DNA of 64,000 nucleotides from a virus (taxonomy: Duplodnaviria; Caudoviricetes): IMG/VR virus record IMGVR_UViG_3300037484_000435, positions 256,001 to 320,000 of that record; one strand, written 5' to 3'. Shown here one piece after another: positions 1 to 64,000 of the stretch; the first letter of the stretch is position 1, and every line of letters starts with the position of its first letter. The notes beneath the pieces are model-generated. The model was not told where the DNA came from. It saw only the letters and a program-made list of their open reading frames with translations, and searched no databases. Both the position numbers and the translations under genes were made by a program.

Positions 1-3000
1 GAAAGGGGAGCCTCAATCTCTGGACACTGGGTGTGGTCTTCGTAAGCGAAGGCCTTGACAAAGTTAATCTAAATTGCGAATAACGTCCTCGTGGCAATAG
101 GTCCGTATTACTAATAGTATACCAACCTCCAGCGTTCAGCCCCCAAATAGAATCTGCAGACCTTGTTCGGTAATAATTTGTAAATGTTGTACCTGTAAAA
201 TTAACACATCTTTTATAGGTAGAAGACAAAAATCCGGGAACAGCACAAACAAATTTTGAATGGGCCCCGACACTCTGGCCCGCACTTACCATATGAATAG
301 TATCTTGGTCGGGATTCTCAATAGATTCAGAGCAAAGCACATAAGCTAGCTCTGAAGTGGGGTGGGGAAAAACATTTATTATCCCGCTTATATAATTGTC
401 AAAATCCACGGGGTTCGGGTCATTCAGGTCTAAAGAACGTTTAAGATTTACCCGCATAAGCCTCTCAGCGTCTAAATCAACTAACCATAGATTACCCAAA
501 GAATCACAAGCCCCTTGGTGCAAATCCACGAAGGAGCCACTTATAATGGTGCCCGCTTCTATCTGTCTTACATTATCCAAGGATGGCGTTTCGTTTGTGT
601 ATTCCTCTTTAAATAAATGTACGCCCGAAGCGGTAAACGCCCAAAACCCACTGAAATCTCTATTTGGTATCGACACAATATGCTTGTAATCCGATTCAAT
701 ATCTAGGTAATATAAATAACTATAGTATTCACAATTATCTAATGGGTCTTGGCTAGTCGTTAGTTCCCCCGCACCAAAAACTCTAATGGTATTAAAGCTA
801 CCAACATCTGTCTTATAAACCCTCCCGATAGACCCACCAAGATATATCCACCACCCATTATTAGCATAATCTTCAACAACATCATAGTAGTCAGTAGCCC
901 CCAACTTAACCCCGCGGTAAGTTATAATAGGGAACGCCATCATAACCTGCCCATTATTATAAAACCCCATATTTACCTGAGTACGCACATCTGCTGTGAG
1001 TTCCTGTGAAGTGCTGGTGCTAATAGCCGAAAAGAATACACCGTCAGAACTCTCCAGAGGAAAAGTCTTTGTATAGATAACTGACTTGGTGGGGCCCCAC
1101 TCAAAACCGGATACAGAGGTTCCCGTGTTCCATAGACTAGTATCATCTAATTTACAAACACATAGATTATACCACTGTAAAGGGTCTAGAGCTTCTTGAA
1201 CGGGGTCAATATCGCCACACGTAGTATATCCAGGTGCCATGAAAGATGCGGTTCCTCGGCTATTCACTGCCCCATAATAATTCAAGGGCTGACCCGCAAA
1301 AGTGTAATCCGCCATCCTCCAAATTTTATTTCCTACTTGTGGTGAATTGCACTCCACCCTACTAATTACGTAACCATTGGAATCCAATACAATCCTTTTA
1401 TGTTTATACATCAGTTTCTCATGAGTATTCTCTGTAGTTATGATTGAGAAAATAGCTTCCGCAGGTTGAGTATCCGCGGACTTCACCTCAATCTGAGGGT
1501 AAACGCCGCCAGTGGGATAAACATATAAACGCACTGGATTACGTTCCGTATCAAACACGGGAGAAAGCCAACTACCACTGTAGGAAGTATCTGGGAGTTG
1601 CAAATTTCTACGGTAAACCACAGAGCCACTCAAAGTACCCAACTCCCAAGGGTACTGTTCAGGAATTAAAAATCCTCCGGAATCCAGCCCCTCCCAATGG
1701 GCCTCTTCTTTATCGTATTGAGTGGAGTAATCAGTTGAAATAAATATATTTCTATCTACCTCATAATTCCCAGTATAAGATAAACTTAAACGTGGGAACG
1801 CTGAACCACTTCCAGTATTTTTAATGTCAAGAAACTGTGGATCCGTGTCGCTAAAAGTATAACGAAGTGTGGGCAAGGTTCCAGACATCGTAATTTCATC
1901 TGTTCCCCTAACCATAATAGATACCCCACTAACCGTAAGAGGAGAAGACCCAGAATTACCAAAAAACAATCTAATCCTATCTAAGCCTTTCTCTGGACTA
2001 AAAGTAACTTGATGGTGAGCTCCTGAAGATGTTACCCAGTTCCCTGGATACCAAGAATAGGTGGGATAAGAATAAATCTGGTCAGCCTCTATCAACTTTA
2101 ACTCACCAATACAAACATAGTAGTAACTGACAGCTTGATTATTTCTCGCAGTTATCCGTAATCGATAACGGGAATAGGCTTGGGCATTATTAAAATTGAA
2201 GATAGAACTCCACGCATTTTGTCCTGGATCACTAATACTGGTCCGTGTATCAAGGCTCGCCCAATAAGCATCATTATAGGCCACTGCTCTAGTATCATTA
2301 GTTCCCTGCAATACCCAATCACGAGGAGCACCTCTGAGAGAAGCATTACTGTCATTCCGAGTTAAAATCTGATACCTATTAATAACCTTACCCGTGCCAC
2401 TAAATGTAAACATTAGGCAGTGAGGGGCAGTACCCGACATCTGAGTATTTGCAGATTGCCAACTATCACCTGTTGTAGCATTAGTTTGTGTGAAAGCTTC
2501 ATAAGGCCAATATCCTGCGACTTCAGATGAAGCACTAGCTCTATAACCAGCAGGCTCATCATGATAAGTCATCTTTGGTGTAGCATATCCAGTATTGTTA
2601 TTGTATACCCCATCAGAGGATAACTGGTCACCAGCAAATTGGGCATAATCTATTTTCATTATACCTGAAGGAGTTGGACTAGTAGTAATCATAATTTCTG
2701 AGCATTGTATCTCAGATTGACTTTGGAATTCTAAACCCACGTAAGTTCCACTAGTTAAAGTTATTGGGAAAGATAATTTGGAACCTTGGGAGGGCAACTC
2801 TACTATAGTTGCGATGTGGGCCTTTATAAAATAATACCTGTCATCAAAAGAAAAACCAGATGCGTAGCCAGTTATATTGGTGGACTTCATATAACTTGTT
2901 CCAATGCTAGGCAGGTTAACTCTGCTAATGTTATTGGATCCAGAAAGCCCAGAAGCGAAGTAAAGAGATAAATAGTAGAGGGGATAGTCTGAGGGTACCC

Positions 3001-3328
3001 GCTTAGGAGTAAAGTAGAAGTACTGATAACCTGTGCTTCCCGAAACTGTAACAGTGGCCACATCTATTATACGCCAATTTATACGATCTGCAGTACCCGC
3101 TATCTTAACAACAAATGTGGCTGGTATATTACATCGTATGCTCACCCCAGCCAATACCGAATTTGGAGGAAGGGACACGTTAGTATCAATAATAGTAGTA
3201 TTGGAATCAGCCCCGTAATCATTTCCACCAGTCGGCCAAGATGTTGGTAAAGTATAATACCAAGACCCAGTTTGTTGTATTCCCGAAGTACATGTTGTAT
3301 AGAATAAATCATTAACTATGTTATACAT
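1..3328 (-). CDS. Tail appendage/baseplate adhesin-like protein, paralog 3 (partial, >=1,109 aa, runs off left edge; absent from supplied ORF track). Contains an F5/8 type C (discoidin)-like domain and the shared C-terminal scaffold
   Basis: ATG at 3328 lies 1 nt after the TAA of the upstream gene (GGGAGCAT-TAA-T-ATG). My manual translation found no in-frame stop down to the window edge. It starts MYNIVNDLFY, has a discoidin-like segment (PKMTY...APRDWVLQGTND...YSRYRLRIT, ~2090-2580), and carries SGSWLSPV, GNLWLVD and LPRGRYSQFRLTLSR...TPSVQRLRLP, matching the two upstream proteins. Confidence 0.9.
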   Translation of the reverse strand, partial: MYNIVNDLFYTTCTSGIQQTGSWYYTLPTSWPTGGNDYGADSNTTIIDTNVSLPPNSVLAGVSIRCNIPATFVVKIAGTADRINWRIIDVATVTVSGSTGYQYFYFTPKRVPSDYPLYYLSLYFASGLSGSNNISRVNLPSIGTSYMKSTNITGYASGFSFDDRYYFIKAHIATIVELPSQGSKLSFPITLTSGTYVGLEFQSQSEIQCSEIMITTSPTPSGIMKIDYAQFAGDQLSSDGVYNNNTGYATPKMTYHDEPAGYRASASSEVAGYWPYEAFTQTNATTGDSWQSANTQMSGTAPHCLMFTFSGTGKVINRYQILTRNDSNASLRGAPRDWVLQGTNDTRAVAYNDAYWASLDTRTSISDPGQNAWSSIFNFNNAQAYSRYRLRITARNNQAVSYYYVCIGELKLIEADQIYSYPTYSWYPGNWVTSSGAHHQVTFSPEKGLDRIRLFFGNSGSSPLTVSGVSIMVRGTDEITMSGTLPTLRYTFSDTDPQFLDIKNTGSGSAFPRLSLSYTGNYEVDRNIFISTDYSTQYDKEEAHWEGLDSGGFLIPEQYPWELGTLSGSVVYRRNLQLPDTSYSGSWLSPVFDTERNPVRLYVYPTGGVYPQIEVKSADTQPAEAIFSIITTENTHEKLMYKHKRIVLDSNGYVISRVECNSPQVGNKIWRMADYTFAGQPLNYYGAVNSRGTASFMAPGYTTCGDIDPVQEALDPLQWYNLCVCKLDDTSLWNTGTSVSGFEWGPTKSVIYTKTFPLESSDGVFFSAISTSTSQELTADVRTQVNMGFYNNGQVMMAFPIITYRGVKLGATDYYDVVEDYANNGWWIYLGGSIGRVYKTDVGSFNTIRVFGAGELTTSQDPLDNCEYYSYLYYLDIESDYKHIVSIPNRDFSGFWAFTASGVHLFKEEYTNETPSLDNVRQIEAGTIISGSFVDLHQGACDSLGNLWLVDLDAERLMRVNLKRSLDLNDPNPVDFDNYISGIINVFPHPTSELAYVLCSESIENPDQDTIHMVSAGQSVGAHSKFVCAVPGFLSSTYKRCVNFTGTTFTNYYRTRSADSIWGLNAGGWYTISNTDLLPRGRYSQFRLTLSRPSLTKTTPSVQRLRLPF

Positions 3329-3329
3329 A

Positions 3330-5885
3330 TTAATGCTCCCACCACGTTAACAAGTCCATGTTAAAATTACCAGTTTCTATATCATATCGTAGATGCGGAT
3401 TCACATAAAACTTATCACTACTCCCATAGGGAACGTTGTTAAGAACTAGCGGCAATGGTATCCTAACTTGATTTACCCGAGGAGAATCAATACTAGTTAA
3501 ATCTCGCCTAAATGTCAACCTAAACTGCTTATATTTTCCAGGGGGAATAGTAAGACTAGTGTTCACGTAAGGTTTCCACTCCAGCGTAACTCTATCGTCT
3601 GAACCAAAAATAGGGTCATTAACTCCAGGACTTATGTAAGAACCAGATAATTTGCCAGTGAACTGCGCCCCGCTCCAATCTGATAAAGGCAAGGAGGGGA
3701 CTTCTGTAACTACTTCTTCTGTCTGATAGGGGTCATCTACCCATACCCTTTTTATGACGGGCGTAAAGGAGTCCGAGTGAAACCCTATATAGACAAACGC
3801 CGACCCATCGGTCGGGTGGGGCCATACTCCCATGGCGTATGGTATGTGGTTCGTGTAATCTACAGACCGTGTGGCTAGGTTTATCCTATAGACTGTTGCT
3901 GTATCTCTGTCTACCACCCAGAGATTACCAACTTCATCAACATCCCCAGCCTGTAGGTATTGAAATAAAGTAGACTCAACCTTAAATTGAACATCTAATG
4001 TGGGAGTAGTAGGTGCTGTATTTTCTTTATAATAAAAAACACCATCATTTCTTATTGCCCACAAACACCCCGCTTCGGGGGATTCTCGTAAAGCATTATA
4101 CCCGCGTTTAACAGCGTAATCTGTCACTAAAAATCCATCGCCTGTATACTTTCCTATAGTATTTGTGCTGTAACCAACATGCATCCAAAAACCACCTTCA
4201 TCGTCATCTGCAGAACTGCAAGAACAGACAGCATAGCCCTCATCTGCAGGGGCTTGACCGACACCATATATACCCAAAAGCTTACTTTCAGAAGTCCAGC
4301 CATTACGCACATTTAGTAAATAAAGACACATATATTTTTCGGCCCCTGCATCACAGGGATACATAATCGCAGTAACCACAATCCACTCATTGGGATGTTT
4401 AGGTTTAGGGATAGTGGTTGACCCTATATATTCAAAATACACTGGGTCATTTGCCAACCCTATTCCGCCCATAAAAGCGTGTGACTTAAAAGGATAAATC
4501 TGCTTAAGGTAGTCCGTTCCCACATCTTTACCTTGGTCCCACAACGCGGTGTTATAGGGAGTTGTATAGGTTAATCTATTGTAAAGAGGGTTCACAGGTA
4601 CCTCAATAGTACAATATCCGAAGTCTTCCCCTAACAACCCAAAAAAAGTTGCGGCATTCCAATATTTATTTATAGCCCCAAAATTTTTGTAAGGAATGCC
4701 GGTCCAATAATCTCGGGCCCCCATTTGATTAATATCTGGAGATGCTTGAGCTATAATTGTGCCGTCTCCTTTCATATAAATCCTATCTGAACGCCCAAAA
4801 ATATAAGGGCAAGGAGCAACAACTGTTGCATAAGCACACCCTATTTCCGAGAGTTGTCGCATCCAATATTCGCTTGTAGGAGCATACCCCTCTTGTGTGG
4901 TCGATGTGACTTGGCGTTTGTCAGGAGCTGAGAAACTATCTACCCCAACACGACCCTCGTCATCTGCTAAGGTATGAAGTTTATAAGTCCATTGGTTTAT
5001 AAGAAAATTTGGCAGGGGAGTCTCGTCAGAGGCTCTGATTTCCAATACTTTATCTATGGATAACCAGTCCCTTTCCACACCTGACCTATCCCCTTCATTT
5101 TCAGAGTATACATACAAGGACATATAATTGGGGTCAGACACATAAATGACTGGAGATATCCAACTTCCAGAAGTAACAGTTCCTGAAAGAGTAAGAGACC
5201 TACCACTTACCATGGTATTAGCAAAAACACCTCCATCCCAAGGAACATGCTCGGGAAGATTGATTCCCCTATCTACATGATATTTATCGACGTCAGCCTT
5301 ACCACTGGCCGTTAATACAAAAACTCTATCACGATTATAGTCTCCGCTATAGATGGGCATCACTCTTATATCTTGCTCGGTTCCTTGAATTGAATTGTTA
5401 GTAACATCTATCTCAGCATTGCCGTAACTGGACGCGGCAATAGAAAATTCTTGGTAGTTGTAGTCTATAGGGTAATCTACAGTATTTAGAGACAGGGAAC
5501 TTATCCCCAATAAAGAATTCCCGTAGTTCCACAAACTGACTTGTAGTTTGGAAATTAGCTGTGCTTGGTCAGGGAGAACACTAGTAAAATTGGTACGAAA
5601 AACATCCCCATCTTGTGTAGCCTCCACAGAAAAGCACTCCCCATTACCGGGATCGATTAATAACGATACATCCAAGGATGCCCCAGATATAACAGTTCTC
5701 AATTCAAAATCAGTACAGTAGAACCCAGTACCTAGAGAAAATTGTAAGGTGGCGTTTCCCAAAATGGGTAAATAAACGCCGCTGGACAAAGTAATACCCG
5801 CCAAGGATTTCATTTCGGACCTAGTAAAAAGCCGACCCCCAGCCCCGTTTGTTATATTAGCATATCTAAGAATATTTACAGACAT
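3330..5885 (-). CDS. Tail appendage/baseplate protein, paralog 2 (~851 aa): mostly the shared C-terminal scaffold with a beta-propeller-like segment
   Basis: The track ORF is 3330..5906. The internal ATG at 5885 (MSVNILRY) is the more likely start because it follows GGGAG and lies 2 nt after the upstream TAA. Motifs: SGSWISPVI, GDVDEVGNLWVVD, IPPGKYKQFRLTFRR...SPRV, C-terminal DLLTWWEH. Confidence 0.85.
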   Translation of the reverse strand: MSVNILRYANITNGAGGRLFTRSEMKSLAGITLSSGVYLPILGNATLQFSLGTGFYCTDFELRTVISGASLDVSLLIDPGNGECFSVEATQDGDVFRTNFTSVLPDQAQLISKLQVSLWNYGNSLLGISSLSLNTVDYPIDYNYQEFSIAASSYGNAEIDVTNNSIQGTEQDIRVMPIYSGDYNRDRVFVLTASGKADVDKYHVDRGINLPEHVPWDGGVFANTMVSGRSLTLSGTVTSGSWISPVIYVSDPNYMSLYVYSENEGDRSGVERDWLSIDKVLEIRASDETPLPNFLINQWTYKLHTLADDEGRVGVDSFSAPDKRQVTSTTQEGYAPTSEYWMRQLSEIGCAYATVVAPCPYIFGRSDRIYMKGDGTIIAQASPDINQMGARDYWTGIPYKNFGAINKYWNAATFFGLLGEDFGYCTIEVPVNPLYNRLTYTTPYNTALWDQGKDVGTDYLKQIYPFKSHAFMGGIGLANDPVYFEYIGSTTIPKPKHPNEWIVVTAIMYPCDAGAEKYMCLYLLNVRNGWTSESKLLGIYGVGQAPADEGYAVCSCSSADDDEGGFWMHVGYSTNTIGKYTGDGFLVTDYAVKRGYNALRESPEAGCLWAIRNDGVFYYKENTAPTTPTLDVQFKVESTLFQYLQAGDVDEVGNLWVVDRDTATVYRINLATRSVDYTNHIPYAMGVWPHPTDGSAFVYIGFHSDSFTPVIKRVWVDDPYQTEEVVTEVPSLPLSDWSGAQFTGKLSGSYISPGVNDPIFGSDDRVTLEWKPYVNTSLTIPPGKYKQFRLTFRRDLTSIDSPRVNQVRIPLPLVLNNVPYGSSDKFYVNPHLRYDIETGNFNMDLLTWWEH

Positions 5886-5887
5886 CG

Positions 5888-8800
5888 TTACTCCCGCGGC
5901 CACCAAATCAATAAGTCTAAAGTGTAATCACCTGAAGCCAAATCTATATCTTCATCCTGTGAGAGGGTATCAATAAACAAATCTCGGTAACCATGCCAAG
6001 GAATTTTATTCAGCAACGCTGGTTTTGGGATTCTAATATACCTTACCCGCGGAGACGCAGAGGCCAAATCCCTCCTCCGTAAAGTTACCTTCAATTGTTT
6101 ATAATGACCCTTTGGTAAGGTGGGGCTCCCCGCACTATATCGCTCCCATTGAGTATCATCATTCCAGAAAACATCTTGTGGTAAAACAGTATAATAACCC
6201 TGTGGTGTAGTAGACCTACCATACAGATTAACATTGTAGGACTCAATTAAAGAAACTCCCGGTACTACACAAACCGTCTCAGGAACTATATAGTCATAAT
6301 CTCCCACATGAACTATTTTAACACAATCGTTTGTAGGAAATTCTGGGTCTCTAATAACATAAACATAAGCAGAACCATCATACGGATCGGGATAGACACT
6401 GCTGGCCCCATCAATAGCCCTACTATAGTCTACAGGTTGGTTACCTGCCTGCAGGTCTTCAAAGTTAATACGAATTACTCGTTCGGTCATTAAATCTACA
6501 AACCACAAGTTGTTATTATAATCTATATTACCAAAGGTAATTAGTTTAAATTCCTTGCCCAAAGAATCAGAAGATACTGAGTACCTTACAGACAGAGCCC
6601 CGCCCTCGTATTCTAACCAATAAACAGCTCGCTCAGCTAACCCCCAAAAACCACGTGGGGCGTCATGTGCCCCCTCCAACACGTAATTAAATTTTAACTC
6701 TATGTTGGTGAACTCCTTCTCCACCCGTTCATCAGTCACTAATAAAGTTCTATAGTAATTGTTATTATCATATTCGTGAGCATAATGTACCCAATAACTA
6801 AATGAGTCGCTGTGATTATCTAGACAAGACCCAAAGCGTACACCGTCAGTATATAAAGCATCAATTAGACCGGGAAAACTGTAGAGATAATCAATCTCAG
6901 TGTTGGACTCAGGCGTAGAAGCACTACCTTGAAACGAATAAAGGTTCCGTAAATGAAATAAAGTATCAGCATAATAGTACTCTTGGAATCTTTCATAGAA
7001 AGGTTGGGTTCGTAATATGGCGTCCACAAAATGAAACGCTCCCTTATTTACTCCGCCCTCAGCCCTTGTTGTGTAACGGAGGGCCTTATTAAAAATAGGA
7101 TACAGAAAAGCATTAGTACGTGGATATATATGTAGATTTTGGGAAGAAGCTGGGTCTGTTGAAGGAATAGCAACTCCTTGTGGCCAGACATAATATGCTC
7201 GATACCAATCTTCATTTCTATTAGACCCGTCTTCAGTAATATCAAAATTGCCACCGTATTCTTGCCCCAAGGATATCGCCCCACGTCGATTAGCGTCTAG
7301 GAAGCCATAAAATTGCCATAAAGGTAAACGAGACGAATAAGGCCACATGCGTCGGGGAGAGCTATTCGCGGCTGTTAAACTTCCACGTTCCAATCTAGCT
7401 GGGTCATACATACCCCTAGCGGGCCAAGATGAATCCGAACCATTAGAATCAAAAGCTACCATTTTCCATGGATATTGCAGACCATCAGTAGGGGAAGTAT
7501 CTACACCAGTCACTAGAAATGAGTGTATAGGTTTGGTATTGGACGATCGTACCTCTACTATATTCATACCAGATTGAAAGTCCTTGGTAATATAACTTTC
7601 ATCGTGAGCAATATTTTCGCAATAGACATAACATGCTGTACTAGAGGGGTCTAGTATTTCAATCACAGGGGAAATCCAGTGACCAGAGGTAGTATTAGAA
7701 TTAAGTTCAATGGCCCCATCGTAAGCCAAATTCGTCCCCTCAAACTCTCCTATACCAAAGGAATAATCCTCCGGAAGATTGGTCCCCACATCGACATGTG
7801 ACCAATTTACTTGGTCCTCAGATATCAAGACTACACGGTCCAGATGATAGTTATTAGAAAACCTAGGTAAAACTCTAGCATTGGCGTATGTCCCCGTGCG
7901 GTTATTATTATAAACCTTGATTTGTTCATACCTCGCGTAAATTGTAGGTAAATCTGCGACACCGATCCCGCTACCTGTAGCCCCAAAGGCAACATCCTCT
8001 CCAGTATTTATAAGCTGTATCGCTCTCAACCATCGAATCGAATTATAACCACCACTGGCTGATGCCGTATTCGAACAAAAGACTTTAGTTGCTGTAATAG
8101 TTTCGGTATCAAAAGGACTATAAAAATAACCAGCCCCGCTCCATGTTAAATTCCGCTGTGTCCAATCAACTGAACCAGATACTTGTGTATATAAACTCGC
8201 GTTAAGGTTCTGGTTACTATCCACGTACAATCTAAATTCTTTAGATTTAGCACTAAAACGATTAAGATTAGACTCAACACCTACATATCTATTTGGGAAC
8301 AACGGAATAGCCCCAGAGATGGACGTATTAAATAAGCGTTCGAGATGCGGAGTGGACAACTCTTGTTGAGCACCCTGTACATTAGTCCAAGCGTCACTCT
8401 GGTAGTCAAGTTCCAAAGACCTGAATTTGTAACCAGCACTATCCGTAAAGACAATTCTGTAATATCTGTAAAAATTAGGCTTTACTATATAGTAATAAGA
8501 AGTCCACGTAGCCTCAGCAGGCCTGACCGCGTTATCCACAGAATCCAGTAAATCCCAACCAACCAAGTCATTAGAACCTTCAACAACCCACGACTTACAC
8601 CAAGCAGAAGCGTCCGTCAAAACAAATGTGGGCTTAAGTCTGTATTTAAAGATACGGTGAGAAGTCGATTCTGGTCCAGTCTCAATCATGCACCATCTCG
8701 GAAAACTAAAGTTCTCCGGCATCCACCATGTCGAATCAGAGTAATCAAACATTCTCCACGGTTCATACGAGGCACCGTAATCAGCATTACTGTACACTTT

Positions 8801-11800
8801 GTAAGGTGAAGGAGTCGTATATGACGTCATAGGAACAGGCGGCATTCTAATAACACCACTCACGGTGGCATTAACAACATTTTTATTATCTGCAGATTCT
8901 AAATGATTAAAGACATCAGGAACGTTCCACCCCCCATCAAAATCTAGCGGAAAAATAGCCAACTCATTAACCCTTACTATTCCGCTACCCACAGGATTAT
9001 TGTTACCAACTCTAACCGCTATAGTAGCCAGCGGGTGTCCAGACCAGAAATATATTGAGTAATGGTCATCATTTAATTCTCGGTAAGGGAGTATGACTAA
9101 CCCAGACGTAGAAGTTGGAATAAAAGATGTTCCAGAGGCGGTTCCTGAAAGGTGTGTAACTTCTGGGGCCACACTAAGGACGTTAGGTGCGTCTAATCCT
9201 TTAGTAAAGTAAACTCTTAGTTCTCCATAGAATAGGCCTAGGTCATCCGGTATCTCTCGTATCTCATAATCAACAGCAGTATTCTCAGGAATAATTATCC
9301 CACCAGTCCTTACATGCTCATCATGTAATTCTGGAATTTGTACACCAGAAGACATGATGGGGGCTAAATGAGTTGGATATGTAAATGGTTCCGTATAATA
9401 AGGATGGTCAGGTAACTGAACATCCAACACTGCCAACTCAGATACGGGCACGCCGGAAGCCGAAGGATTTGCGAGATAAAGTCTAAACTTACTAGTTTCC
9501 ACCCTTCCATAAATAGTTTCGTAACCACTATCAATTCGGTATGGAATATCAATTTTCTTTGTAACACCACTCTGAGTAGCAACAGTATACCCGTAGCCAG
9601 AAGGAACTAAGGACCCTAACCACGACACATCGTTTCCCCCAGAACGTGTTATATGATGTAGATGATAACCGTAGAGAACAGGAGAATAAGGGTTCTGGCC
9701 TTTAAAGTATTGAATAAAACCTAACGTACCAGCATTTGCTGCTGCCCCCGCCCCGTGCCACTCTGATTCCTCTACCTGCTCTAACTCAACCGATGGGAAT
9801 CTATAACTACCTGCATCGATTATGGAACGGAGAGCAGAGAATTTTGTATTTTGTGGGGGAGTCATCCAAGATGTATCATAATATTCCCATTGCCCTGCAT
9901 TATCTCGTATGACGGGTCTCCAATAATCAGTATCAAAAACTTTATAAGTTATTCCTTGGTCAAAAGTAACCGCATGATATAATGCTGTCCCAGAAGGCTC
10001 AGAACTATCTACATCAATTCTTGCTATACGTCCTAAGTAATTATAGACCCAATCAGTACCAGATGATGTGGCCGAACAAGCCACACCAGAAGACAATGAT
10101 AATCTGTTAGTAAATTGTAATTCCCTTAATTGTACTTGGTTATCAAACTTAAACGCATAATATCTATAGTCGGAGTCTAGGTCAAATACTGACGTCCAAG
10201 TATAATCAGATGGGATAACACTAAAATTACCACTAATACTAGTCCAGTAAGGAATAGTGGTTGCCCCGTATACGGACCACCCCCAACCCGAAACAGTTTC
10301 TCCTGGAAAAAACCGGTAACCATCAAATTTACCCGATTCCCCCAAATCAACCACAACATCTGATAAAACAACCGAGTCTTCTGACAAGCCGTCCAAAACC
10401 TTATAAATATTTTTCTTTTTTGTGATGGTAACTTTTAGGTTAATTGCCTTCAGGGTATCGCCTTGAAAATACATGTATATGTCTCTCGGAATAGAATAAG
10501 GACCTGCGGGACCTTGCTGAGCCACTTGTGTTCCACTAGCTGCTGTAAACTTCGGAACAAAAAAATCCTGATGACTACTATCATAGCCCACCGAGAAGGT
10601 AGCCCTGTAACCAGCCTGTATAGCTAATTTACTATTACTCCAAACAGCCAAACTGCTGTATGTTGGATTCGAGCTTATAGGATAACCATAAAAATTAACA
10701 CTATCCCCGTAGTAAAGTGAAGAGCCTACGGAAGTATGGATGCTCTTCTGTAAAGGTGCATCCTGATAGGTACGCGAAACAGCAATCCTGAATCTCCAAT
10801 GTTTTTCTGGAACTACAAAAGTTTCTGGTAAGTCAAAATAATTTAAACCGTTACCTAAGTGAGTACCCGTTACCAACGTCTTGTAATAAGCTATAGGTAA
10901 ACCTGGTGTATTAAAACAATCCTCGTAAATTAAAAAAACGAGAGGCACCGCGGAAGTCGTATAAAAACCTATACGAGTGAGCTCCTTATTTTCACCCAAC
11001 ACGAGGGAACCATCCACATAAGTCTGCCCATTTACACCATCTACATCACCAGCGGATACATCGCCATCAAACTGATAAGCGTCTCTTGCTGGGTCTATAA
11101 TCTCGACGCCCACACTATCTATAATTGTACCAGGGGTTATTGTCATTAACTTATAAGGAAAATCGGTTTTCTCAGTAATGATAAATGTTAATTCCTCCAC
11201 ATCATTGTAATCAGTATGGACTGAATATGGTGCTGGGTCAGTATTAGAAGTCATCCCCAAAGAATCCAGTTTAAATGCCTGACCTCCAACCATATCATCA
11301 AATCCTTTATTAAAGGCTAGGGCCACCCCGCTAGATTGAGAGACCAGATTGTGGATCGATTGTATAGCTTGGCTACCGCGAACATCACTTACGATAGTTT
11401 GATATTCTGAGCTACTTTCCACTGTTGCTCCGCTTTGTGTGGTAAAAGATAACTCGTTCCCTAACAAGCTGCTGGGACAAGGTACAATTCTCCTCAGAAA
11501 AGACCCACCAGATAATGAGGTGGAATAGAGGGGTGCGGATAGACTAATACGATTACCACTTGCTGCAGTTAAAACAAAAACCCCTGAATAAGTTGCATCT
11601 GTGATATCTACTAAACCCCCGCTAGACAAAGTATCTGTTACTACAGGAATAGAAATTGAGTCATTAAATCTACCTGTGGTATAGGTCAATATATTTATAC
11701 CACTAGGGGTGTATTCTCCGCCAGTCAGCAAGTTGTAGGTTTCACCAGAATCTTGCAAATAACCGCTCGGGGATTCGGGTGACCAACTAACTTTCCCCGT

Positions 11801-14800
11801 AATAATATCCAGAATGACCATATCCCATTGATTCCCAGATGTAGTATAGTTAATATAATCCGAATCGCTTGAAGTCTGTAATGGAACTACTACACTCGGG
11901 TTACCGCCGAAAGTTACTACGGACGGTGTACAGAGTAGAGACCAATCCGTAATCCCCACATGATAAGGGTAAACTTTTATTCCACTAACAGAGGGTGAAC
12001 TCCTAAATGTGTGGGCTATAGAAAGGTCACCGGAACCCACAGATTGAAAATCTCCATGAGTGAGTGATTCCACACCACTTGCACTAACAGAGGTCCACGA
12101 AAACTGGTCATCCCGTGAAAGAGATGTGTCTACAAATTCTTCTTGTTCAATGAATGTCCTTATATAAGGTATATATTTTCCAACAGTGTATATCCCAGAG
12201 ATTGTGGTGCTGTAGTTCCCTGATACTGAAGGAATTACGGGCACGTCTGAGAAATGTAAACTAGATATATTTATGCCTGTAGCACAAGTAGTTGACCCAT
12301 AAATATTAATACCATAATATTGGTACGCTTTGGTATTCAACAAATTATTCCACATTACTTCAGGGACCTCGTCCTTCTCGTAATAAACTATCCGGACTCG
12401 AACCACCCCTTGTGTATCTGGTACAATTGCATTGGTGCCAAGATATAAATCAAGATTAGCAAAATTATTTGTTCCTGACCAACTCATCACTATACCGCTA
12501 CCAGCAAATTGTGAAGATACTAGGGAGTTTCCGTCTCCCAACAAGGAATACGTAGGAGAACTTCTAAAAGCTATTTTCGGCTCATTAACTATACCAGGTG
12601 AATTTGGAATTGATATCCTGTCACCAACCTGATTTCCTAATCGATAGTACACCCCATATTGTCTTTGTGTATTTCCTGCGAAACCGACAAGAGTTTGACC
12701 AGTACCCAAATATAAACCGGGTTCCCAAAAAGCCCCAGAAGCAGGGATTAAATAAGGTTCAGGTAAATGGTACCAGTAGTTTCCTGTGCCTGGATGTGTA
12801 ATACCAGAGCAAATATTAAATATACTGTTTACTGAGGCATCCCAATGAAATACTGCTTTATAGGTAATACCTGTAATTGGGACTGAACTATACATCCCTA
12901 TATCAGAAATATAAGTTCCCCCCGGAATGCCCGTAGGATTGCCCTGAAATACATATGTGTAATCCCCGCTAATCCAATAGTTAGCAAACCCCCAAGTAGT
13001 AGGGATATCTAATTGCTTACTATACCATCCACCTTTACAAGGGCTATCTACACCCAAGTAAACTTCTAAACGTTCAATACTATCTCTAAGGGTAAAGAGT
13101 TTCCTAGGAAAGGTTCCACTAATAGTAATTAAGAACTCTTCCTCTTTTCTAATAAGTGGAGCAGAGGGTGGCGGAACATAATCATATACCTCTGATAATA
13201 TTTTCCATCCCTCCTCTGGGTCCAAAGCATCTAAACCATACTTAACTTCTGGTCCCAGCAACGGGGTATCTACGGATGACCTTATACCGAAACGAGTAAG
13301 ACAAACTCGTCTTCCAAAATCAACAACTATTTTTCCCGGTGCTTCCAAAGTGGTTGCTTTAGCAAAGTATAGACCGTCCTGATTAAGGGTAGGATACTTT
13401 AACCGATACATATTAAACACTTCTTCATCAGTCAAATACTTATTAAAATGCATTACATTATCTAAAGAGAATTCCCCCTTAACTCCATCAGAACCCTTAA
13501 GAGGTAAACCAAAATACATACAGTTTGCTTGGTCACGCTCAGTATAGTGTATGTCTGTGGGGTCTACCATAATAACCGAGTCGGAAGGATAAACATCTGA
13601 ATAGAGATTACTAGAGTATATATCAGGAGCACCATCCACCCATACTTTCATACTACCATCAGATTTAAAAGCATAGGCTATATGATGCCACACCTGATTG
13701 GGCCAACGATAACGACCAGTGACAATTGCTTTACCATAATTCCCAAAAACTAAACGACTCTGATAATAGCACTCTTTAGGCTGTAAATACGGATAGGGAG
13801 AATCATTAAATAATAAGTCTTGATAATAAGAAATATGCCAAACTCCTGGTATGGCCCCATAGGAAACCCAGCCACCCATAATATCATAATAAGCAGTATA
13901 TCCTACATCTACAGTATGACCTGGCTTAAACCAAAACGCTACTGTATATTCGGTCAACCGAGAGGGCAATGTAAATCGTATGTTTCGTTCTTCATCTGAA
14001 TTATCATCACTAATATACGCACACCTTCCAACCTTTCCCACATTACTAAGAACTGGCCCCACCCTAGTAGCTATTACATTATTCCCAGATAAATCATCAT
14101 AATCCCCCTCTTCCTCATCTAACGTATGCCAAGCCATTATATTAGAGTTACCCAACTCCACGACAGTAAAGGGTATATCTTCTGGATTCTCTGGGTCATA
14201 TTTAAAAATAACTTCTGGCGTTGGGCACACAGTATTTAGATTATTCTCCCCATGGTAAAAGTAGGAACCAGGAGAAGGCTCGCTCGCACCATAAGAAGTA
14301 AAAGTATTATATATTTCCTTTACTGCCCTGTGCACACCAGGATGATAAAGCATCTCTATTGAGGCTGGGTCTATCCCACTCCCGACAATCCTCTGTATAA
14401 CATTATAAGGTTCTTCCACAATATGATAAGATTGATAAGATTTATTTATCAATAATTCCATCTCAGCTAAACTTGAATATCCTGTAGCAAAATTAGAGTG
14501 GCACGGGTCAAAACGAAAGTATCTATAGCTATCAACGTAATCGTCAAAATAAACCCAAGGCAACTTCGTAGCATTCGTTCTTGGTGCAAGAAAACCATCA
14601 TCAAAATACAATTCGTCCCACCCATCAGAAGATAATAGGTTCCGAGGAGAATTAGAACCACCTATCGTAATCATCGTGGGAAAATGTTCTAGATAGTAGT
14701 TGTAGCTACTTCCGGTCTGAAAACGAAAAGCATTAATATAGGAGGGCTCGTCAAAGCGAAGCATAAAGTAAAGGTGTTGTGTTTCATCCAGTTTACGATA

Positions 14801-17800
14801 GCTATAGAAAAAGGTACTTGGGTCCCCATCCATCAAATGCTGAGCAAAGTGGGTAGCTTCAAAACTGGCGGACCCTGAAATAGTATAGGGCCAAGCATTA
14901 TAAGTGTCACCACGAGAATCCTCAAAATAAAAAGTATAGGTAGTAATACCTTGTGTATCTGGGACTATTGGTGTCGCGGGGCGGTACAGGTAAACTGCAC
15001 TCGCTGTTGTGAACGGTCCTAAAGTTGTTCCCCCGACATACTGGTGGCCATCAGTCCCAGGACTAAACGCAGGATACATGATATCATGGTCTGTATCTGT
15101 ACCGACTGTGAAGTAAGTAGAATAACGAACAGCCAAATGGGGGCGTTGTGTACTATGCAGGGGTAAATTTATATTGGTTCCAGTGTAATCACCGTATTGA
15201 TATGAAACTAACTGAGCACCAGTATAATCACCCATCATTCTAGGAAAGTTAGGTTGATACCAACCCAGATGATAAGTAGCCCCATCACTAGGAATTTCGT
15301 AGGGGTTAGTAAGTTTAAACCAGCGGAAGCCACCACCAGAATGTGTAAAAGTCGCGATGTCCCATATGTCATACCACTCCCCACCCACATTCCTGTCTTT
15401 AAAGATACGAAAGGAAATATTACTGGCTAGGTCGGAATCAACTCCCACATAAGCAATAGCCTTACCATTATCAAGATTCCAGTGGCGGTCAACAATCGTC
15501 CAAAAACTATTAGAGTAGGTCCCAGAAGCGGTATCAGGATTACCATCAACCTCAACATACCCACCCTGAGTTCCTGACACAGATGTAATCACCATCCCTG
15601 TAACTTGGTAATATGCAGGTAAGTCTAACAACTTAACAGGATAAGATGCCTCGGAATAGGTTACGGTTTCGGTATAGGAATTCCCCTCAGCAGTCTCGAT
15701 AGACATACCAGAGAGTTCCATATTGTAGGTAGACCCTCCCCAAACGGAAGAAACTTGTAGGCGATAATTCAAGGCTGAACTAGGAAGGTCATCAAAAGCC
15801 ATATATTGAACTACAAGCGGTAAAATTAAATCAGTTCTATAACTTCCCAAAGTCACCGTACCCGTTGGTCCGGGGGAAGGTATAACACCTAAATTTGCGT
15901 ATCGAAAATTTTTACCAGAAGACGTCCGTTGCAGAGAGGATAAGCTAGAGACACCTCTCCAAATCCCAACATAGTAATTACCAACCGCAGGCACCTTAAG
16001 TGGGGCTGAAAGAGTAGTCCAATGCAAACCATCACTCGGATGATTAATTGGGCCAATATCACTAACTTCCCACGTTAAGTCATTAATATTTTTACATAGT
16101 TTAAACCTAGCTTCCCCAGGGGTCCCAAGACAGTTTAGCCCTATCTTGTCAATCACATAACCATTATCTAGTGGTATTGTAAGGTCCACAAATAATACAT
16201 TATTGTCACTTATTGCGTTAGTATTCCCAGCAACAAGATTACCCTCTATCCGTCTTACACTATCCTCGGGAGAATAAGGTATAGTAATTGTTGGACCAGT
16301 TACGGCCTCACCACCACTAGGTAGGTCCCCTCCAGGTTTGTCGTAATCTACTTGTGTTAACTTTATCCAATCCGCATCAACATCCAAACGCGGAGTTCCC
16401 GATGTAGAAGCCCACAACGATACTGTTTTTGGGGATACTAGCCTGTGTGCTAAATTTTGACTCCCCACAGTTACAGAGTCTTTCACAGCGGTCAAATTGA
16501 ACGCAGTTATCTGAACAGGTTTAGACCTATAATCAATCCCTATGTTGACCACCCCAGAAGACATGGGGTATTTACTTACATATTGTGAGTAAGTAGTCCC
16601 GTCAAATAAGTAACGGGCATCAAAACCTTGTTTAGCTTCCAGTATGGTAAATCCTATGTTGGAGCCAGAATCATCGGAAAACTCCAATTTACCCAGACGG
16701 ACACAGCAAGTGTTGTCTCCGTAGATTGAATTTACTTTTAGTCGGTAGTGGTAGTAAGCTCCAGACGCCGTAATCCCCATAAAGTCAGAATATCTATTGG
16801 GTGCAATTGGCAATACACAAACACCAGAAGTCAAAAATGTCCAGTGGGATTCATTTTCTAAAGAAGGGCTCGTAAGGTTTGAAGCAGAAACTTCTACATT
16901 GTGTGGAAATTCTATGTCCCAATAATAATAGTTAGACGAAGACTTGATGCGGAGTTTATTAAAGGTACGTTGCTCCGTCATACCCAAACCTATTATAACT
17001 GGGCCTTTATCTATAGGCCTACCACTGTGAAATTCTACAGAAGAGTCAATATCAAAAGCATAGGTTGCTTCCTTCCCTGGTTGGCACGTATTCTCTGTCA
17101 CCCAATATAAGCCACTTGGGGCTGTTTCCATGTAATTAGTAGTGAGGTAATAGCTGGGCTCAGAAAACTCTACCACAGAGCCTACCTGCACATCTGGGGC
17201 ATAACTCGTGGGAGTGTTAACTGTAATCAATTGTGTAGCATAAGCATCAGGGGAAACTATTTCGACCGTATGTTTTTCTGTCACGCCAAAGAAATCTGGT
17301 AAAGCATATTTAACATTGTAAAGTTTATTATAGAAACTTGTTCCTGTGAGAGTAACCCAGTCACTAATTTGTAAACCATTATTGGTGGCTGGAAAAATAA
17401 CTAAGTCAGACTTACGCACCTCTATGTTCTTTAATAAAACCACACCAGATTGAGAAGTAAAATCGCTCACCACTACAGTCTGTTCGTCATATGATGCAAA
17501 TTTAGGTAGTTCAAAATATCTATAATCTGTGTAGCCACTTAACCTAGAAAGTGCTCCCGAACTCTCGTCTATATCAGAAGCAATTAGGATATCTAGGTCT
17601 GCTGGAACTGTAACATTCAACCAGTCTGAAGTTAAAATGTTGTATCCACCTGAGATGGTGCACCCTCGTTGACCATCAAATAAGAACTCTTGCGGTGTTG
17701 CTGTACCAACAGGATTATAAGCAATACCCTTAATTGTTATTCCTTCTAACAGCGATTCTATCACACCATTGGAGACCAGCCCCACCCCAAATTGTGGGTA

Positions 17801-20800
17801 ACAACCACTAACCATTAAAGTCAAGTAGTCGGCTTGCGGAATACTTTGTAACTGGGTGGATGTCATTCTATTAGACCCTGCTGAAAAAGCATGCCACAAT
17901 GCCTTTCTGGCATTATTCTCGTCCGCAGTTCGCCAAAACTCTCTGTAGTATTTCCATACCCCACCGTCGTTCTTCGCTATCGTTTTCCAATGGTCCTGCT
18001 CATAGATCGACCAAGTCAAGCCACCGTCAAATGAGAGGGAATAATAAGCAGTAGAATTTTCACGCATGTGCTCGTTAGGAAGCACTTGGTGCACCTTATC
18101 AAAGAATATTGTAGAGTTCACTATGGCTGGGAATAAGCCGGGGGAAGTTCTGTGCTCACAAAAATCCAACTCGCAAATATGAGTGGATTCTGTACCGACA
18201 GGGGAACACATTTTGTTGTAGACATAAGGTTTTACCCAGACGTCATAAACTAGCAATCTGTAATAACGATAAAGCTCTAAAGTAGGATAATCAAACCAAT
18301 CTCCCACCGCACACGTTCCTGGGATTTGTCTATCTGGAGGATACTGGGAGGGGGCAAACAAATCAGGGTCATAATCAATAACTTGTTCTAGAGTTACCCA
18401 ACTAGATTCAACGTCTGGAGTATTCGATGCTTGGAATTTCCAACTCTTTGGTTTAGAACACGCGGGGTCCGGACACCCATAAGTGCCGCACAATACTGTT
18501 TGAACCCACATCCTATACTTACTGAATACTTTGGGACTCCCCAAATCAAACCCAAATTTCACAGGCATAGGACCACGATAGCATAAATCAATCCACGGAC
18601 ATTCATCTTTGATTAAACACTCCCATGGCTGAGACATACGGCGATCGAAGAATTTAGCTGTGCCTTCCCAACCAGTCCAGTCACCTTCGAATTCTGGGTC
18701 TTGTGCTTCACATACCACGAAGAAACTCCCAGCCCATTTCTCTGACGATCTAGTAACATACGCCCGCCCAGGGTCATCTAACTCATACCCAAGATTCATA
18801 AATCCCAAAATTGAGGTTCTGGATTTAAATACTAAATTGCCAGAAGAAAAGTCGGGCATACTAGACTCATACTCTGGGGTAATAGAGGGACCGGGAGTAC
18901 TGCTTAAATAACCTGACTCGTCATAAAGAACATCATATATGGATGTTATTTCTGTGTTCTCTTCTATAATGGAAAGTTCAACACTTCCGTAACCTTTACC
19001 ATAGCTATTGTAATCAATTATGTAACCTGTGTGCCCGTTGAGAAAATTAATCTGAGTATACGCAACAACATCACGAGCATCTTGTTTGGCACCATAATCA
19101 TCTATCTGAGGTCCAATAGATATAATCTTTCGAATCTTCGCTGATGGTGTAAAAGTCTCTTCATCATAAATACCCCACACCACTACTATATGTGCCGTAC
19201 TAAAAGTTAACACAATATACTGGCCATCGTAAAATTCGGTACCCTCAACTGTAATATAATCCCCCGGAACTAAGCCGTGATTGGTACAACGAAACCCAAT
19301 AACATTCGCGTCATACATGATGGCCTCTTGCCCGTCATCAAAGTCCACCTCTGGCCCCTCAAAATGCCCGTAATGTTGTGACTTCTCAATTACTAAATTA
19401 TCTATCAAGTCTATATCGGTGGGGGTTATATTCTGGAGATTAACGCCGGTAACAATACCATCATTTTTCCACCTAACAATAGGTCCTTTTATATTCCTTT
19501 GTTCAAAAGAAGAATTAGTCTGAAAGTCTAAAGTTACTACAGTGGACGTCGCGGGCATATAAGACATATTACGAATGACAATATCTTCATCCGTACTCTG
19601 CAGGGTAACTCGAATACCATCGTTGGTAGAGGTTACCTCGGTTCCAGGTATAAGTTGTCTAATTGCGTAACCTTGCTTATTCGTAATAGGGTCTGGTGTA
19701 CCGACACCTGCCCACACCTCGTCTTGAATCCATGTGCCCGAGATTGTTTGACCAACATCTAACAGGATTGGGTCTCCCTCAAAGTGTCCGCATTTACCTA
19801 TATCTGAAACCCAATGGCGTATATCTCCCCTTACAGCATGGTCTTGTACATGGTCTGAATCAAAAAGTGTGGAAGAAACAGTAATGTTTATCGGAGCAAT
19901 AGACACGTGTGAAAGAGAGACGGGTCCGTCCTGTGCCCCAGAAAGAGTTAGACTAACATGGCTTGTTTCTGGTAAACCAGAAGGTTGTCTAATAATCTGT
20001 CTAATAGATTGATTTGTTAAATCTCTGCTTTCTGGCAAACTTATTTCAGGAGTAGTGTGATAATCGGCTGATACTAAATTAACCGTCTCAGCAGTCAACA
20101 GAGGAATAGGTTCGGACTCAAAGTAGCCGATATTTCCTTCTAGTTGCTCCCAATAAGCAATTACACCTTTTACATCTTCCCGTTCTATTCGTGCTACATC
20201 ATCAAAGTAAACTGTATGAGGAATCTGCTCTTTTGTGAAACTAGGAAAAGTTATTGCTTCTACATATTCTATTTTTTCTAGATTTATGTAATTAGCCCAC
20301 CCTGCTAAAATATCAAACAAATAATAACGGTAACGCTGGTCATTGTAAAAAGTAAACCAAATAGACCAGACACCATCAAAATTGGGAGCACCCAACCAGT
20401 ATTGATCATTTCTTATATCCAAATCAACCCAATTAATATTATCATTACTGGCCCGCAATACCCAACTTCGAATAGGACGGTTGGGATTCCACCAAGTTTT
20501 ATATCTATACTTATTAATACACTTAGGGTTATTTACTCCACAATCTACTTTAATCCACCCAGTGTAGTCTTGGGGATCCCACCCAGCTGGCATTGCTGGT
20601 TGACTAAAAATCTGATAGTCTAAGGAATGATTCCTACTAGTGCTTACTACATAAGGTGCAGGAGCAGTGTTACTAGTCATAGTAGGAACCGCTCTAGTAG
20701 TGCTGGTATTCTTTGACCCGTCTCCCATAAAAACACCAGTGACAGTAGTTAATAAATAGGTAGGCTGTTCAATTGCAAGGCCCGTAAGAAGATAGTTAGT

Positions 20801-21052
20801 ATTAGTATTACCAAAGTAACATCTTAGGGCCCCTAAAAAAACAGAACCGCTCACTGTGACCTCTAGGCAAGTATATTGCCCAGAAGCCAGAGTAAAAGCG
20901 GTTACATCGTAGTTATTATTTTTGAGAGCATTAAGCTCATCTGTAGTTAGTGATTTATAGGTATAGAAACTCCAGTAAGGCCATGGAGCATAAGCATCGT
21001 TACCTGGTATACATGTTAAAGTTCCACTTTCGGTTAAATAATTTCGTAACAT
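5888..21052 (-). CDS. Giant 5,054-aa multidomain virion adhesin/tail-appendage protein, paralog 1: about eight F5/8 type C-like domains, one LamG/concanavalin-like domain, DUF4082-like repeats, shared C-terminal scaffold
   Basis: Long intact ORF, rich in Tyr, Trp, Ser, Thr and Gly. Repeated discoidin signatures (MTSNT.P.PY.V; W.l.gSNd...W..l; YRYYRl; l.elef) and LamG signatures (YTVAFWFKP, WHHIAY, VWVDG, LDNVMHFNKYLTDEEV). It lies downstream of the TMP and baseplate genes. Confidence 0.85.
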   Translation of the reverse strand: MLRNYLTESGTLTCIPGNDAYAPWPYWSFYTYKSLTTDELNALKNNNYDVTAFTLASGQYTCLEVTVSGSVFLGALRCYFGNTNTNYLLTGLAIEQPTYLLTTVTGVFMGDGSKNTSTTRAVPTMTSNTAPAPYVVSTSRNHSLDYQIFSQPAMPAGWDPQDYTGWIKVDCGVNNPKCINKYRYKTWWNPNRPIRSWVLRASNDNINWVDLDIRNDQYWLGAPNFDGVWSIWFTFYNDQRYRYYLFDILAGWANYINLEKIEYVEAITFPSFTKEQIPHTVYFDDVARIEREDVKGVIAYWEQLEGNIGYFESEPIPLLTAETVNLVSADYHTTPEISLPESRDLTNQSIRQIIRQPSGLPETSHVSLTLSGAQDGPVSLSHVSIAPINITVSSTLFDSDHVQDHAVRGDIRHWVSDIGKCGHFEGDPILLDVGQTISGTWIQDEVWAGVGTPDPITNKQGYAIRQLIPGTEVTSTNDGIRVTLQSTDEDIVIRNMSYMPATSTVVTLDFQTNSSFEQRNIKGPIVRWKNDGIVTGVNLQNITPTDIDLIDNLVIEKSQHYGHFEGPEVDFDDGQEAIMYDANVIGFRCTNHGLVPGDYITVEGTEFYDGQYIVLTFSTAHIVVVWGIYDEETFTPSAKIRKIISIGPQIDDYGAKQDARDVVAYTQINFLNGHTGYIIDYNSYGKGYGSVELSIIEENTEITSIYDVLYDESGYLSSTPGPSITPEYESSMPDFSSGNLVFKSRTSILGFMNLGYELDDPGRAYVTRSSEKWAGSFFVVCEAQDPEFEGDWTGWEGTAKFFDRRMSQPWECLIKDECPWIDLCYRGPMPVKFGFDLGSPKVFSKYRMWVQTVLCGTYGCPDPACSKPKSWKFQASNTPDVESSWVTLEQVIDYDPDLFAPSQYPPDRQIPGTCAVGDWFDYPTLELYRYYRLLVYDVWVKPYVYNKMCSPVGTESTHICELDFCEHRTSPGLFPAIVNSTIFFDKVHQVLPNEHMRENSTAYYSLSFDGGLTWSIYEQDHWKTIAKNDGGVWKYYREFWRTADENNARKALWHAFSAGSNRMTSTQLQSIPQADYLTLMVSGCYPQFGVGLVSNGVIESLLEGITIKGIAYNPVGTATPQEFLFDGQRGCTISGGYNILTSDWLNVTVPADLDILIASDIDESSGALSRLSGYTDYRYFELPKFASYDEQTVVVSDFTSQSGVVLLKNIEVRKSDLVIFPATNNGLQISDWVTLTGTSFYNKLYNVKYALPDFFGVTEKHTVEIVSPDAYATQLITVNTPTSYAPDVQVGSVVEFSEPSYYLTTNYMETAPSGLYWVTENTCQPGKEATYAFDIDSSVEFHSGRPIDKGPVIIGLGMTEQRTFNKLRIKSSSNYYYWDIEFPHNVEVSASNLTSPSLENESHWTFLTSGVCVLPIAPNRYSDFMGITASGAYYHYRLKVNSIYGDNTCCVRLGKLEFSDDSGSNIGFTILEAKQGFDARYLFDGTTYSQYVSKYPMSSGVVNIGIDYRSKPVQITAFNLTAVKDSVTVGSQNLAHRLVSPKTVSLWASTSGTPRLDVDADWIKLTQVDYDKPGGDLPSGGEAVTGPTITIPYSPEDSVRRIEGNLVAGNTNAISDNNVLFVDLTIPLDNGYVIDKIGLNCLGTPGEARFKLCKNINDLTWEVSDIGPINHPSDGLHWTTLSAPLKVPAVGNYYVGIWRGVSSLSSLQRTSSGKNFRYANLGVIPSPGPTGTVTLGSYRTDLILPLVVQYMAFDDLPSSALNYRLQVSSVWGGSTYNMELSGMSIETAEGNSYTETVTYSEASYPVKLLDLPAYYQVTGMVITSVSGTQGGYVEVDGNPDTASGTYSNSFWTIVDRHWNLDNGKAIAYVGVDSDLASNISFRIFKDRNVGGEWYDIWDIATFTHSGGGFRWFKLTNPYEIPSDGATYHLGWYQPNFPRMMGDYTGAQLVSYQYGDYTGTNINLPLHSTQRPHLAVRYSTYFTVGTDTDHDIMYPAFSPGTDGHQYVGGTTLGPFTTASAVYLYRPATPIVPDTQGITTYTFYFEDSRGDTYNAWPYTISGSASFEATHFAQHLMDGDPSTFFYSYRKLDETQHLYFMLRFDEPSYINAFRFQTGSSYNYYLEHFPTMITIGGSNSPRNLLSSDGWDELYFDDGFLAPRTNATKLPWVYFDDYVDSYRYFRFDPCHSNFATGYSSLAEMELLINKSYQSYHIVEEPYNVIQRIVGSGIDPASIEMLYHPGVHRAVKEIYNTFTSYGASEPSPGSYFYHGENNLNTVCPTPEVIFKYDPENPEDIPFTVVELGNSNIMAWHTLDEEEGDYDDLSGNNVIATRVGPVLSNVGKVGRCAYISDDNSDEERNIRFTLPSRLTEYTVAFWFKPGHTVDVGYTAYYDIMGGWVSYGAIPGVWHISYYQDLLFNDSPYPYLQPKECYYQSRLVFGNYGKAIVTGRYRWPNQVWHHIAYAFKSDGSMKVWVDGAPDIYSSNLYSDVYPSDSVIMVDPTDIHYTERDQANCMYFGLPLKGSDGVKGEFSLDNVMHFNKYLTDEEVFNMYRLKYPTLNQDGLYFAKATTLEAPGKIVVDFGRRVCLTRFGIRSSVDTPLLGPEVKYGLDALDPEEGWKILSEVYDYVPPPSAPLIRKEEEFLITISGTFPRKLFTLRDSIERLEVYLGVDSPCKGGWYSKQLDIPTTWGFANYWISGDYTYVFQGNPTGIPGGTYISDIGMYSSVPITGITYKAVFHWDASVNSIFNICSGITHPGTGNYWYHLPEPYLIPASGAFWEPGLYLGTGQTLVGFAGNTQRQYGVYYRLGNQVGDRISIPNSPGIVNEPKIAFRSSPTYSLLGDGNSLVSSQFAGSGIVMSWSGTNNFANLDLYLGTNAIVPDTQGVVRVRIVYYEKDEVPEVMWNNLLNTKAYQYYGINIYGSTTCATGINISSLHFSDVPVIPSVSGNYSTTISGIYTVGKYIPYIRTFIEQEEFVDTSLSRDDQFSWTSVSASGVESLTHGDFQSVGSGDLSIAHTFRSSPSVSGIKVYPYHVGITDWSLLCTPSVVTFGGNPSVVVPLQTSSDSDYINYTTSGNQWDMVILDIITGKVSWSPESPSGYLQDSGETYNLLTGGEYTPSGINILTYTTGRFNDSISIPVVTDTLSSGGLVDITDATYSGVFVLTAASGNRISLSAPLYSTSLSGGSFLRRIVPCPSSLLGNELSFTTQSGATVESSSEYQTIVSDVRGSQAIQSIHNLVSQSSGVALAFNKGFDDMVGGQAFKLDSLGMTSNTDPAPYSVHTDYNDVEELTFIITEKTDFPYKLMTITPGTIIDSVGVEIIDPARDAYQFDGDVSAGDVDGVNGQTYVDGSLVLGENKELTRIGFYTTSAVPLVFLIYEDCFNTPGLPIAYYKTLVTGTHLGNGLNYFDLPETFVVPEKHWRFRIAVSRTYQDAPLQKSIHTSVGSSLYYGDSVNFYGYPISSNPTYSSLAVWSNSKLAIQAGYRATFSVGYDSSHQDFFVPKFTAASGTQVAQQGPAGPYSIPRDIYMYFQGDTLKAINLKVTITKKKNIYKVLDGLSEDSVVLSDVVVDLGESGKFDGYRFFPGETVSGWGWSVYGATTIPYWTSISGNFSVIPSDYTWTSVFDLDSDYRYYAFKFDNQVQLRELQFTNRLSLSSGVACSATSSGTDWVYNYLGRIARIDVDSSEPSGTALYHAVTFDQGITYKVFDTDYWRPVIRDNAGQWEYYDTSWMTPPQNTKFSALRSIIDAGSYRFPSVELEQVEESEWHGAGAAANAGTLGFIQYFKGQNPYSPVLYGYHLHHITRSGGNDVSWLGSLVPSGYGYTVATQSGVTKKIDIPYRIDSGYETIYGRVETSKFRLYLANPSASGVPVSELAVLDVQLPDHPYYTEPFTYPTHLAPIMSSGVQIPELHDEHVRTGGIIIPENTAVDYEIREIPDDLGLFYGELRVYFTKGLDAPNVLSVAPEVTHLSGTASGTSFIPTSTSGLVILPYRELNDDHYSIYFWSGHPLATIAVRVGNNNPVGSGIVRVNELAIFPLDFDGGWNVPDVFNHLESADNKNVVNATVSGVIRMPPVPMTSYTTPSPYKVYSNADYGASYEPWRMFDYSDSTWWMPENFSFPRWCMIETGPESTSHRIFKYRLKPTFVLTDASAWCKSWVVEGSNDLVGWDLLDSVDNAVRPAEATWTSYYYIVKPNFYRYYRIVFTDSAGYKFRSLELDYQSDAWTNVQGAQQELSTPHLERLFNTSISGAIPLFPNRYVGVESNLNRFSAKSKEFRLYVDSNQNLNASLYTQVSGSVDWTQRNLTWSGAGYFYSPFDTETITATKVFCSNTASASGGYNSIRWLRAIQLINTGEDVAFGATGSGIGVADLPTIYARYEQIKVYNNNRTGTYANARVLPRFSNNYHLDRVVLISEDQVNWSHVDVGTNLPEDYSFGIGEFEGTNLAYDGAIELNSNTTSGHWISPVIEILDPSSTACYVYCENIAHDESYITKDFQSGMNIVEVRSSNTKPIHSFLVTGVDTSPTDGLQYPWKMVAFDSNGSDSSWPARGMYDPARLERGSLTAANSSPRRMWPYSSRLPLWQFYGFLDANRRGAISLGQEYGGNFDITEDGSNRNEDWYRAYYVWPQGVAIPSTDPASSQNLHIYPRTNAFLYPIFNKALRYTTRAEGGVNKGAFHFVDAILRTQPFYERFQEYYYADTLFHLRNLYSFQGSASTPESNTEIDYLYSFPGLIDALYTDGVRFGSCLDNHSDSFSYWVHYAHEYDNNNYYRTLLVTDERVEKEFTNIELKFNYVLEGAHDAPRGFWGLAERAVYWLEYEGGALSVRYSVSSDSLGKEFKLITFGNIDYNNNLWFVDLMTERVIRINFEDLQAGNQPVDYSRAIDGASSVYPDPYDGSAYVYVIRDPEFPTNDCVKIVHVGDYDYIVPETVCVVPGVSLIESYNVNLYGRSTTPQGYYTVLPQDVFWNDDTQWERYSAGSPTLPKGHYKQLKVTLRRRDLASASPRVRYIRIPKPALLNKIPWHGYRDLFIDTLSQDEDIDLASGDYTLDLLIWWPRE
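13405..14130 (-). other. LamG/concanavalin A-like lectin domain inside the 5,054-aa protein
   Basis: GKVGRCAYI...YTVAFWFKP...QVWHHIAYAFKSDGSMKVWVDG...FSLDNVMHFNKYLTDEEVFNMY matches the LamG-like pattern. Confidence 0.8.
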
Positions 21053-21080
21053 CCATTCCTGCCATTACCTTTCCATAAAG

Positions 21081-21776
21081 TTATCCACTAAAATCAATGT
21101 TGTTAGTAATACACATCAGGGCCCACTTAATGGCGTCATCCACTGAGACATGGGCCGACGCTGGGCCATGGAGTTCTCCTGAAGCGGTGGTTGCTAAGTC
21201 ATAAGAATTAGGATAACCAGTTGTAAAACCGAGTGTCTCAGCACCAGTACCACCTGTAACTTTCGCACTAGATGTGTCACCCCAACTACTTGAGTTAAAA
21301 GACTTCTTAGTAGAACCTGACAGAATAAGAAATTTTCCATCCTCATACTTTACTTGAGCGTTTCGATAACTCAATATATTAGAAGCAGTAGATTTTACAC
21401 CAGATGCAGTTAGCTGTAATTGTGTTTGTAGGTTATCAGCCAAAATACTACCAGCAAAAGTACCGGTGGCCGTAGTCAATGTGACGGCCCCAGAATCTGC
21501 CTCATCTAGAGCAACCGTTAAGGTGTACCCCGAAACAGTAACGGGGGAGTTCACAGAAAAGGACTGTGCCCATCCACGCCTCATATCCGAAATAAATATC
21601 GGAGGTACTGCTGTTCTTGCTGTCACATTAGAATATACTGTTGAGGCAGCATACACATAGAGGATGTATCTTTCATCCCCATCTTCCCCCGCAGGTACAC
21701 GTGAAACTATATCTACATATACAGTTTTGGTATTGCTGGGGTAATTATCATCATATACAGTTACATTGTAAGCCAT
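21081..21776 (-). CDS. Hypothetical virion structural protein (231 aa, Thr/Ser/Ala-rich, beta-strand-like)
   Basis: Track ORF with a GGAGA RBS, tightly packed in the operon. No recognisable family. Confidence 0.7.
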   Translation of the reverse strand: MAYNVTVYDDNYPSNTKTVYVDIVSRVPAGEDGDERYILYVYAASTVYSNVTARTAVPPIFISDMRRGWAQSFSVNSPVTVSGYTLTVALDEADSGAVTLTTATGTFAGSILADNLQTQLQLTASGVKSTASNILSYRNAQVKYEDGKFLILSGSTKKSFNSSSWGDTSSAKVTGGTGAETLGFTTGYPNSYDLATTASGELHGPASAHVSVDDAIKWALMCITNNIDFSG

Positions 21777-21777
21777 A

Positions 21778-22140
21778 TTAAGTCTCCCTATATTTCATTC
21801 CACTAACTACTGTGGTAAAATAATAGCAGTTTGGATCTTCGCATTGCCAACCGGGTGGATTCGCAGCTTGTATAAGCCGACCACTAGTTGTGGTATGTAA
21901 CGAACATGGATAACTGCTGTAATCTAGTCCAAAAAAGGACCGATCAGTAGAATTCCCAGCCACGAAAATGCCCTCTATATAGGTAGCTTGTCCTGCGGAC
22001 ATGCCAGTATAGAGGCGACCTTCGTACTTGTACTTATCCCTATACTCAGAACTATACGGGCAAAGTTTATAAGAATAACCCCGTTTCCGCTTGTCTTCCC
22101 CCAAGTCATCATAAAAGGGGTAATGCCTAGCCCAACTCAT
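21778..22140 (-). CDS. Hypothetical protein (120 aa, Tyr-rich, possible Cys/His metal site)
   Basis: Track ORF with an AAGGA RBS. Contains LCPY, PCSLH and QCEDPNC. Confidence 0.65.
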   Translation of the reverse strand: MSWARHYPFYDDLGEDKRKRGYSYKLCPYSSEYRDKYKYEGRLYTGMSAGQATYIEGIFVAGNSTDRSFFGLDYSSYPCSLHTTTSGRLIQAANPPGWQCEDPNCYYFTTVVSGMKYRET

Positions 22141-22150
22141 AAACTATCCT

Positions 22151-22381
22151 TTAGGGTTCGGGTATCGCAGATTTGCTAATTCTCAGCCCAATTTTGGTCT
22201 GAGAGTTCCAAGGATTCAGATTAGGGTCAATAACCTCACCAGTTATAAGACTGATATACTCAAGTGTAATACCTGACCCATTAATAACTGGAATTTGACC
22301 ATTAACAAAGAAGAAGCCTGTATCTTCATTCTTCGAGGTCCTAGACCCTCCCAGTCCTGTTTGCCCTATTGCGTCTAACAT
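22151..22381 (-). CDS. Small hypothetical protein (76 aa), tandem paralog B
   Basis: GGGGAG RBS. Shares GQTGLGGSRTSKNE and NPWNSQTKIGL with the adjacent 72-aa ORF. Confidence 0.85.
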   Translation of the reverse strand: MLDAIGQTGLGGSRTSKNEDTGFFFVNGQIPVINGSGITLEYISLITGEVIDPNLNPWNSQTKIGLRISKSAIPEP

Positions 22382-22417
22382 TTATGTCTCCCCCTACGAT
22401 CATTGTAGTTACGTGAT

Positions 22418-22636
22418 TTATTCAACGCTAATCTTCAAGCCAATCTTGGTCTGTGAGTTCCAAGGATTCAGCATAGGATCGATTACCATCCCCGTAACCA
22501 AATCATAATACTCAATTGCTATGCCACTACCGGCAAGAATTGGAATATTGCCATTCAAATAGAAATGGCCCTTAACTTCGTTCTTTGAGGTCCTAGACCC
22601 GCCAAGACCCGTTTGTCCAGTTGCATCTAATGCCAT
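22418..22636 (-). CDS. Small hypothetical protein (72 aa), tandem paralog A
   Basis: AGGAG RBS. Shares GQTGLGGSRTSKNE and NPWNSQTKIGL with the adjacent 76-aa ORF. Confidence 0.85.
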   Translation of the reverse strand: MALDATGQTGLGGSRTSKNEVKGHFYLNGNIPILAGSGIAIEYYDLVTGMVIDPMLNPWNSQTKIGLKISVE

Positions 22637-22648
22637 TGTAGACTCCTC

Positions 22649-23062
22649 CTAATTAATTATGTCCTCTGGGTTTAGAACCCATGCCGGATAAACCAGCATT
22701 TTGTGGTGTATTCGTTCGTCGTGCCCCGAACAATCTATTAAAAACCGTAGCCCATTTTTAAGCTCTTTCAATGAACCAGATTTATTGTGTAACAAAACAC
22801 ACCCTTTTAAAATAACATCATCGTCTTTATACTCAACCTCTTTCCACTGTAACCTAGCAATATAAAAATTACTAGGTAAAAATAATTTAGTGCCTAGATT
22901 TTGTCGAGTAAAATCCAAATCCATATAAGTATCTGGATTAATCTTCGCAGCAATCTTCAAAACTGGCCCACTAAACCAAGCCTTCTTAAAAGTTGCTACG
23001 TCCCCGTTATACTTTAAACCCTTCCACTGTAAGAACAGTTGATATATTTCCTTAACTTGCAT
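22649..23062 (-). CDS. Hypothetical basic protein (137 aa)
   Basis: Strong RBS (CAGGAGGGGT-ATG) and co-oriented in the operon. No recognisable motif. Confidence 0.75.
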   Translation of the reverse strand: MQVKEIYQLFLQWKGLKYNGDVATFKKAWFSGPVLKIAAKINPDTYMDLDFTRQNLGTKLFLPSNFYIARLQWKEVEYKDDDVILKGCVLLHNKSGSLKELKNGLRFLIDCSGHDERIHHKMLVYPAWVLNPEDIIN

Positions 23063-23087
23063 ACCCCTCCTGTTGTGTTAAACCACC

Positions 23088-23819
23088 TTACGAAGGTAGA
23101 TAAATAGGTTGCAACGTGATTGTCACACTAGCACTTGCTTTAACACCGGGGGCCCAAAACCTACTGTGCCCCACATAAGAGAAGTTACCAAAATAAGTGG
23201 TATCGTATTCTCCAATAGAAAGTGCTTGTGCTTGTACATTTCCTTTTTCACCCTCAGTTGTTATACTATCGAGTGCTATAATCGCCCCCGTAGTAGTTTC
23301 TAAATTTGCTTGAGTATCATCCCCCACCAAGGTGCCTTCAGCAGTTCCCATGGCTAAAACACTGGGGAGAGGTTCAGCATACACTTTTCCACTATAACCC
23401 GCCACGTCCGCCAATAAATAGGAATTGCCCTGCCAAGTTTCCACCCCTTGGTTAGTACGATCCTTTGTATAACTATAACTGGTCACATAAAACTCACTGC
23501 TAAAAGGCTCAATAGTAGCTGAGGTTCCACATATAGCAGGAGTGATATTTATAATACCTTTAGCAGGAGACTCGGGGCACGGTTCGGCCTGGGATATCGT
23601 AATTTCTAATGAAATAGATGGTGTGATATCCCCATATACAGAAAAACTAACCGTGTTCTGGGCTGGAATTATTGCCGCGTAAGGGCTCCTTGACCCCAAG
23701 GTCCACAACTTATTCGGTTGTCCTCCTTTCGACCAATCTACAGATGTAATACCCTCATTCACTGGGGAGCCCGCCAAAGTAACAGAAACAACGCTCGCAT
23801 TTCCTATTATTACCGCCAT
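23088..23819 (-). CDS. Tail tube-fold-like structural protein (243 aa; possible tube initiator/baseplate component)
   Basis: Its ATG overlaps the endonuclease stop (TAATG). ITSVDWS...LWTLGSRSP...VSFSVY and FYVTSYSYT...VETWQG resemble the strand pattern of tail-tube family proteins (by eye). Confidence 0.55.
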   Translation of the reverse strand: MAVIIGNASVVSVTLAGSPVNEGITSVDWSKGGQPNKLWTLGSRSPYAAIIPAQNTVSFSVYGDITPSISLEITISQAEPCPESPAKGIINITPAICGTSATIEPFSSEFYVTSYSYTKDRTNQGVETWQGNSYLLADVAGYSGKVYAEPLPSVLAMGTAEGTLVGDDTQANLETTTGAIIALDSITTEGEKGNVQAQALSIGEYDTTYFGNFSYVGHSRFWAPGVKASASVTITLQPIYLPS

Positions 23820-24646
23820 TATAGTAGTCCCCCCTTAAGAAACTTTTCATTTTTACGTTCTAAAAATATTGTCGCATCCTTATATAACCATTGGCCAAAT
23901 TTTTGTAATTGCTTTACCCCTGTAAGCCCCCAATTACTGTAAGTTTCTTTTGGTGTAGTTATATAACCACCGACCCCAAGAATAGAAGAAATATTATACT
24001 TAAGCCATTGACAAAAAGATAATTTCCCAGTTATTTGTGCTTGAACTTTTTTTCCCTTAACACAAATACACCCATCTCCATCAAAAACACCCCGTATATA
24101 ATGATGAAAAAATTCACTAGAAACATCTCTTGGAAATATATCACTATAGGTTTTTCTAGGAACAATTCCATGACTGACTAAATCGTTAAACATTTTACTA
24201 GAATGAAAACTAATAACTACTCGGTCTAGGGTTGTATCGCGTATTGGTTTAGTCATCTGGGTTTCTTTACACAACAGTTCTAATATTTTTTTGTCTTTCT
24301 TATTAATCATAATCTGCATAACATATTTATTAGGAATATAATTATGGATACAACCATCAGCATAAATAAAACCTAAGAAATAAGCCTTTGCTTCGGTATC
24401 AATACGGTTGAAAAAATCCTCATCAAAAGTATACAATTTTTTTGGACGTAAATTTTTAGAACCATTTCTTATACGCATACTATCTATAAACTCTTGGGTT
24501 TTTAACAGGCCCATCTTAAATCCCATAGTATTAACGGATATTACTGTCCTTCCCAAAGCTTTGGCAATGTCTTCATTATAGTGTGTGGAAAACATATCAA
24601 CCAGAGTATATTTCTCTTCTTGTGTCCACAATTTACCGCCTGCCAT
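23819..24646 (-). CDS. Free-standing LAGLIDADG homing endonuclease 4 (275 aa, one N-terminal HTH-like repeat)
   Basis: Two LAGLIDADG helices, AYFLGFIYADGCI and YIRGVFDGDGCI. N-terminal WTQEE...LGRT...MGL repeat. GGAGG RBS. Confidence 0.9.
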   Translation of the reverse strand: MAGGKLWTQEEKYTLVDMFSTHYNEDIAKALGRTVISVNTMGFKMGLLKTQEFIDSMRIRNGSKNLRPKKLYTFDEDFFNRIDTEAKAYFLGFIYADGCIHNYIPNKYVMQIMINKKDKKILELLCKETQMTKPIRDTTLDRVVISFHSSKMFNDLVSHGIVPRKTYSDIFPRDVSSEFFHHYIRGVFDGDGCICVKGKKVQAQITGKLSFCQWLKYNISSILGVGGYITTPKETYSNWGLTGVKQLQKFGQWLYKDATIFLERKNEKFLKGGLL

Positions 24647-24716
24647 TACATAATTCCTCCAACTAGTATACTGCTTTAATCAACAGGTTACTTAATTTGT
24701 GTGTCCCAACAACTGA

Positions 24717-24974
24717 CTAGACCCTCTTACCTATAGCTACTGCTGTAACTTTGTACTCGTTGTAGTCTGTTTCACTCGCAGGTGCTAGACTTTGTTCTAG
24801 TATGTACCCTTTGAAATGAATGCCCCCAGCCGTAAGTTCTAAACCAGGACCACCGGGAGAATAGGGTGCCCCAGTACCAACCTTAGAGTAAACTGTCATT
24901 GAAATGTTTGCTAATCCATTACTCTGGTAAGAAATACTAAGAGTAGAACAATCAAGAAACGATTCGTCGGCCAT
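24717..24974 (-). CDS. Small hypothetical structural protein (85 aa)
   Basis: Its ATG overlaps the stop of endonuclease 3 (TAATG). Beta-strand-like pattern (LSISY, ISMTVY, FKGYIL, YKVTAVA). Confidence 0.7.
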   Translation of the reverse strand: MADESFLDCSTLSISYQSNGLANISMTVYSKVGTGAPYSPGGPGLELTAGGIHFKGYILEQSLAPASETDYNEYKVTAVAIGKRV

Positions 24975-25900
24975 TAGATTAACTCCGCTAGGTAAAATTT
25001 TTCATATTTCCTCAACAGAAAAAATCCACTACTTGAGTAAAGCCATCTAGCAAAATCTTTTAATTGGTTTCTGCCTCGAAGTTCCCACCTATAGTGGTTC
25101 CGAACTTTATAGATATTTCCCGAGATGTCTATACTCTCTTTCAAAGTTTTCTTTACCCATTCACAAGTATTTTGATGGCCGACAATTGCCACTGTAGACT
25201 GCCCTATATTTTGGTGTATATAAACACATCCATCCGAATCAAATAACCCCCTTAACAGGTCACGTTTATACTGTGTATCTGGGATTGTCATATTATGGGT
25301 TTTATTTGTAACAACACCACACTTAATTAAATCAGCCATAAGGAGTTCTGAGTGCAATACCAATTCGACATAATTTTTTCGAGAGCAATATATTCTTCCA
25401 GAAAAGGACATAATATTTTTTGTAAAATCTAATAATTCAATATCCCGCTTGTGCAATAAAATTCTTAATGATTGGTTCTTATAATTACAACCGTCACCTA
25501 GAATAAAACCTAGTAAATACGCCCTGTTCTCCGTATTTATTTCTCTGAAAAAATTTTGGTCAAACGTGTTCTTTCGCCGTATTGCACTTACAATCTGAAA
25601 AGTAGTTTTTGGGTCTCTCTTAATTCCGAGACGTTGGGCCTTATCTTTGATCGACGGCCAATGTCGGGGACTAAAAATTTCTATTAGATCCGCTCTACTT
25701 TTAAATGGGTACATCTTATACAACAATGAAACTTCATCTTGAGTCCACGCAACCTGTTCGGATTGGGGACGTAAACCAAGCACACCTAATTTATTACTAA
25801 CAGCCCTCTTAGATTTTCCAAGATACTCTGATAAGTAATTACGAGTATGAAAAAGGTAATTATCTGATAACCACGTTATTTCTTTATCTGCCCACTTCAT
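24974..25900 (-). CDS. Free-standing LAGLIDADG homing endonuclease 3 (308 aa, two N-terminal HTH-like repeats)
   Basis: AYLLGFILGDGCN and LLRGLFDSDGCV. N-terminal WADKE and WTQDE repeats. GGAGA RBS. Confidence 0.9.
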   Translation of the reverse strand: MKWADKEITWLSDNYLFHTRNYLSEYLGKSKRAVSNKLGVLGLRPQSEQVAWTQDEVSLLYKMYPFKSRADLIEIFSPRHWPSIKDKAQRLGIKRDPKTTFQIVSAIRRKNTFDQNFFREINTENRAYLLGFILGDGCNYKNQSLRILLHKRDIELLDFTKNIMSFSGRIYCSRKNYVELVLHSELLMADLIKCGVVTNKTHNMTIPDTQYKRDLLRGLFDSDGCVYIHQNIGQSTVAIVGHQNTCEWVKKTLKESIDISGNIYKVRNHYRWELRGRNQLKDFARWLYSSSGFFLLRKYEKFYLAELI

Positions 25901-25912
25901 AAAATTTCTCCA

Positions 25913-26266
25913 TTAAAAACTAAAATCCTTTACTCCAGGAATTTCGTCCTCATCGACGAAAGTTGGTATCTTTCTCTCTTGGCCTGTAAAAACTATGTTA
26001 CCTTCCGCATCTACGTATTGCGAGGCGTTATACTGTGCAGTCTCAAAACTGGCTTCAGGGTTCAACCCTATAAAATCTTCCGACTCCAATAGTTGAGACG
26101 TAGCCCTATAATTCCTTGTAACTCTTACTTCCCCACCAAAAGACTGCAGGATATAATTAATAGACCCCTTAGCCATAGTACAGGGACAACTATTACAGAC
26201 AGGAGCAGGAGCCCCAGCACGTAATTTATAACTCACACCAGCTATACAAGATTCTAAATTAGCCAT
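25913..26266 (-). CDS. Small hypothetical protein (117 aa, CxxCxC motif)
   Basis: Its ATG overlaps the stop of endonuclease 2 (TAATG). Contains VCNSCPC. Confidence 0.7.
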   Translation of the reverse strand: MANLESCIAGVSYKLRAGAPAPVCNSCPCTMAKGSINYILQSFGGEVRVTRNYRATSQLLESEDFIGLNPEASFETAQYNASQYVDAEGNIVFTGQERKIPTFVDEDEIPGVKDFSF

Positions 26267-27246
26267 TATATTAACCCCAATTCCGTAAATTTATTATGTT
26301 TTCTAAATAAATAGAAAGTTGCATCTTTATATAACCATTGAGCAAGTTTGGAGAGCTGATGCTTACCACTTAAAACCCAATAATTTGTATTTGAGTTTTT
26401 CTTAACATAAACACCACCACCAACCTCAAGATGTTTTTTCGTAATATACAGAGCCCACTCGCACGTCTTTAAAGACCCAGCAGCAATGCACGCGTGACCA
26501 GTGAACAGCCCTTGGTTAGACACCTTGCCAGTTATACATCCATCTCCATCAAATAGTCCTCTAAAAAAGTGCCGAATAAGAACATCAGGTAACTCAGGTA
26601 AATCGAGATCTAGGTAAGTCTTATTTGGTACAATGTTATACTTAGATAAGTCGTTGACTATCTTTCTTGAAGATACACATAATGTATATGTATTTTGACA
26701 CGAATTCTCAATTAGGTGTGTCAACTTATACACAGACTGCAACTCTTCTTGCAAAGAATCAAGAATATGTTTATCCCTCTCAATTAATTTAAGCATAACA
26801 TTTTTTCTGTGTCTAGGAATCCCACCATCCGCCCACAATAAGCCAAGAAAGTAAGCCTTTCCCTCAGTATCAATTGTTCTAAAATAATTTTCATTGTCAA
26901 TCTTCCTTGTAAGAGATTTACTAATTGACTCATTAATAACACTCTGACACTGTGAAAGCCCTAGACATCTTGCCTTCGTCTTTATTGCTGCCTTCGAGTG
27001 GCCACACATTCTTTCTAAATCACTTAGCGAAGTTGTAGTATATAGTCTAAATAAAAGGTCCACCTCTTTATCAGTCCAAAATTTTCCCTTTGGTCGGTTA
27101 AATTTACATAACCCTAATCTATTTGCTTTTTCCCTGATTGTCTTTGCTTCTCTTCCTAATACCTTAGAGATCTCTTCATTACTTACATCGGAGTAAAGAA
27201 CCTTTAATGTTATAATTTCATCGTCAGACCATCTTAAACCACCCAT
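26266..27246 (-). CDS. Free-standing LAGLIDADG homing endonuclease 2 (326 aa, two N-terminal HTH-like repeats)
   Basis: AYFLGLLWADGGI and FFRGLFDGDGCI. N-terminal WSDDE and WTDKE repeats. AGGAG RBS. Confidence 0.9.
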   Translation of the reverse strand: MGGLRWSDDEIITLKVLYSDVSNEEISKVLGREAKTIREKANRLGLCKFNRPKGKFWTDKEVDLLFRLYTTTSLSDLERMCGHSKAAIKTKARCLGLSQCQSVINESISKSLTRKIDNENYFRTIDTEGKAYFLGLLWADGGIPRHRKNVMLKLIERDKHILDSLQEELQSVYKLTHLIENSCQNTYTLCVSSRKIVNDLSKYNIVPNKTYLDLDLPELPDVLIRHFFRGLFDGDGCITGKVSNQGLFTGHACIAAGSLKTCEWALYITKKHLEVGGGVYVKKNSNTNYWVLSGKHQLSKLAQWLYKDATFYLFRKHNKFTELGLI

Positions 27247-27257
27247 CTACTTTTCTC

Positions 27258-27980
27258 CTAACACGTTCCAGGACATATAGAAAAAGGTGTCTCCATACTA
27301 TAAGTAATAGTGGGAGCTTGGGGACTATTATAAGAAAGAGTAAACCCAGTCAAATAGGCATCTACATTGCTAAAACCGCCACAACCAGCCTGTGCTGTGA
27401 CACTCAGTTTAAATGTTGTATCTATTTCGTCTGTATCAAAATTAATTGGCCCGCCAGTATACTTCAAATGATTGTATTGAGTTGTAACTTGTGCCTTATA
27501 GGCAGCAAACTGATTAGCTTGAATATTAAATTTTGGTGCTGAAACCCCGCAGCCATCAACTATGAATTTTGAGTTTCCTTCGAGATCACCAGTAACAGTC
27601 ACCTGCTTCTTTTTCAGCGGGATCATAACCCAACGCCCCTTCTTTTTACCGAGACCACCATCAGCTAGGAGGCAGTCAGAATCAAGCCTACAGTCATAAA
27701 TTAGTTTCCAAGGCACATTTAGAGACAAGTTAACATCACATATCAACCCACACGTATAATCTTCTGGCGGTACAAACGGATAAGCCGTAATCTGTATTGT
27801 AGTTTTTCCAGGACCATACAAGTACAACCATTCATTAGGCAAAGGTATACAGTCGTTTGATTTGGGCTCCCTCTGTATATCAGGGGCGGTATCAACGGAA
27901 ATACTATTTACTCTGCCGCTAATATCCTCATTATTAACAAGAATTCTAACCGCGGTGGTATTACAACAAGGACACGCCAT
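27258..27980 (-). CDS. Cys-rich tail tube-fold-like structural protein (240 aa)
   Basis: 12 Cys counted. VNSISVD...GKTTIQITAY and AYLTGFTLSY...TITYSM parallel the strand pattern of the 243-aa protein. The GGAGG RBS lies inside the last codons of endonuclease 1. Confidence 0.55.
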   Translation of the reverse strand: MACPCCNTTAVRILVNNEDISGRVNSISVDTAPDIQREPKSNDCIPLPNEWLYLYGPGKTTIQITAYPFVPPEDYTCGLICDVNLSLNVPWKLIYDCRLDSDCLLADGGLGKKKGRWVMIPLKKKQVTVTGDLEGNSKFIVDGCGVSAPKFNIQANQFAAYKAQVTTQYNHLKYTGGPINFDTDEIDTTFKLSVTAQAGCGGFSNVDAYLTGFTLSYNSPQAPTITYSMETPFSICPGTC

Positions 27981-27984
27981 TTAG

Positions 27985-28797
27985 TTATTCCTCCAATAAA
28001 CCTGCTTCAACAAACTTATCATACTTCCTTGATAGAAAAAAGGGAGCATCTTGATAGAGCCATTGAGCGAATTTCGAAACCTTGGTTCTGCCTTGTAACT
28101 CGTAGATGGAAGAGCCATCATATTTGTGAACCATTTGACAGACACCAGCTTGTCTGGTAACTACTTCACTAACTGCCCAGAGAGCGTCACCGTTTCCCCT
28201 TATATTACACCTAGCTTTGTTAAATCCTAGGCTAACAGACCCATCAGCATCAAACAACCCTCTAATTAAGTGAGAGTATAAATCCTCTCTAATTTCAGGT
28301 ATCTTTAATATGTGTGCTTTCTTGGGAACCATTCCCCATTTAGCCAAATCATTAATCAATTTATAAGAAGAGATACGAAGCACAATCATTTCTTTGCGAC
28401 TTTGAGAGTTTCGTGCTATAGGAGAACTTGATTTCAATTGTTCTTTTATATAGTCGAGAACTTCTTGGTCTCTCTCGTGAATATGTATCGTAAGTCTAAA
28501 AAAGTCTTTGTCCACGTTTCCGTCCCCCAACAAAAATCCTAATATATATGCTTTGTCTGGAGCATCAATACTCTCGAAGTAACTTTCGTCAACTGTGTAT
28601 TTCCGTAAAGCATCACTGTTTATTCTCCGAAGGGACTCTTTCTCTTTGACAAGACCCAGTCGATTTGCTTTACGCCTTACAGACTGTCTAGTTCTACCTA
28701 ATAAGTCGGATAAATAAACATTACTATGAAAAGGGTATATCTTTTTTAATTGTTGCTCATCTTCTTCTGTCCATAAATTACTTGAAGTTTTTATCAT
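27985..28797 (-). CDS. Free-standing LAGLIDADG homing endonuclease 1 (270 aa, one N-terminal HTH-like repeat)
   Basis: AYILGFLLGDGNV and LIRGLFDADGSV. N-terminal WTEED...LGRT...KANRLGL repeat. GAGG RBS. Confidence 0.9.
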   Translation of the reverse strand: MIKTSSNLWTEEDEQQLKKIYPFHSNVYLSDLLGRTRQSVRRKANRLGLVKEKESLRRINSDALRKYTVDESYFESIDAPDKAYILGFLLGDGNVDKDFFRLTIHIHERDQEVLDYIKEQLKSSSPIARNSQSRKEMIVLRISSYKLINDLAKWGMVPKKAHILKIPEIREDLYSHLIRGLFDADGSVSLGFNKARCNIRGNGDALWAVSEVVTRQAGVCQMVHKYDGSSIYELQGRTKVSKFAQWLYQDAPFFLSRKYDKFVEAGLLEE

Positions 28798-28814
28798 AGA
28801 TACCTCTTTTTATT

Positions 28815-29879
28815 TTAAATTTGGAACACGTCGTATGAACCCACAGCAGGGCCCCCGCGGGCGATGTCGCGGTGATCGTGGGGCGGTATGATGTCAAATT
28901 TTATTGAACAAGTTTGCCCTGTTCTCGGATGTACAAATGTCACCTGTGCCGGATAGTCACCTGTAATGGTAAACTCATACCCTTTAGCACTGGGGTCCGC
29001 AGGAGTTCCTATATTAACTGAAACCGGAAATGCCTTTTCTCCTACAGTCATACCAGATTTCTTATTTCCACGCGAGCCGGAAAAAGACTTAGGTGCTGGA
29101 TTACAATGGCAACAACAAGCAGCCATAGCCTCACACTGTGCTACATCTATAAGTCTCCCACTCTCTACTTCCATAATCTGCACAAATATACGCATCCCCG
29201 CACTGACCCAAGCAGAGGGAGGTTCCATCCGCAAAGGAACCTTAGAGGCATCACTTTCACGGCCAGAAGAACTTGGTGCAGGACTGCCTTTAGGAGACTT
29301 TCCCTGCGGGTCTGGTGTTTTTATAAGGGGGCTGTGTTCACTTCCTAAGGAAGACCCAGAACTCACATCAGAAATCCCTTTTTTACCAGCAGCAACTTTA
29401 TGGGCCCGCGTCATTTCACCCGCTTGTCTGCGGTGACCAGTCGTAATGACAGCAAAAGCATCCTCAGTCATTTTAAAACGTCTAGTAAACTTAGGGCCAA
29501 CACGCATCTTTACAAAAACATCTTCCGCCACGTAATCGATCAGAATCCTACGAGAGTCACTCCAATGTGGGCGGGTTTTCATACCAGTAACATACCCAGT
29601 AAACAGGGTGGGCAAATTACCTAAATCTGTACCCACACCAGCCTTTACTTCAATCTTATCTCCTAGGTTGTTGTTAATCGCTACATTTCCACTCATGAAC
29701 TTAGGGTCAATCCAAGCGGAAAGGGAGCAACTAAGTTGGGCAGTGGGACTTGTTCTATTTCTAGTGATAGAGAAAGTCATTATATCCCCAGAGGACGACT
29801 CCATCCTACTAGGAGTGCTGAATACATATGCCCCTATCTGAATAACCGCCGATACTTTTTCTAGGTCTAACGTAGCCAT
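28815..29879 (-). CDS. Baseplate/tail hub-like protein (354 aa)
   Basis: IEVKAGVG...LFTGYVTG...IDYVAED resembles the N-terminal motif of gpD/gp27/Mu gp44-type hub proteins. It is the second gene after the TMP. Also contains CCCHC and a C-terminal HDH. Confidence 0.55.
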   Translation of the reverse strand: MATLDLEKVSAVIQIGAYVFSTPSRMESSSGDIMTFSITRNRTSPTAQLSCSLSAWIDPKFMSGNVAINNNLGDKIEVKAGVGTDLGNLPTLFTGYVTGMKTRPHWSDSRRILIDYVAEDVFVKMRVGPKFTRRFKMTEDAFAVITTGHRRQAGEMTRAHKVAAGKKGISDVSSGSSLGSEHSPLIKTPDPQGKSPKGSPAPSSSGRESDASKVPLRMEPPSAWVSAGMRIFVQIMEVESGRLIDVAQCEAMAACCCHCNPAPKSFSGSRGNKKSGMTVGEKAFPVSVNIGTPADPSAKGYEFTITGDYPAQVTFVHPRTGQTCSIKFDIIPPHDHRDIARGGPAVGSYDVFQI

Positions 29880-29884
29880 ATACC

Positions 29885-29892
29885 CCTCCTTA
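29885..29892 (-). promoter_or_regulatory. Full-consensus Shine-Dalgarno (TAAGGAGG) that overlaps the stop codon of the 832-aa gene
   Basis: The minus strand reads ATT-TAAGGAGG-GGT-ATGGCT, indicating bacterial-type translational coupling. Confidence 0.75.
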
Positions 29893-32388
29893 AATCTCCA
29901 TTGGATTATTATACAATTGGACTTTTACTTTATCGCCTACTTCCCACGGCCAAGGTTGTACATTCCATGCATTAACAATACCTATCCCTTGCACCTTTAC
30001 TTTAAACAAACTCCCGTAATCATGGCTAACGATACGCCCATCAACCTCTTCTGTTTTAGCCCGTTTACTTTTCAACCCGCCAGCGGATGCTTGATTAATC
30101 GTTATCGGCCCCACCTCAACCGTCATATTAAAAACTGAACTGTCTGTGTACTGAAAAGTAATAATGTTGATGGTGCGGGGGCCATAAGGAGTAGTAACTG
30201 TTTTGCCTAAAGAAGGTACCTCTTCTTGTGTCCTAGGAGGACCACATACATAGGTCATATGTCTATTAGGCTCGTCACGAAAACTATCAAAGTAGCCAAA
30301 TAAGTTTCTAGCAATCTCGTGACAAGTATTCCCTATACTGTCAAAAGAAGCACGCAGGTTAGCTGGATCCACTCCGTCTCCACCACCTCCACCGGTCGAA
30401 AAACTCGGGAAAAGAAACGGTAAGCTCAATTCAAGGTTAACTCCTGTAGATGCTTCTTGCAATTTTTCTGTATCCCCGACTCTATTTTCTACAGTACAAT
30501 ACATATTATCCCACACGTCAGTGTCTGGGTCGACAACCTTGTCAAACCCAGTGTTACCGCACGCAGCTACAGGGGGAGGCATATCAACTAAATAGATAGG
30601 CATAACTCTAACTTTTATTCCAGACAGGAAGGATTCTACATCTCTTCCTTTTCCCTGCACTATTAATCCTGGACGGGAAAGATTCAATTTAGCCCACCAA
30701 GTATCCACCGTAAACATACTATCACCACTAAGACCAAATAAATACCCAGGACGCTTTAAAGACAACTCGTTAACGATCCACGCATAATTACCATATCCTG
30801 CCATAGACCCCAACCCATTGGCCCAACTGTGTGAAACCCGCTTCATCATAAGGAACGCCCAGTGGTTTAACCATTCTACAGAATCTCCACCACATGCAGT
30901 AGAGTCTGGGCCCCAACCCCAAATTCTTCCACCAAACCCAAAACCATCTTCCATTGTACAGTAAGTACCGCAGTTCGGGGCCTGGGCACGTATAGCATAG
31001 CTTATTCTGCCCTCTGCCGATACACTCCCAGCTGGTATTTCCACGTAGCTGGAGTGGGGGATATCGAAAGTCTGTGATTCCTTTTGTATGCCAATAAAGA
31101 TAGGAGTAGTCGGACCTATACTAATGTTACGTGCCCGAAATTTCTCAAAACCCATTAGAGCAGCACCATTTCCAACCATTGCTGATGTGGATTCATACAT
31201 ATTATCCTCTTGGCTGTCGTAACAAATATTTGAACCAACATCCCATTTACTTATGTCAGAAAAATCAATCTGCGAGATAAGGCTCCCATAACCAAAAAAA
31301 GAAGGTATTGTATGTTCTGACCATTGAATACTAGGCTTCTTTTTGGCATCATCAGAGGCTTTACTGACACTCTCACAACTATCACTAGTAGAGGAGGAAT
31401 CTAAGCTACCCATATCCAGTAGAAGAGAGGGAGTGCTTCCAGGACCAGTGTGACAACTAGGACCAAAATAACTTTCTAGACCGTTACCCCCTCCCACCGA
31501 TAGTAAGGCAGGGAACTCCGAACTTTTAACAAACTGTATATTGTAATGACGTAATAAATTGTCATCCTCCGTACCAAAGTCTACGTCCGTCATCCAGAAT
31601 AATATACTCATATGGGGACCGACCTCAAATAAATCATTAATACCGTCCCTATAACCACCCTTTTTTTCGTACTCTGGATAAATAATTCCACCATGTTGAC
31701 TAAAAATACCATGGGAACATGTAGGGTCATCCCCGGGGTTATTTCCCTCGGAACTTACTTGGCCCCAAGTGAACTTAGTTCCCTGAACAGGCGGGGCAAA
31801 CCTACTGCTCTCGATACTCATATTCTTAGCACCCATATTTGGAACCAAATGGTTCATCAGAGGGCCAGACAAATCTGCAATCTTGATTATCGACCCCGCA
31901 CCTCCATCAATTATCTGCATCCAGTCACCGCATTGACGAAAGGGAGGGGGATCAGCAGCTCGAACCACCACCATATCAACAAGAGAATTAAACTGAACAC
32001 TGGGTAAACAATACTGTACATGAGCCAAAGTAAATATATCAGAGGAGGAACTACTACCCTGCAAGACTTTTTGAAAACGAGCGAACCCAAATTCATCCGC
32101 AAAACATTCCCAATATTCCCCGTCCAACAATTTAGCGGAAAGGGACATACGTATACAGGCATAGGGGTCTTGATTGAGTATGTCGAGGGGACAGCAAGAA
32201 GAATACTCATTCTCAGGAACGGTACCTCGGATAGGTATATCATATTTCTCTAACACCTTACGTGCTAAATTGTTACCTTGTTTACGGCACTCTGCTGTAG
32301 TTTTGTCCCACGCAGGTTGAGCACAGGGGTCCCCATAACGTAATTTACCTTCGTCCTTTAATAATCGTCCTTGTGCAGATAATGTCAT
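29890..32388 (-). CDS. Tail tip/baseplate hub-like protein (832 aa, Cys-rich) with a possible C-terminal OB-fold
   Basis: First gene after the TMP. About 19 Cys. The C-terminal VDGRIVSHDYGSLFKVKV...WEVGDKVKVQLY is OB-fold-like. ECFADEFGFARF and PSLGKTV...INIITFQY...MTVEVG are hub-like segments (by eye). Confidence 0.55.
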   Translation of the reverse strand: MTLSAQGRLLKDEGKLRYGDPCAQPAWDKTTAECRKQGNNLARKVLEKYDIPIRGTVPENEYSSCCPLDILNQDPYACIRMSLSAKLLDGEYWECFADEFGFARFQKVLQGSSSSSDIFTLAHVQYCLPSVQFNSLVDMVVVRAADPPPFRQCGDWMQIIDGGAGSIIKIADLSGPLMNHLVPNMGAKNMSIESSRFAPPVQGTKFTWGQVSSEGNNPGDDPTCSHGIFSQHGGIIYPEYEKKGGYRDGINDLFEVGPHMSILFWMTDVDFGTEDDNLLRHYNIQFVKSSEFPALLSVGGGNGLESYFGPSCHTGPGSTPSLLLDMGSLDSSSTSDSCESVSKASDDAKKKPSIQWSEHTIPSFFGYGSLISQIDFSDISKWDVGSNICYDSQEDNMYESTSAMVGNGAALMGFEKFRARNISIGPTTPIFIGIQKESQTFDIPHSSYVEIPAGSVSAEGRISYAIRAQAPNCGTYCTMEDGFGFGGRIWGWGPDSTACGGDSVEWLNHWAFLMMKRVSHSWANGLGSMAGYGNYAWIVNELSLKRPGYLFGLSGDSMFTVDTWWAKLNLSRPGLIVQGKGRDVESFLSGIKVRVMPIYLVDMPPPVAACGNTGFDKVVDPDTDVWDNMYCTVENRVGDTEKLQEASTGVNLELSLPFLFPSFSTGGGGGDGVDPANLRASFDSIGNTCHEIARNLFGYFDSFRDEPNRHMTYVCGPPRTQEEVPSLGKTVTTPYGPRTINIITFQYTDSSVFNMTVEVGPITINQASAGGLKSKRAKTEEVDGRIVSHDYGSLFKVKVQGIGIVNAWNVQPWPWEVGDKVKVQLYNNPMEI

Positions 32389-32394
32389 TCGTTA

Positions 32395-35300
32395 TTAATC
32401 TCCAAATTCACTATTAGGTGTGCGAGGTACTGCTGACGGAACTTGCTGCTGACCAGCAGACGATTTAGCCTGATTCGCTGCTTCTAATGCATCTTTGGCT
32501 ATCCTCTCCGCGTCGGTAGCTTTCTGTACTGCAGTGTCTACACTAGTCTTCAAACCTGATGTGTCTTTTTCCTGTAGTTTTGCCTGATCTTCCAGTTTTG
32601 CCAGGGTCTCTTGAGCCCTATCCACTATACTTTGTAGTTGCTTGGTTAATTCTGGGCTAGCAGCATTTTCAGCAGAAGCAGCAACTCCGGCTGCACCCTT
32701 AACTGCATCTAGGGCCTCCTTAACTTTTTCTGTAACTGTGTTTTTAAATTCCTCTTGTGTTAGGAACCCACTTTCTTTAACTTGATTCGCTATAGCTCCA
32801 ACTGACCCCTCTGCCAAGACTGCTGTAACTTGAGCACCTGGGGCCAACTCAACTTTGATACCTTGGAGTTTCTCAGCGACCGCACTACCAATGTTACCAC
32901 CAGCAGCATTTAAGGCTTCCACTAAGGAATTTATAGCGGTTTCTAAAGTCGAACCCTTCTCCGTACTTTGATTCTCCAACTGCCTAAAATTACCTTCAGA
33001 CGGCGTGGCATACGGTGAAGTAGCAGGGGGTACCGCTGGAACTTCCGTACCTGCTGGTTTAGTTTCAGGTACTGTTGGATTTACTGGTGGAGTAACTTCT
33101 TTTGCTTTCTCCTCTTGTTTTGAATTTTCTAGAGCGGTCTTCACATCTTGTACCGCTTTTAAGATACCTTCCTCAACTGTTTTTGTCTCTAAAGCTTTCT
33201 GGATGGCCCCAAGTTTCTCTTCCAATGGACCTAGGGAGGCTCCCATTTTATCTGTATTAAAAACCCCTTCTTTTGTGGGTGTTGTGGGATTTACCCATGC
33301 TTGACTAGGTTCCATTCGTAGTGGAGTCATTGCAGATGTCACCCCATCGCCTGCTCTGTAGGGGGAGGAATACTTACTGGGGTCAGTCGACACAACAACT
33401 TGAGACTGTGTAGATGCTGTACTAGGTTGAAAACCCCTATAGTCGTAACCTTTATTACTCTGTGCTGTATCTGGGTTTATCCCCGTGCTAAGCATTCTGT
33501 CTCTCTCTTCGTTTAACGAAGCTCTAGTACGCATAGCGGCGGCGTCACCTGCATTGGCTCCTACTTCATCAATACTACCAGCACGATTAACTCTACCCAT
33601 CATTTGAGCGTCAACAATATGTGTTCCCCTACCCCCTAACATTTCAGGCCAGTTAGTAACAAATACTTGAGTAATCCCCTCGGCAGCCTTTGCAGCTGAA
33701 ATACCGCCTGCCTGTCCAGTTTTAGGTCCTCCGTAAACTGGTCCCACACCAACCTTATCCGGAATAGAGTCTGAAGCAGCTTTATAGTAGCGAGGATCCA
33801 CAATACCCTTTTCTTGATCAGCATAATAGTTAGGAACTTCCCCGCCCGCGTCTCTAATCTTTTGTTTTTGTTTCTCATAATAGGACCATGCTTCTGGTTC
33901 TAATTGTACACCTGCGGCTATATGTCTTTGAGTTCTATACGCAAGCATCTGGTCTCTTGTCCACGCACCACCAGTAGCAGGTTTTCCTTGATCGGCTAAA
34001 CCACCAGTACCAGTAGCAGGACCCTCAGCAGGAAATAATCCTCCCTGTGGCATTACCATACCACCAGATAGACCAGCATTCATAAAATCACCTTGGTTAG
34101 GAAACGCTCTAGTAAGATCACCAAAATTCTTGGGCATAGGTAAAATATTTGGCTGTGTGGCGGCATCTACACGAGCCTGTTCTTCCCCAGGAGTTCTTAA
34201 AATAGAAGGTTTTTCGTTTGGTACTTGAATACCAGCAAGTCGCATATTGGCAGCTTGAACACTAGTACCCATAGTTCCTGGCATAATAGCAGGGCCTTTA
34301 AGCCGAACCTTTAGAGCTAATTGTTCTTCGGGAGTATTAGCCCCCTGCTTCATATAAGCTTGTTCTTCCCAAAGTTCCATATGCTCTGGTTTAATCTGGG
34401 ATTCTCTTTTATTAAACAAATTGCCCATATCCGCACCAGTCCAACCCTCAGGAACATTTCCTGTGCGTAACGTATCCTCTTGCTCTGGCGTTAACCCAGT
34501 AAGTCTAGACTCCCAATCTCGACCCGTCCCTGTGCGTGCTCCAGTAAAAGTACTTTTCATATAAGCAGGCATACCGCCCGTAATAATTTCTTTTTCGGAA
34601 ACTTGCTGATACTCTGTTAATTGTTTTCTTGCGGCTTCCTGCTTTTCATCAAACTCTTTTCCGCCCTTTCCAAAAAGACCCTTTATGCCTGTCCATCCTA
34701 TTTGCCCACCAGAAGATTTTGTAGCCATATCATACGCTTCTTGTCCGTGTTTCTCAACAAATCCAGCTTTTATTATTTCATCCATTTGGCTACGAGCCCC
34801 ACTATAAGTATGGCCCCTTTTGCCACCAGTAATAAATTCTTCAGCCTTTCCTATACCCCCCCAAATAGTTGGAGAGATCAATCCTTTGGCTCCCCCTAAG
34901 GCATACTCTGGAAGGAATTTGCTGACCACATTTTCTCCCATTTCTAGAGTTCCTCCTAGGGCCCCCATAATCGTTTCGGCTCCTTTCAACATGGTGTTAG
35001 GCACAACCCCCAAGGGCTCTACATACGGAGCAATTGCTTCTACAGCACCACCAAGTTTTCCTTCTTTTCCTAACCCCAAACCCTCTTTAACTTGCCCCCC
35101 TACTTCTCCCCAATACTTGGAGGCCATCTGTAAAGTAGGATCCAAGGCTAAGCCTTTTACACCTTCGTTTGCAAAATTCATGGCTATCTCACTAGCTAAG
35201 ACACCACCACCAAACCTCAATGGAACTTTAAGAGCACTCAATCCTTTTAGATTATTGAGCCCAGGAAGAGTTTCCGATACCATTGTTTGTCCCAGCCCAA

Positions 35301-38300
35301 AAGTCTTTGGCATAATTGTAGCATTAGCCGCTCCACCAGCAATACCAGAAAAATAATTAGGCCCCTCCATACCTTCAACTTTGGAACCCTGTTCGTAACC
35401 GTGCAGCCCCAAAGAGGCTAGCATCAAGGGCCCCATGACAGACATATTCCCAAACCTGTTCTTAGACAATTTCTCTGCTGTTCCCTTGGCACCTACAAAC
35501 TCGGCAACTTGTGCCAGAGAACCCCCGCCCGCTAACTTTTCCAACCCCTCTAGTTTACCACCAAAAGCCATGCCCGCTTTCGTAAAAATTCTAGCCCCAG
35601 CCATTCGACTGCCCAACCGCTCGTTGCCCAACGTCGCTGTTTGACCAGTTATAAACTCTTCTCTCAGGGGCTTAGCGGCCTTAGTACCTAACACAATGTC
35701 TCTCCCCACATCTGTCTCGGTTAGATGACTGACAGTTTCCAACTTCATCTGCTCAGATTGTTTTTGGGCCAAAGCTTCTCTAGCCACGTCATATTCCTTA
35801 TTACCTTCAAGACCCTGATCCCGATATTTATCGGCTAGTTCCACCTGCTCTTTTTCCCAGTCTTTCTGGTAACCAGTCTTTTCAACACCTTCAGGGGCAA
35901 CAACCGCTTCTTCAGCTGCTCTCCATAATTCTGGTTTTTCAGCAAAAGCTTCTTTGGACTGCTCGTATAGATTCTTAATTAATTCTGGTCTCTCCTCAGC
36001 AGGACGATTATAAACAGCCTGTTCCACCGCCTCATGAAGACCGACGTCCTTCCGATACTCCCGAACACTCTCGCTACCTGATCTACCGCGACGCTTAGCC
36101 GCTGCGTTCTCTTCCATGAATAGAGCATCATAAATTTGCTCTCCCATTTCTCCAATGCGGTATTCCGAGCCCCCGCGATGCTCAATACCAATCTCCTTTC
36201 CGCTCTGAGTTATTCTAGCCCCACCTTCGGTACCACGCTGTTGCATCTCACTCAATCTGCTTGTTAAATAGTCGACAGACTTTCCACGATCAAATTCTTT
36301 TGTCTCTTTAATCTGGCCAGTTCTCTTCATCATGTCTTCCAGTTGTCCTTCAGATAATTGAGAGACACCTCTACGAATAGCCTCTTCCCCTCTAAGTTCT
36401 TTATGGCCTTGTTTGATATTCTGCCACCAACTCCCTTTCTGGGTATCCGGGCGTTGACCAGTGTTATAATTATAGTATTCACCGAAATCCAATCCGCCCC
36501 GTGCTTTTTCTCCCGCGGTACGTAAATCCCGCGTAGCATAATCTTTAGCCCCGCGTGCTAAATCCTTTACATATTCCCACCTAGTATCGCCTTCCTTTCC
36601 TGTGTCATAGGTATCATATGTCCCTCCAAGTGGCCTCTTCACAAAATCTTTAGCCTGTTCCCACTGCTCTCTCCATGTTTTTTGAGGACTTGCGGATTCC
36701 TTTTGTCTACTAAGATTGTCTATTTGTTCCTCACGTTGTTTTATTGATTCTTCCGCTTTTCGTCTTTTTTGTTCATAGTTGACTTGATTAATCTCTGCCT
36801 TTTCATACCTTCTTTGCCCCCTTCTAGCTGTTCTATCCCATATACCAGGTTTTACCTCCTTATAGTCCTTATTTTCGTCCATAGTACGTTTTGCGTCATC
36901 AACTTTGTCTTTGTATTCCTTCTCAAGTTCCCTGTCCTTTTCTAATCTTTTGTTCTCTCTGTCAATCTCTTTTTGCAATTTTTCTTGTGATGGTTCCTGT
37001 CTACGCAGTTGTTTTACATAATCCCAACCTTCACCTGCTGCAGTGCCTGCGAGTCCCCCCAACACGGCTGGAACTAAACCAAGACCAGAAGCAGCACCAA
37101 GACCAAGAACTCCACCGATAACAGCCCTACGATGCTTTGAAGCAAAATCAAGCACTTTATTTCCTTTTTCATTGAAACTCTCTCTCCAGCTCCGCGCTTT
37201 TACCTCAGCAACCTTTTCAGCTTGTGGTTTCGCTTCTGGCATACTTTTATCTGCTGGTTCGCCTGAGAACTCCGAGAAATCTGGTAACTTATTGGTCGCT
37301 TTCTCTGGTTGAGGGGCTGTCCCACTCGCAGCCTCTTGCTGAGATCTTATCCACCAGTCCCTCGAACTCATCTCGGGAGAAAGGCCTTTACCACCAGGCA
37401 GAGACTCAACACCTTCGCCAACTGAACCGCGCATCGCTTCGCTTTGTTTTCGGAGGCCTGCCTCCATCCGGCTCTCTTTTGGGGCCTGCTCGGTTTCTAT
37501 TAGGGCTTGTTCAGCCCCCCCGACATCTCGGGTCTTTACCTCATTAAGGAGAGGTTCCTTTGCTTGCTTTTCCCATAGATCTGCTAAATTATCCAACCCA
37601 TATGCATGAGGGCTTTGGTAAATATCAGTAACCGCATGTTGCATCACTGTAGACCTTTGGTGCTTAGCTTCTATAGGGATGCCTGCCTCTAGGGACTCTC
37701 TGACTGCCTTGTGCACCGAACCCATCTGAACTTTCTGTATAGGTTTAACCCCCAGCTTTCTCTCGCCTTGTTTCTCATAATGAGCCAACTCAGCTTCCGC
37801 TTCAGCTAAGACATTTTCTACATTCACGTGGTGGTAAGCTGTGCCACCTCTCCCCCTAAACTCTGCGTCTAGTGCGTCAATTTTTACCTGATACTTACCT
37901 GCAACTTTTCCAGGAAAAACATTTTCTCCAGCCGCTTGTGCAATCTTTGCTTTATCCCGAGCTTCATTTCTCTCATTAACTAACTGTGCCCGCTTATCTC
38001 GATATTCTTGTTTGGCTCTTTCTACATCACTGAGTGTACCTTCTTGTGGACCCTTACTTTCCACTTTACTAGTCATAGCCCTAGCTTTCTCTTCTGCGAG
38101 TCTCTGGTAATTTGCTAATTCCTCCGCTTGTCCAGCTTTGTCAATAGCTCCACCTTGCGAAACCCTCTCGTTTGCTCTAGCTTGACGCTCTTGTCTAGCT
38201 ATTTCTTCTTGTTGTTGACGTTTTACTGCCTCTTCTGCTTGTTTTCGATTCTGCTCCTCTTGCATCCTAGCAGACTCTTCCGCTTGTTTACGTGCTAGAT

Positions 38301-41300
38301 CTTCCTTTACAGTGTCAGGTGTAGTAGGTTCTTTAGGAGCAACGCCCGCAAACTCGTCATACATTGCTTTAATTGCTATGTCAACTCCCCCTGTTTTATA
38401 GGCCTCCCCAGCACCTTTAGCCTCAAAGTATCTTTGGTTCCACTCAACTCGCTCTGGAGATTTCGCCCGCTCAGAAGCAGCTTGTTCTTTCTGTGTCCGT
38501 CCTTTATCTAATCCTTTATCTCTTCTCCATTTTATAAATACATCTTCATGTTCTTTTCCCCACGCCTTTTTATGTTTACGTTTCCATTCTTTCTCCTCAT
38601 CGGTTTCCACCCCTTGGCTAATATCCTCGTAAGCCTGATTGACTGCTTGAAAACGCTTGACAGCCTCATCCGGAAGAACCCCTTGAGCAACAAGTTTATC
38701 TGGGTGTGTTTGCTTAACTTGTCTCCTATAAGCCTTCTTGATCTCCTCTGGAGATGCATTTCGTTCTATCCCAAGTATCTCGTGCGGTGTTTGGCCCCCT
38801 ACTGCCCCATCCCACGAAGCACTTTCACTAAAACCACGACCACCCACATCTCTTACTTCTCTTTCCATATCCCTTAAACGTAGCATTGTTGGTGTGACAA
38901 CTTGTTCAGGAAAACTTTGCTTCATTTCTCTCTGGGCCCTACGTTCTGCACGTAGCTTTGCTCGGTCCTCTTTTCTAGGAGCAACTAATTCTGGGTATCT
39001 AGCACGGGTCTGTTCGGTAGATTTTCTAATAGCCTCAGCGAAATTAGGCGCATAACTTTCCATTCTATCAGCCATACTTTCCATCATACCCACAGTTTGT
39101 GGTTTTATATCTGTTCCCACACGTGTTATCTTATTTAAACCTTCGTCCCCAACAGTTTCTCTAAATTGCTTGAACAAACGCATACCCGCCGTCATCTTTT
39201 GTTCTGGCGATAAAGTAGGAGAGACAGTAAAACCTCTGAAAACACCGCCCCGCTCGCCCAACTTGTAGGACAAACTTGCCGCTTTCTCATGTTGAGGTGT
39301 AAACAAATCAAGTACATCGTAGCCACCCTCACGGCCCTTTGACGATATTTCCTTGTGATACCAGTCTGGGGCGGGCCTTCTCTGCACAGGTGTTTCGACC
39401 CCACCAAACATACCCTTTAGAGAACCAAGTAAACTAGCACTCTCGCTAAAGTTATCCTTATTAATTACAGGTGCGGACTCCCTCTTACGATTAAGTAACA
39501 TATAAGGATAGGCGTAACGTGCTTGGTTTAATGCTGGTGGTGTAAATCCCTTTTGGTCTTCTTCATCCTTTAAAACCTTTGGCTGTCCTTCTAAAACAGA
39601 CTCGAAAGCCGCTTGAACTGCCCCAGTTCTTTGTTGTGGTTGAGCAGTAGTTAGGGTGGGGACTTGTAAAGTTTCCTCGCCCACCGATTGAATCATACGT
39701 TCCTTTGCAGTTTGAATAAGTCTTCTATCTTTCTCTATAAGCTGCGGACTTTTAAGAATTCGATCAAGAATGGCGGCTCCCCCGCGAACCATATTCTGCA
39801 TACCTGGGTCGGTTATCTTTTCTCCAAATGCGACTTTAGATTGAATATACCTTATTATCATCTCTTCAATCTTATCTTGATATTCTTGTTTCTTATCCTT
39901 ATTTGAATAACTCCCCCCAGGACCAAATTCGGGAAGACTGGTATAAGCCTGCACTTCTTTTAATATACGCGAGTTGGGCGCAAAGTGTAAACGTTTATAA
40001 ATATCTTCTGTTGTTTCTCCCAAAGGTTTCTTATCTACTTGTGCGTTACGTAAAACTTTTGCCACAGGGTGCAGGCCCGCTTCATGCGCAACACTCAACC
40101 ACGTAGGAACGTCATACCCAGATTCACGCATTTGCCCGTTTTCTAAATCAAAACGGCTTCCTTTTCTAGATCCAGTAGAAACCATGGCTGCAGAACCCAC
40201 ACCACCATAAGTGCCTTTCTGTGCTGATATGCCACGAGTTGTTAAATAACCAGTTGCTGTTGGGACTTTCCCAATATCAGGATCGTCTGTGAATGAGAGC
40301 AATCCTCCCTCAGTATTATATACTCGGTCAGCCTTAAACCCTTTAGGGGCAAGATATTCCCAAGCTTCTCTATTCAACGAGGGCTTAATTGTGTTAGCAA
40401 TATTCATGGCCTGCTGCCCAAGATCTGCCAATGGGGGTTCCGTTATTTTAGTAGGTTGTCCACTCGGAGCCGTGGTAGGTGCTGGTAAAACAAAAGGAAT
40501 AATATTAGGAGATCCAGTGGGAATTGTTGCTGTTACTGGGGTCTCTGATATAATATTACGAGCGGGCTTAACTGGAGGACCCACTACTGTAGAAGTAGCA
40601 GCGTAGACTTGTCCTGCTTGATAACTCCCTGTGGATTCGATAGCAGATTGAGCAGTGCCTCTTGATACTTCTGGTGGTGTAGACGGCACCGCAGAAGAAC
40701 CTCCACCACGTTCATCCTTACTGGTTCCCGTTCCCTTATCCCCACACAAACACTTTTGTATAGTAAGTAATGTTTCGGATATTTTATTCAAAAGTTTGGA
40801 TTTATCTAGGCTCTCCTTCATAGCTAAATCCATAACCCTGACCATTTCTCTACCTTGAGCCGACTTAATGCCTGCATCATCGGCCTTGCTCATAAGGTCC
40901 CTCATTTCTCCGCCTTCAGGCCCTAACCCTTTTAAATAAATCTGTTCTTGTTTTAGGTCCATCGCTGGTTGATAATTAACAACACGCCACATCTCTCTGC
41001 CCTGCGACGATCTAACCCCGTGCTCTGAGGCCATCTTCATATTTTCAGCTTCGTTTAAAGCAGACATTTCTGCTACAGGATTTCCTTCTGCGCGTTTTCT
41101 TATCCCAGATAACCACTCGGCTTCTTCTGCCCCAGCCATCGGTTTCAATTGCCCAAACATACTCCCGCCCAGTATGCCAGGCGTTGTTTCAGAACCATAA
41201 ACATTCTTCAAAATCCAAGGGTCTACACCAGCACCGCCACGGGCGGTAGACGCTAAACCTTGCTGCAAAGATTGCTCTTTCCACTTCTCTACGTATTTTT

Positions 41301-44300
41301 GATAAACTGTATCTGATGTTGTATCAGTTACACTAACATTCCTGCCCACATTTATATCTGTCCAATCTTTCCTTTCATTAATGGATTTTAACTGGGCTTC
41401 TTCTTGTTTTTTTCTTACTTCTTCTGTTGTGAAATTATTAGTTGTTGTTGTCGAGGTTGACGAAGTAGCCCCGTAAGTGGTCTGGCCCAATACACCTGCC
41501 TGTAATTGTGCCAACATATCTTTGGCGTAACCTGTAGGATCCATTACTTGTTTAAAAGCGGCCTTTTGGTCTTCAGTTAGGTCTTTTGTACTTCCAGTAA
41601 GAGCTTCTTGAAGATTTCTGATCGCATCTACAATAGGAACCCAAGTGAATCTTGCAGTTTGTGCTGAATCCTCCACTTTTATAGCCTGCTTGAGGATATT
41701 GGACATTTGTTTAAACTCTGAGAGGGACTCAAACCCACGACGTGTAGCAACCCCACCTCTGTTATCAACTATATCCGCAGCCTTCTCCATATCTTCCTTA
41801 AGTTTAGATTTCATAGGTGCAAACGTCTTTACGAGATCAGGAAACTGACCCCCATACATAACTTCAGTTTCTTCTATCGTCTTTTCTGCTTCTTGTGCAA
41901 CCCCTTTTTGTCGTTCAAATTTTTGATCTTCGCGTTTTTGTAAGTAATTAATCTGCTCTTCTTTTGCAGTCCACGTTATACGTTCTTTTTGTGCTCGATA
42001 CTCCCCAGGTTTAATTTCACCAGACCGATTCTTCGCGTCTAAGGCAGCCAACTCCTGTGCTTCCTTGCTTCCTTGACGAAAAGCCACCGGTACTTTTTCC
42101 GGGTATTCCCTGTCGAATTCTTCATAGTCTGAGCTTTGGGTACGGTAATCTGCCCCCATACCCGGCATAATTACATTCTTCCCACCTATAGTTTCCATCC
42201 TAGCCCGCTGAACTGAAGATGGGTGTTTACCCATCTCTGTGTCCATACGAACCGTGTCTAGACCCCAGCGAGTGCGTGCCATAACTTCTAGTTGCACTGC
42301 GAGTTGCTCAAATTTCTGGGCAACTTGTGCTACCTTTCCTAACATATTAATTTTCTCAATAAGGGGTTCGAGTGCTTTACGGGCCTCCTCAGCAGACCCC
42401 TTGAATACAGTAGACGCCTTTCCAAAAATTTCTGCTTGCGCCAGATACTTTTCTTGTTCCTTGCCTGTTGTGATACCGCCCATAAGTCTGGCTTCAACTT
42501 CTTTCTGCTGAAAAGCCCCAGCTTTCTCAGCTAACGTATTCACCGTAGCGGTGCCCATATGTGCCTCAGCTGCTAGATTAGGAGCATACTTTGTGACAAC
42601 CTCCCTCGGGGTTAATTCGTGTTCAGCCTTAGTCTCTTGCCATTGATACTCAGCAACGCCCTTAGCTGCTCCCGCCACAGGGGACTTTAGTTCTCGGGAA
42701 AGCATGTCTCCAGAGATTCTAGCTAGGTCTCCCATCGTCTGCTTTAACAGTTGCATCGATTCTTGTAATGCTTCCATCTTGGCCAAAGTAACAGCAAATT
42801 GCTGGGCTAAACCCTCAAGGGCTTTCATCTGCCCCTTGTATGCCTCGGTAAGTCCTTCATGTTTTTGCTGTAAAAAGGCTAGTTGGCGATCTAATTCTGC
42901 TACTGACTCCTGATCGCCCGAAGCCGCAGCCATAGTCCTCTTTGCTTGTGTTGCTTGAACTTCCCCCGCCGACCTGCCAAGTTGCTCTTTCCATTGTCTT
43001 TCCAATTCTTGGGCCTGCATCCCTGTTTCATACATCTTCGGAGCATGCTTCGCCATGAGTTGGCTAGGGCTCATCTCATAGGAGTACCATTGTGGGCGTT
43101 GGGTCTCCCCCATATACCCAGACTGAGTAAAAAGACTCGCGTTACGACTATCACTAATTTTTTGTCCGAGAGTTCCCACAGCAGTCGTAATATCCACGAT
43201 CATCTTTTTAGTTTCCATAACTATCTTGATTTCCCACAACTTCTGGGATGCTTTCTTGAGAGTTTCATCTAGGGTAGACACTTCTTGGGTCAATGCTTCA
43301 ATCTTAGCTTCAGCAGCTTTCATCCCTTTTTCATATTGATCCGCACGGTTCTTATCCCCACCAGGTTGTTTCTCCTGTGCATATAATGAAGCCATTTTCT
43401 GTAATTCAGATTTTGTAGCATCTATTTCACTAATAACCTGATTACGTCGCATTTGGGCTTCCTGAGCTTGTTTAGCTTCAGGACCACCAAACTTGGCAAA
43501 ATATTCTTGTGGATTGAGATCAAATTGAGTTCTTGGTCCTTCTTGAATCTGTGTGGGCATCGCTATCCCGGCCATAATACTACCAGGAGCCTGCTTTAGT
43601 GCAGATATATTAAATTCATGGGGAAGGGCTACTTCGAATTTAGCACGCATCCCTACCAACATATTATTCAGCTGCTTAACAAAACCTTCGGCTAAAAGTT
43701 TTACAACCTTACTCTCTTCCGCCTTGAGTTCCCTGATTAGCTTATCTAGCTCCTCTTTTGTTTTAGTTGGAAGGTCTTCCTTGGCTAATTTCTCCTCAAG
43801 ATCTTTCAACATTTCTGCAGTTCTCTCCAGATTATTCTTTATCCCCTGTAGATTAATGGAGCGACCCGCTTCTAGGTCACGTTTAGTTTGCTTTAGTTGG
43901 TCTAACTCAGTATTCCACTTACTTTCGTTAGATGATGCCGCCGAATAGTTACTTTCTGCACTATTCAACTCATCAAATCTCTGCTTAGCCTCGTCTACCT
44001 TCTTTTTAAAACTAACTGCCTCAGGAGTACCAAAGTTACCCTTGTATTTTTCACTGTACTCCCCAGATAGCTTAGACCACTCTTCACCTAGATTTCTATC
44101 TTTATATTTCGCCTTAACTTTTTCAAGTTCCTTAGCTGCTTTTTCTCTTTCAGGAACCGCAGATTTAAGAGCCTGCTCTGCCGCAGGGATACTCGTTTCA
44201 ATAGTTGTTTTTAACTTTTCTCGTTGGCTAGTAGTAAGCTCCGCTTCTTTAGGTAACTTGTTTACCCGACTCTGCTCGTTTGCGACAGCTTCTCTCGCTA

Positions 44301-47300
44301 TCGCTGCGGAATCCATTGCTGCTCGGGCCTGCACGTCAGCTTTTTGAGCCTCCTCAACCATGGCCCGCTTCTGATTAATCTTCTCTATATCACGTTTATT
44401 GTCTGGATTTAAAGCAACTAATTCTTCCGCCGTCATCTCCGCAATAGGTTTGGGAAGTAGATTTTGTGTTAAAGGAGCTACCTTTCCATAATTAGATGAC
44501 ATTGGTCCCCACGAATAAGTTGCTTTTTGTAGTTCGGCACCAGCAACCCCTGTAACCTCATTACGATTCCATCCGAGTTCTGCACGTTTTATTTCCAACC
44601 TCGCCCTCTCAACAGCCTGCATCTCTTTGAACAGTCTCATCATTGCTTCCCCAGCTGTGATGATACCGGCGTAATTATCACGTAATTCTTCCAGTTTCTT
44701 GTTAAGGGCATCATACTGCTTAACACCAGCATCAATTTCTGATATTCCTCGTGCAATCTCATAACCTGCCGTTCTTGCTGCCCTTAACGGAACCTCCGCT
44801 TGTGCTTTATCACGCAAGGCGTTTAACGCCTGTTCAATAGAGCTAAGCCTATCTATTTGTGGCCCTAATTCCTTTTCACTTATTTTTCCGGCCTTGCGAT
44901 CTTCTAGTAATTGTTGTCTGCGCTTCGCAACAGCTGTTAGCTGCTCCTCAATCTCTGTACCCGCGGCGGACACCTTTTTAGATTTAGTTTTTCCCTTTAG
45001 ATCTTCCAAGTTATCTAGAAAAGGAATAGTTTCCTCCATATTTTTTAACTTGTCATCCTGTGCACGAGTAATCTTACCACCTAAAGCTAGAAAAGTTTCT
45101 CTCATCCCCACTGCTTCCGCAGGAGTAGCACTAACTATTCGTTTTGCTTGGTTTTGAAAATTTATAAAATCACTATACTTTCCACCTTCATTTTTTGTAA
45201 CTTCTTTTTGGAGCTTAGGATTATTTTCTAAAGTAATAAAACCCAGTTGTTGTTGTAATTTAGTTCGCTCACCTACACTCTTTTGTGATATCTCTTGCAT
45301 TTGTGACTGGTAGGCCTTTTCTTCAGATTCAAAACGGGTCCATGCTTGATAAACAGCTGGTTGTTCTTGCTTAAACCGATCCATGGGAGTAGCTTCTGTT
45401 ACATCCCTCATCCGTTGTTGTATATCTGGTCCACCAAAACCTCTACCAAATCCCATATTTTCTTTTGAAGTTTTAAATGTTTGGGCAAGCTCTTCACTGG
45501 CGGCACGAGCTTTTGCAAAAGCGGCTGTTAAAGCAAGAACTTCGGCATTATCATTCTTCAACGATTGCCTCCTTAATTCCATTTCCTCCAATTCCTGCTT
45601 GATTTTTTCTGGATTATCAGAAATCTTCAATGCTTGAGCCTTCATCTTATCTCTGAGCGCTTCTATTGCTTTTTCCAACTCTTGGGTAGGTGTAGGACCG
45701 ACACCCATTGCTTTTAATGGACTAAATCCTAACAGGGGGTCAAACCCCAGAGTGTCTTTAGCACCTTTTCCCAAACCAGCAGCGATATTTATAACTTTAT
45801 CAATGCCACCTTCTTCTTGTGCCTGTCTTTTTAACATCGCTATTCTTTTATAATCTCGGTCTAATTCTCTGTAACCACTCTTATCCGTAGACTTTAGGTA
45901 CTTACCAAATTCAGTTTTACTAAGTTCGTCAAACGTACCTTTATCCCCGCCAATAAGCTCAGACATGTACCCTGTTTGTGACCTCATTCGGTCCTCCAAC
46001 ATTTCACTGTCCATCTTTTCATTAAAAGATTTCATACCAACCATCATGCCACCAGCACCAAGCAAAGGCACTAGAGCACTTGTTAGTTGGGAAGGAACAC
46101 TTACTGTAGATTGTTTTCGTAGATCTTCTAAGTCTTTATTCGCCCTAGCAAATTCTGACTGCTTTCTAGCCGCAGGGCTAAACGCGGACATATCGACTAC
46201 TGGATTAGCTTTACCAACCAATTCTATACCCATAATATTTTCATATATAAAATCTTTTATTTTGGTTCCCAAAGGCTTAACTAAATCATACGCTAAAGCG
46301 GATGCGGCTGCACCAGCAACAGTTCCCAAAGGACCCGCAAATACAGACCCCACAGCACTGAAAATCCCCATAAGTATACCTTGTAAGCCAAGGGCACCCA
46401 CCAATTCAGGGACAATAGATGTTAGACCACCAACACCATATTTTTCTTTTGCCTCAGTTACCCCAGAGATAGTTTCCGCTACAACCCCAACAGCTGGAAG
46501 GGCGTGTCCGACACCCCTTAATGCCGGTAAACTTTTTGCAACACTTGGAAATGCAGTAAGAATTTTTCCTGTGGCAGTTTTCCCCAAATGACCAAACTCT
46601 TCGGCCACAGGTAAACCCTTATTAAAATCAGCTATTGCTCGTTCTAGTGCGGCGGTCTCAGCTTTAGCCCCTCCCATGATTGTCTTTAACGTGCCACCCT
46701 CACCGAAGAGATTGCTTTTCCAAGTCATACCTTTCCCAGCGGCCCCTCCTATCTCTTGTGCTACCATTACATCTGGTCTTATTACTGACATCACACCTTG
46801 CCCAAAAGCTCTTGGCATTGCACCAACGTTTCCTAGAGCAGGTTTTCCACCACCTACATTCATCAGTATAGAGCCAAGTCCTGCGACACCAGCAATACCT
46901 CCGTAGGCTTGTGCATGTGACAACTTAAATGTCTCTTCCAACTTAGAAGCAGCATACTCAGTCCCCATCATAGTCAGCATCATACCAGTCATTCCAGCAC
47001 CTTTACTCGGAGAAAGTCCTGACGGCCTCGGCATACCAGTTCTCTCCAACTCTTGAAAGGCCAAACTCATACCACGTATATTTGTTCGTATATCTCGATT
47101 ACCTTCCGCCAAGGAAGCTGAAAATCTCTGGATTTCCTTTCCAGCTTGGCTCATAGGGTCTATCATCTCAGCTTTAAGGAAGTCATTTATTCTTGCTTGT
47201 AAAACATCACGTGTTAATGGCTGTTGCACTGTACCAGGAGCCCCTTCAGTTTGGGTCAATGTCGCGTGGAGTCTCTGGGTAATTTCTCCTGCATTAATTG

Positions 47301-50300
47301 GTCGTTCCGTTCTAATCATCTCAGTTAAATTCTGCAGTGGTTGCACAAATCTATCCGACCCATGAGACACATATTCACGAAGTCTTTCTGCATATATAGA
47401 GTAATTCCTTTGGAGTTCAGGAGGAAGTGTTTCGATCGCCCTGCTGAGTTCTGTGTAAGTAGTATTTACATCCTTACCAGCCCCCGTTTTCATCTGATTT
47501 AGCATTTCATTCAAACGTTCAATTGTACTATAAAGACGAGTTTGGCCAGACACAGTTTCAAAATAATTAGCTTTACCCGCCTCAACATCTGTTATTAGTT
47601 TTTCATGGGTACCTAGCGTTTGTGCTCGTGTCTGTAAATCCGTATAAACTTCAGCGACAGGCTTGTTTCTGTAGTAACGCCGCATTTCAGGGTCCATCTT
47701 TACCTGACTTAGACGACTAACATTCTCTGCTCCCTGCTGCGTAAATTCTTTAAGCACCTCGGAAACTCTCCGCATCTCCGCATTTACGCGTTTTAATTCA
47801 GCCTGTAATTCGGTTCGTCGTACCGCCACATCCTCTGAGGTCCTAAACATTTCTTGGGGCTTCAAAGCAGTTTCTACAATAGTGTTCACTCTGTTTCGTT
47901 CTTGAACATGCCTTGTATAAAGTGGATCACCTCTACCCACATTATTCCTATCCATTTCTCTTATATTTGCTTCGAGTTCGTGCAAGCGGTGCCACTCTTG
48001 CTCTATTCCTAATTGTTTTAAAGGACTGACGAGAGAACCTTCCGCTGGGGTTCTTAACCCTTGTGTTAATGCTCCTCCACGAACAGCAAGATGCTCTTTT
48101 GCCACACCAGCCATAATAGTGTACGCACCCATAGGATCTCTAGGTAAAGCTGGTGATTGGATTCCTGAAGCAATCCCCCTGCGGTAGAGATTTTCTATGA
48201 TTTGCCCGCGGGTACGGTGCGTAGCAACACCTGGCCTCACATCGTCACCTAAGTAACTCTGTAAATCTTGTGGGCTCAATACATCACGAGCAGGGAAAAT
48301 GTCTGCGGCCAGTCTTTGTAACGCTCCCGCGTTATTTCGAGCTGATCTTACTCGTCGAGCCGATTCAAGAACTTCTGGGGTTCGCATGTCCACACGAGTA
48401 GAATCCACAACCCGTGTCGCCCTAGATCTCTCATCTAAGCCCCTTATAATATTTTCATACTCTCTATTGGCCTCTTCGGGCAATGGCGTGGTGTTCCCTA
48501 ATCCATGTGCCTCTCTAAGCATATTTTCGATTCCCATACGTCTAACACCAGGGGCTGGTCCACGTCGAGTTTGTCTGTAGAGGCGGTTCATTTCCCCTGT
48601 CATGGCTTCAGAACTTATATCAACACCACGCTCATTCACTATCGCTTCTGCCACTAAACGTCCCGCCCTATCCTGTTGTGTTCCGGGCATCATTTCTGCA
48701 TCAATAGCCCTCTCTCGTAATCTTCTGCGTAACTCTGCTTCAACACGGTTAGATACTGGTCTTAGTTGTGTTCCATTTATTTCCGGCATAGTTCTTGCCA
48801 TAATTCTATTTCGGGGAGCAAAGAATCCCCGATCTATCTGTTCCGTTCTAATTAAGGCATCGTGCAGTTCTTGTAGAGGTACTGTTGCTGCTGGGGTACC
48901 TGCGGGACCCGTTCTCCGTTTCATCGAAGCTTCGGCTTGATCTTGAGAAATTCTCCTATAAAGTCCTTCTTGTACATTTGCGGGTAAGGGCACATCTCCC
49001 TGATTTAAGGTGTAACCCTGTTGTTGCATATTTTGCCGTGCTTCATTAAGAACAAATCCAAGTTCTCCCCTACGGGACAATTGATTTTGTAATACATCTA
49101 TTCCTTGTTTTTCAGTAGCTATACGAGCATTACGCTCACGGCCAGTTTCTGCACGACCTTGTTGATTAGCAGGATTAGAAAGATTAGTTTGTAATGTTTG
49201 TAGTCTTCGGATCTCTTCATGTTGCGGACTCATTCCACCTTGAACTCTGCGGTCTATTTCATACTGTAATTCCGTTGCTAAACTTTGTCCTGATCGATCA
49301 GTCTTAGCTGCACTAGTACGTTTTAGGTATGCCTCCCGCTGTTGAATCTCTCGTTCAATGTCTGCCTCAGGAACTGTTATATCACCAACAGTAACTCTCG
49401 AACCCCCTCTTTGACGAGGAACTCCACCAGAAAGCAATTCTCTTATCTGTGCCAAACGCTTTTCTAATACACCAAACTTTCCAATATGTTTATCCCTAAT
49501 TTCTTCAAGCCTTCTTATCTCTGCCTCAAATTGCCCCGCTTGGCTAGAGAATAAAGACTCAATTCCAGCGCGTGCTCTCTTCAAATCATCTAGACGAGCT
49601 TCGAACTTAGCCCTGCTCTCTCCTAACTTCCTCATTATGTCGTTGTCGGTGGCCGACTCCAATGCCTGATTAGTGCTGTCTAACAACTTTTTGGTGCTCG
49701 CAATATACTTATCATTTCTACGTAAACGGCGTTCCTTAAGTTCAACTGACTCCATTAGGTGCTGTCTCGGTTCAGCAAGTTTTGCATCAGTATCCATAAT
49801 ATTACGAAAAGTGTCTTGATATTGAGTTCGCGTATTTTGTAAAATACCAAAGGACTCAATAATTGGTAATCTGTGTTGAACATCCTGGGGCGTCATACCA
49901 AAACGACTAGTGTTGGGTCCCCTTAAATTATCTATAGCAGACCCTGCATTTTGAACATTTGGCATCCCAACCATACGTGTAAAGAACTCAGAGTGATTTA
50001 GTGCATTAGGTCCCGCTGATATTGTAGGTAAACCAGTCTGTCCACGAGACCTACCTGCATAATACTGAGACATTAAATTGTCCATCCAAAATTGCTGAGC
50101 TCGACTCTGCACAATATCTAAGCCCCCCATACCAGGAAGTGTCCCTCTTTGCCTCATGAACTGTTGTCGCATGAATTGTTCTTCTAGTTCCGCACCAACA
50201 GGGGTGCCTTTACCACCCAATAACCCAGACATAAAATTCCAAACCTGTTTGTATTTAGGAGTAGCCACCGCACCTATCCCTCCAAACACAGCCTGTTCTC

Positions 50301-53300
50301 CAGAAGCTGTGGAAGGTGTTAACGACTGATTACCCATACCCAACTGGGCTAGATGAACTTGTTCGGCGGTCTGCATCATACGTTCCTGAATACCGCGACC
50401 AGTCATCCTCCTCGTGACTGCCCCATATATCCCACCAGCAGCCGCTACTCCAGCAGCAAGAGGTAAAGAGGCACCAGCTAATGTGGCCATTCCTCCAGCC
50501 GCCAACGTAGATAGAACTGGATGACCGGCAGTTAATCCTAGTATGGAACCTTTGATGCCCCCCAATCCGGTTAGAGTACCAATAGCACCTCCCGCCATAA
50601 AACGATTCCGAGCCCTAAATATATTTGAAGTTTGCCTATCCGTGCCAACCCCACTAGCTATCTCTTCCATTAGTCTCTGAGAATAAAATGGGTCAACACC
50701 ATAACGACCTTGTGCGGGCTTTGCCCATTGACCAAAAGCACCTGCTCTTATACCACCATAGGCCCCCAGAGCCGCACCAGCCTCAGGTGCAATGTGCATC
50801 AGTTCCCCAAACCCTGTTGGTCCCAATGCCCCTAGAGTTCCAGCAGCACCAGCAGCCATTAGGCCTGGCCTAAATCCGGTTCCTAAAGCGGCTCGATACC
50901 CAACGGAACCAAGAGCCCCTCCTATTAGTGTTCCAGGTAATCCGGTTCCTAATTCTAACGCGGACAGCCCAGCTCCCAACATAAAACCTCTAGTGCCTCC
51001 TCTCTCGGACAAGGCCCAAGGCATACGTTCTCCCGCCCTTACATATTGTGGAGCACCCGCTCTAGCCCAACGTTCACTTGCACGATCATATAAACCTTCA
51101 AGACGTCTCCCAGCAAAAGCTCGCCCTATAATTCCGGGTTGCCAAGCCCTAGCCCCCGTAATCTGGTCAACTACAGGTGTAGGTTGTAAAATATTTCTAG
51201 CAGCACTTACAAAGGGCGAAGCAACTCGGCTTATTGATTGAGTAGCCGAAACACCTATAGCGGATTCTACCCGTGCTCTTACATTTGTCCGGAGAAAATT
51301 AATGACGTTGTCAAATACACCAATAAACGATTGTTTACCTAGACCTTGTGTCAAACTTAATTCAATAAGTCTTAATGAATCAGCTAATTTAAGTGGCCAT
51401 TGGCTTAAGCGTAATGCAGTAGACACACCCAGATTATTAATACGGTCTGTAACAGTGGTGTCCGCAGCCCATGCTTGTAACCTATTGATACCATCTATCC
51501 AACCACGCATAGTCCTCCCTACTGCCCCCAATGCACCACTCAGCCCAAGTAAACTACGTTCAATAACAACCCCTGCAGTTGAGGACATACCCGGAAGACC
51601 ACCAATAGATGCTCCTGCGCGTCCTGCTAAACTAGACAATCCTTCTGCAGCCCAAGCGGTGGGACGAAGTGCCGTTAATTTTGCAGTTGTCCCAGTTATC
51701 GGAATCATCCTTTCTCTAACAAAACTAGTTATTCCCCCTAAAGCCTCACCTTTTCCCAAAGCCCCTGTAATTGCACGAACAAAATCATACGTCATCTGCA
51801 TATCTTTTTTAAGGTTACTCACATGGGGAAGTAAAGTCATTACACCCGCCAAACCACCTATAGCTGCCATTCCAACTGGCCCCAAAGCAGCTATTGAAAG
51901 AAGTCCCGCACCACCCAACATAGAGCCACCCAGCACATGCCCAGCCACACCAGTGCGAGGTCCCACAAGACCACCTAATGCAGAGCCTCCCCTAGTCCCT
52001 GCTCCAAGAAAACCACTAAACATAAGTGAGCTTATTACAGTAGGCATTAACCCACCTAAGGCGGCTCCTACTGCAAACCTGCGTAGTCCACTTCTCCCTA
52101 ATGTAGGACCTGCTGTCCCTTCCGGTTCTCCATTTACTAATCTCTGGTACCATCTGGAAGACTGTGCTGGAGTAGTAGCAGGAAGCAACTGCTGACCAGC
52201 CGAGGTTTCAAACTGCCGAGGGTCTCTCATAGCCCGTTTCCAAATATCACCTTGAAAATTAGGCTGAGTTGACCAATCGGCAAATCTAGGTTGCCGTTCT
52301 CCGTAGCGTTTTGCATCTGTTATGAGGTTCTCTAGAATACGAGGGTCGCCCAAATTTGTTTGTGTTGGAACTGGATGTGTTGCTAGGAAAGATTCGGGTA
52401 ATCCTTTTACCAATCCTCCCACACCTTGGAAAGCTCCAGGATAAGCCCGTGTGATCAATTTAAAAGCCATATAAGCAGCAGCAGCAGTAACCGCCGCACC
52501 CATAAAACTCATGCTTTGCGACTGCTCAATGGAAGCTCTAAGCAAACGAGAACGTGGGGCCAACTGGTCATCACTGCCTGAACCTATTACACCACCAGCT
52601 GGAGCTGCGGCCCGCATGACTGCTGTGTTGTCCGCGATTTGTCTTAACCAATCTGAGTGGTTCAACATAATACGTCTATCCCAATCCGCAGATTGTGATA
52701 AAGATTTTAAGAGAGAATTACCAGCCTCAGTAGCCTTTAGGATATTCCCACCAAAGAATTTCTCCGCAACTTGACTGCCTAGATACGCCCCAACACCAGC
52801 TTGTAGCGGTCGAAGATAGCGACTAGGCTCTGGCATTCCTCCTTCCATAATTGCTCTAGCCCGTGTAGCTTCTCTTTGTAACTTGTCTCGTTCAGCCTTT
52901 TCCTTTTTCCACTGTACCAGATCCCTTTTAGCCAAAAACATTGGATCAAATCTATCCTTCATGGAAATCTCTTCTATACCAATTAACTTAGAAAGCCTAT
53001 CCTCCCCAAACACGTTACCCAAGGCGTTGTTTATCCTTCGTCCTATATGAAGGTCAGATATTCTTTTGCTTATTCGACTTGGAAGATTATTAGTTAATGA
53101 GTTAATACCCTCCATCCAAAGACCACCCAAATCAAAATCTTTCCAAACTCTCTCGGCCATGGGAAACTCGGGTTCTGGTCGGCTAACGGCAGGCGGCCGA
53201 GGTATATTCCCCCATCGTCGTTGTTGTTCCTCCATAGGGGTTCCTAGTCTCCTATTAGCAGCGATTGTCGCGGTTTCTCTCTCAAAGTTTGGTACGGGCA

Positions 53301-56300
53301 TACCAACCGTTTGCTTGGCCCAGTCACCCCAACTGATAGGTTGTTCACCCGCTAACCCCATAAACTGTCTTAAATGAGTTCCCCAAGATGCTGTTGACTT
53401 TAACTTATCTCTCTCTGAAGTGGGTCCGCCGACGAGGGTTCTTCCAATGTCTGGAAGGAATGAAGTTAAATCATAAAGCGATCCCACTGTACCTCTCGCT
53501 GCCCATGCTGGAAAACTGTCTGGTTCCTTCGGTTGGCCCATCATTTGTAAGAAATTTTCTCTATCCTGTTCTCCCAATAAATCTTCACGTAATCCCGACT
53601 CAGGCATAAACCCTGCCGGTGTGAATCGCTTAGTCTTTTTAGCTCTCTCCGCTACCGTCCTTAATCCACGCTCTCGCTTATCAAAATCATAATAATTTTC
53701 TACCATTGCTTCTCTTAGTGGATCTTGATAGGGCTTTACATAACCGGCGTCTTCTTCAGCCACTCTCCAAAGAGGGGATGGTTTCTGCCAATCAAATCCC
53801 CTATCCTCCCTTACTCCTATCGCCCTAAGAAATCTATCTCCCAAATGTGAACCTTTATCCTTGTAGGTACTTTCATAAGAAGAAAAATCGGGGGATTTAG
53901 TTACGTAATCCATGGCCCCAACGATATAGTCACTTATCCCCTTACCTGTTTTAGAAATTGCTCCAGAAACTTTTGTTTCAACGGAATCAGAAAGACCTTC
54001 GGCATCTTTCCCCAAATCTCTAAACCAACCACCCAGATCGAGTCCAATAGTCATTTTACCCAAACCGATAAGATCAGTCCACGTCGACCAAAGTTTGTCT
54101 ATAGCTTTGGACACCACATCCGCAGCGGGCCCGACAGCTTCTAAATCCATACTAACCGGTTTCCAATTCTGTGATAAGTTAGACCATGCTTCAGATTCAA
54201 TATCTACTGCAGGGGTTTTTACTCCGATGTCCCCAGCCTTAGTCTTGGGGCCTAGTTTACTAGTATAATACTGTTGCGCTTTTTCAAGGAACTGCTGATC
54301 CCTTTCTTGTGGCGAAGTAAATAAATCTTCAAAAGCACCCATCCAACCAGACAAACCCTTTTTCTGTGTAAATTGTTTTCCTACAATGGGTTCCCATTTT
54401 TTGTCAAAATTGGTAATCTTTGTTTGTGCATATTCGACAAAGCCTGGAAGTGCATTAGATATGGCCTCCGACGGCACTTTTTGCTTTAACAAGTTAGAGT
54501 TCGGTTGCCCCTCGACAAGCCTTTGCCCAGAAGTAGAAGCCAGTTGTCTATACTGTTCTGCAAGCTTTAACCTCTGAAATCTTTCTGGTTCCGATAAGTT
54601 CTTCTCGTTAGCAGAAGCTAAAGTCTTCTTATAATCCGCTGTATATTTATCGTAATCTGATAGTAGTTGTTTGTCCGATTTATTCGCTGTGGCCGCAGAC
54701 CTATTTAAATCTTGTAATTCAGAAATAACTTTCTCAATTAAATGTAGTTGTGAAGTTTGTAAACCAACAAGTGCCGCATCCTCCTTCTTCCCTTCTGGAG
54801 CTGTACCTATAGATCTTAATATTCTATCCACATTTTCTTTACCTAAACTCTCCCCGAGTCTCCCACCCAATTGCTCCTTTAAGTCTTCTGCCATAAGACG
54901 GGTGCGGGTATCGGTACCAGCCAGAAGTTTCTCTGTTTGTATATAACGTTGGCCACGCATTTCAGTTTCTGACTGACGCTGAGTTACACGTGCGTACTCC
55001 GGATTAATGATACCTAGCTTTTGTTCTTCGGAAAGTTCGGCCCACGCTTTTGGTTTGGTAGGCATCTTTACAGGTAACCTATCCTCACTTTCAAAACCAA
55101 CTTTAACACGGCGTGCTGCTACCTCGGCCCGATCTTGGGCTATTGTTACTTGCTCATCAATTTTTGCTTTTGCAATAGTGTTGAATGTATTCTCCCATTC
55201 CTCTCGGACCTGTATTAAAAACTCTAACTTACGTTTTTTTACTAAAAGGTCCTGCATCTCTTTTATCTTACTAGCACTCTTATCAGCACTAGCCGTGTCA
55301 GAAGTATACAGTTTCCATTGCACATCCATATCCCTGATTGCTTCAGCCACTTCCCACATCGCATCTTGTGCTTTCCGGCTACCCTCCACTTCAAACAAGA
55401 ATTTTTCCCCCAGTTTTAAAGCCTCATGTCCCTGAAACTTAGGCATAAACATAGCGGCCCCACCACCAGCGTACTGTTTAGTTTTTTCGTACTCTTTGCC
55501 TATGTCAAACATACCAGCCTGTTTACGGGACCAAGTTTCGATTTTACCTTGTAAGTTTTCCCAACCAATTCTCCGTTCCTCTAAACCTCCGGGGGCACGA
55601 CCTTGGGCATAGGGAAGCTCGCCGGGCTCGGGCATAATCAACGGCATAGCTTTTTCCGGAGAAAGCGCACCTGTCTTATAGGCCTCTTGGGTTAATTGTG
55701 TCCACCCCATTGTGTCCCCTGGCTTAATACCCTTTGCTCTGGCTGATTCTACCTCTTGATAAGCTATCTTAGTCATAGTGGTCCAATCTTGTGGTTCTTT
55801 CGTGTTAAGGATTTGTTCATTGGCACCCTCACCAACAGCACCAACAGCCACATAATACTTACCCTCACCAGCACTAGTTGCAACCAATGCCTTAGGTTCC
55901 TGCATTGCCCCACGTGTAACCCCTTCAGTAATAACTTCTTTTGCTAAACCTTGTTGTTGTAACATCAAGTTCCAACGTTCTTGTCTAGCCAAAAAACGTT
56001 TAGCAACTGCAGATTCTTCTTCTCCCCCTGTTTTTGGGGTAGCAGCCTCTATCCGCTTAGCTTCGTCTTTAACCCACCCCATTACACCCTTAACTGTATT
56101 AGATAGAGTTGTAAAGGAACCTGTTATTACAGTTTTTATATCTGAAGTTCCTATTGAAGATAAGAATGAAAATGCGCCTTGCACCTTATTGGCGATGTCT
56201 GGGCTAACTGCTCCGATAGAGGAAACTATAATATTTGAGATGCCACGAAAAGCACTACTCAGACCTTCAGCTATGATGTTCCCCATTCCCTTGGTTGCAG

Positions 56301-59300
56301 AAACAAGATTTCCTAGTAATCCTCCAGTCAGTTCGTTATAAAAACCCCCAATAACCCCTAAGTCTTCTTTACCTACTCTTCCAAACGCATCCTTTAGATT
56401 ACCAAATATAGCGTCCCTGATAAAACTACCTATATCAGTAATAAAAGTGGCGGGTAATCCTACTGTTGTTAAGCCTGATTGAATCAATCGGTAAGCTTGG
56501 TTAGCATAATCCTTTACCCCTTCACCAATACCAGTCATTACTTTTATTAAATTTTGAATGTTTTCATTACCCAAAGACATCCGTAATGAATCCAAGACAT
56601 TATTTTTCAAATCACCGAAGAAACTCATTAATCCTTCGGAAATAGTCAAAGCCAAATCCTTTAATACTTTTTGTATATTAGCAGTTCTAGTCTCAGAAAA
56701 CATTTTAGAAATTAATGCTCCGCCAGATTCTGCTGAAGATATTAATGCTGCTGCTCCAGTGATGGTTTTGGCGTACCACTCGGAAATAACTCTTCCACCT
56801 GAATTTATCGCCGCATTAATTGCTCCTGTAAATTGGTCTGCTTGAGGTTGATACTGGTCAAGCATCCCATAAAGCTCTTTTCCTTGTGGAACCCCGAGTC
56901 TCTCAGGTAAATTAGATAAGGAAACATACTGTTTAGAAACCTGATAATTGCGACCTGTAAGCGCATCGTATCTATTTTCACGACCAAACATGTCCCCGTA
57001 ACTCTGCGCTGGTTTGGTGGTTATAGTTTCTTGGAGTTTCTCTAAATTCCCTCCAGTAAGCTGTTCAGCTACCTGCCGCATAGTGTCTAAATTCCTTCCA
57101 GCCTTTACTTCAAAAAATTTATCCAAGCCTTTGTCGCTAGTTAATTTCATAAAGTCACCAGCAGTAGTACCTTTTCCAACTCCTAAAATATCTTGCTCTA
57201 CTTTCATCATGGCGGCATCTAATTCAGCGTTAGCGTCATCAAGCTTCTTAGAGATATCTTTCATACGTCCGGATAGAAATGGTGGGATCATTCCAGTTTG
57301 TGCCCCACCTTCGTACCCAAACTTCCCAGTCACCCCTAGATAAGGAACAAATCTCTGAGTGTTTATAGTTCTTAGTGGTGTAGCTCCCAACATTTGGGCC
57401 TTTTCTTGCGCAGCTTTTAATTCGCCCATTTGTGAAAGCAATGCTTGCTGTTTTTCGTAAGGAGTTTTAGGCAACAGTGCTTCAGACCATTGCTTTCCGA
57501 CTACCGGTATAGTTTCAAGTGCTGATTGTAAAGAGCCCCTTACTTGATTCGCCCCAGTCCCAGTTGGAAATATAGTGCCTGCCCTAAGTTTTGCAAGATC
57601 AATTTTTTCCATGTTTTGTAAAACATTCAGCTGTGATTGAAAGACATCTAATAAATTACGGGCCTTAACAGTAGTGTCAAGTATTGCATTACCAAACACA
57701 TCATACCCTTTTGCTAGGGTTGGCACCATCTGAACACTAGCACGAGTAGCCTCATCCTCTGCCTTTTTAAACTCCGCTATTTTTGTCACCACAGACTTAT
57801 AGTTCTTTGACATGCCTTCGCTATATACCAGCCTATCTCGTTCCTTTTCTGCACCGGAAGGAAGGTTTGGGCCAGCGGCTGGTGTAGTTAATTGTTTTTC
57901 AGTTTCCAGCAATACCTGTCTTTTGGTTTCCGCGTCTGTCCATTTCTTTTCTAAATCCGACATTTCGGTAAATTGTTGCCGGATCTGTCCTGGAGCATTC
58001 ATACGTGTTTGGTAACGACGCAACGTTGATTCTGGTCCACCAGCCACATCTTGTATCTTTTCTCTGCTAGAGTAGGCAAATCCAGCAGCTAAACCTAACG
58101 GAAGTAGACTTCTTATAACTCCAGTCCCAGCCCCCGCAGCTGTCCCCATAACTGCGCCCATCACCTTTGACGCGAGAGAGATAGAACCTATTGCTGCAGC
58201 TAAGGGTAATAGTTTATCACCAGAGTCTCCCATCAACCCCAATGCTGCAGTAACACCAGCCAGAACGAGGCCAAGATTGCCAGCTGAGGACGACATAGAA
58301 GAGAACATCGAGTTAAACGTCCTACCTGTGGCCAGAGTCAAATAAGCCATCTTACCTAAAGTGGTAGAAGCATCCCCCAAACCTCCAATGTCTTTTACAC
58401 TTTCGACCGCCCCTAGTGTACTTCTAATGGGAGATACTGCGAATTGAGTAATACCAGAGACGGCACCTGTGGCACCAGAACTTAGTCCAAAATTCTGTAG
58501 TCCACTCATTACCTTCTCGATTTGACTAGAAAATGTTGCGAATGTACCTAGTCCTAAAATAATCTGTTTAATACGATCGGGAACCAATGTAAAAGCCCCA
58601 ACCAACCCTCTGGTAGCATCCGTTAAAACTTTCATTGGCTCAATAGCAAGCTTTCCGAAATCAGTGTACATTTCCTGCATAGATGCTCTTAATTGCTGAT
58701 ACTTTGTATTAAGTGTGTCCAACTGCAACTCCAACCTAGCCTCAGTAGCTCCTTGTGAGTTCATTGAATCAGAAACCGAATCTTGTGCTTCCTTAAAATT
58801 GTCCATCAAAGTAATAAATGCGTTATAATGACGGGCACCAGCAATAACGCTAGCATAATTTTGTCTTTGAGCATCCGACATTGTTTGCCATTTGACATTT
58901 AACTCCTCTAGGAAACGCATGCCGGGTTTTAATTCACCACTCGGTAACAGGGTGTCCATCTTAAGTTCATCTTTTAATTTATTTCTTACAGCTGAGGTCT
59001 GCAAATTTTTAAACATGAACCTTAAGGCAGTACCAACCTCCTCCCCTGTCTGACGTGTCACAACAGCAATAGCCGTGATTATACCATTAAGTTCGTGAAA
59101 ATCTACACCAGCAGTTCTAGCGGCGGATCCAGCTCGAAGCATACCACTTGCTAACTCCTTAGCTGTTATTGCGTGCTTAACGTCAACATTTATCCATGCA
59201 TCTAAATATTTTTGAGCGGCGCCCATCTGCTCACCGTATTGTTTTGTAGCTGCAGTCAAGTACTCAGTAACCTCAGCAGATTTCATGTCAGTAACTGTTG

Positions 59301-62300
59301 CCGCCATAACAGCCACACGAGTTCGGTCAATGATTTCAGCTTGTTTTAAACCTTGCTGACCAAATACTACCATAGCATCTAGAACATCTTTGACATTAAC
59401 CCCCATACCAGTGGCCATACCAAAGGCAGCATCTCTAATTTTATTCAAATTAGTAACTTGTGGATCTGTGACCTTTGCTATATTCATTATGGCCGTCTCT
59501 ACATCTGCCATTGTGGAGACCATTTTTTTGAATTCAGTCGCTACAGTACCTACAATTGCAGCGGCCCCGCCCCACTTGGTAATAGTTTCTACAGCCCCAA
59601 AAAATGTCTGTGACTCGGCAACTTGTTTATTCATGTCGGTAAAGTTTACTTTAACTCCGTTTGCCGCCAATGAAGTTTTAGTTAAGTCCGCTCGAATCTT
59701 TTCTAATACAGCCCCAGCCTCATCTTTAACCTCTAAGTTTAAAGACATTGCTTGGCCCTCTTTCATATCAGGACTAGTAGCAACCTTTTGTTTGTAGTAT
59801 TCTAGTAATTGCTTATTTCCAGAAACCTGTTGTGGAACAGACAGCCCCATAGGTATGATAGGGGCAGCCGCCTGCATCATCGGGTCAAACCGACCTGAGA
59901 ATTTCGTTTGTTGTGCGGGTCCTCGGAATTGTTCTTCAAGGGACTTCCAATATCGGAGACTCTCAACAGTAGTATTGGGGTCTCGACCTGCCTCGTGCAC
60001 TGTGGAACGTAAATAGCCATGAACACCAGATATATCTTTTGGTACATTGGTTGAGGTCTTTAAAATCCCACTCATTACTTCTTGGTAAATAGAAGTGGGG
60101 CTAATTCCGGTAGGCTCTAAACTCTGAAGAGCTTCTACTGCCTTCTTAGATACACCCTCTAACCCTTTGGACAGGAAACCCCCCACTGAGATTACATCAC
60201 TGAAAGCTTCAGGACGTCCGAGGGAAACATTCTCACGATCTCCAGCACCTAGGAAACCACCAGACCGGTAAGTTCTAAAAGGATCCGATAGAGGATGTAC
60301 AGCTGTTGAGGACCTAAGAGCAGTAGCAACATATTTGATGATATATTCATCGATTTCTTTACTTAAATGGGCAACAGTATTTTTGTTGCCGGCTTGTGCC
60401 GCGGTATTTAATTCATTCCGCAAACCTTGTAAATGGTTCAAATAAGTTTCAGATATATGGGCCAAAGTTGCTTTCTGGGATTTTGCGACCTTACTTTTAT
60501 CAGAAGTATCCACAGTCACAGTATTTTGTAGAGATTGGAAAGAACCCAATACTTGGTCTAAAGTTTTACCTTGCATGCTACTGGGCACTACATCTTTTAT
60601 CTCTGATGGTAATCTCCAAGGAGAACGAGCAGAAACAGGAGTATACCCCCGCAACGTAGGCTCCTCAAGCTCTGCTTCTTGTGCTGGACTATAAGAAGAG
60701 CTTCCCTCGTAATAATCAAGCCGTGCTCTTTCTCTTTCCTTTCTAAGTAAAGATGTTCCAACCTCTTTCCCAAAATATTGTCCTGCCAGTAAACCTCCTA
60801 TACCAAGACCTATCTTGCTTATGGGACTAACACCAGCCTTGAAACCTGCAATACCACCAAGTAATGCTCCACCTCTCGACATCCAAGTTCTATTCGTTTT
60901 TAATTTATCCACATATTCTGGGTCCATATACTCAGGGTAGAGAGATTCCATACTACCCTCATCTGCTAAATCTGCCCTCTCTTTGTCTGAAAGCCACTTG
61001 TCCACCTCGGCACCGCGTGGTCCCTGTTTACCGCCTATACCAAAAACTTTTCTTTCAATTTTCTCACCAATATGGCCCCCAACAACACCACCACCAAGAC
61101 TACCAGCCAGTGCACCTAGAACACGGACTAAGGTTGCCGCCTTAGGCCCGCCGCCGCCCATAGATCTTAAGGCCGTTGAGGCTGGAGCAGTTAATCTAGA
61201 ACCTAGAGCAGCCCCCATAGCAATAGTTGCGGCCTGAACAATCTGCTCAGGTATTTCGCTAGCTATAGCCCTAACGGGAGAAACCCCTTGCGCAACTTTC
61301 TCCTTTACATCGTAAGCCCCAACTGCAAAATGACCTAAAGCTGGAATCATCTTAAATGCGCCACCGGCCACACCTTTTAATGCATCAGTAAAATCACTTT
61401 GTCTCAAAGCTTGTCCCACATCAGACATACCCGTCCCGAAAGCCTCAATTGGCTGTGTAACTAGGCCCCTGAGCCCCCTAATACCACTTAATAAAGCACC
61501 AGGTCTACGTGATAAACCAGATACACCACTAGAAGCCATTACTCCAGACGGAACCCCCCAGCTTTCATTATAAGGCATACCTCCTAGACCAAGATGTTCA
61601 ACCGCAAATTTACCTATACCCCTATTTTTTGAACCCAATAGATTACCAGGACCGTAGATTTCTCCTACTTGTCTATTAAATTCTTCCATAAGACCTGTGC
61701 CAGTCACATCTCTACCGGGGAGCATTTGTTTTGCTGATTCATACACACTAGGTAGTATTTTGAATGATTTTTCTAAGCCTTCCTCGGTAAAATAGCGTCT
61801 AGCCATCAAAGCTCTGGCCCCCATACCCAGACCTTGGGCAGTTGATTGTGCAGCACTAACCGCCTGTGGAACACCATAGGCGAGCAAGTCTACACCACCG
61901 TGGGTAACGTCTGCCGTACTTCGTAAGAATTTCTGGGATACAGGGGGTGGAGCAGGAACCTGCCCAGTAGACATGTGGTAAACCATTCTATTTGCAGCTG
62001 CCTTTTTTATTGCATCTGGACTTCCTTTTTGACTAATAGCTTCCTGAACTGTTTTCTCATAATCTAACGCTGATTCAGCTGGGCCAAGACGCTGCGCGGT
62101 ATCCATCCATTTAGTGGTGTCAAAAGGTGACTCTTTAAATGAATCTGGATATTCCATCATCCTGCTAATCTTTTTAAATTCTAAATCGATTAATTCTCTT
62201 ATGTTTTTTTCCGTTAACCCACGAGACCTAGTCCGTCCTGCTTCCAAACCCAATCCTGTAGTACCCCGATATGTAGGAAATTCCTTTAGACCAGCACCTA

Positions 62301-64000
62301 ATCCAGACAGTTGTTCAGTAATCATATTTGACACATTTTCATCTACACCAGCAATGGATTTGTAAGCACTATAGGGAGATTTCATAAGGGTCCAAGGCAA
62401 GCGTAATCCGAAAGATGTTGCCCCATACCCCAATTGTGCGCCGCCTTTCGCAACACTTCCTAAGGCGTGTGTAAAACTTGGGGGAACTTCATTTCCCCTA
62501 GAAAATAACTTTTCTAACCCAGTGTCCTTCAAAATACTTTCAACAATATTCTGTGGTATACCGTCCTTACCCATCGTTCCTCTCGCCAGTGCACCTAAAT
62601 TCTGCCGTAATGCGAAAGCAAGACCCCTAACAGTTGATGGGTGCATACCAACATAATCAACTGGCCGATCAATAGATTTGGTTGGTTCAATCCTCATCCC
62701 GTAAGGGTCCTTATTCTCAAGAAGTGATTCTTTAGTATCAAACCTTCCCAAGGTTATGGGTTCTGGCATATTTATTGTGTAAGGGCCAACTTTAGCTTCC
62801 CCCTCTAAACTTAGTAATGCATTGCCGTGGGTTTTCTTTCTCAACAATCCCACCAAATGTGGGTCAATACCCTCTAGCATTCTCTGTGGGGCACCTAAAA
62901 ACCTCTTCTCTCTTACCCCAGGATGAGATAAGACTTCTAGTGCTTTACTTACTTCAGATGGATCAAACCCTAAAGCAGCGGAGACTAGCCCTGGGGTTCC
63001 AAGAGATACCTCAAATTTACGCGACTTGTCTTCTGCTTCCCACTCAAATGTTTTCTTCTTGAGAGATTTGGTCCCCTCGAACAAAGGCGAGTAGGCCTTC
63101 ATAGCCAAATCCTGCTGTAATCTTCCTTGCAAAGCCTGAATTTCTTGAGTGTTACTTTTCGACATCTTCATTTCTGGGTGTCCAGCAAGGATTTCTTGCA
63201 TGGCTTCCCAACGTGCGGCGGGGGATTTACTAAAAGGCTTCCCAACCTCCCCTGCCCTCTTCTGGGCCTGTTCAAACTGTCTTTGATAAACATCCTTAGA
63301 TGTACTAGACATTGCCTCAGAGATAAATTTATCTACAAGAGGACTCGATACAGCCCTAGTCTTCCACATTCCCTTGACAGATTCTGGGGCTTCATTAATA
63401 TCTAAGTGCGTTTTTTCATGTGCGTATGTTTGTTGGATTGACCTTCCAATACCTTCTTTTTCAGTTCCTTTAGCGGACATATAAGCCTTAATAATTTCTG
63501 GTGGCATGTATATCTTACCGCCCCCACCAAGACCCACAGCAAAACCTTGTTTTAAGTAATTAAGGTTACGGTCTTGTGACATACCACGCTGTCTAAAAGG
63601 TTCCGCTGATACCGTCAAGTTCCCACCCTTTAGGAGGTTAGCAACCGTGTCAGTTCCCTTGGCAGGAGCAAAAGACGGTAAACCTTCGAGAGAATTCTCC
63701 TCGGGCGTTCTAACAGACATTTGTTGAATTTTTGCAGCTGCTGCAGAAATACCCAAAGAAGCTGGAATACGCAACACCATTCTACTTACTTCCCCACTTT
63801 GGTCTGAAAACCATAAACCTAATTGAGAAATTTTATCTATAATAGCAGAGTAGTGTTTACCTAGATCTACACTAGGTACATTTTCAGATACGGCGTCATA
63901 TGTTCTGTATAAGCCCGACACGACATCATCATACATCTTACCAACACCACCATAGAAGTTACTCGCAAAATCCTCAACTTGTGGTCGTTTAGAGAGTATA
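32395..64000 (-). CDS. Giant phage tail tape measure protein (partial, >10,534 aa; N-terminus lies beyond the window)
   Basis: The track ORF is 10,513 aa from ATG 63936, but the 21 codons upstream to the window edge are also open (...ILSKRPQVEDFASNFYGGVGK-MYDD). Contains a TP901-type core, long coiled-coil and Gly-zipper segments and the TMP-like C-terminal motif GITQVFVTNWP, and is followed by hub/baseplate genes. Confidence 0.9.
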   Translation of the reverse strand, partial: ILSKRPQVEDFASNFYGGVGKMYDDVVSGLYRTYDAVSENVPSVDLGKHYSAIIDKISQLGLWFSDQSGEVSRMVLRIPASLGISAAAAKIQQMSVRTPEENSLEGLPSFAPAKGTDTVANLLKGGNLTVSAEPFRQRGMSQDRNLNYLKQGFAVGLGGGGKIYMPPEIIKAYMSAKGTEKEGIGRSIQQTYAHEKTHLDINEAPESVKGMWKTRAVSSPLVDKFISEAMSSTSKDVYQRQFEQAQKRAGEVGKPFSKSPAARWEAMQEILAGHPEMKMSKSNTQEIQALQGRLQQDLAMKAYSPLFEGTKSLKKKTFEWEAEDKSRKFEVSLGTPGLVSAALGFDPSEVSKALEVLSHPGVREKRFLGAPQRMLEGIDPHLVGLLRKKTHGNALLSLEGEAKVGPYTINMPEPITLGRFDTKESLLENKDPYGMRIEPTKSIDRPVDYVGMHPSTVRGLAFALRQNLGALARGTMGKDGIPQNIVESILKDTGLEKLFSRGNEVPPSFTHALGSVAKGGAQLGYGATSFGLRLPWTLMKSPYSAYKSIAGVDENVSNMITEQLSGLGAGLKEFPTYRGTTGLGLEAGRTRSRGLTEKNIRELIDLEFKKISRMMEYPDSFKESPFDTTKWMDTAQRLGPAESALDYEKTVQEAISQKGSPDAIKKAAANRMVYHMSTGQVPAPPPVSQKFLRSTADVTHGGVDLLAYGVPQAVSAAQSTAQGLGMGARALMARRYFTEEGLEKSFKILPSVYESAKQMLPGRDVTGTGLMEEFNRQVGEIYGPGNLLGSKNRGIGKFAVEHLGLGGMPYNESWGVPSGVMASSGVSGLSRRPGALLSGIRGLRGLVTQPIEAFGTGMSDVGQALRQSDFTDALKGVAGGAFKMIPALGHFAVGAYDVKEKVAQGVSPVRAIASEIPEQIVQAATIAMGAALGSRLTAPASTALRSMGGGGPKAATLVRVLGALAGSLGGGVVGGHIGEKIERKVFGIGGKQGPRGAEVDKWLSDKERADLADEGSMESLYPEYMDPEYVDKLKTNRTWMSRGGALLGGIAGFKAGVSPISKIGLGIGGLLAGQYFGKEVGTSLLRKERERARLDYYEGSSSYSPAQEAELEEPTLRGYTPVSARSPWRLPSEIKDVVPSSMQGKTLDQVLGSFQSLQNTVTVDTSDKSKVAKSQKATLAHISETYLNHLQGLRNELNTAAQAGNKNTVAHLSKEIDEYIIKYVATALRSSTAVHPLSDPFRTYRSGGFLGAGDRENVSLGRPEAFSDVISVGGFLSKGLEGVSKKAVEALQSLEPTGISPTSIYQEVMSGILKTSTNVPKDISGVHGYLRSTVHEAGRDPNTTVESLRYWKSLEEQFRGPAQQTKFSGRFDPMMQAAAPIIPMGLSVPQQVSGNKQLLEYYKQKVATSPDMKEGQAMSLNLEVKDEAGAVLEKIRADLTKTSLAANGVKVNFTDMNKQVAESQTFFGAVETITKWGGAAAIVGTVATEFKKMVSTMADVETAIMNIAKVTDPQVTNLNKIRDAAFGMATGMGVNVKDVLDAMVVFGQQGLKQAEIIDRTRVAVMAATVTDMKSAEVTEYLTAATKQYGEQMGAAQKYLDAWINVDVKHAITAKELASGMLRAGSAARTAGVDFHELNGIITAIAVVTRQTGEEVGTALRFMFKNLQTSAVRNKLKDELKMDTLLPSGELKPGMRFLEELNVKWQTMSDAQRQNYASVIAGARHYNAFITLMDNFKEAQDSVSDSMNSQGATEARLELQLDTLNTKYQQLRASMQEMYTDFGKLAIEPMKVLTDATRGLVGAFTLVPDRIKQIILGLGTFATFSSQIEKVMSGLQNFGLSSGATGAVSGITQFAVSPIRSTLGAVESVKDIGGLGDASTTLGKMAYLTLATGRTFNSMFSSMSSSAGNLGLVLAGVTAALGLMGDSGDKLLPLAAAIGSISLASKVMGAVMGTAAGAGTGVIRSLLPLGLAAGFAYSSREKIQDVAGGPESTLRRYQTRMNAPGQIRQQFTEMSDLEKKWTDAETKRQVLLETEKQLTTPAAGPNLPSGAEKERDRLVYSEGMSKNYKSVVTKIAEFKKAEDEATRASVQMVPTLAKGYDVFGNAILDTTVKARNLLDVFQSQLNVLQNMEKIDLAKLRAGTIFPTGTGANQVRGSLQSALETIPVVGKQWSEALLPKTPYEKQQALLSQMGELKAAQEKAQMLGATPLRTINTQRFVPYLGVTGKFGYEGGAQTGMIPPFLSGRMKDISKKLDDANAELDAAMMKVEQDILGVGKGTTAGDFMKLTSDKGLDKFFEVKAGRNLDTMRQVAEQLTGGNLEKLQETITTKPAQSYGDMFGRENRYDALTGRNYQVSKQYVSLSNLPERLGVPQGKELYGMLDQYQPQADQFTGAINAAINSGGRVISEWYAKTITGAAALISSAESGGALISKMFSETRTANIQKVLKDLALTISEGLMSFFGDLKNNVLDSLRMSLGNENIQNLIKVMTGIGEGVKDYANQAYRLIQSGLTTVGLPATFITDIGSFIRDAIFGNLKDAFGRVGKEDLGVIGGFYNELTGGLLGNLVSATKGMGNIIAEGLSSAFRGISNIIVSSIGAVSPDIANKVQGAFSFLSSIGTSDIKTVITGSFTTLSNTVKGVMGWVKDEAKRIEAATPKTGGEEESAVAKRFLARQERWNLMLQQQGLAKEVITEGVTRGAMQEPKALVATSAGEGKYYVAVGAVGEGANEQILNTKEPQDWTTMTKIAYQEVESARAKGIKPGDTMGWTQLTQEAYKTGALSPEKAMPLIMPEPGELPYAQGRAPGGLEERRIGWENLQGKIETWSRKQAGMFDIGKEYEKTKQYAGGGAAMFMPKFQGHEALKLGEKFLFEVEGSRKAQDAMWEVAEAIRDMDVQWKLYTSDTASADKSASKIKEMQDLLVKKRKLEFLIQVREEWENTFNTIAKAKIDEQVTIAQDRAEVAARRVKVGFESEDRLPVKMPTKPKAWAELSEEQKLGIINPEYARVTQRQSETEMRGQRYIQTEKLLAGTDTRTRLMAEDLKEQLGGRLGESLGKENVDRILRSIGTAPEGKKEDAALVGLQTSQLHLIEKVISELQDLNRSAATANKSDKQLLSDYDKYTADYKKTLASANEKNLSEPERFQRLKLAEQYRQLASTSGQRLVEGQPNSNLLKQKVPSEAISNALPGFVEYAQTKITNFDKKWEPIVGKQFTQKKGLSGWMGAFEDLFTSPQERDQQFLEKAQQYYTSKLGPKTKAGDIGVKTPAVDIESEAWSNLSQNWKPVSMDLEAVGPAADVVSKAIDKLWSTWTDLIGLGKMTIGLDLGGWFRDLGKDAEGLSDSVETKVSGAISKTGKGISDYIVGAMDYVTKSPDFSSYESTYKDKGSHLGDRFLRAIGVREDRGFDWQKPSPLWRVAEEDAGYVKPYQDPLREAMVENYYDFDKRERGLRTVAERAKKTKRFTPAGFMPESGLREDLLGEQDRENFLQMMGQPKEPDSFPAWAARGTVGSLYDLTSFLPDIGRTLVGGPTSERDKLKSTASWGTHLRQFMGLAGEQPISWGDWAKQTVGMPVPNFERETATIAANRRLGTPMEEQQRRWGNIPRPPAVSRPEPEFPMAERVWKDFDLGGLWMEGINSLTNNLPSRISKRISDLHIGRRINNALGNVFGEDRLSKLIGIEEISMKDRFDPMFLAKRDLVQWKKEKAERDKLQREATRARAIMEGGMPEPSRYLRPLQAGVGAYLGSQVAEKFFGGNILKATEAGNSLLKSLSQSADWDRRIMLNHSDWLRQIADNTAVMRAAAPAGGVIGSGSDDQLAPRSRLLRASIEQSQSMSFMGAAVTAAAAYMAFKLITRAYPGAFQGVGGLVKGLPESFLATHPVPTQTNLGDPRILENLITDAKRYGERQPRFADWSTQPNFQGDIWKRAMRDPRQFETSAGQQLLPATTPAQSSRWYQRLVNGEPEGTAGPTLGRSGLRRFAVGAALGGLMPTVISSLMFSGFLGAGTRGGSALGGLVGPRTGVAGHVLGGSMLGGAGLLSIAALGPVGMAAIGGLAGVMTLLPHVSNLKKDMQMTYDFVRAITGALGKGEALGGITSFVRERMIPITGTTAKLTALRPTAWAAEGLSSLAGRAGASIGGLPGMSSTAGVVIERSLLGLSGALGAVGRTMRGWIDGINRLQAWAADTTVTDRINNLGVSTALRLSQWPLKLADSLRLIELSLTQGLGKQSFIGVFDNVINFLRTNVRARVESAIGVSATQSISRVASPFVSAARNILQPTPVVDQITGARAWQPGIIGRAFAGRRLEGLYDRASERWARAGAPQYVRAGERMPWALSERGGTRGFMLGAGLSALELGTGLPGTLIGGALGSVGYRAALGTGFRPGLMAAGAAGTLGALGPTGFGELMHIAPEAGAALGAYGGIRAGAFGQWAKPAQGRYGVDPFYSQRLMEEIASGVGTDRQTSNIFRARNRFMAGGAIGTLTGLGGIKGSILGLTAGHPVLSTLAAGGMATLAGASLPLAAGVAAAGGIYGAVTRRMTGRGIQERMMQTAEQVHLAQLGMGNQSLTPSTASGEQAVFGGIGAVATPKYKQVWNFMSGLLGGKGTPVGAELEEQFMRQQFMRQRGTLPGMGGLDIVQSRAQQFWMDNLMSQYYAGRSRGQTGLPTISAGPNALNHSEFFTRMVGMPNVQNAGSAIDNLRGPNTSRFGMTPQDVQHRLPIIESFGILQNTRTQYQDTFRNIMDTDAKLAEPRQHLMESVELKERRLRRNDKYIASTKKLLDSTNQALESATDNDIMRKLGESRAKFEARLDDLKRARAGIESLFSSQAGQFEAEIRRLEEIRDKHIGKFGVLEKRLAQIRELLSGGVPRQRGGSRVTVGDITVPEADIEREIQQREAYLKRTSAAKTDRSGQSLATELQYEIDRRVQGGMSPQHEEIRRLQTLQTNLSNPANQQGRAETGRERNARIATEKQGIDVLQNQLSRRGELGFVLNEARQNMQQQGYTLNQGDVPLPANVQEGLYRRISQDQAEASMKRRTGPAGTPAATVPLQELHDALIRTEQIDRGFFAPRNRIMARTMPEINGTQLRPVSNRVEAELRRRLRERAIDAEMMPGTQQDRAGRLVAEAIVNERGVDISSEAMTGEMNRLYRQTRRGPAPGVRRMGIENMLREAHGLGNTTPLPEEANREYENIIRGLDERSRATRVVDSTRVDMRTPEVLESARRVRSARNNAGALQRLAADIFPARDVLSPQDLQSYLGDDVRPGVATHRTRGQIIENLYRRGIASGIQSPALPRDPMGAYTIMAGVAKEHLAVRGGALTQGLRTPAEGSLVSPLKQLGIEQEWHRLHELEANIREMDRNNVGRGDPLYTRHVQERNRVNTIVETALKPQEMFRTSEDVAVRRTELQAELKRVNAEMRRVSEVLKEFTQQGAENVSRLSQVKMDPEMRRYYRNKPVAEVYTDLQTRAQTLGTHEKLITDVEAGKANYFETVSGQTRLYSTIERLNEMLNQMKTGAGKDVNTTYTELSRAIETLPPELQRNYSIYAERLREYVSHGSDRFVQPLQNLTEMIRTERPINAGEITQRLHATLTQTEGAPGTVQQPLTRDVLQARINDFLKAEMIDPMSQAGKEIQRFSASLAEGNRDIRTNIRGMSLAFQELERTGMPRPSGLSPSKGAGMTGMMLTMMGTEYAASKLEETFKLSHAQAYGGIAGVAGLGSILMNVGGGKPALGNVGAMPRAFGQGVMSVIRPDVMVAQEIGGAAGKGMTWKSNLFGEGGTLKTIMGGAKAETAALERAIADFNKGLPVAEEFGHLGKTATGKILTAFPSVAKSLPALRGVGHALPAVGVVAETISGVTEAKEKYGVGGLTSIVPELVGALGLQGILMGIFSAVGSVFAGPLGTVAGAAASALAYDLVKPLGTKIKDFIYENIMGIELVGKANPVVDMSAFSPAARKQSEFARANKDLEDLRKQSTVSVPSQLTSALVPLLGAGGMMVGMKSFNEKMDSEMLEDRMRSQTGYMSELIGGDKGTFDELSKTEFGKYLKSTDKSGYRELDRDYKRIAMLKRQAQEEGGIDKVINIAAGLGKGAKDTLGFDPLLGFSPLKAMGVGPTPTQELEKAIEALRDKMKAQALKISDNPEKIKQELEEMELRRQSLKNDNAEVLALTAAFAKARAASEELAQTFKTSKENMGFGRGFGGPDIQQRMRDVTEATPMDRFKQEQPAVYQAWTRFESEEKAYQSQMQEISQKSVGERTKLQQQLGFITLENNPKLQKEVTKNEGGKYSDFINFQNQAKRIVSATPAEAVGMRETFLALGGKITRAQDDKLKNMEETIPFLDNLEDLKGKTKSKKVSAAGTEIEEQLTAVAKRRQQLLEDRKAGKISEKELGPQIDRLSSIEQALNALRDKAQAEVPLRAARTAGYEIARGISEIDAGVKQYDALNKKLEELRDNYAGIITAGEAMMRLFKEMQAVERARLEIKRAELGWNRNEVTGVAGAELQKATYSWGPMSSNYGKVAPLTQNLLPKPIAEMTAEELVALNPDNKRDIEKINQKRAMVEEAQKADVQARAAMDSAAIAREAVANEQSRVNKLPKEAELTTSQREKLKTTIETSIPAAEQALKSAVPEREKAAKELEKVKAKYKDRNLGEEWSKLSGEYSEKYKGNFGTPEAVSFKKKVDEAKQRFDELNSAESNYSAASSNESKWNTELDQLKQTKRDLEAGRSINLQGIKNNLERTAEMLKDLEEKLAKEDLPTKTKEELDKLIRELKAEESKVVKLLAEGFVKQLNNMLVGMRAKFEVALPHEFNISALKQAPGSIMAGIAMPTQIQEGPRTQFDLNPQEYFAKFGGPEAKQAQEAQMRRNQVISEIDATKSELQKMASLYAQEKQPGGDKNRADQYEKGMKAAEAKIEALTQEVSTLDETLKKASQKLWEIKIVMETKKMIVDITTAVGTLGQKISDSRNASLFTQSGYMGETQRPQWYSYEMSPSQLMAKHAPKMYETGMQAQELERQWKEQLGRSAGEVQATQAKRTMAAASGDQESVAELDRQLAFLQQKHEGLTEAYKGQMKALEGLAQQFAVTLAKMEALQESMQLLKQTMGDLARISGDMLSRELKSPVAGAAKGVAEYQWQETKAEHELTPREVVTKYAPNLAAEAHMGTATVNTLAEKAGAFQQKEVEARLMGGITTGKEQEKYLAQAEIFGKASTVFKGSAEEARKALEPLIEKINMLGKVAQVAQKFEQLAVQLEVMARTRWGLDTVRMDTEMGKHPSSVQRARMETIGGKNVIMPGMGADYRTQSSDYEEFDREYPEKVPVAFRQGSKEAQELAALDAKNRSGEIKPGEYRAQKERITWTAKEEQINYLQKREDQKFERQKGVAQEAEKTIEETEVMYGGQFPDLVKTFAPMKSKLKEDMEKAADIVDNRGGVATRRGFESLSEFKQMSNILKQAIKVEDSAQTARFTWVPIVDAIRNLQEALTGSTKDLTEDQKAAFKQVMDPTGYAKDMLAQLQAGVLGQTTYGATSSTSTTTTNNFTTEEVRKKQEEAQLKSINERKDWTDINVGRNVSVTDTTSDTVYQKYVEKWKEQSLQQGLASTARGGAGVDPWILKNVYGSETTPGILGGSMFGQLKPMAGAEEAEWLSGIRKRAEGNPVAEMSALNEAENMKMASEHGVRSSQGREMWRVVNYQPAMDLKQEQIYLKGLGPEGGEMRDLMSKADDAGIKSAQGREMVRVMDLAMKESLDKSKLLNKISETLLTIQKCLCGDKGTGTSKDERGGGSSAVPSTPPEVSRGTAQSAIESTGSYQAGQVYAATSTVVGPPVKPARNIISETPVTATIPTGSPNIIPFVLPAPTTAPSGQPTKITEPPLADLGQQAMNIANTIKPSLNREAWEYLAPKGFKADRVYNTEGGLLSFTDDPDIGKVPTATGYLTTRGISAQKGTYGGVGSAAMVSTGSRKGSRFDLENGQMRESGYDVPTWLSVAHEAGLHPVAKVLRNAQVDKKPLGETTEDIYKRLHFAPNSRILKEVQAYTSLPEFGPGGSYSNKDKKQEYQDKIEEMIIRYIQSKVAFGEKITDPGMQNMVRGGAAILDRILKSPQLIEKDRRLIQTAKERMIQSVGEETLQVPTLTTAQPQQRTGAVQAAFESVLEGQPKVLKDEEDQKGFTPPALNQARYAYPYMLLNRKRESAPVINKDNFSESASLLGSLKGMFGGVETPVQRRPAPDWYHKEISSKGREGGYDVLDLFTPQHEKAASLSYKLGERGGVFRGFTVSPTLSPEQKMTAGMRLFKQFRETVGDEGLNKITRVGTDIKPQTVGMMESMADRMESYAPNFAEAIRKSTEQTRARYPELVAPRKEDRAKLRAERRAQREMKQSFPEQVVTPTMLRLRDMEREVRDVGGRGFSESASWDGAVGGQTPHEILGIERNASPEEIKKAYRRQVKQTHPDKLVAQGVLPDEAVKRFQAVNQAYEDISQGVETDEEKEWKRKHKKAWGKEHEDVFIKWRRDKGLDKGRTQKEQAASERAKSPERVEWNQRYFEAKGAGEAYKTGGVDIAIKAMYDEFAGVAPKEPTTPDTVKEDLARKQAEESARMQEEQNRKQAEEAVKRQQQEEIARQERQARANERVSQGGAIDKAGQAEELANYQRLAEEKARAMTSKVESKGPQEGTLSDVERAKQEYRDKRAQLVNERNEARDKAKIAQAAGENVFPGKVAGKYQVKIDALDAEFRGRGGTAYHHVNVENVLAEAEAELAHYEKQGERKLGVKPIQKVQMGSVHKAVRESLEAGIPIEAKHQRSTVMQHAVTDIYQSPHAYGLDNLADLWEKQAKEPLLNEVKTRDVGGAEQALIETEQAPKESRMEAGLRKQSEAMRGSVGEGVESLPGGKGLSPEMSSRDWWIRSQQEAASGTAPQPEKATNKLPDFSEFSGEPADKSMPEAKPQAEKVAEVKARSWRESFNEKGNKVLDFASKHRRAVIGGVLGLGAASGLGLVPAVLGGLAGTAAGEGWDYVKQLRRQEPSQEKLQKEIDRENKRLEKDRELEKEYKDKVDDAKRTMDENKDYKEVKPGIWDRTARRGQRRYEKAEINQVNYEQKRRKAEESIKQREEQIDNLSRQKESASPQKTWREQWEQAKDFVKRPLGGTYDTYDTGKEGDTRWEYVKDLARGAKDYATRDLRTAGEKARGGLDFGEYYNYNTGQRPDTQKGSWWQNIKQGHKELRGEEAIRRGVSQLSEGQLEDMMKRTGQIKETKEFDRGKSVDYLTSRLSEMQQRGTEGGARITQSGKEIGIEHRGGSEYRIGEMGEQIYDALFMEENAAAKRRGRSGSESVREYRKDVGLHEAVEQAVYNRPAEERPELIKNLYEQSKEAFAEKPELWRAAEEAVVAPEGVEKTGYQKDWEKEQVELADKYRDQGLEGNKEYDVAREALAQKQSEQMKLETVSHLTETDVGRDIVLGTKAAKPLREEFITGQTATLGNERLGSRMAGARIFTKAGMAFGGKLEGLEKLAGGGSLAQVAEFVGAKGTAEKLSKNRFGNMSVMGPLMLASLGLHGYEQGSKVEGMEGPNYFSGIAGGAANATIMPKTFGLGQTMVSETLPGLNNLKGLSALKVPLRFGGGVLASEIAMNFANEGVKGLALDPTLQMASKYWGEVGGQVKEGLGLGKEGKLGGAVEAIAPYVEPLGVVPNTMLKGAETIMGALGGTLEMGENVVSKFLPEYALGGAKGLISPTIWGGIGKAEEFITGGKRGHTYSGARSQMDEIIKAGFVEKHGQEAYDMATKSSGGQIGWTGIKGLFGKGGKEFDEKQEAARKQLTEYQQVSEKEIITGGMPAYMKSTFTGARTGTGRDWESRLTGLTPEQEDTLRTGNVPEGWTGADMGNLFNKRESQIKPEHMELWEEQAYMKQGANTPEEQLALKVRLKGPAIMPGTMGTSVQAANMRLAGIQVPNEKPSILRTPGEEQARVDAATQPNILPMPKNFGDLTRAFPNQGDFMNAGLSGGMVMPQGGLFPAEGPATGTGGLADQGKPATGGAWTRDQMLAYRTQRHIAAGVQLEPEAWSYYEKQKQKIRDAGGEVPNYYADQEKGIVDPRYYKAASDSIPDKVGVGPVYGGPKTGQAGGISAAKAAEGITQVFVTNWPEMLGGRGTHIVDAQMMGRVNRAGSIDEVGANAGDAAAMRTRASLNEERDRMLSTGINPDTAQSNKGYDYRGFQPSTASTQSQVVVSTDPSKYSSPYRAGDGVTSAMTPLRMEPSQAWVNPTTPTKEGVFNTDKMGASLGPLEEKLGAIQKALETKTVEEGILKAVQDVKTALENSKQEEKAKEVTPPVNPTVPETKPAGTEVPAVPPATSPYATPSEGNFRQLENQSTEKGSTLETAINSLVEALNAAGGNIGSAVAEKLQGIKVELAPGAQVTAVLAEGSVGAIANQVKESGFLTQEEFKNTVTEKVKEALDAVKGAAGVAASAENAASPELTKQLQSIVDRAQETLAKLEDQAKLQEKDTSGLKTSVDTAVQKATDAERIAKDALEAANQAKSSAGQQQVPSAVPRTPNSEFGD
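38611..38790 (-). other. DnaJ J-domain embedded in the tape measure protein (aa ~8383-8442)
   Basis: TPHEILGIERNASPEEIKKAYRRQVKQTHPDKLVAQGVLPDEAVKRFQAVNQAYEDI reproduces the J-domain consensus, with HPD at 38698-38706. Confidence 0.92.
39840..40260 (-). other. Putative zincin-like (MPTase-type) metallopeptidase motif 2 in the TMP (HExxxH)
   Basis: WLSVAHEAGLHPV at 40069-40086, followed ~70 aa later by IEEMIIRY. Confidence 0.55.
58590..59523 (-). other. TP901-family tape measure core domain (aa ~1472-1780 of the track ORF)
   Basis: MADVETAIMNIAKVTD...AMVVFGQQGL...TRVAVMAATVTDM...YLDAWINVDVKHAITAKELASGMLRAGSAARTAGVDFHELNGIITAIAVVTRQTGEEVGTALRFMF. Confidence 0.85.
63180..63480 (-). other. Putative zincin-like metallopeptidase motif 1 in the TMP (HExxH)
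   Basis: TYAHEKTH at 63406-63420, with a downstream WEAMQEILA (63181-63210) as candidate third zinc ligand. Confidence 0.55.

Follow-up and report, generated by a model that had tools for sequence, protein, structure and literature searches.

Does the giant tape-measure gene of a 545 kb phage encode peptidases able to cut its own product, and where would they lie with respect to the tape? Zincin-like MPTase domains occur in phage and plasmid polyvalent proteins (Iyer et al. 2017, PMC5512222), where the release of neighbouring domains by MPTases is a published proposal and not a demonstrated rule. We analysed a stretch of 64,000 nucleotides (positions 256,001 to 320,000 of the virus record IMGVR_UViG_3300037484_000435), hereafter called the window. 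A sequence-only reading of it had proposed that two zincin-like motifs, HEKTH and HEAGLH, bracket the tape region and that the protein may cut itself into a tape and effectors that are released separately.

Extent and architecture of the giant protein

The part of the gene that falls in the window carries a tape-measure core and a J domain:

32395..64000, minus strand, C-terminal 10,534 codons of the giant tape-measure/polyvalent gene, from the list of open reading frames
58837..59430, minus strand, tape-measure core (Pfam PF10145 PhageMin_Tail, E 2.3e-26), window residues 1503-1700
38617..38787, minus strand, J domain (DnaJ) in the lineage-specific C-terminal block, Pfam E 2.3e-13

The ATG found at position 63936 of the window is not the start of the giant frame, which stays open upstream. 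The frame runs for another 4,199 codons (12,533 nt) past the window end, its upstream stop being located at genome position 332534, and it encodes 14,712 aa from stop to stop. In this full numbering HEKTH is residue 4372 and HEAGLH residue 12150. The numbering 'aa 100-270' used for the first motif in the sequence-only reading, as well as its picture of a bracketed tape, turned out to be artefacts of the window edge. The 14,712-aa protein is a tail tape-measure protein and, in addition, a carrier of 'polyvalent' cargo. The PhageMin_Tail match reached 93.4 bits for a cut-off of 33.2, which places the protein among tape-measure proteins, and 13 tape-measure families of PHROG matched it, with a best E of 2.8e-64. 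From the N- to the C-terminus, the protein comprises an RNA-polymerase-like region, an RNA ligase, a LigD-type phosphoesterase, a first HExxH domain (domain A), an RNase H, a second HExxH domain (domain B, which contains HEKTH), the tape core, a long tape and, at the C-terminal end, a variable block with the J domain. Domains A and B are located on either side of the RNase H and both are N-terminal to the tape core, HEKTH being 1,330 aa upstream of the PhageMin_Tail match. In a sequence search of solved structures, the region of the second motif matched J domains of the PDB and nothing else (best E 6e-9), and self-BLAST of the giant protein found no internal repeats.

Exactly two HExxH strings are present in the 14,712 aa: HEKGH (residue 3593, domain A, outside the window) and HEKTH. 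They are also the only HxxxH strings of the protein, in which histidines represent 1.0% of the residues and 0.12 HExxH would be expected by chance. Since both credible HExxH domains are N-terminal to the tape core, the motifs do not bracket the tape. HEKGH is kept at the same position in the relatives G001, G006 and L057 and in the fragment P0011, and domains A and B align around the motif with an hhalign E of 1.2e-4. Direct paralogy of the two domains was also assessed by BLASTP and was not significant (E 0.62). Compared by hhalign with the MPTase module of N4 vRNAP, domain A stayed at background level, and a Pfam scan of four domain A sequences at E<=10 found no peptidase family.

Co-linear giant frames were found in two close relatives, with lengths of 13,617 aa (G001) and 12,316 aa (G006). 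G006 has its own, unrelated HExxxH (HELFGH) and HExxH (HEINH), located downstream of its tape core. Five more distant relatives of 7-7.9k aa (P0006-P0010) have only the tape core and the polymerase region in common with the giant protein, and both domains A and B are absent from all five; the tape therefore does not need either domain. At the DNA level, megablast of 5.9 kb against public phages did not find close relatives, and single-protein pattern scans of viral contigs, performed with either motif region or with the tape core, returned no match.

Conservation and predicted fold of domain B

The features of domain B are the following:

63097..63654, minus strand, domain B, probable zincin-like domain of the MPTase type, window residues 95-280 (4294-4479 of the full protein)
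63406..63420, minus strand, HEKTH, a canonical HExxH in a long helix, window residues 173-177, model residues 84-88
63169..63225, minus strand, invariant block S-P-A-A-R-W-E-A-M-Q-E-I-L-A-G-H-P-E-M, in a later helix, model residues 150-162
63184..63198, minus strand, QEILA, inside the invariant block, with E248 (window numbering) as candidate third zinc ligand

In a tiny family sampled at 35-49% identity only, HEKTH is invariant as HE[KR]xH in all four relatives that cover it (G001, G006/L060, L057 and P0011), and 15 of the 19 columns of the QEILA-containing block are invariant in the alignment of five sequences. Domain B possesses 40 invariant columns, which are concentrated in the HExxH block and in the A-A-R-W-E-A-x-Q-E block. 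Compared with G001, it stands out at 49-52% identity between flanks at 26-39%. Domain B is under selection as a conserved island. Its family amounts to four matches among 1.84 billion representatives, the relatives being a handful of metagenomic giant proteins, and the HEKTH region had no match among longer proteins in a word-index protein search.

The AF2 model of domain B was confident (pLDDT 83.8, pTM 0.78). DSSP assigned strands to residues 18-20, 47-49 and 52-55 and helices to residues 32-40, 68-93 and 150-162, so that three short strands and an N-terminal helix lead to the long HExxH helix, followed by inserted helices and by the QE helix. This order fits the MPTase core, described as a three-stranded sheet with an N-terminal helix, then two C-terminal helices (PMC5512222). 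HEKTH is carried by helix 68-93, with pLDDT above 90 there, and E248 by the separate helix 150-162, 75 aa downstream of the first His of HEKTH. A candidate Glu had been noted about 70 aa downstream of each of the two motifs; both are present, at about 75 aa, but the one proposed for HEAGLH (in EEMII) stands in a region without relatives.

Foldseek of the model against the PDB and BFVD gave nothing at E<=0.001, and the Atlas structure comparison gave TM scores below 0.45. In a Foldseek-independent search, three of the five rows covering the N-terminal alpha/beta part were zincins. PprI/IrrE (8sln_A) was the best single structural row, with a Z of 4.2 and an rmsd of 3.7 over 87 aa; lethal factor 1yqy matched with a Z of 3.7 over 125 aa and Zmp1 with a Z of 3.3. 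Re-ranking of the Foldseek hits brought M34 zincins to all of the top 13 rows, with 4dv8 first (Z 4.0, 125 aa); every structural Z was at most 4.6, a range that may mean a common arrangement only. Also among the matches was YbeY (1oz9), a zincin-fold RNase, and ion-channel helical bundles matched the C-terminal half of the model with equally high Z.

Sequence profiles were then compared with hhalign. The alignment of domain B with the MPTase module of N4 vRNAP, co-linear across 162 columns, had a score of 25.8 and a P of 0.014, for a probability of only 3% and with a domain B profile built from an alignment of only five sequences. HExxH was paired with HExxH and the QE of domain B with the NE of the N4 module, E248 being aligned to the invariant Glu of the N-E-F block; N4-type peptidase modules show A-L-N-E-F-M-A-W where domain B has its invariant block. 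All controls scored below 25.8 (13.6 for the reversed sequence; mean 15.8 ± 3.0 and maximum 24.5 for 60 block shuffles). A Pfam scan of the five domain B sequences at E<=10 found no peptidase family. PF18818 (MPTase-PolyVal) had no match at E<=10 across the 545-kb genome, although the control genomes did match, and PF18838 (LPD23), to which the Atlas had pointed as a lead, had no match in this genome either. The Atlas feature searches all scored below 0.9, their LPD23, M78 and SprT-like rows being leads only, and searches of the HEKTH region against solved structures, with the single sequence and with the profile, found nothing. The HEKTH domain is probably real and resembles the zinc peptidase modules carried by other phage proteins that are injected, and from its motif, conservation and predicted fold we consider it likely that domain B belongs to the zincins.

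The HEAGLH region and competing explanations

The second motif and its candidate Glu were located as follows:

40069..40086, minus strand, HEAGLH, an HExxxH string (not HExxH), in the lineage-specific block
39853..39867, minus strand, EEMII, candidate Glu for HEAGLH, about 75 aa downstream of it (presence only)

All four strings named by the sequence-only reading (HEKTH, QEILA, HEAGLH and EEMII) exist on the minus strand. Their order was also right, HEKTH preceding the tape core and HEAGLH preceding the J domain by about 430 aa, but the part described as 'GNAT-like' had no Pfam match, even at E<=10. HEAGLH is the single HExxxH of the 14,712-aa protein, for an expectation of 0.12, i.e. a chance of about 11% of finding at least one. 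Its block is absent from both close relatives, G001 and G006; the C-terminal 1,348 aa of the G001 protein contain no Pfam family and are not alignable to the C-terminal block of the 14,712-aa protein. Neither viral-contig nor protein searches, which included proteins of near length (word index), found a homologue of the HEAGLH region, and Pfam at E<=10 gave no peptidase family. When this region was compared by hhalign with domain A, domain B and the N4 module, scores were at background and the alignment left out the motif. Single-sequence AF2 prediction yielded an unusable model (pLDDT 39.9, pTM 0.25), of low confidence, with strands then helices and a break within the motif. HEAGLH most probably arose by chance, as an HExxxH in a C-terminal module that is orphan and swappable, and its identity as a zincin is not supported. 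The claim of two zincin-like motifs probably holds for one of them: HEKTH is a true HExxH, conserved and folded, whereas HEAGLH is an HExxxH for which every test was null. In the same way, a zincin fold was predicted, weakly, for HEKTH (confident model, Z 3-4), the model for HEAGLH being unusable, and conservation in homologues was found for HEKTH and not for HEAGLH, whose region has no homologues.

The explanation that we favour, and which we hold to be rather probable, is that of a tape-measure and polyvalent giant in which HEKTH is the active site of a zincin domain B, domains A and B are both placed upstream of the tape, and HEAGLH arose by chance. It appears highly improbable that HEKTH and HEAGLH are both zincins bracketing the tape and cutting the protein into a tape and effectors on either side. 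Both strings do exist, an HEXXXH variant of the MPTase motif has been described in polyvalent proteins (PMC5512222), the strands, helices and motif break of the low-confidence HEAGLH model could be reconciled with a bent active-site helix, and G006 carries HELFGH and HEINH downstream of its tape core. Against this stand the loss of the HEAGLH block in G001 and G006 and its lack of relatives in any search, the pLDDT of its model and the background hhalign scores, the probability of one HExxxH by chance and the location of the real HExxH pair, wholly upstream of the tape core.

The two HExxH domains themselves could act otherwise. Domains A and B could be active zincins that cut host proteins in trans after ejection, the tape-measure protein staying whole; we judge this unlikely as an account of the protein, and among the putative jobs of the domains, cutting host proteins in trans ranks second in likelihood, after the linker cutting considered below. 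Such activity shares the fold and motif evidence of the main explanation, defence or repressor proteins are conceivable targets, as for IrrE/ImmA-type or lethal-factor-type enzymes, and the best structural row, PprI/IrrE, is a trans-acting, regulator-cleaving zincin. In the model of P23-45 the polymerase is active while still fused to the tape (PMC10770324). Cleavage of host proteins is also an open alternative in PMC5512222, according to which N4 vRNAP, which has an MPTase domain, is packaged uncut and ArdC and TraC1 are likewise delivered at full length, which weakens the self-processing step. On the other hand, no substrate-binding or targeting feature was identified in the domains, and they are inserted between cargo modules, at the position proposed for domain release (PMC5512222). 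Less likely still is that domain B is a non-peptidase, either a structural or adaptor module or a metal-binding or other hydrolase on a zincin-like scaffold, with HExxH kept for a non-proteolytic role. This would be in line with the sequence profiles, none of which detects a peptidase, with the low structural Z and the equal scores of ion-channel bundles on the C-terminal half, and with the presence of YbeY among the matches in a protein whose neighbouring modules are all RNA-acting. It accounts poorly for the invariance of H, E and H together with a Glu-bearing helix at the spacing of N4-type modules, for two independent HExxH domains in a protein otherwise nearly free of His pairs, and for the zincins, which make up most of the matches spanning the model.

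Possible roles and comparison with known systems

To our knowledge, no other domain is as common in injected 'polyvalent' proteins as the zincin module. In the favoured explanation, HEKTH would be the active-site helix of domain B. The predicted zinc ligands are the two His of HEKTH (H173 and H177) and the Glu of the A-x-Q-E-[IL]-[IL]-A-G-H-P-E-M helix, and the Glu of HExxH (E174) would activate water. Domains A and B might cleave linkers within their own chain or in sister chains, either after ejection or in the course of tail maturation, and N-terminal enzymes would thereby be freed from the membrane-bound tape. We infer this putative job tentatively and give it somewhat less than an even chance; self-processing of the giant protein may be called plausible. 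It is doubtful, to a greater degree, that domains A and B represent a previously undescribed, clade-specific zincin family dedicated to putative polyprotein cutting after ejection. If that were true, the RNA polymerase, the RNA-repair enzymes and the RNase H would be freed into the host with the tape staying in the envelope, and protease-controlled cargo release would be built into a phage tail.

The 14,712-aa protein offers a clean test case of whether zincin modules release their neighbours, with two conserved HExxH domains between the delivered enzyme cassette and the tape core. Cleavage, should it occur, would account for how enzymes attached to a membrane-spanning tape come to act free in the cytoplasm; in its absence, a role of the domains as weapons against host proteins becomes more likely. 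The annotation of the locus is corrected in that HEKTH alone of the two flagged motifs deserves follow-up, its partner motif being HEKGH, outside the window.

Like domain B, the N4 gp50 module (aa 2130-2448) has an HExxH helix after a small sheet and a Glu-bearing helix about 75-80 aa later, with inserted helices between, and hhalign found the two to be co-linear along an I-Y..P strand, HExxH and A-[LM]-[NQ]-E-x-[LM]-A. N4 gp50 also resembles the giant protein as a whole, as it is very large, delivered from the virion and composed of an RNA polymerase and a peptidase module between enzyme modules. Lethal factor 4dv8, the top re-ranked row for domain B, was reported for N4 too (PMC5512222). Unlike N4-type MPTases, domain B is not recognised by PF18818 and reaches an hhalign probability of just 3% with the N4 module. 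The carriers differ as well, domain B belonging to a tail tape-measure protein and the N4 module to a capsid-packaged podovirus protein.

M34 and M78 zincins have an HExxH and a downstream Glu ligand. The M34 enzymes lethal factor and PPEP-1/3, together with M78 PprI/IrrE, were the best matches spanning most of the domain B model, with Z of 3.7-4.0 over about 125 residues for lethal factor and 2.8-3.0 for PPEP, within the range that may reflect a common arrangement only. They are set apart from domain B by an identity of 9-15%, by the lack of a sequence-profile link and by different inserts between the core helices.

With respect to the carrier, Thermus phage P23-45 possesses a 5,002-aa tape-measure protein, gp96, with an N-terminal virion RNA polymerase, for which proteolytic processing is not reported in PMC10770324. 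According to this published description, gp96 resembles the giant protein by its fusion of tape and polymerase, its metallopeptidase domain and its membrane segments. The giant protein is three times longer than gp96, and RNA-repair, RNase H and J-domain modules come in addition.

Extent and domain order of the giant gene

On the minus strand of the window, a single huge open frame at 32395-63936 encodes 10,513 aa from its first ATG. No stop was found at the window end, and within the 545,322-bp virus record, of which the window covers positions 256001-320000, the frame (window 32395-64000 plus positions 1-13533 of L002, the stretch holding the upstream part of the gene, minus strand) extends to 14,712 aa from stop to stop. 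Counted along this full frame, the window ATG falls at residue 4200, which places HEKTH at residue 4372 and HEAGLH at residue 12150. The tape-measure identity given by Pfam was likewise returned by PHROGs, and the four strings named in the sequence-only reading were all found:

Full aa 3061-3217, upstream of the window: RNA_ligase (Pfam)
Full aa 3410-3505, upstream of the window: LigD_N phosphoesterase (Pfam)
Full aa 3705-3830, upstream of the window: RNase H (Pfam)
Window 63406-63420, minus: HEKTH, canonical HExxH
Window 63184-63198, minus: QEILA
Window-aa 1503-1700, minus: PhageMin_Tail tape-measure core (Pfam, E 2e-26)
Window 40069-40086, minus: HEAGLH, HExxxH
Window 39853-39867, minus: EEMII
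Window-aa 8384-8440, minus: J domain (Pfam, E 2e-13)

PhageMin_Tail and the J domain were the only Pfam families within the window part of the protein. His makes up 1.0% of all residues, and HExxH occurs exactly twice in the 14,712 aa, as HEKGH at 3593 (domain A) and HEKTH at 4372 (domain B), which are also the sole HxxxH strings; as 0.12 HExxH were expected, this pair is unlikely to be accidental. The chance expectation for one HExxxH is also 0.12, i.e. a probability of about 11%, and the HEAGLH string could be of accidental origin. The proposed bracketing of the tape by two motifs proved to be an artefact caused by where the window ends: the conserved HExxH domains flank RNase H, and the tape core lies downstream of both. 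The analysis shows one polyprotein with enzyme modules, in which two conserved HExxH domains lie around RNase H and are followed at a distance by the tape core, and which ends in a swappable C-terminal block.

The giant frame contains only 2 Cys and no internal repeats detectable by self-BLAST, and a simple hydropathy scan gave four strongly hydrophobic segments (full aa ~3862, 8211, 10040 and 13137). Its neighbours include:

Window 5888-21052, minus: second giant gene (5,054 aa), downstream of the tape-measure gene
Window 26266-27246 and 27985-28797, minus: PHROG 4645 'endonuclease' genes, D5-like N-terminal part
L002 14637-15542 and 15606-16748, minus: PHROG 4645 'endonuclease' genes, D5-like N-terminal part

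The four PHROG 4645 paralogues, placed either side of the tape-measure gene, look like mobile or homing-type nucleases of a single family. For the 5,054-aa gene Pfam gave nothing beyond a weak match to DUF5000 (E 2e-6), and for the 832-aa and 858-aa genes adjoining it no family.

Relatives of domain B and of the C-terminal block

Close relatives of the giant protein proved difficult to locate. An alignment-based scan of viral contigs yielded 50 loci, one of them with 53% identity (G001, 211 kb); its 13,617-aa frame is co-linear with the giant protein over our aa 2 to 11964, lacks HExxxH and has HEKGH at 3565 and HEKRH at 4173. When the HEKTH region was run exhaustively by phmmer against 1.84 billion representatives, four hits only were returned, including a 193-aa fragment with HEKGH in the equivalent position. 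Pattern scans built on a small alignment added two relatives: L057, a metagenome contig of 82 kb in which HEKGH is followed by HEKMH, and G006, a 256-kb phage whose 12,316-aa frame has HEVGH followed by HERTH. The HExxH of domain B is conserved in these homologs: the blocks T-Y-x-H-E-[KR]-x-H..I..A-P and A-A-R-W-E-A-x-Q-E-[IL]-[IL]-A-G-H-P-E-M are invariant in all five sequences covering domain B. Compared with G001, domain B stands out at 49-52% identity from flanks of 26-39%, and the tape core (60-62%) alone is higher in that block. Directly after domain B, window 62587-63096 (window-aa ~281-450) carries a conserved H-P-x-[VM]-R-E-[KR]-R-x-L-G-x-P-Q-R-M-L-E motif that fragment P0014 also has; the first part of the motif (H-P-x-M-R) occurs in G001 too.

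A tape-core search restricted by length gave five distant proteins of 7-7.9k aa (P0006-P0010; 7,000-7,858 aa), which have only the polymerase-like region and the tape core in common with the giant protein; distant relatives have full aa ~870-2280 in common with it. HExxH is absent from four of the five; the single HExxH of the fifth, close to its C-terminus, is unrelated. In this group only ~1,000 aa separate the polymerase-like region from the tape core, ligase, phosphoesterase, RNase H and both HExxH domains are missing, and two members carry an RNase_T exonuclease domain (PF00929).

BLAST co-linearity with G001 ends at our aa 11964, and nothing in its protein corresponds to our C-terminal ~2,750 aa (window ~32395-41040, full aa ~11965-14712), J domain included. 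The last 1,350 aa of G001 are unrelated to our C-terminus and contain no Pfam family, so the J domain is absent there. Lineages of such tape-measure proteins appear to swap their C-terminal cargo.

Comparison with known zincins

No Pfam model matched domain A or B, including PF18818 (MPTase-PolyVal) searched over the whole genome. In hhalign, domains A and B matched one another in the neighbourhood of the motif (E 1.2e-4), and A-[LM]-x-E-x-[LI]-A-G closes both. As a reference, the MPTase region of the phage N4 virion RNA polymerase (aa 2130-2448, as in PMC5512222) and eight schitovirus homologues were aligned, then compared by hhalign with domain A, domain B and the HEAGLH region. Domain B scored 25.8 (P 0.014, 162 co-linear columns) with an HHalign probability of only 3%, against 13.6 for the reversed control and 15.8 ± 3.0 (maximum 24.5) for 60 block shuffles. 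The alignment superimposed I-Y..P strand on I-Y..P, HExxH on HExxH and A-M-Q-E-I-L-A-G on the invariant A-L-N-E-F-M-A-W of N4-type modules. Domain A (19.2; 15 shuffles, 17.5 ± 2.2) and the HEAGLH region (15.6; 15 shuffles, 15.2 ± 1.5) remained at background level, and the alignment of the latter left out the motif itself.

An AlphaFold2 model of domain B from a four-sequence alignment was confident (pLDDT 83.8, pTM 0.78), but the single-sequence model of the HEAGLH region was not (pLDDT 39.9). The domain B model starts with three short strands and an N-terminal helix; HEKTH sits inside a 26-residue helix, followed by three inserted helices and a helix formed by P-A-A-R-W-E-A-M-Q-E-I-L-A. Foldseek found no match at E<=0.001 in PDB or BFVD. 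In a Foldseek-independent search the top match (Z 4.6) was to ion-channel helices and covered the C-terminal half only, while zincins made up three of the five rows spanning the N-terminal alpha/beta part: PprI/IrrE (Z 4.2, rmsd 3.7, 87 aa), lethal factor (Z 3.7, 125 aa) and Zmp1 (Z 3.3). When the Foldseek list was re-aligned, its first 13 rows were M34 zincins, with lethal factor 4dv8 at the top (Z 4.0) and PPEP-1/3 included; Atlas shape rows comprised Tox-MPTase3 and M78 clusters, at TM < 0.45. Each structure result lies singly within the noise range flagged by the tools, and what counts for these model-based searches is their mutual agreement. Domain B quite probably belongs to the zincin superfamily, in which it would constitute a new family of very small size.

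Of the two zincin motifs proposed, HEKTH marks what is probably a new zincin of the polyvalent-protein group; HEAGLH found no support. HEAGLH is an HExxxH string, its comparison with domains A and B was null, and searches of viral contigs, of proteins by word index and of the complete records G001 and G006 found no relatives of its region. A zincin there is very improbable, though an HEXXXH variant of the MPTase motif is described (PMC5512222) and G006 (IMGVR_UViG_3300005077_000001, frame 102047-138994) has strings of its own, HELFGH (aa 9222) and HEINH (aa 9802), both past its tape core. These stretches (17344-18306 and 19144-19926 of L062, a stretch of G006) cannot be aligned to our protein, have no Pfam hit and are non-homologous to HEAGLH.

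Possible role of the HExxH domains

Domains A and B would bind zinc and hydrolyse peptide bonds. MPTase domains have been proposed to separate parts of polyvalent proteins during deployment (PMC5512222), and the position of domains A and B between cargo and tape fits this proposal. Processing by domain B of its own or a sister chain is a plausible but tentative assignment, rated at somewhat below even confidence. Action in trans on host proteins is rather unlikely; the remaining probability goes to a domain B that is non-proteolytic or no zincin at all. The sequence-only reading is partly confirmed in what it observed and partly supported in how it explained this. Among known systems, N4 vRNAP, ArdC and TraC1 are delivered uncut (PMC5512222), and in the P23-45 model the polymerase is active while still joined to the tape (PMC10770324).
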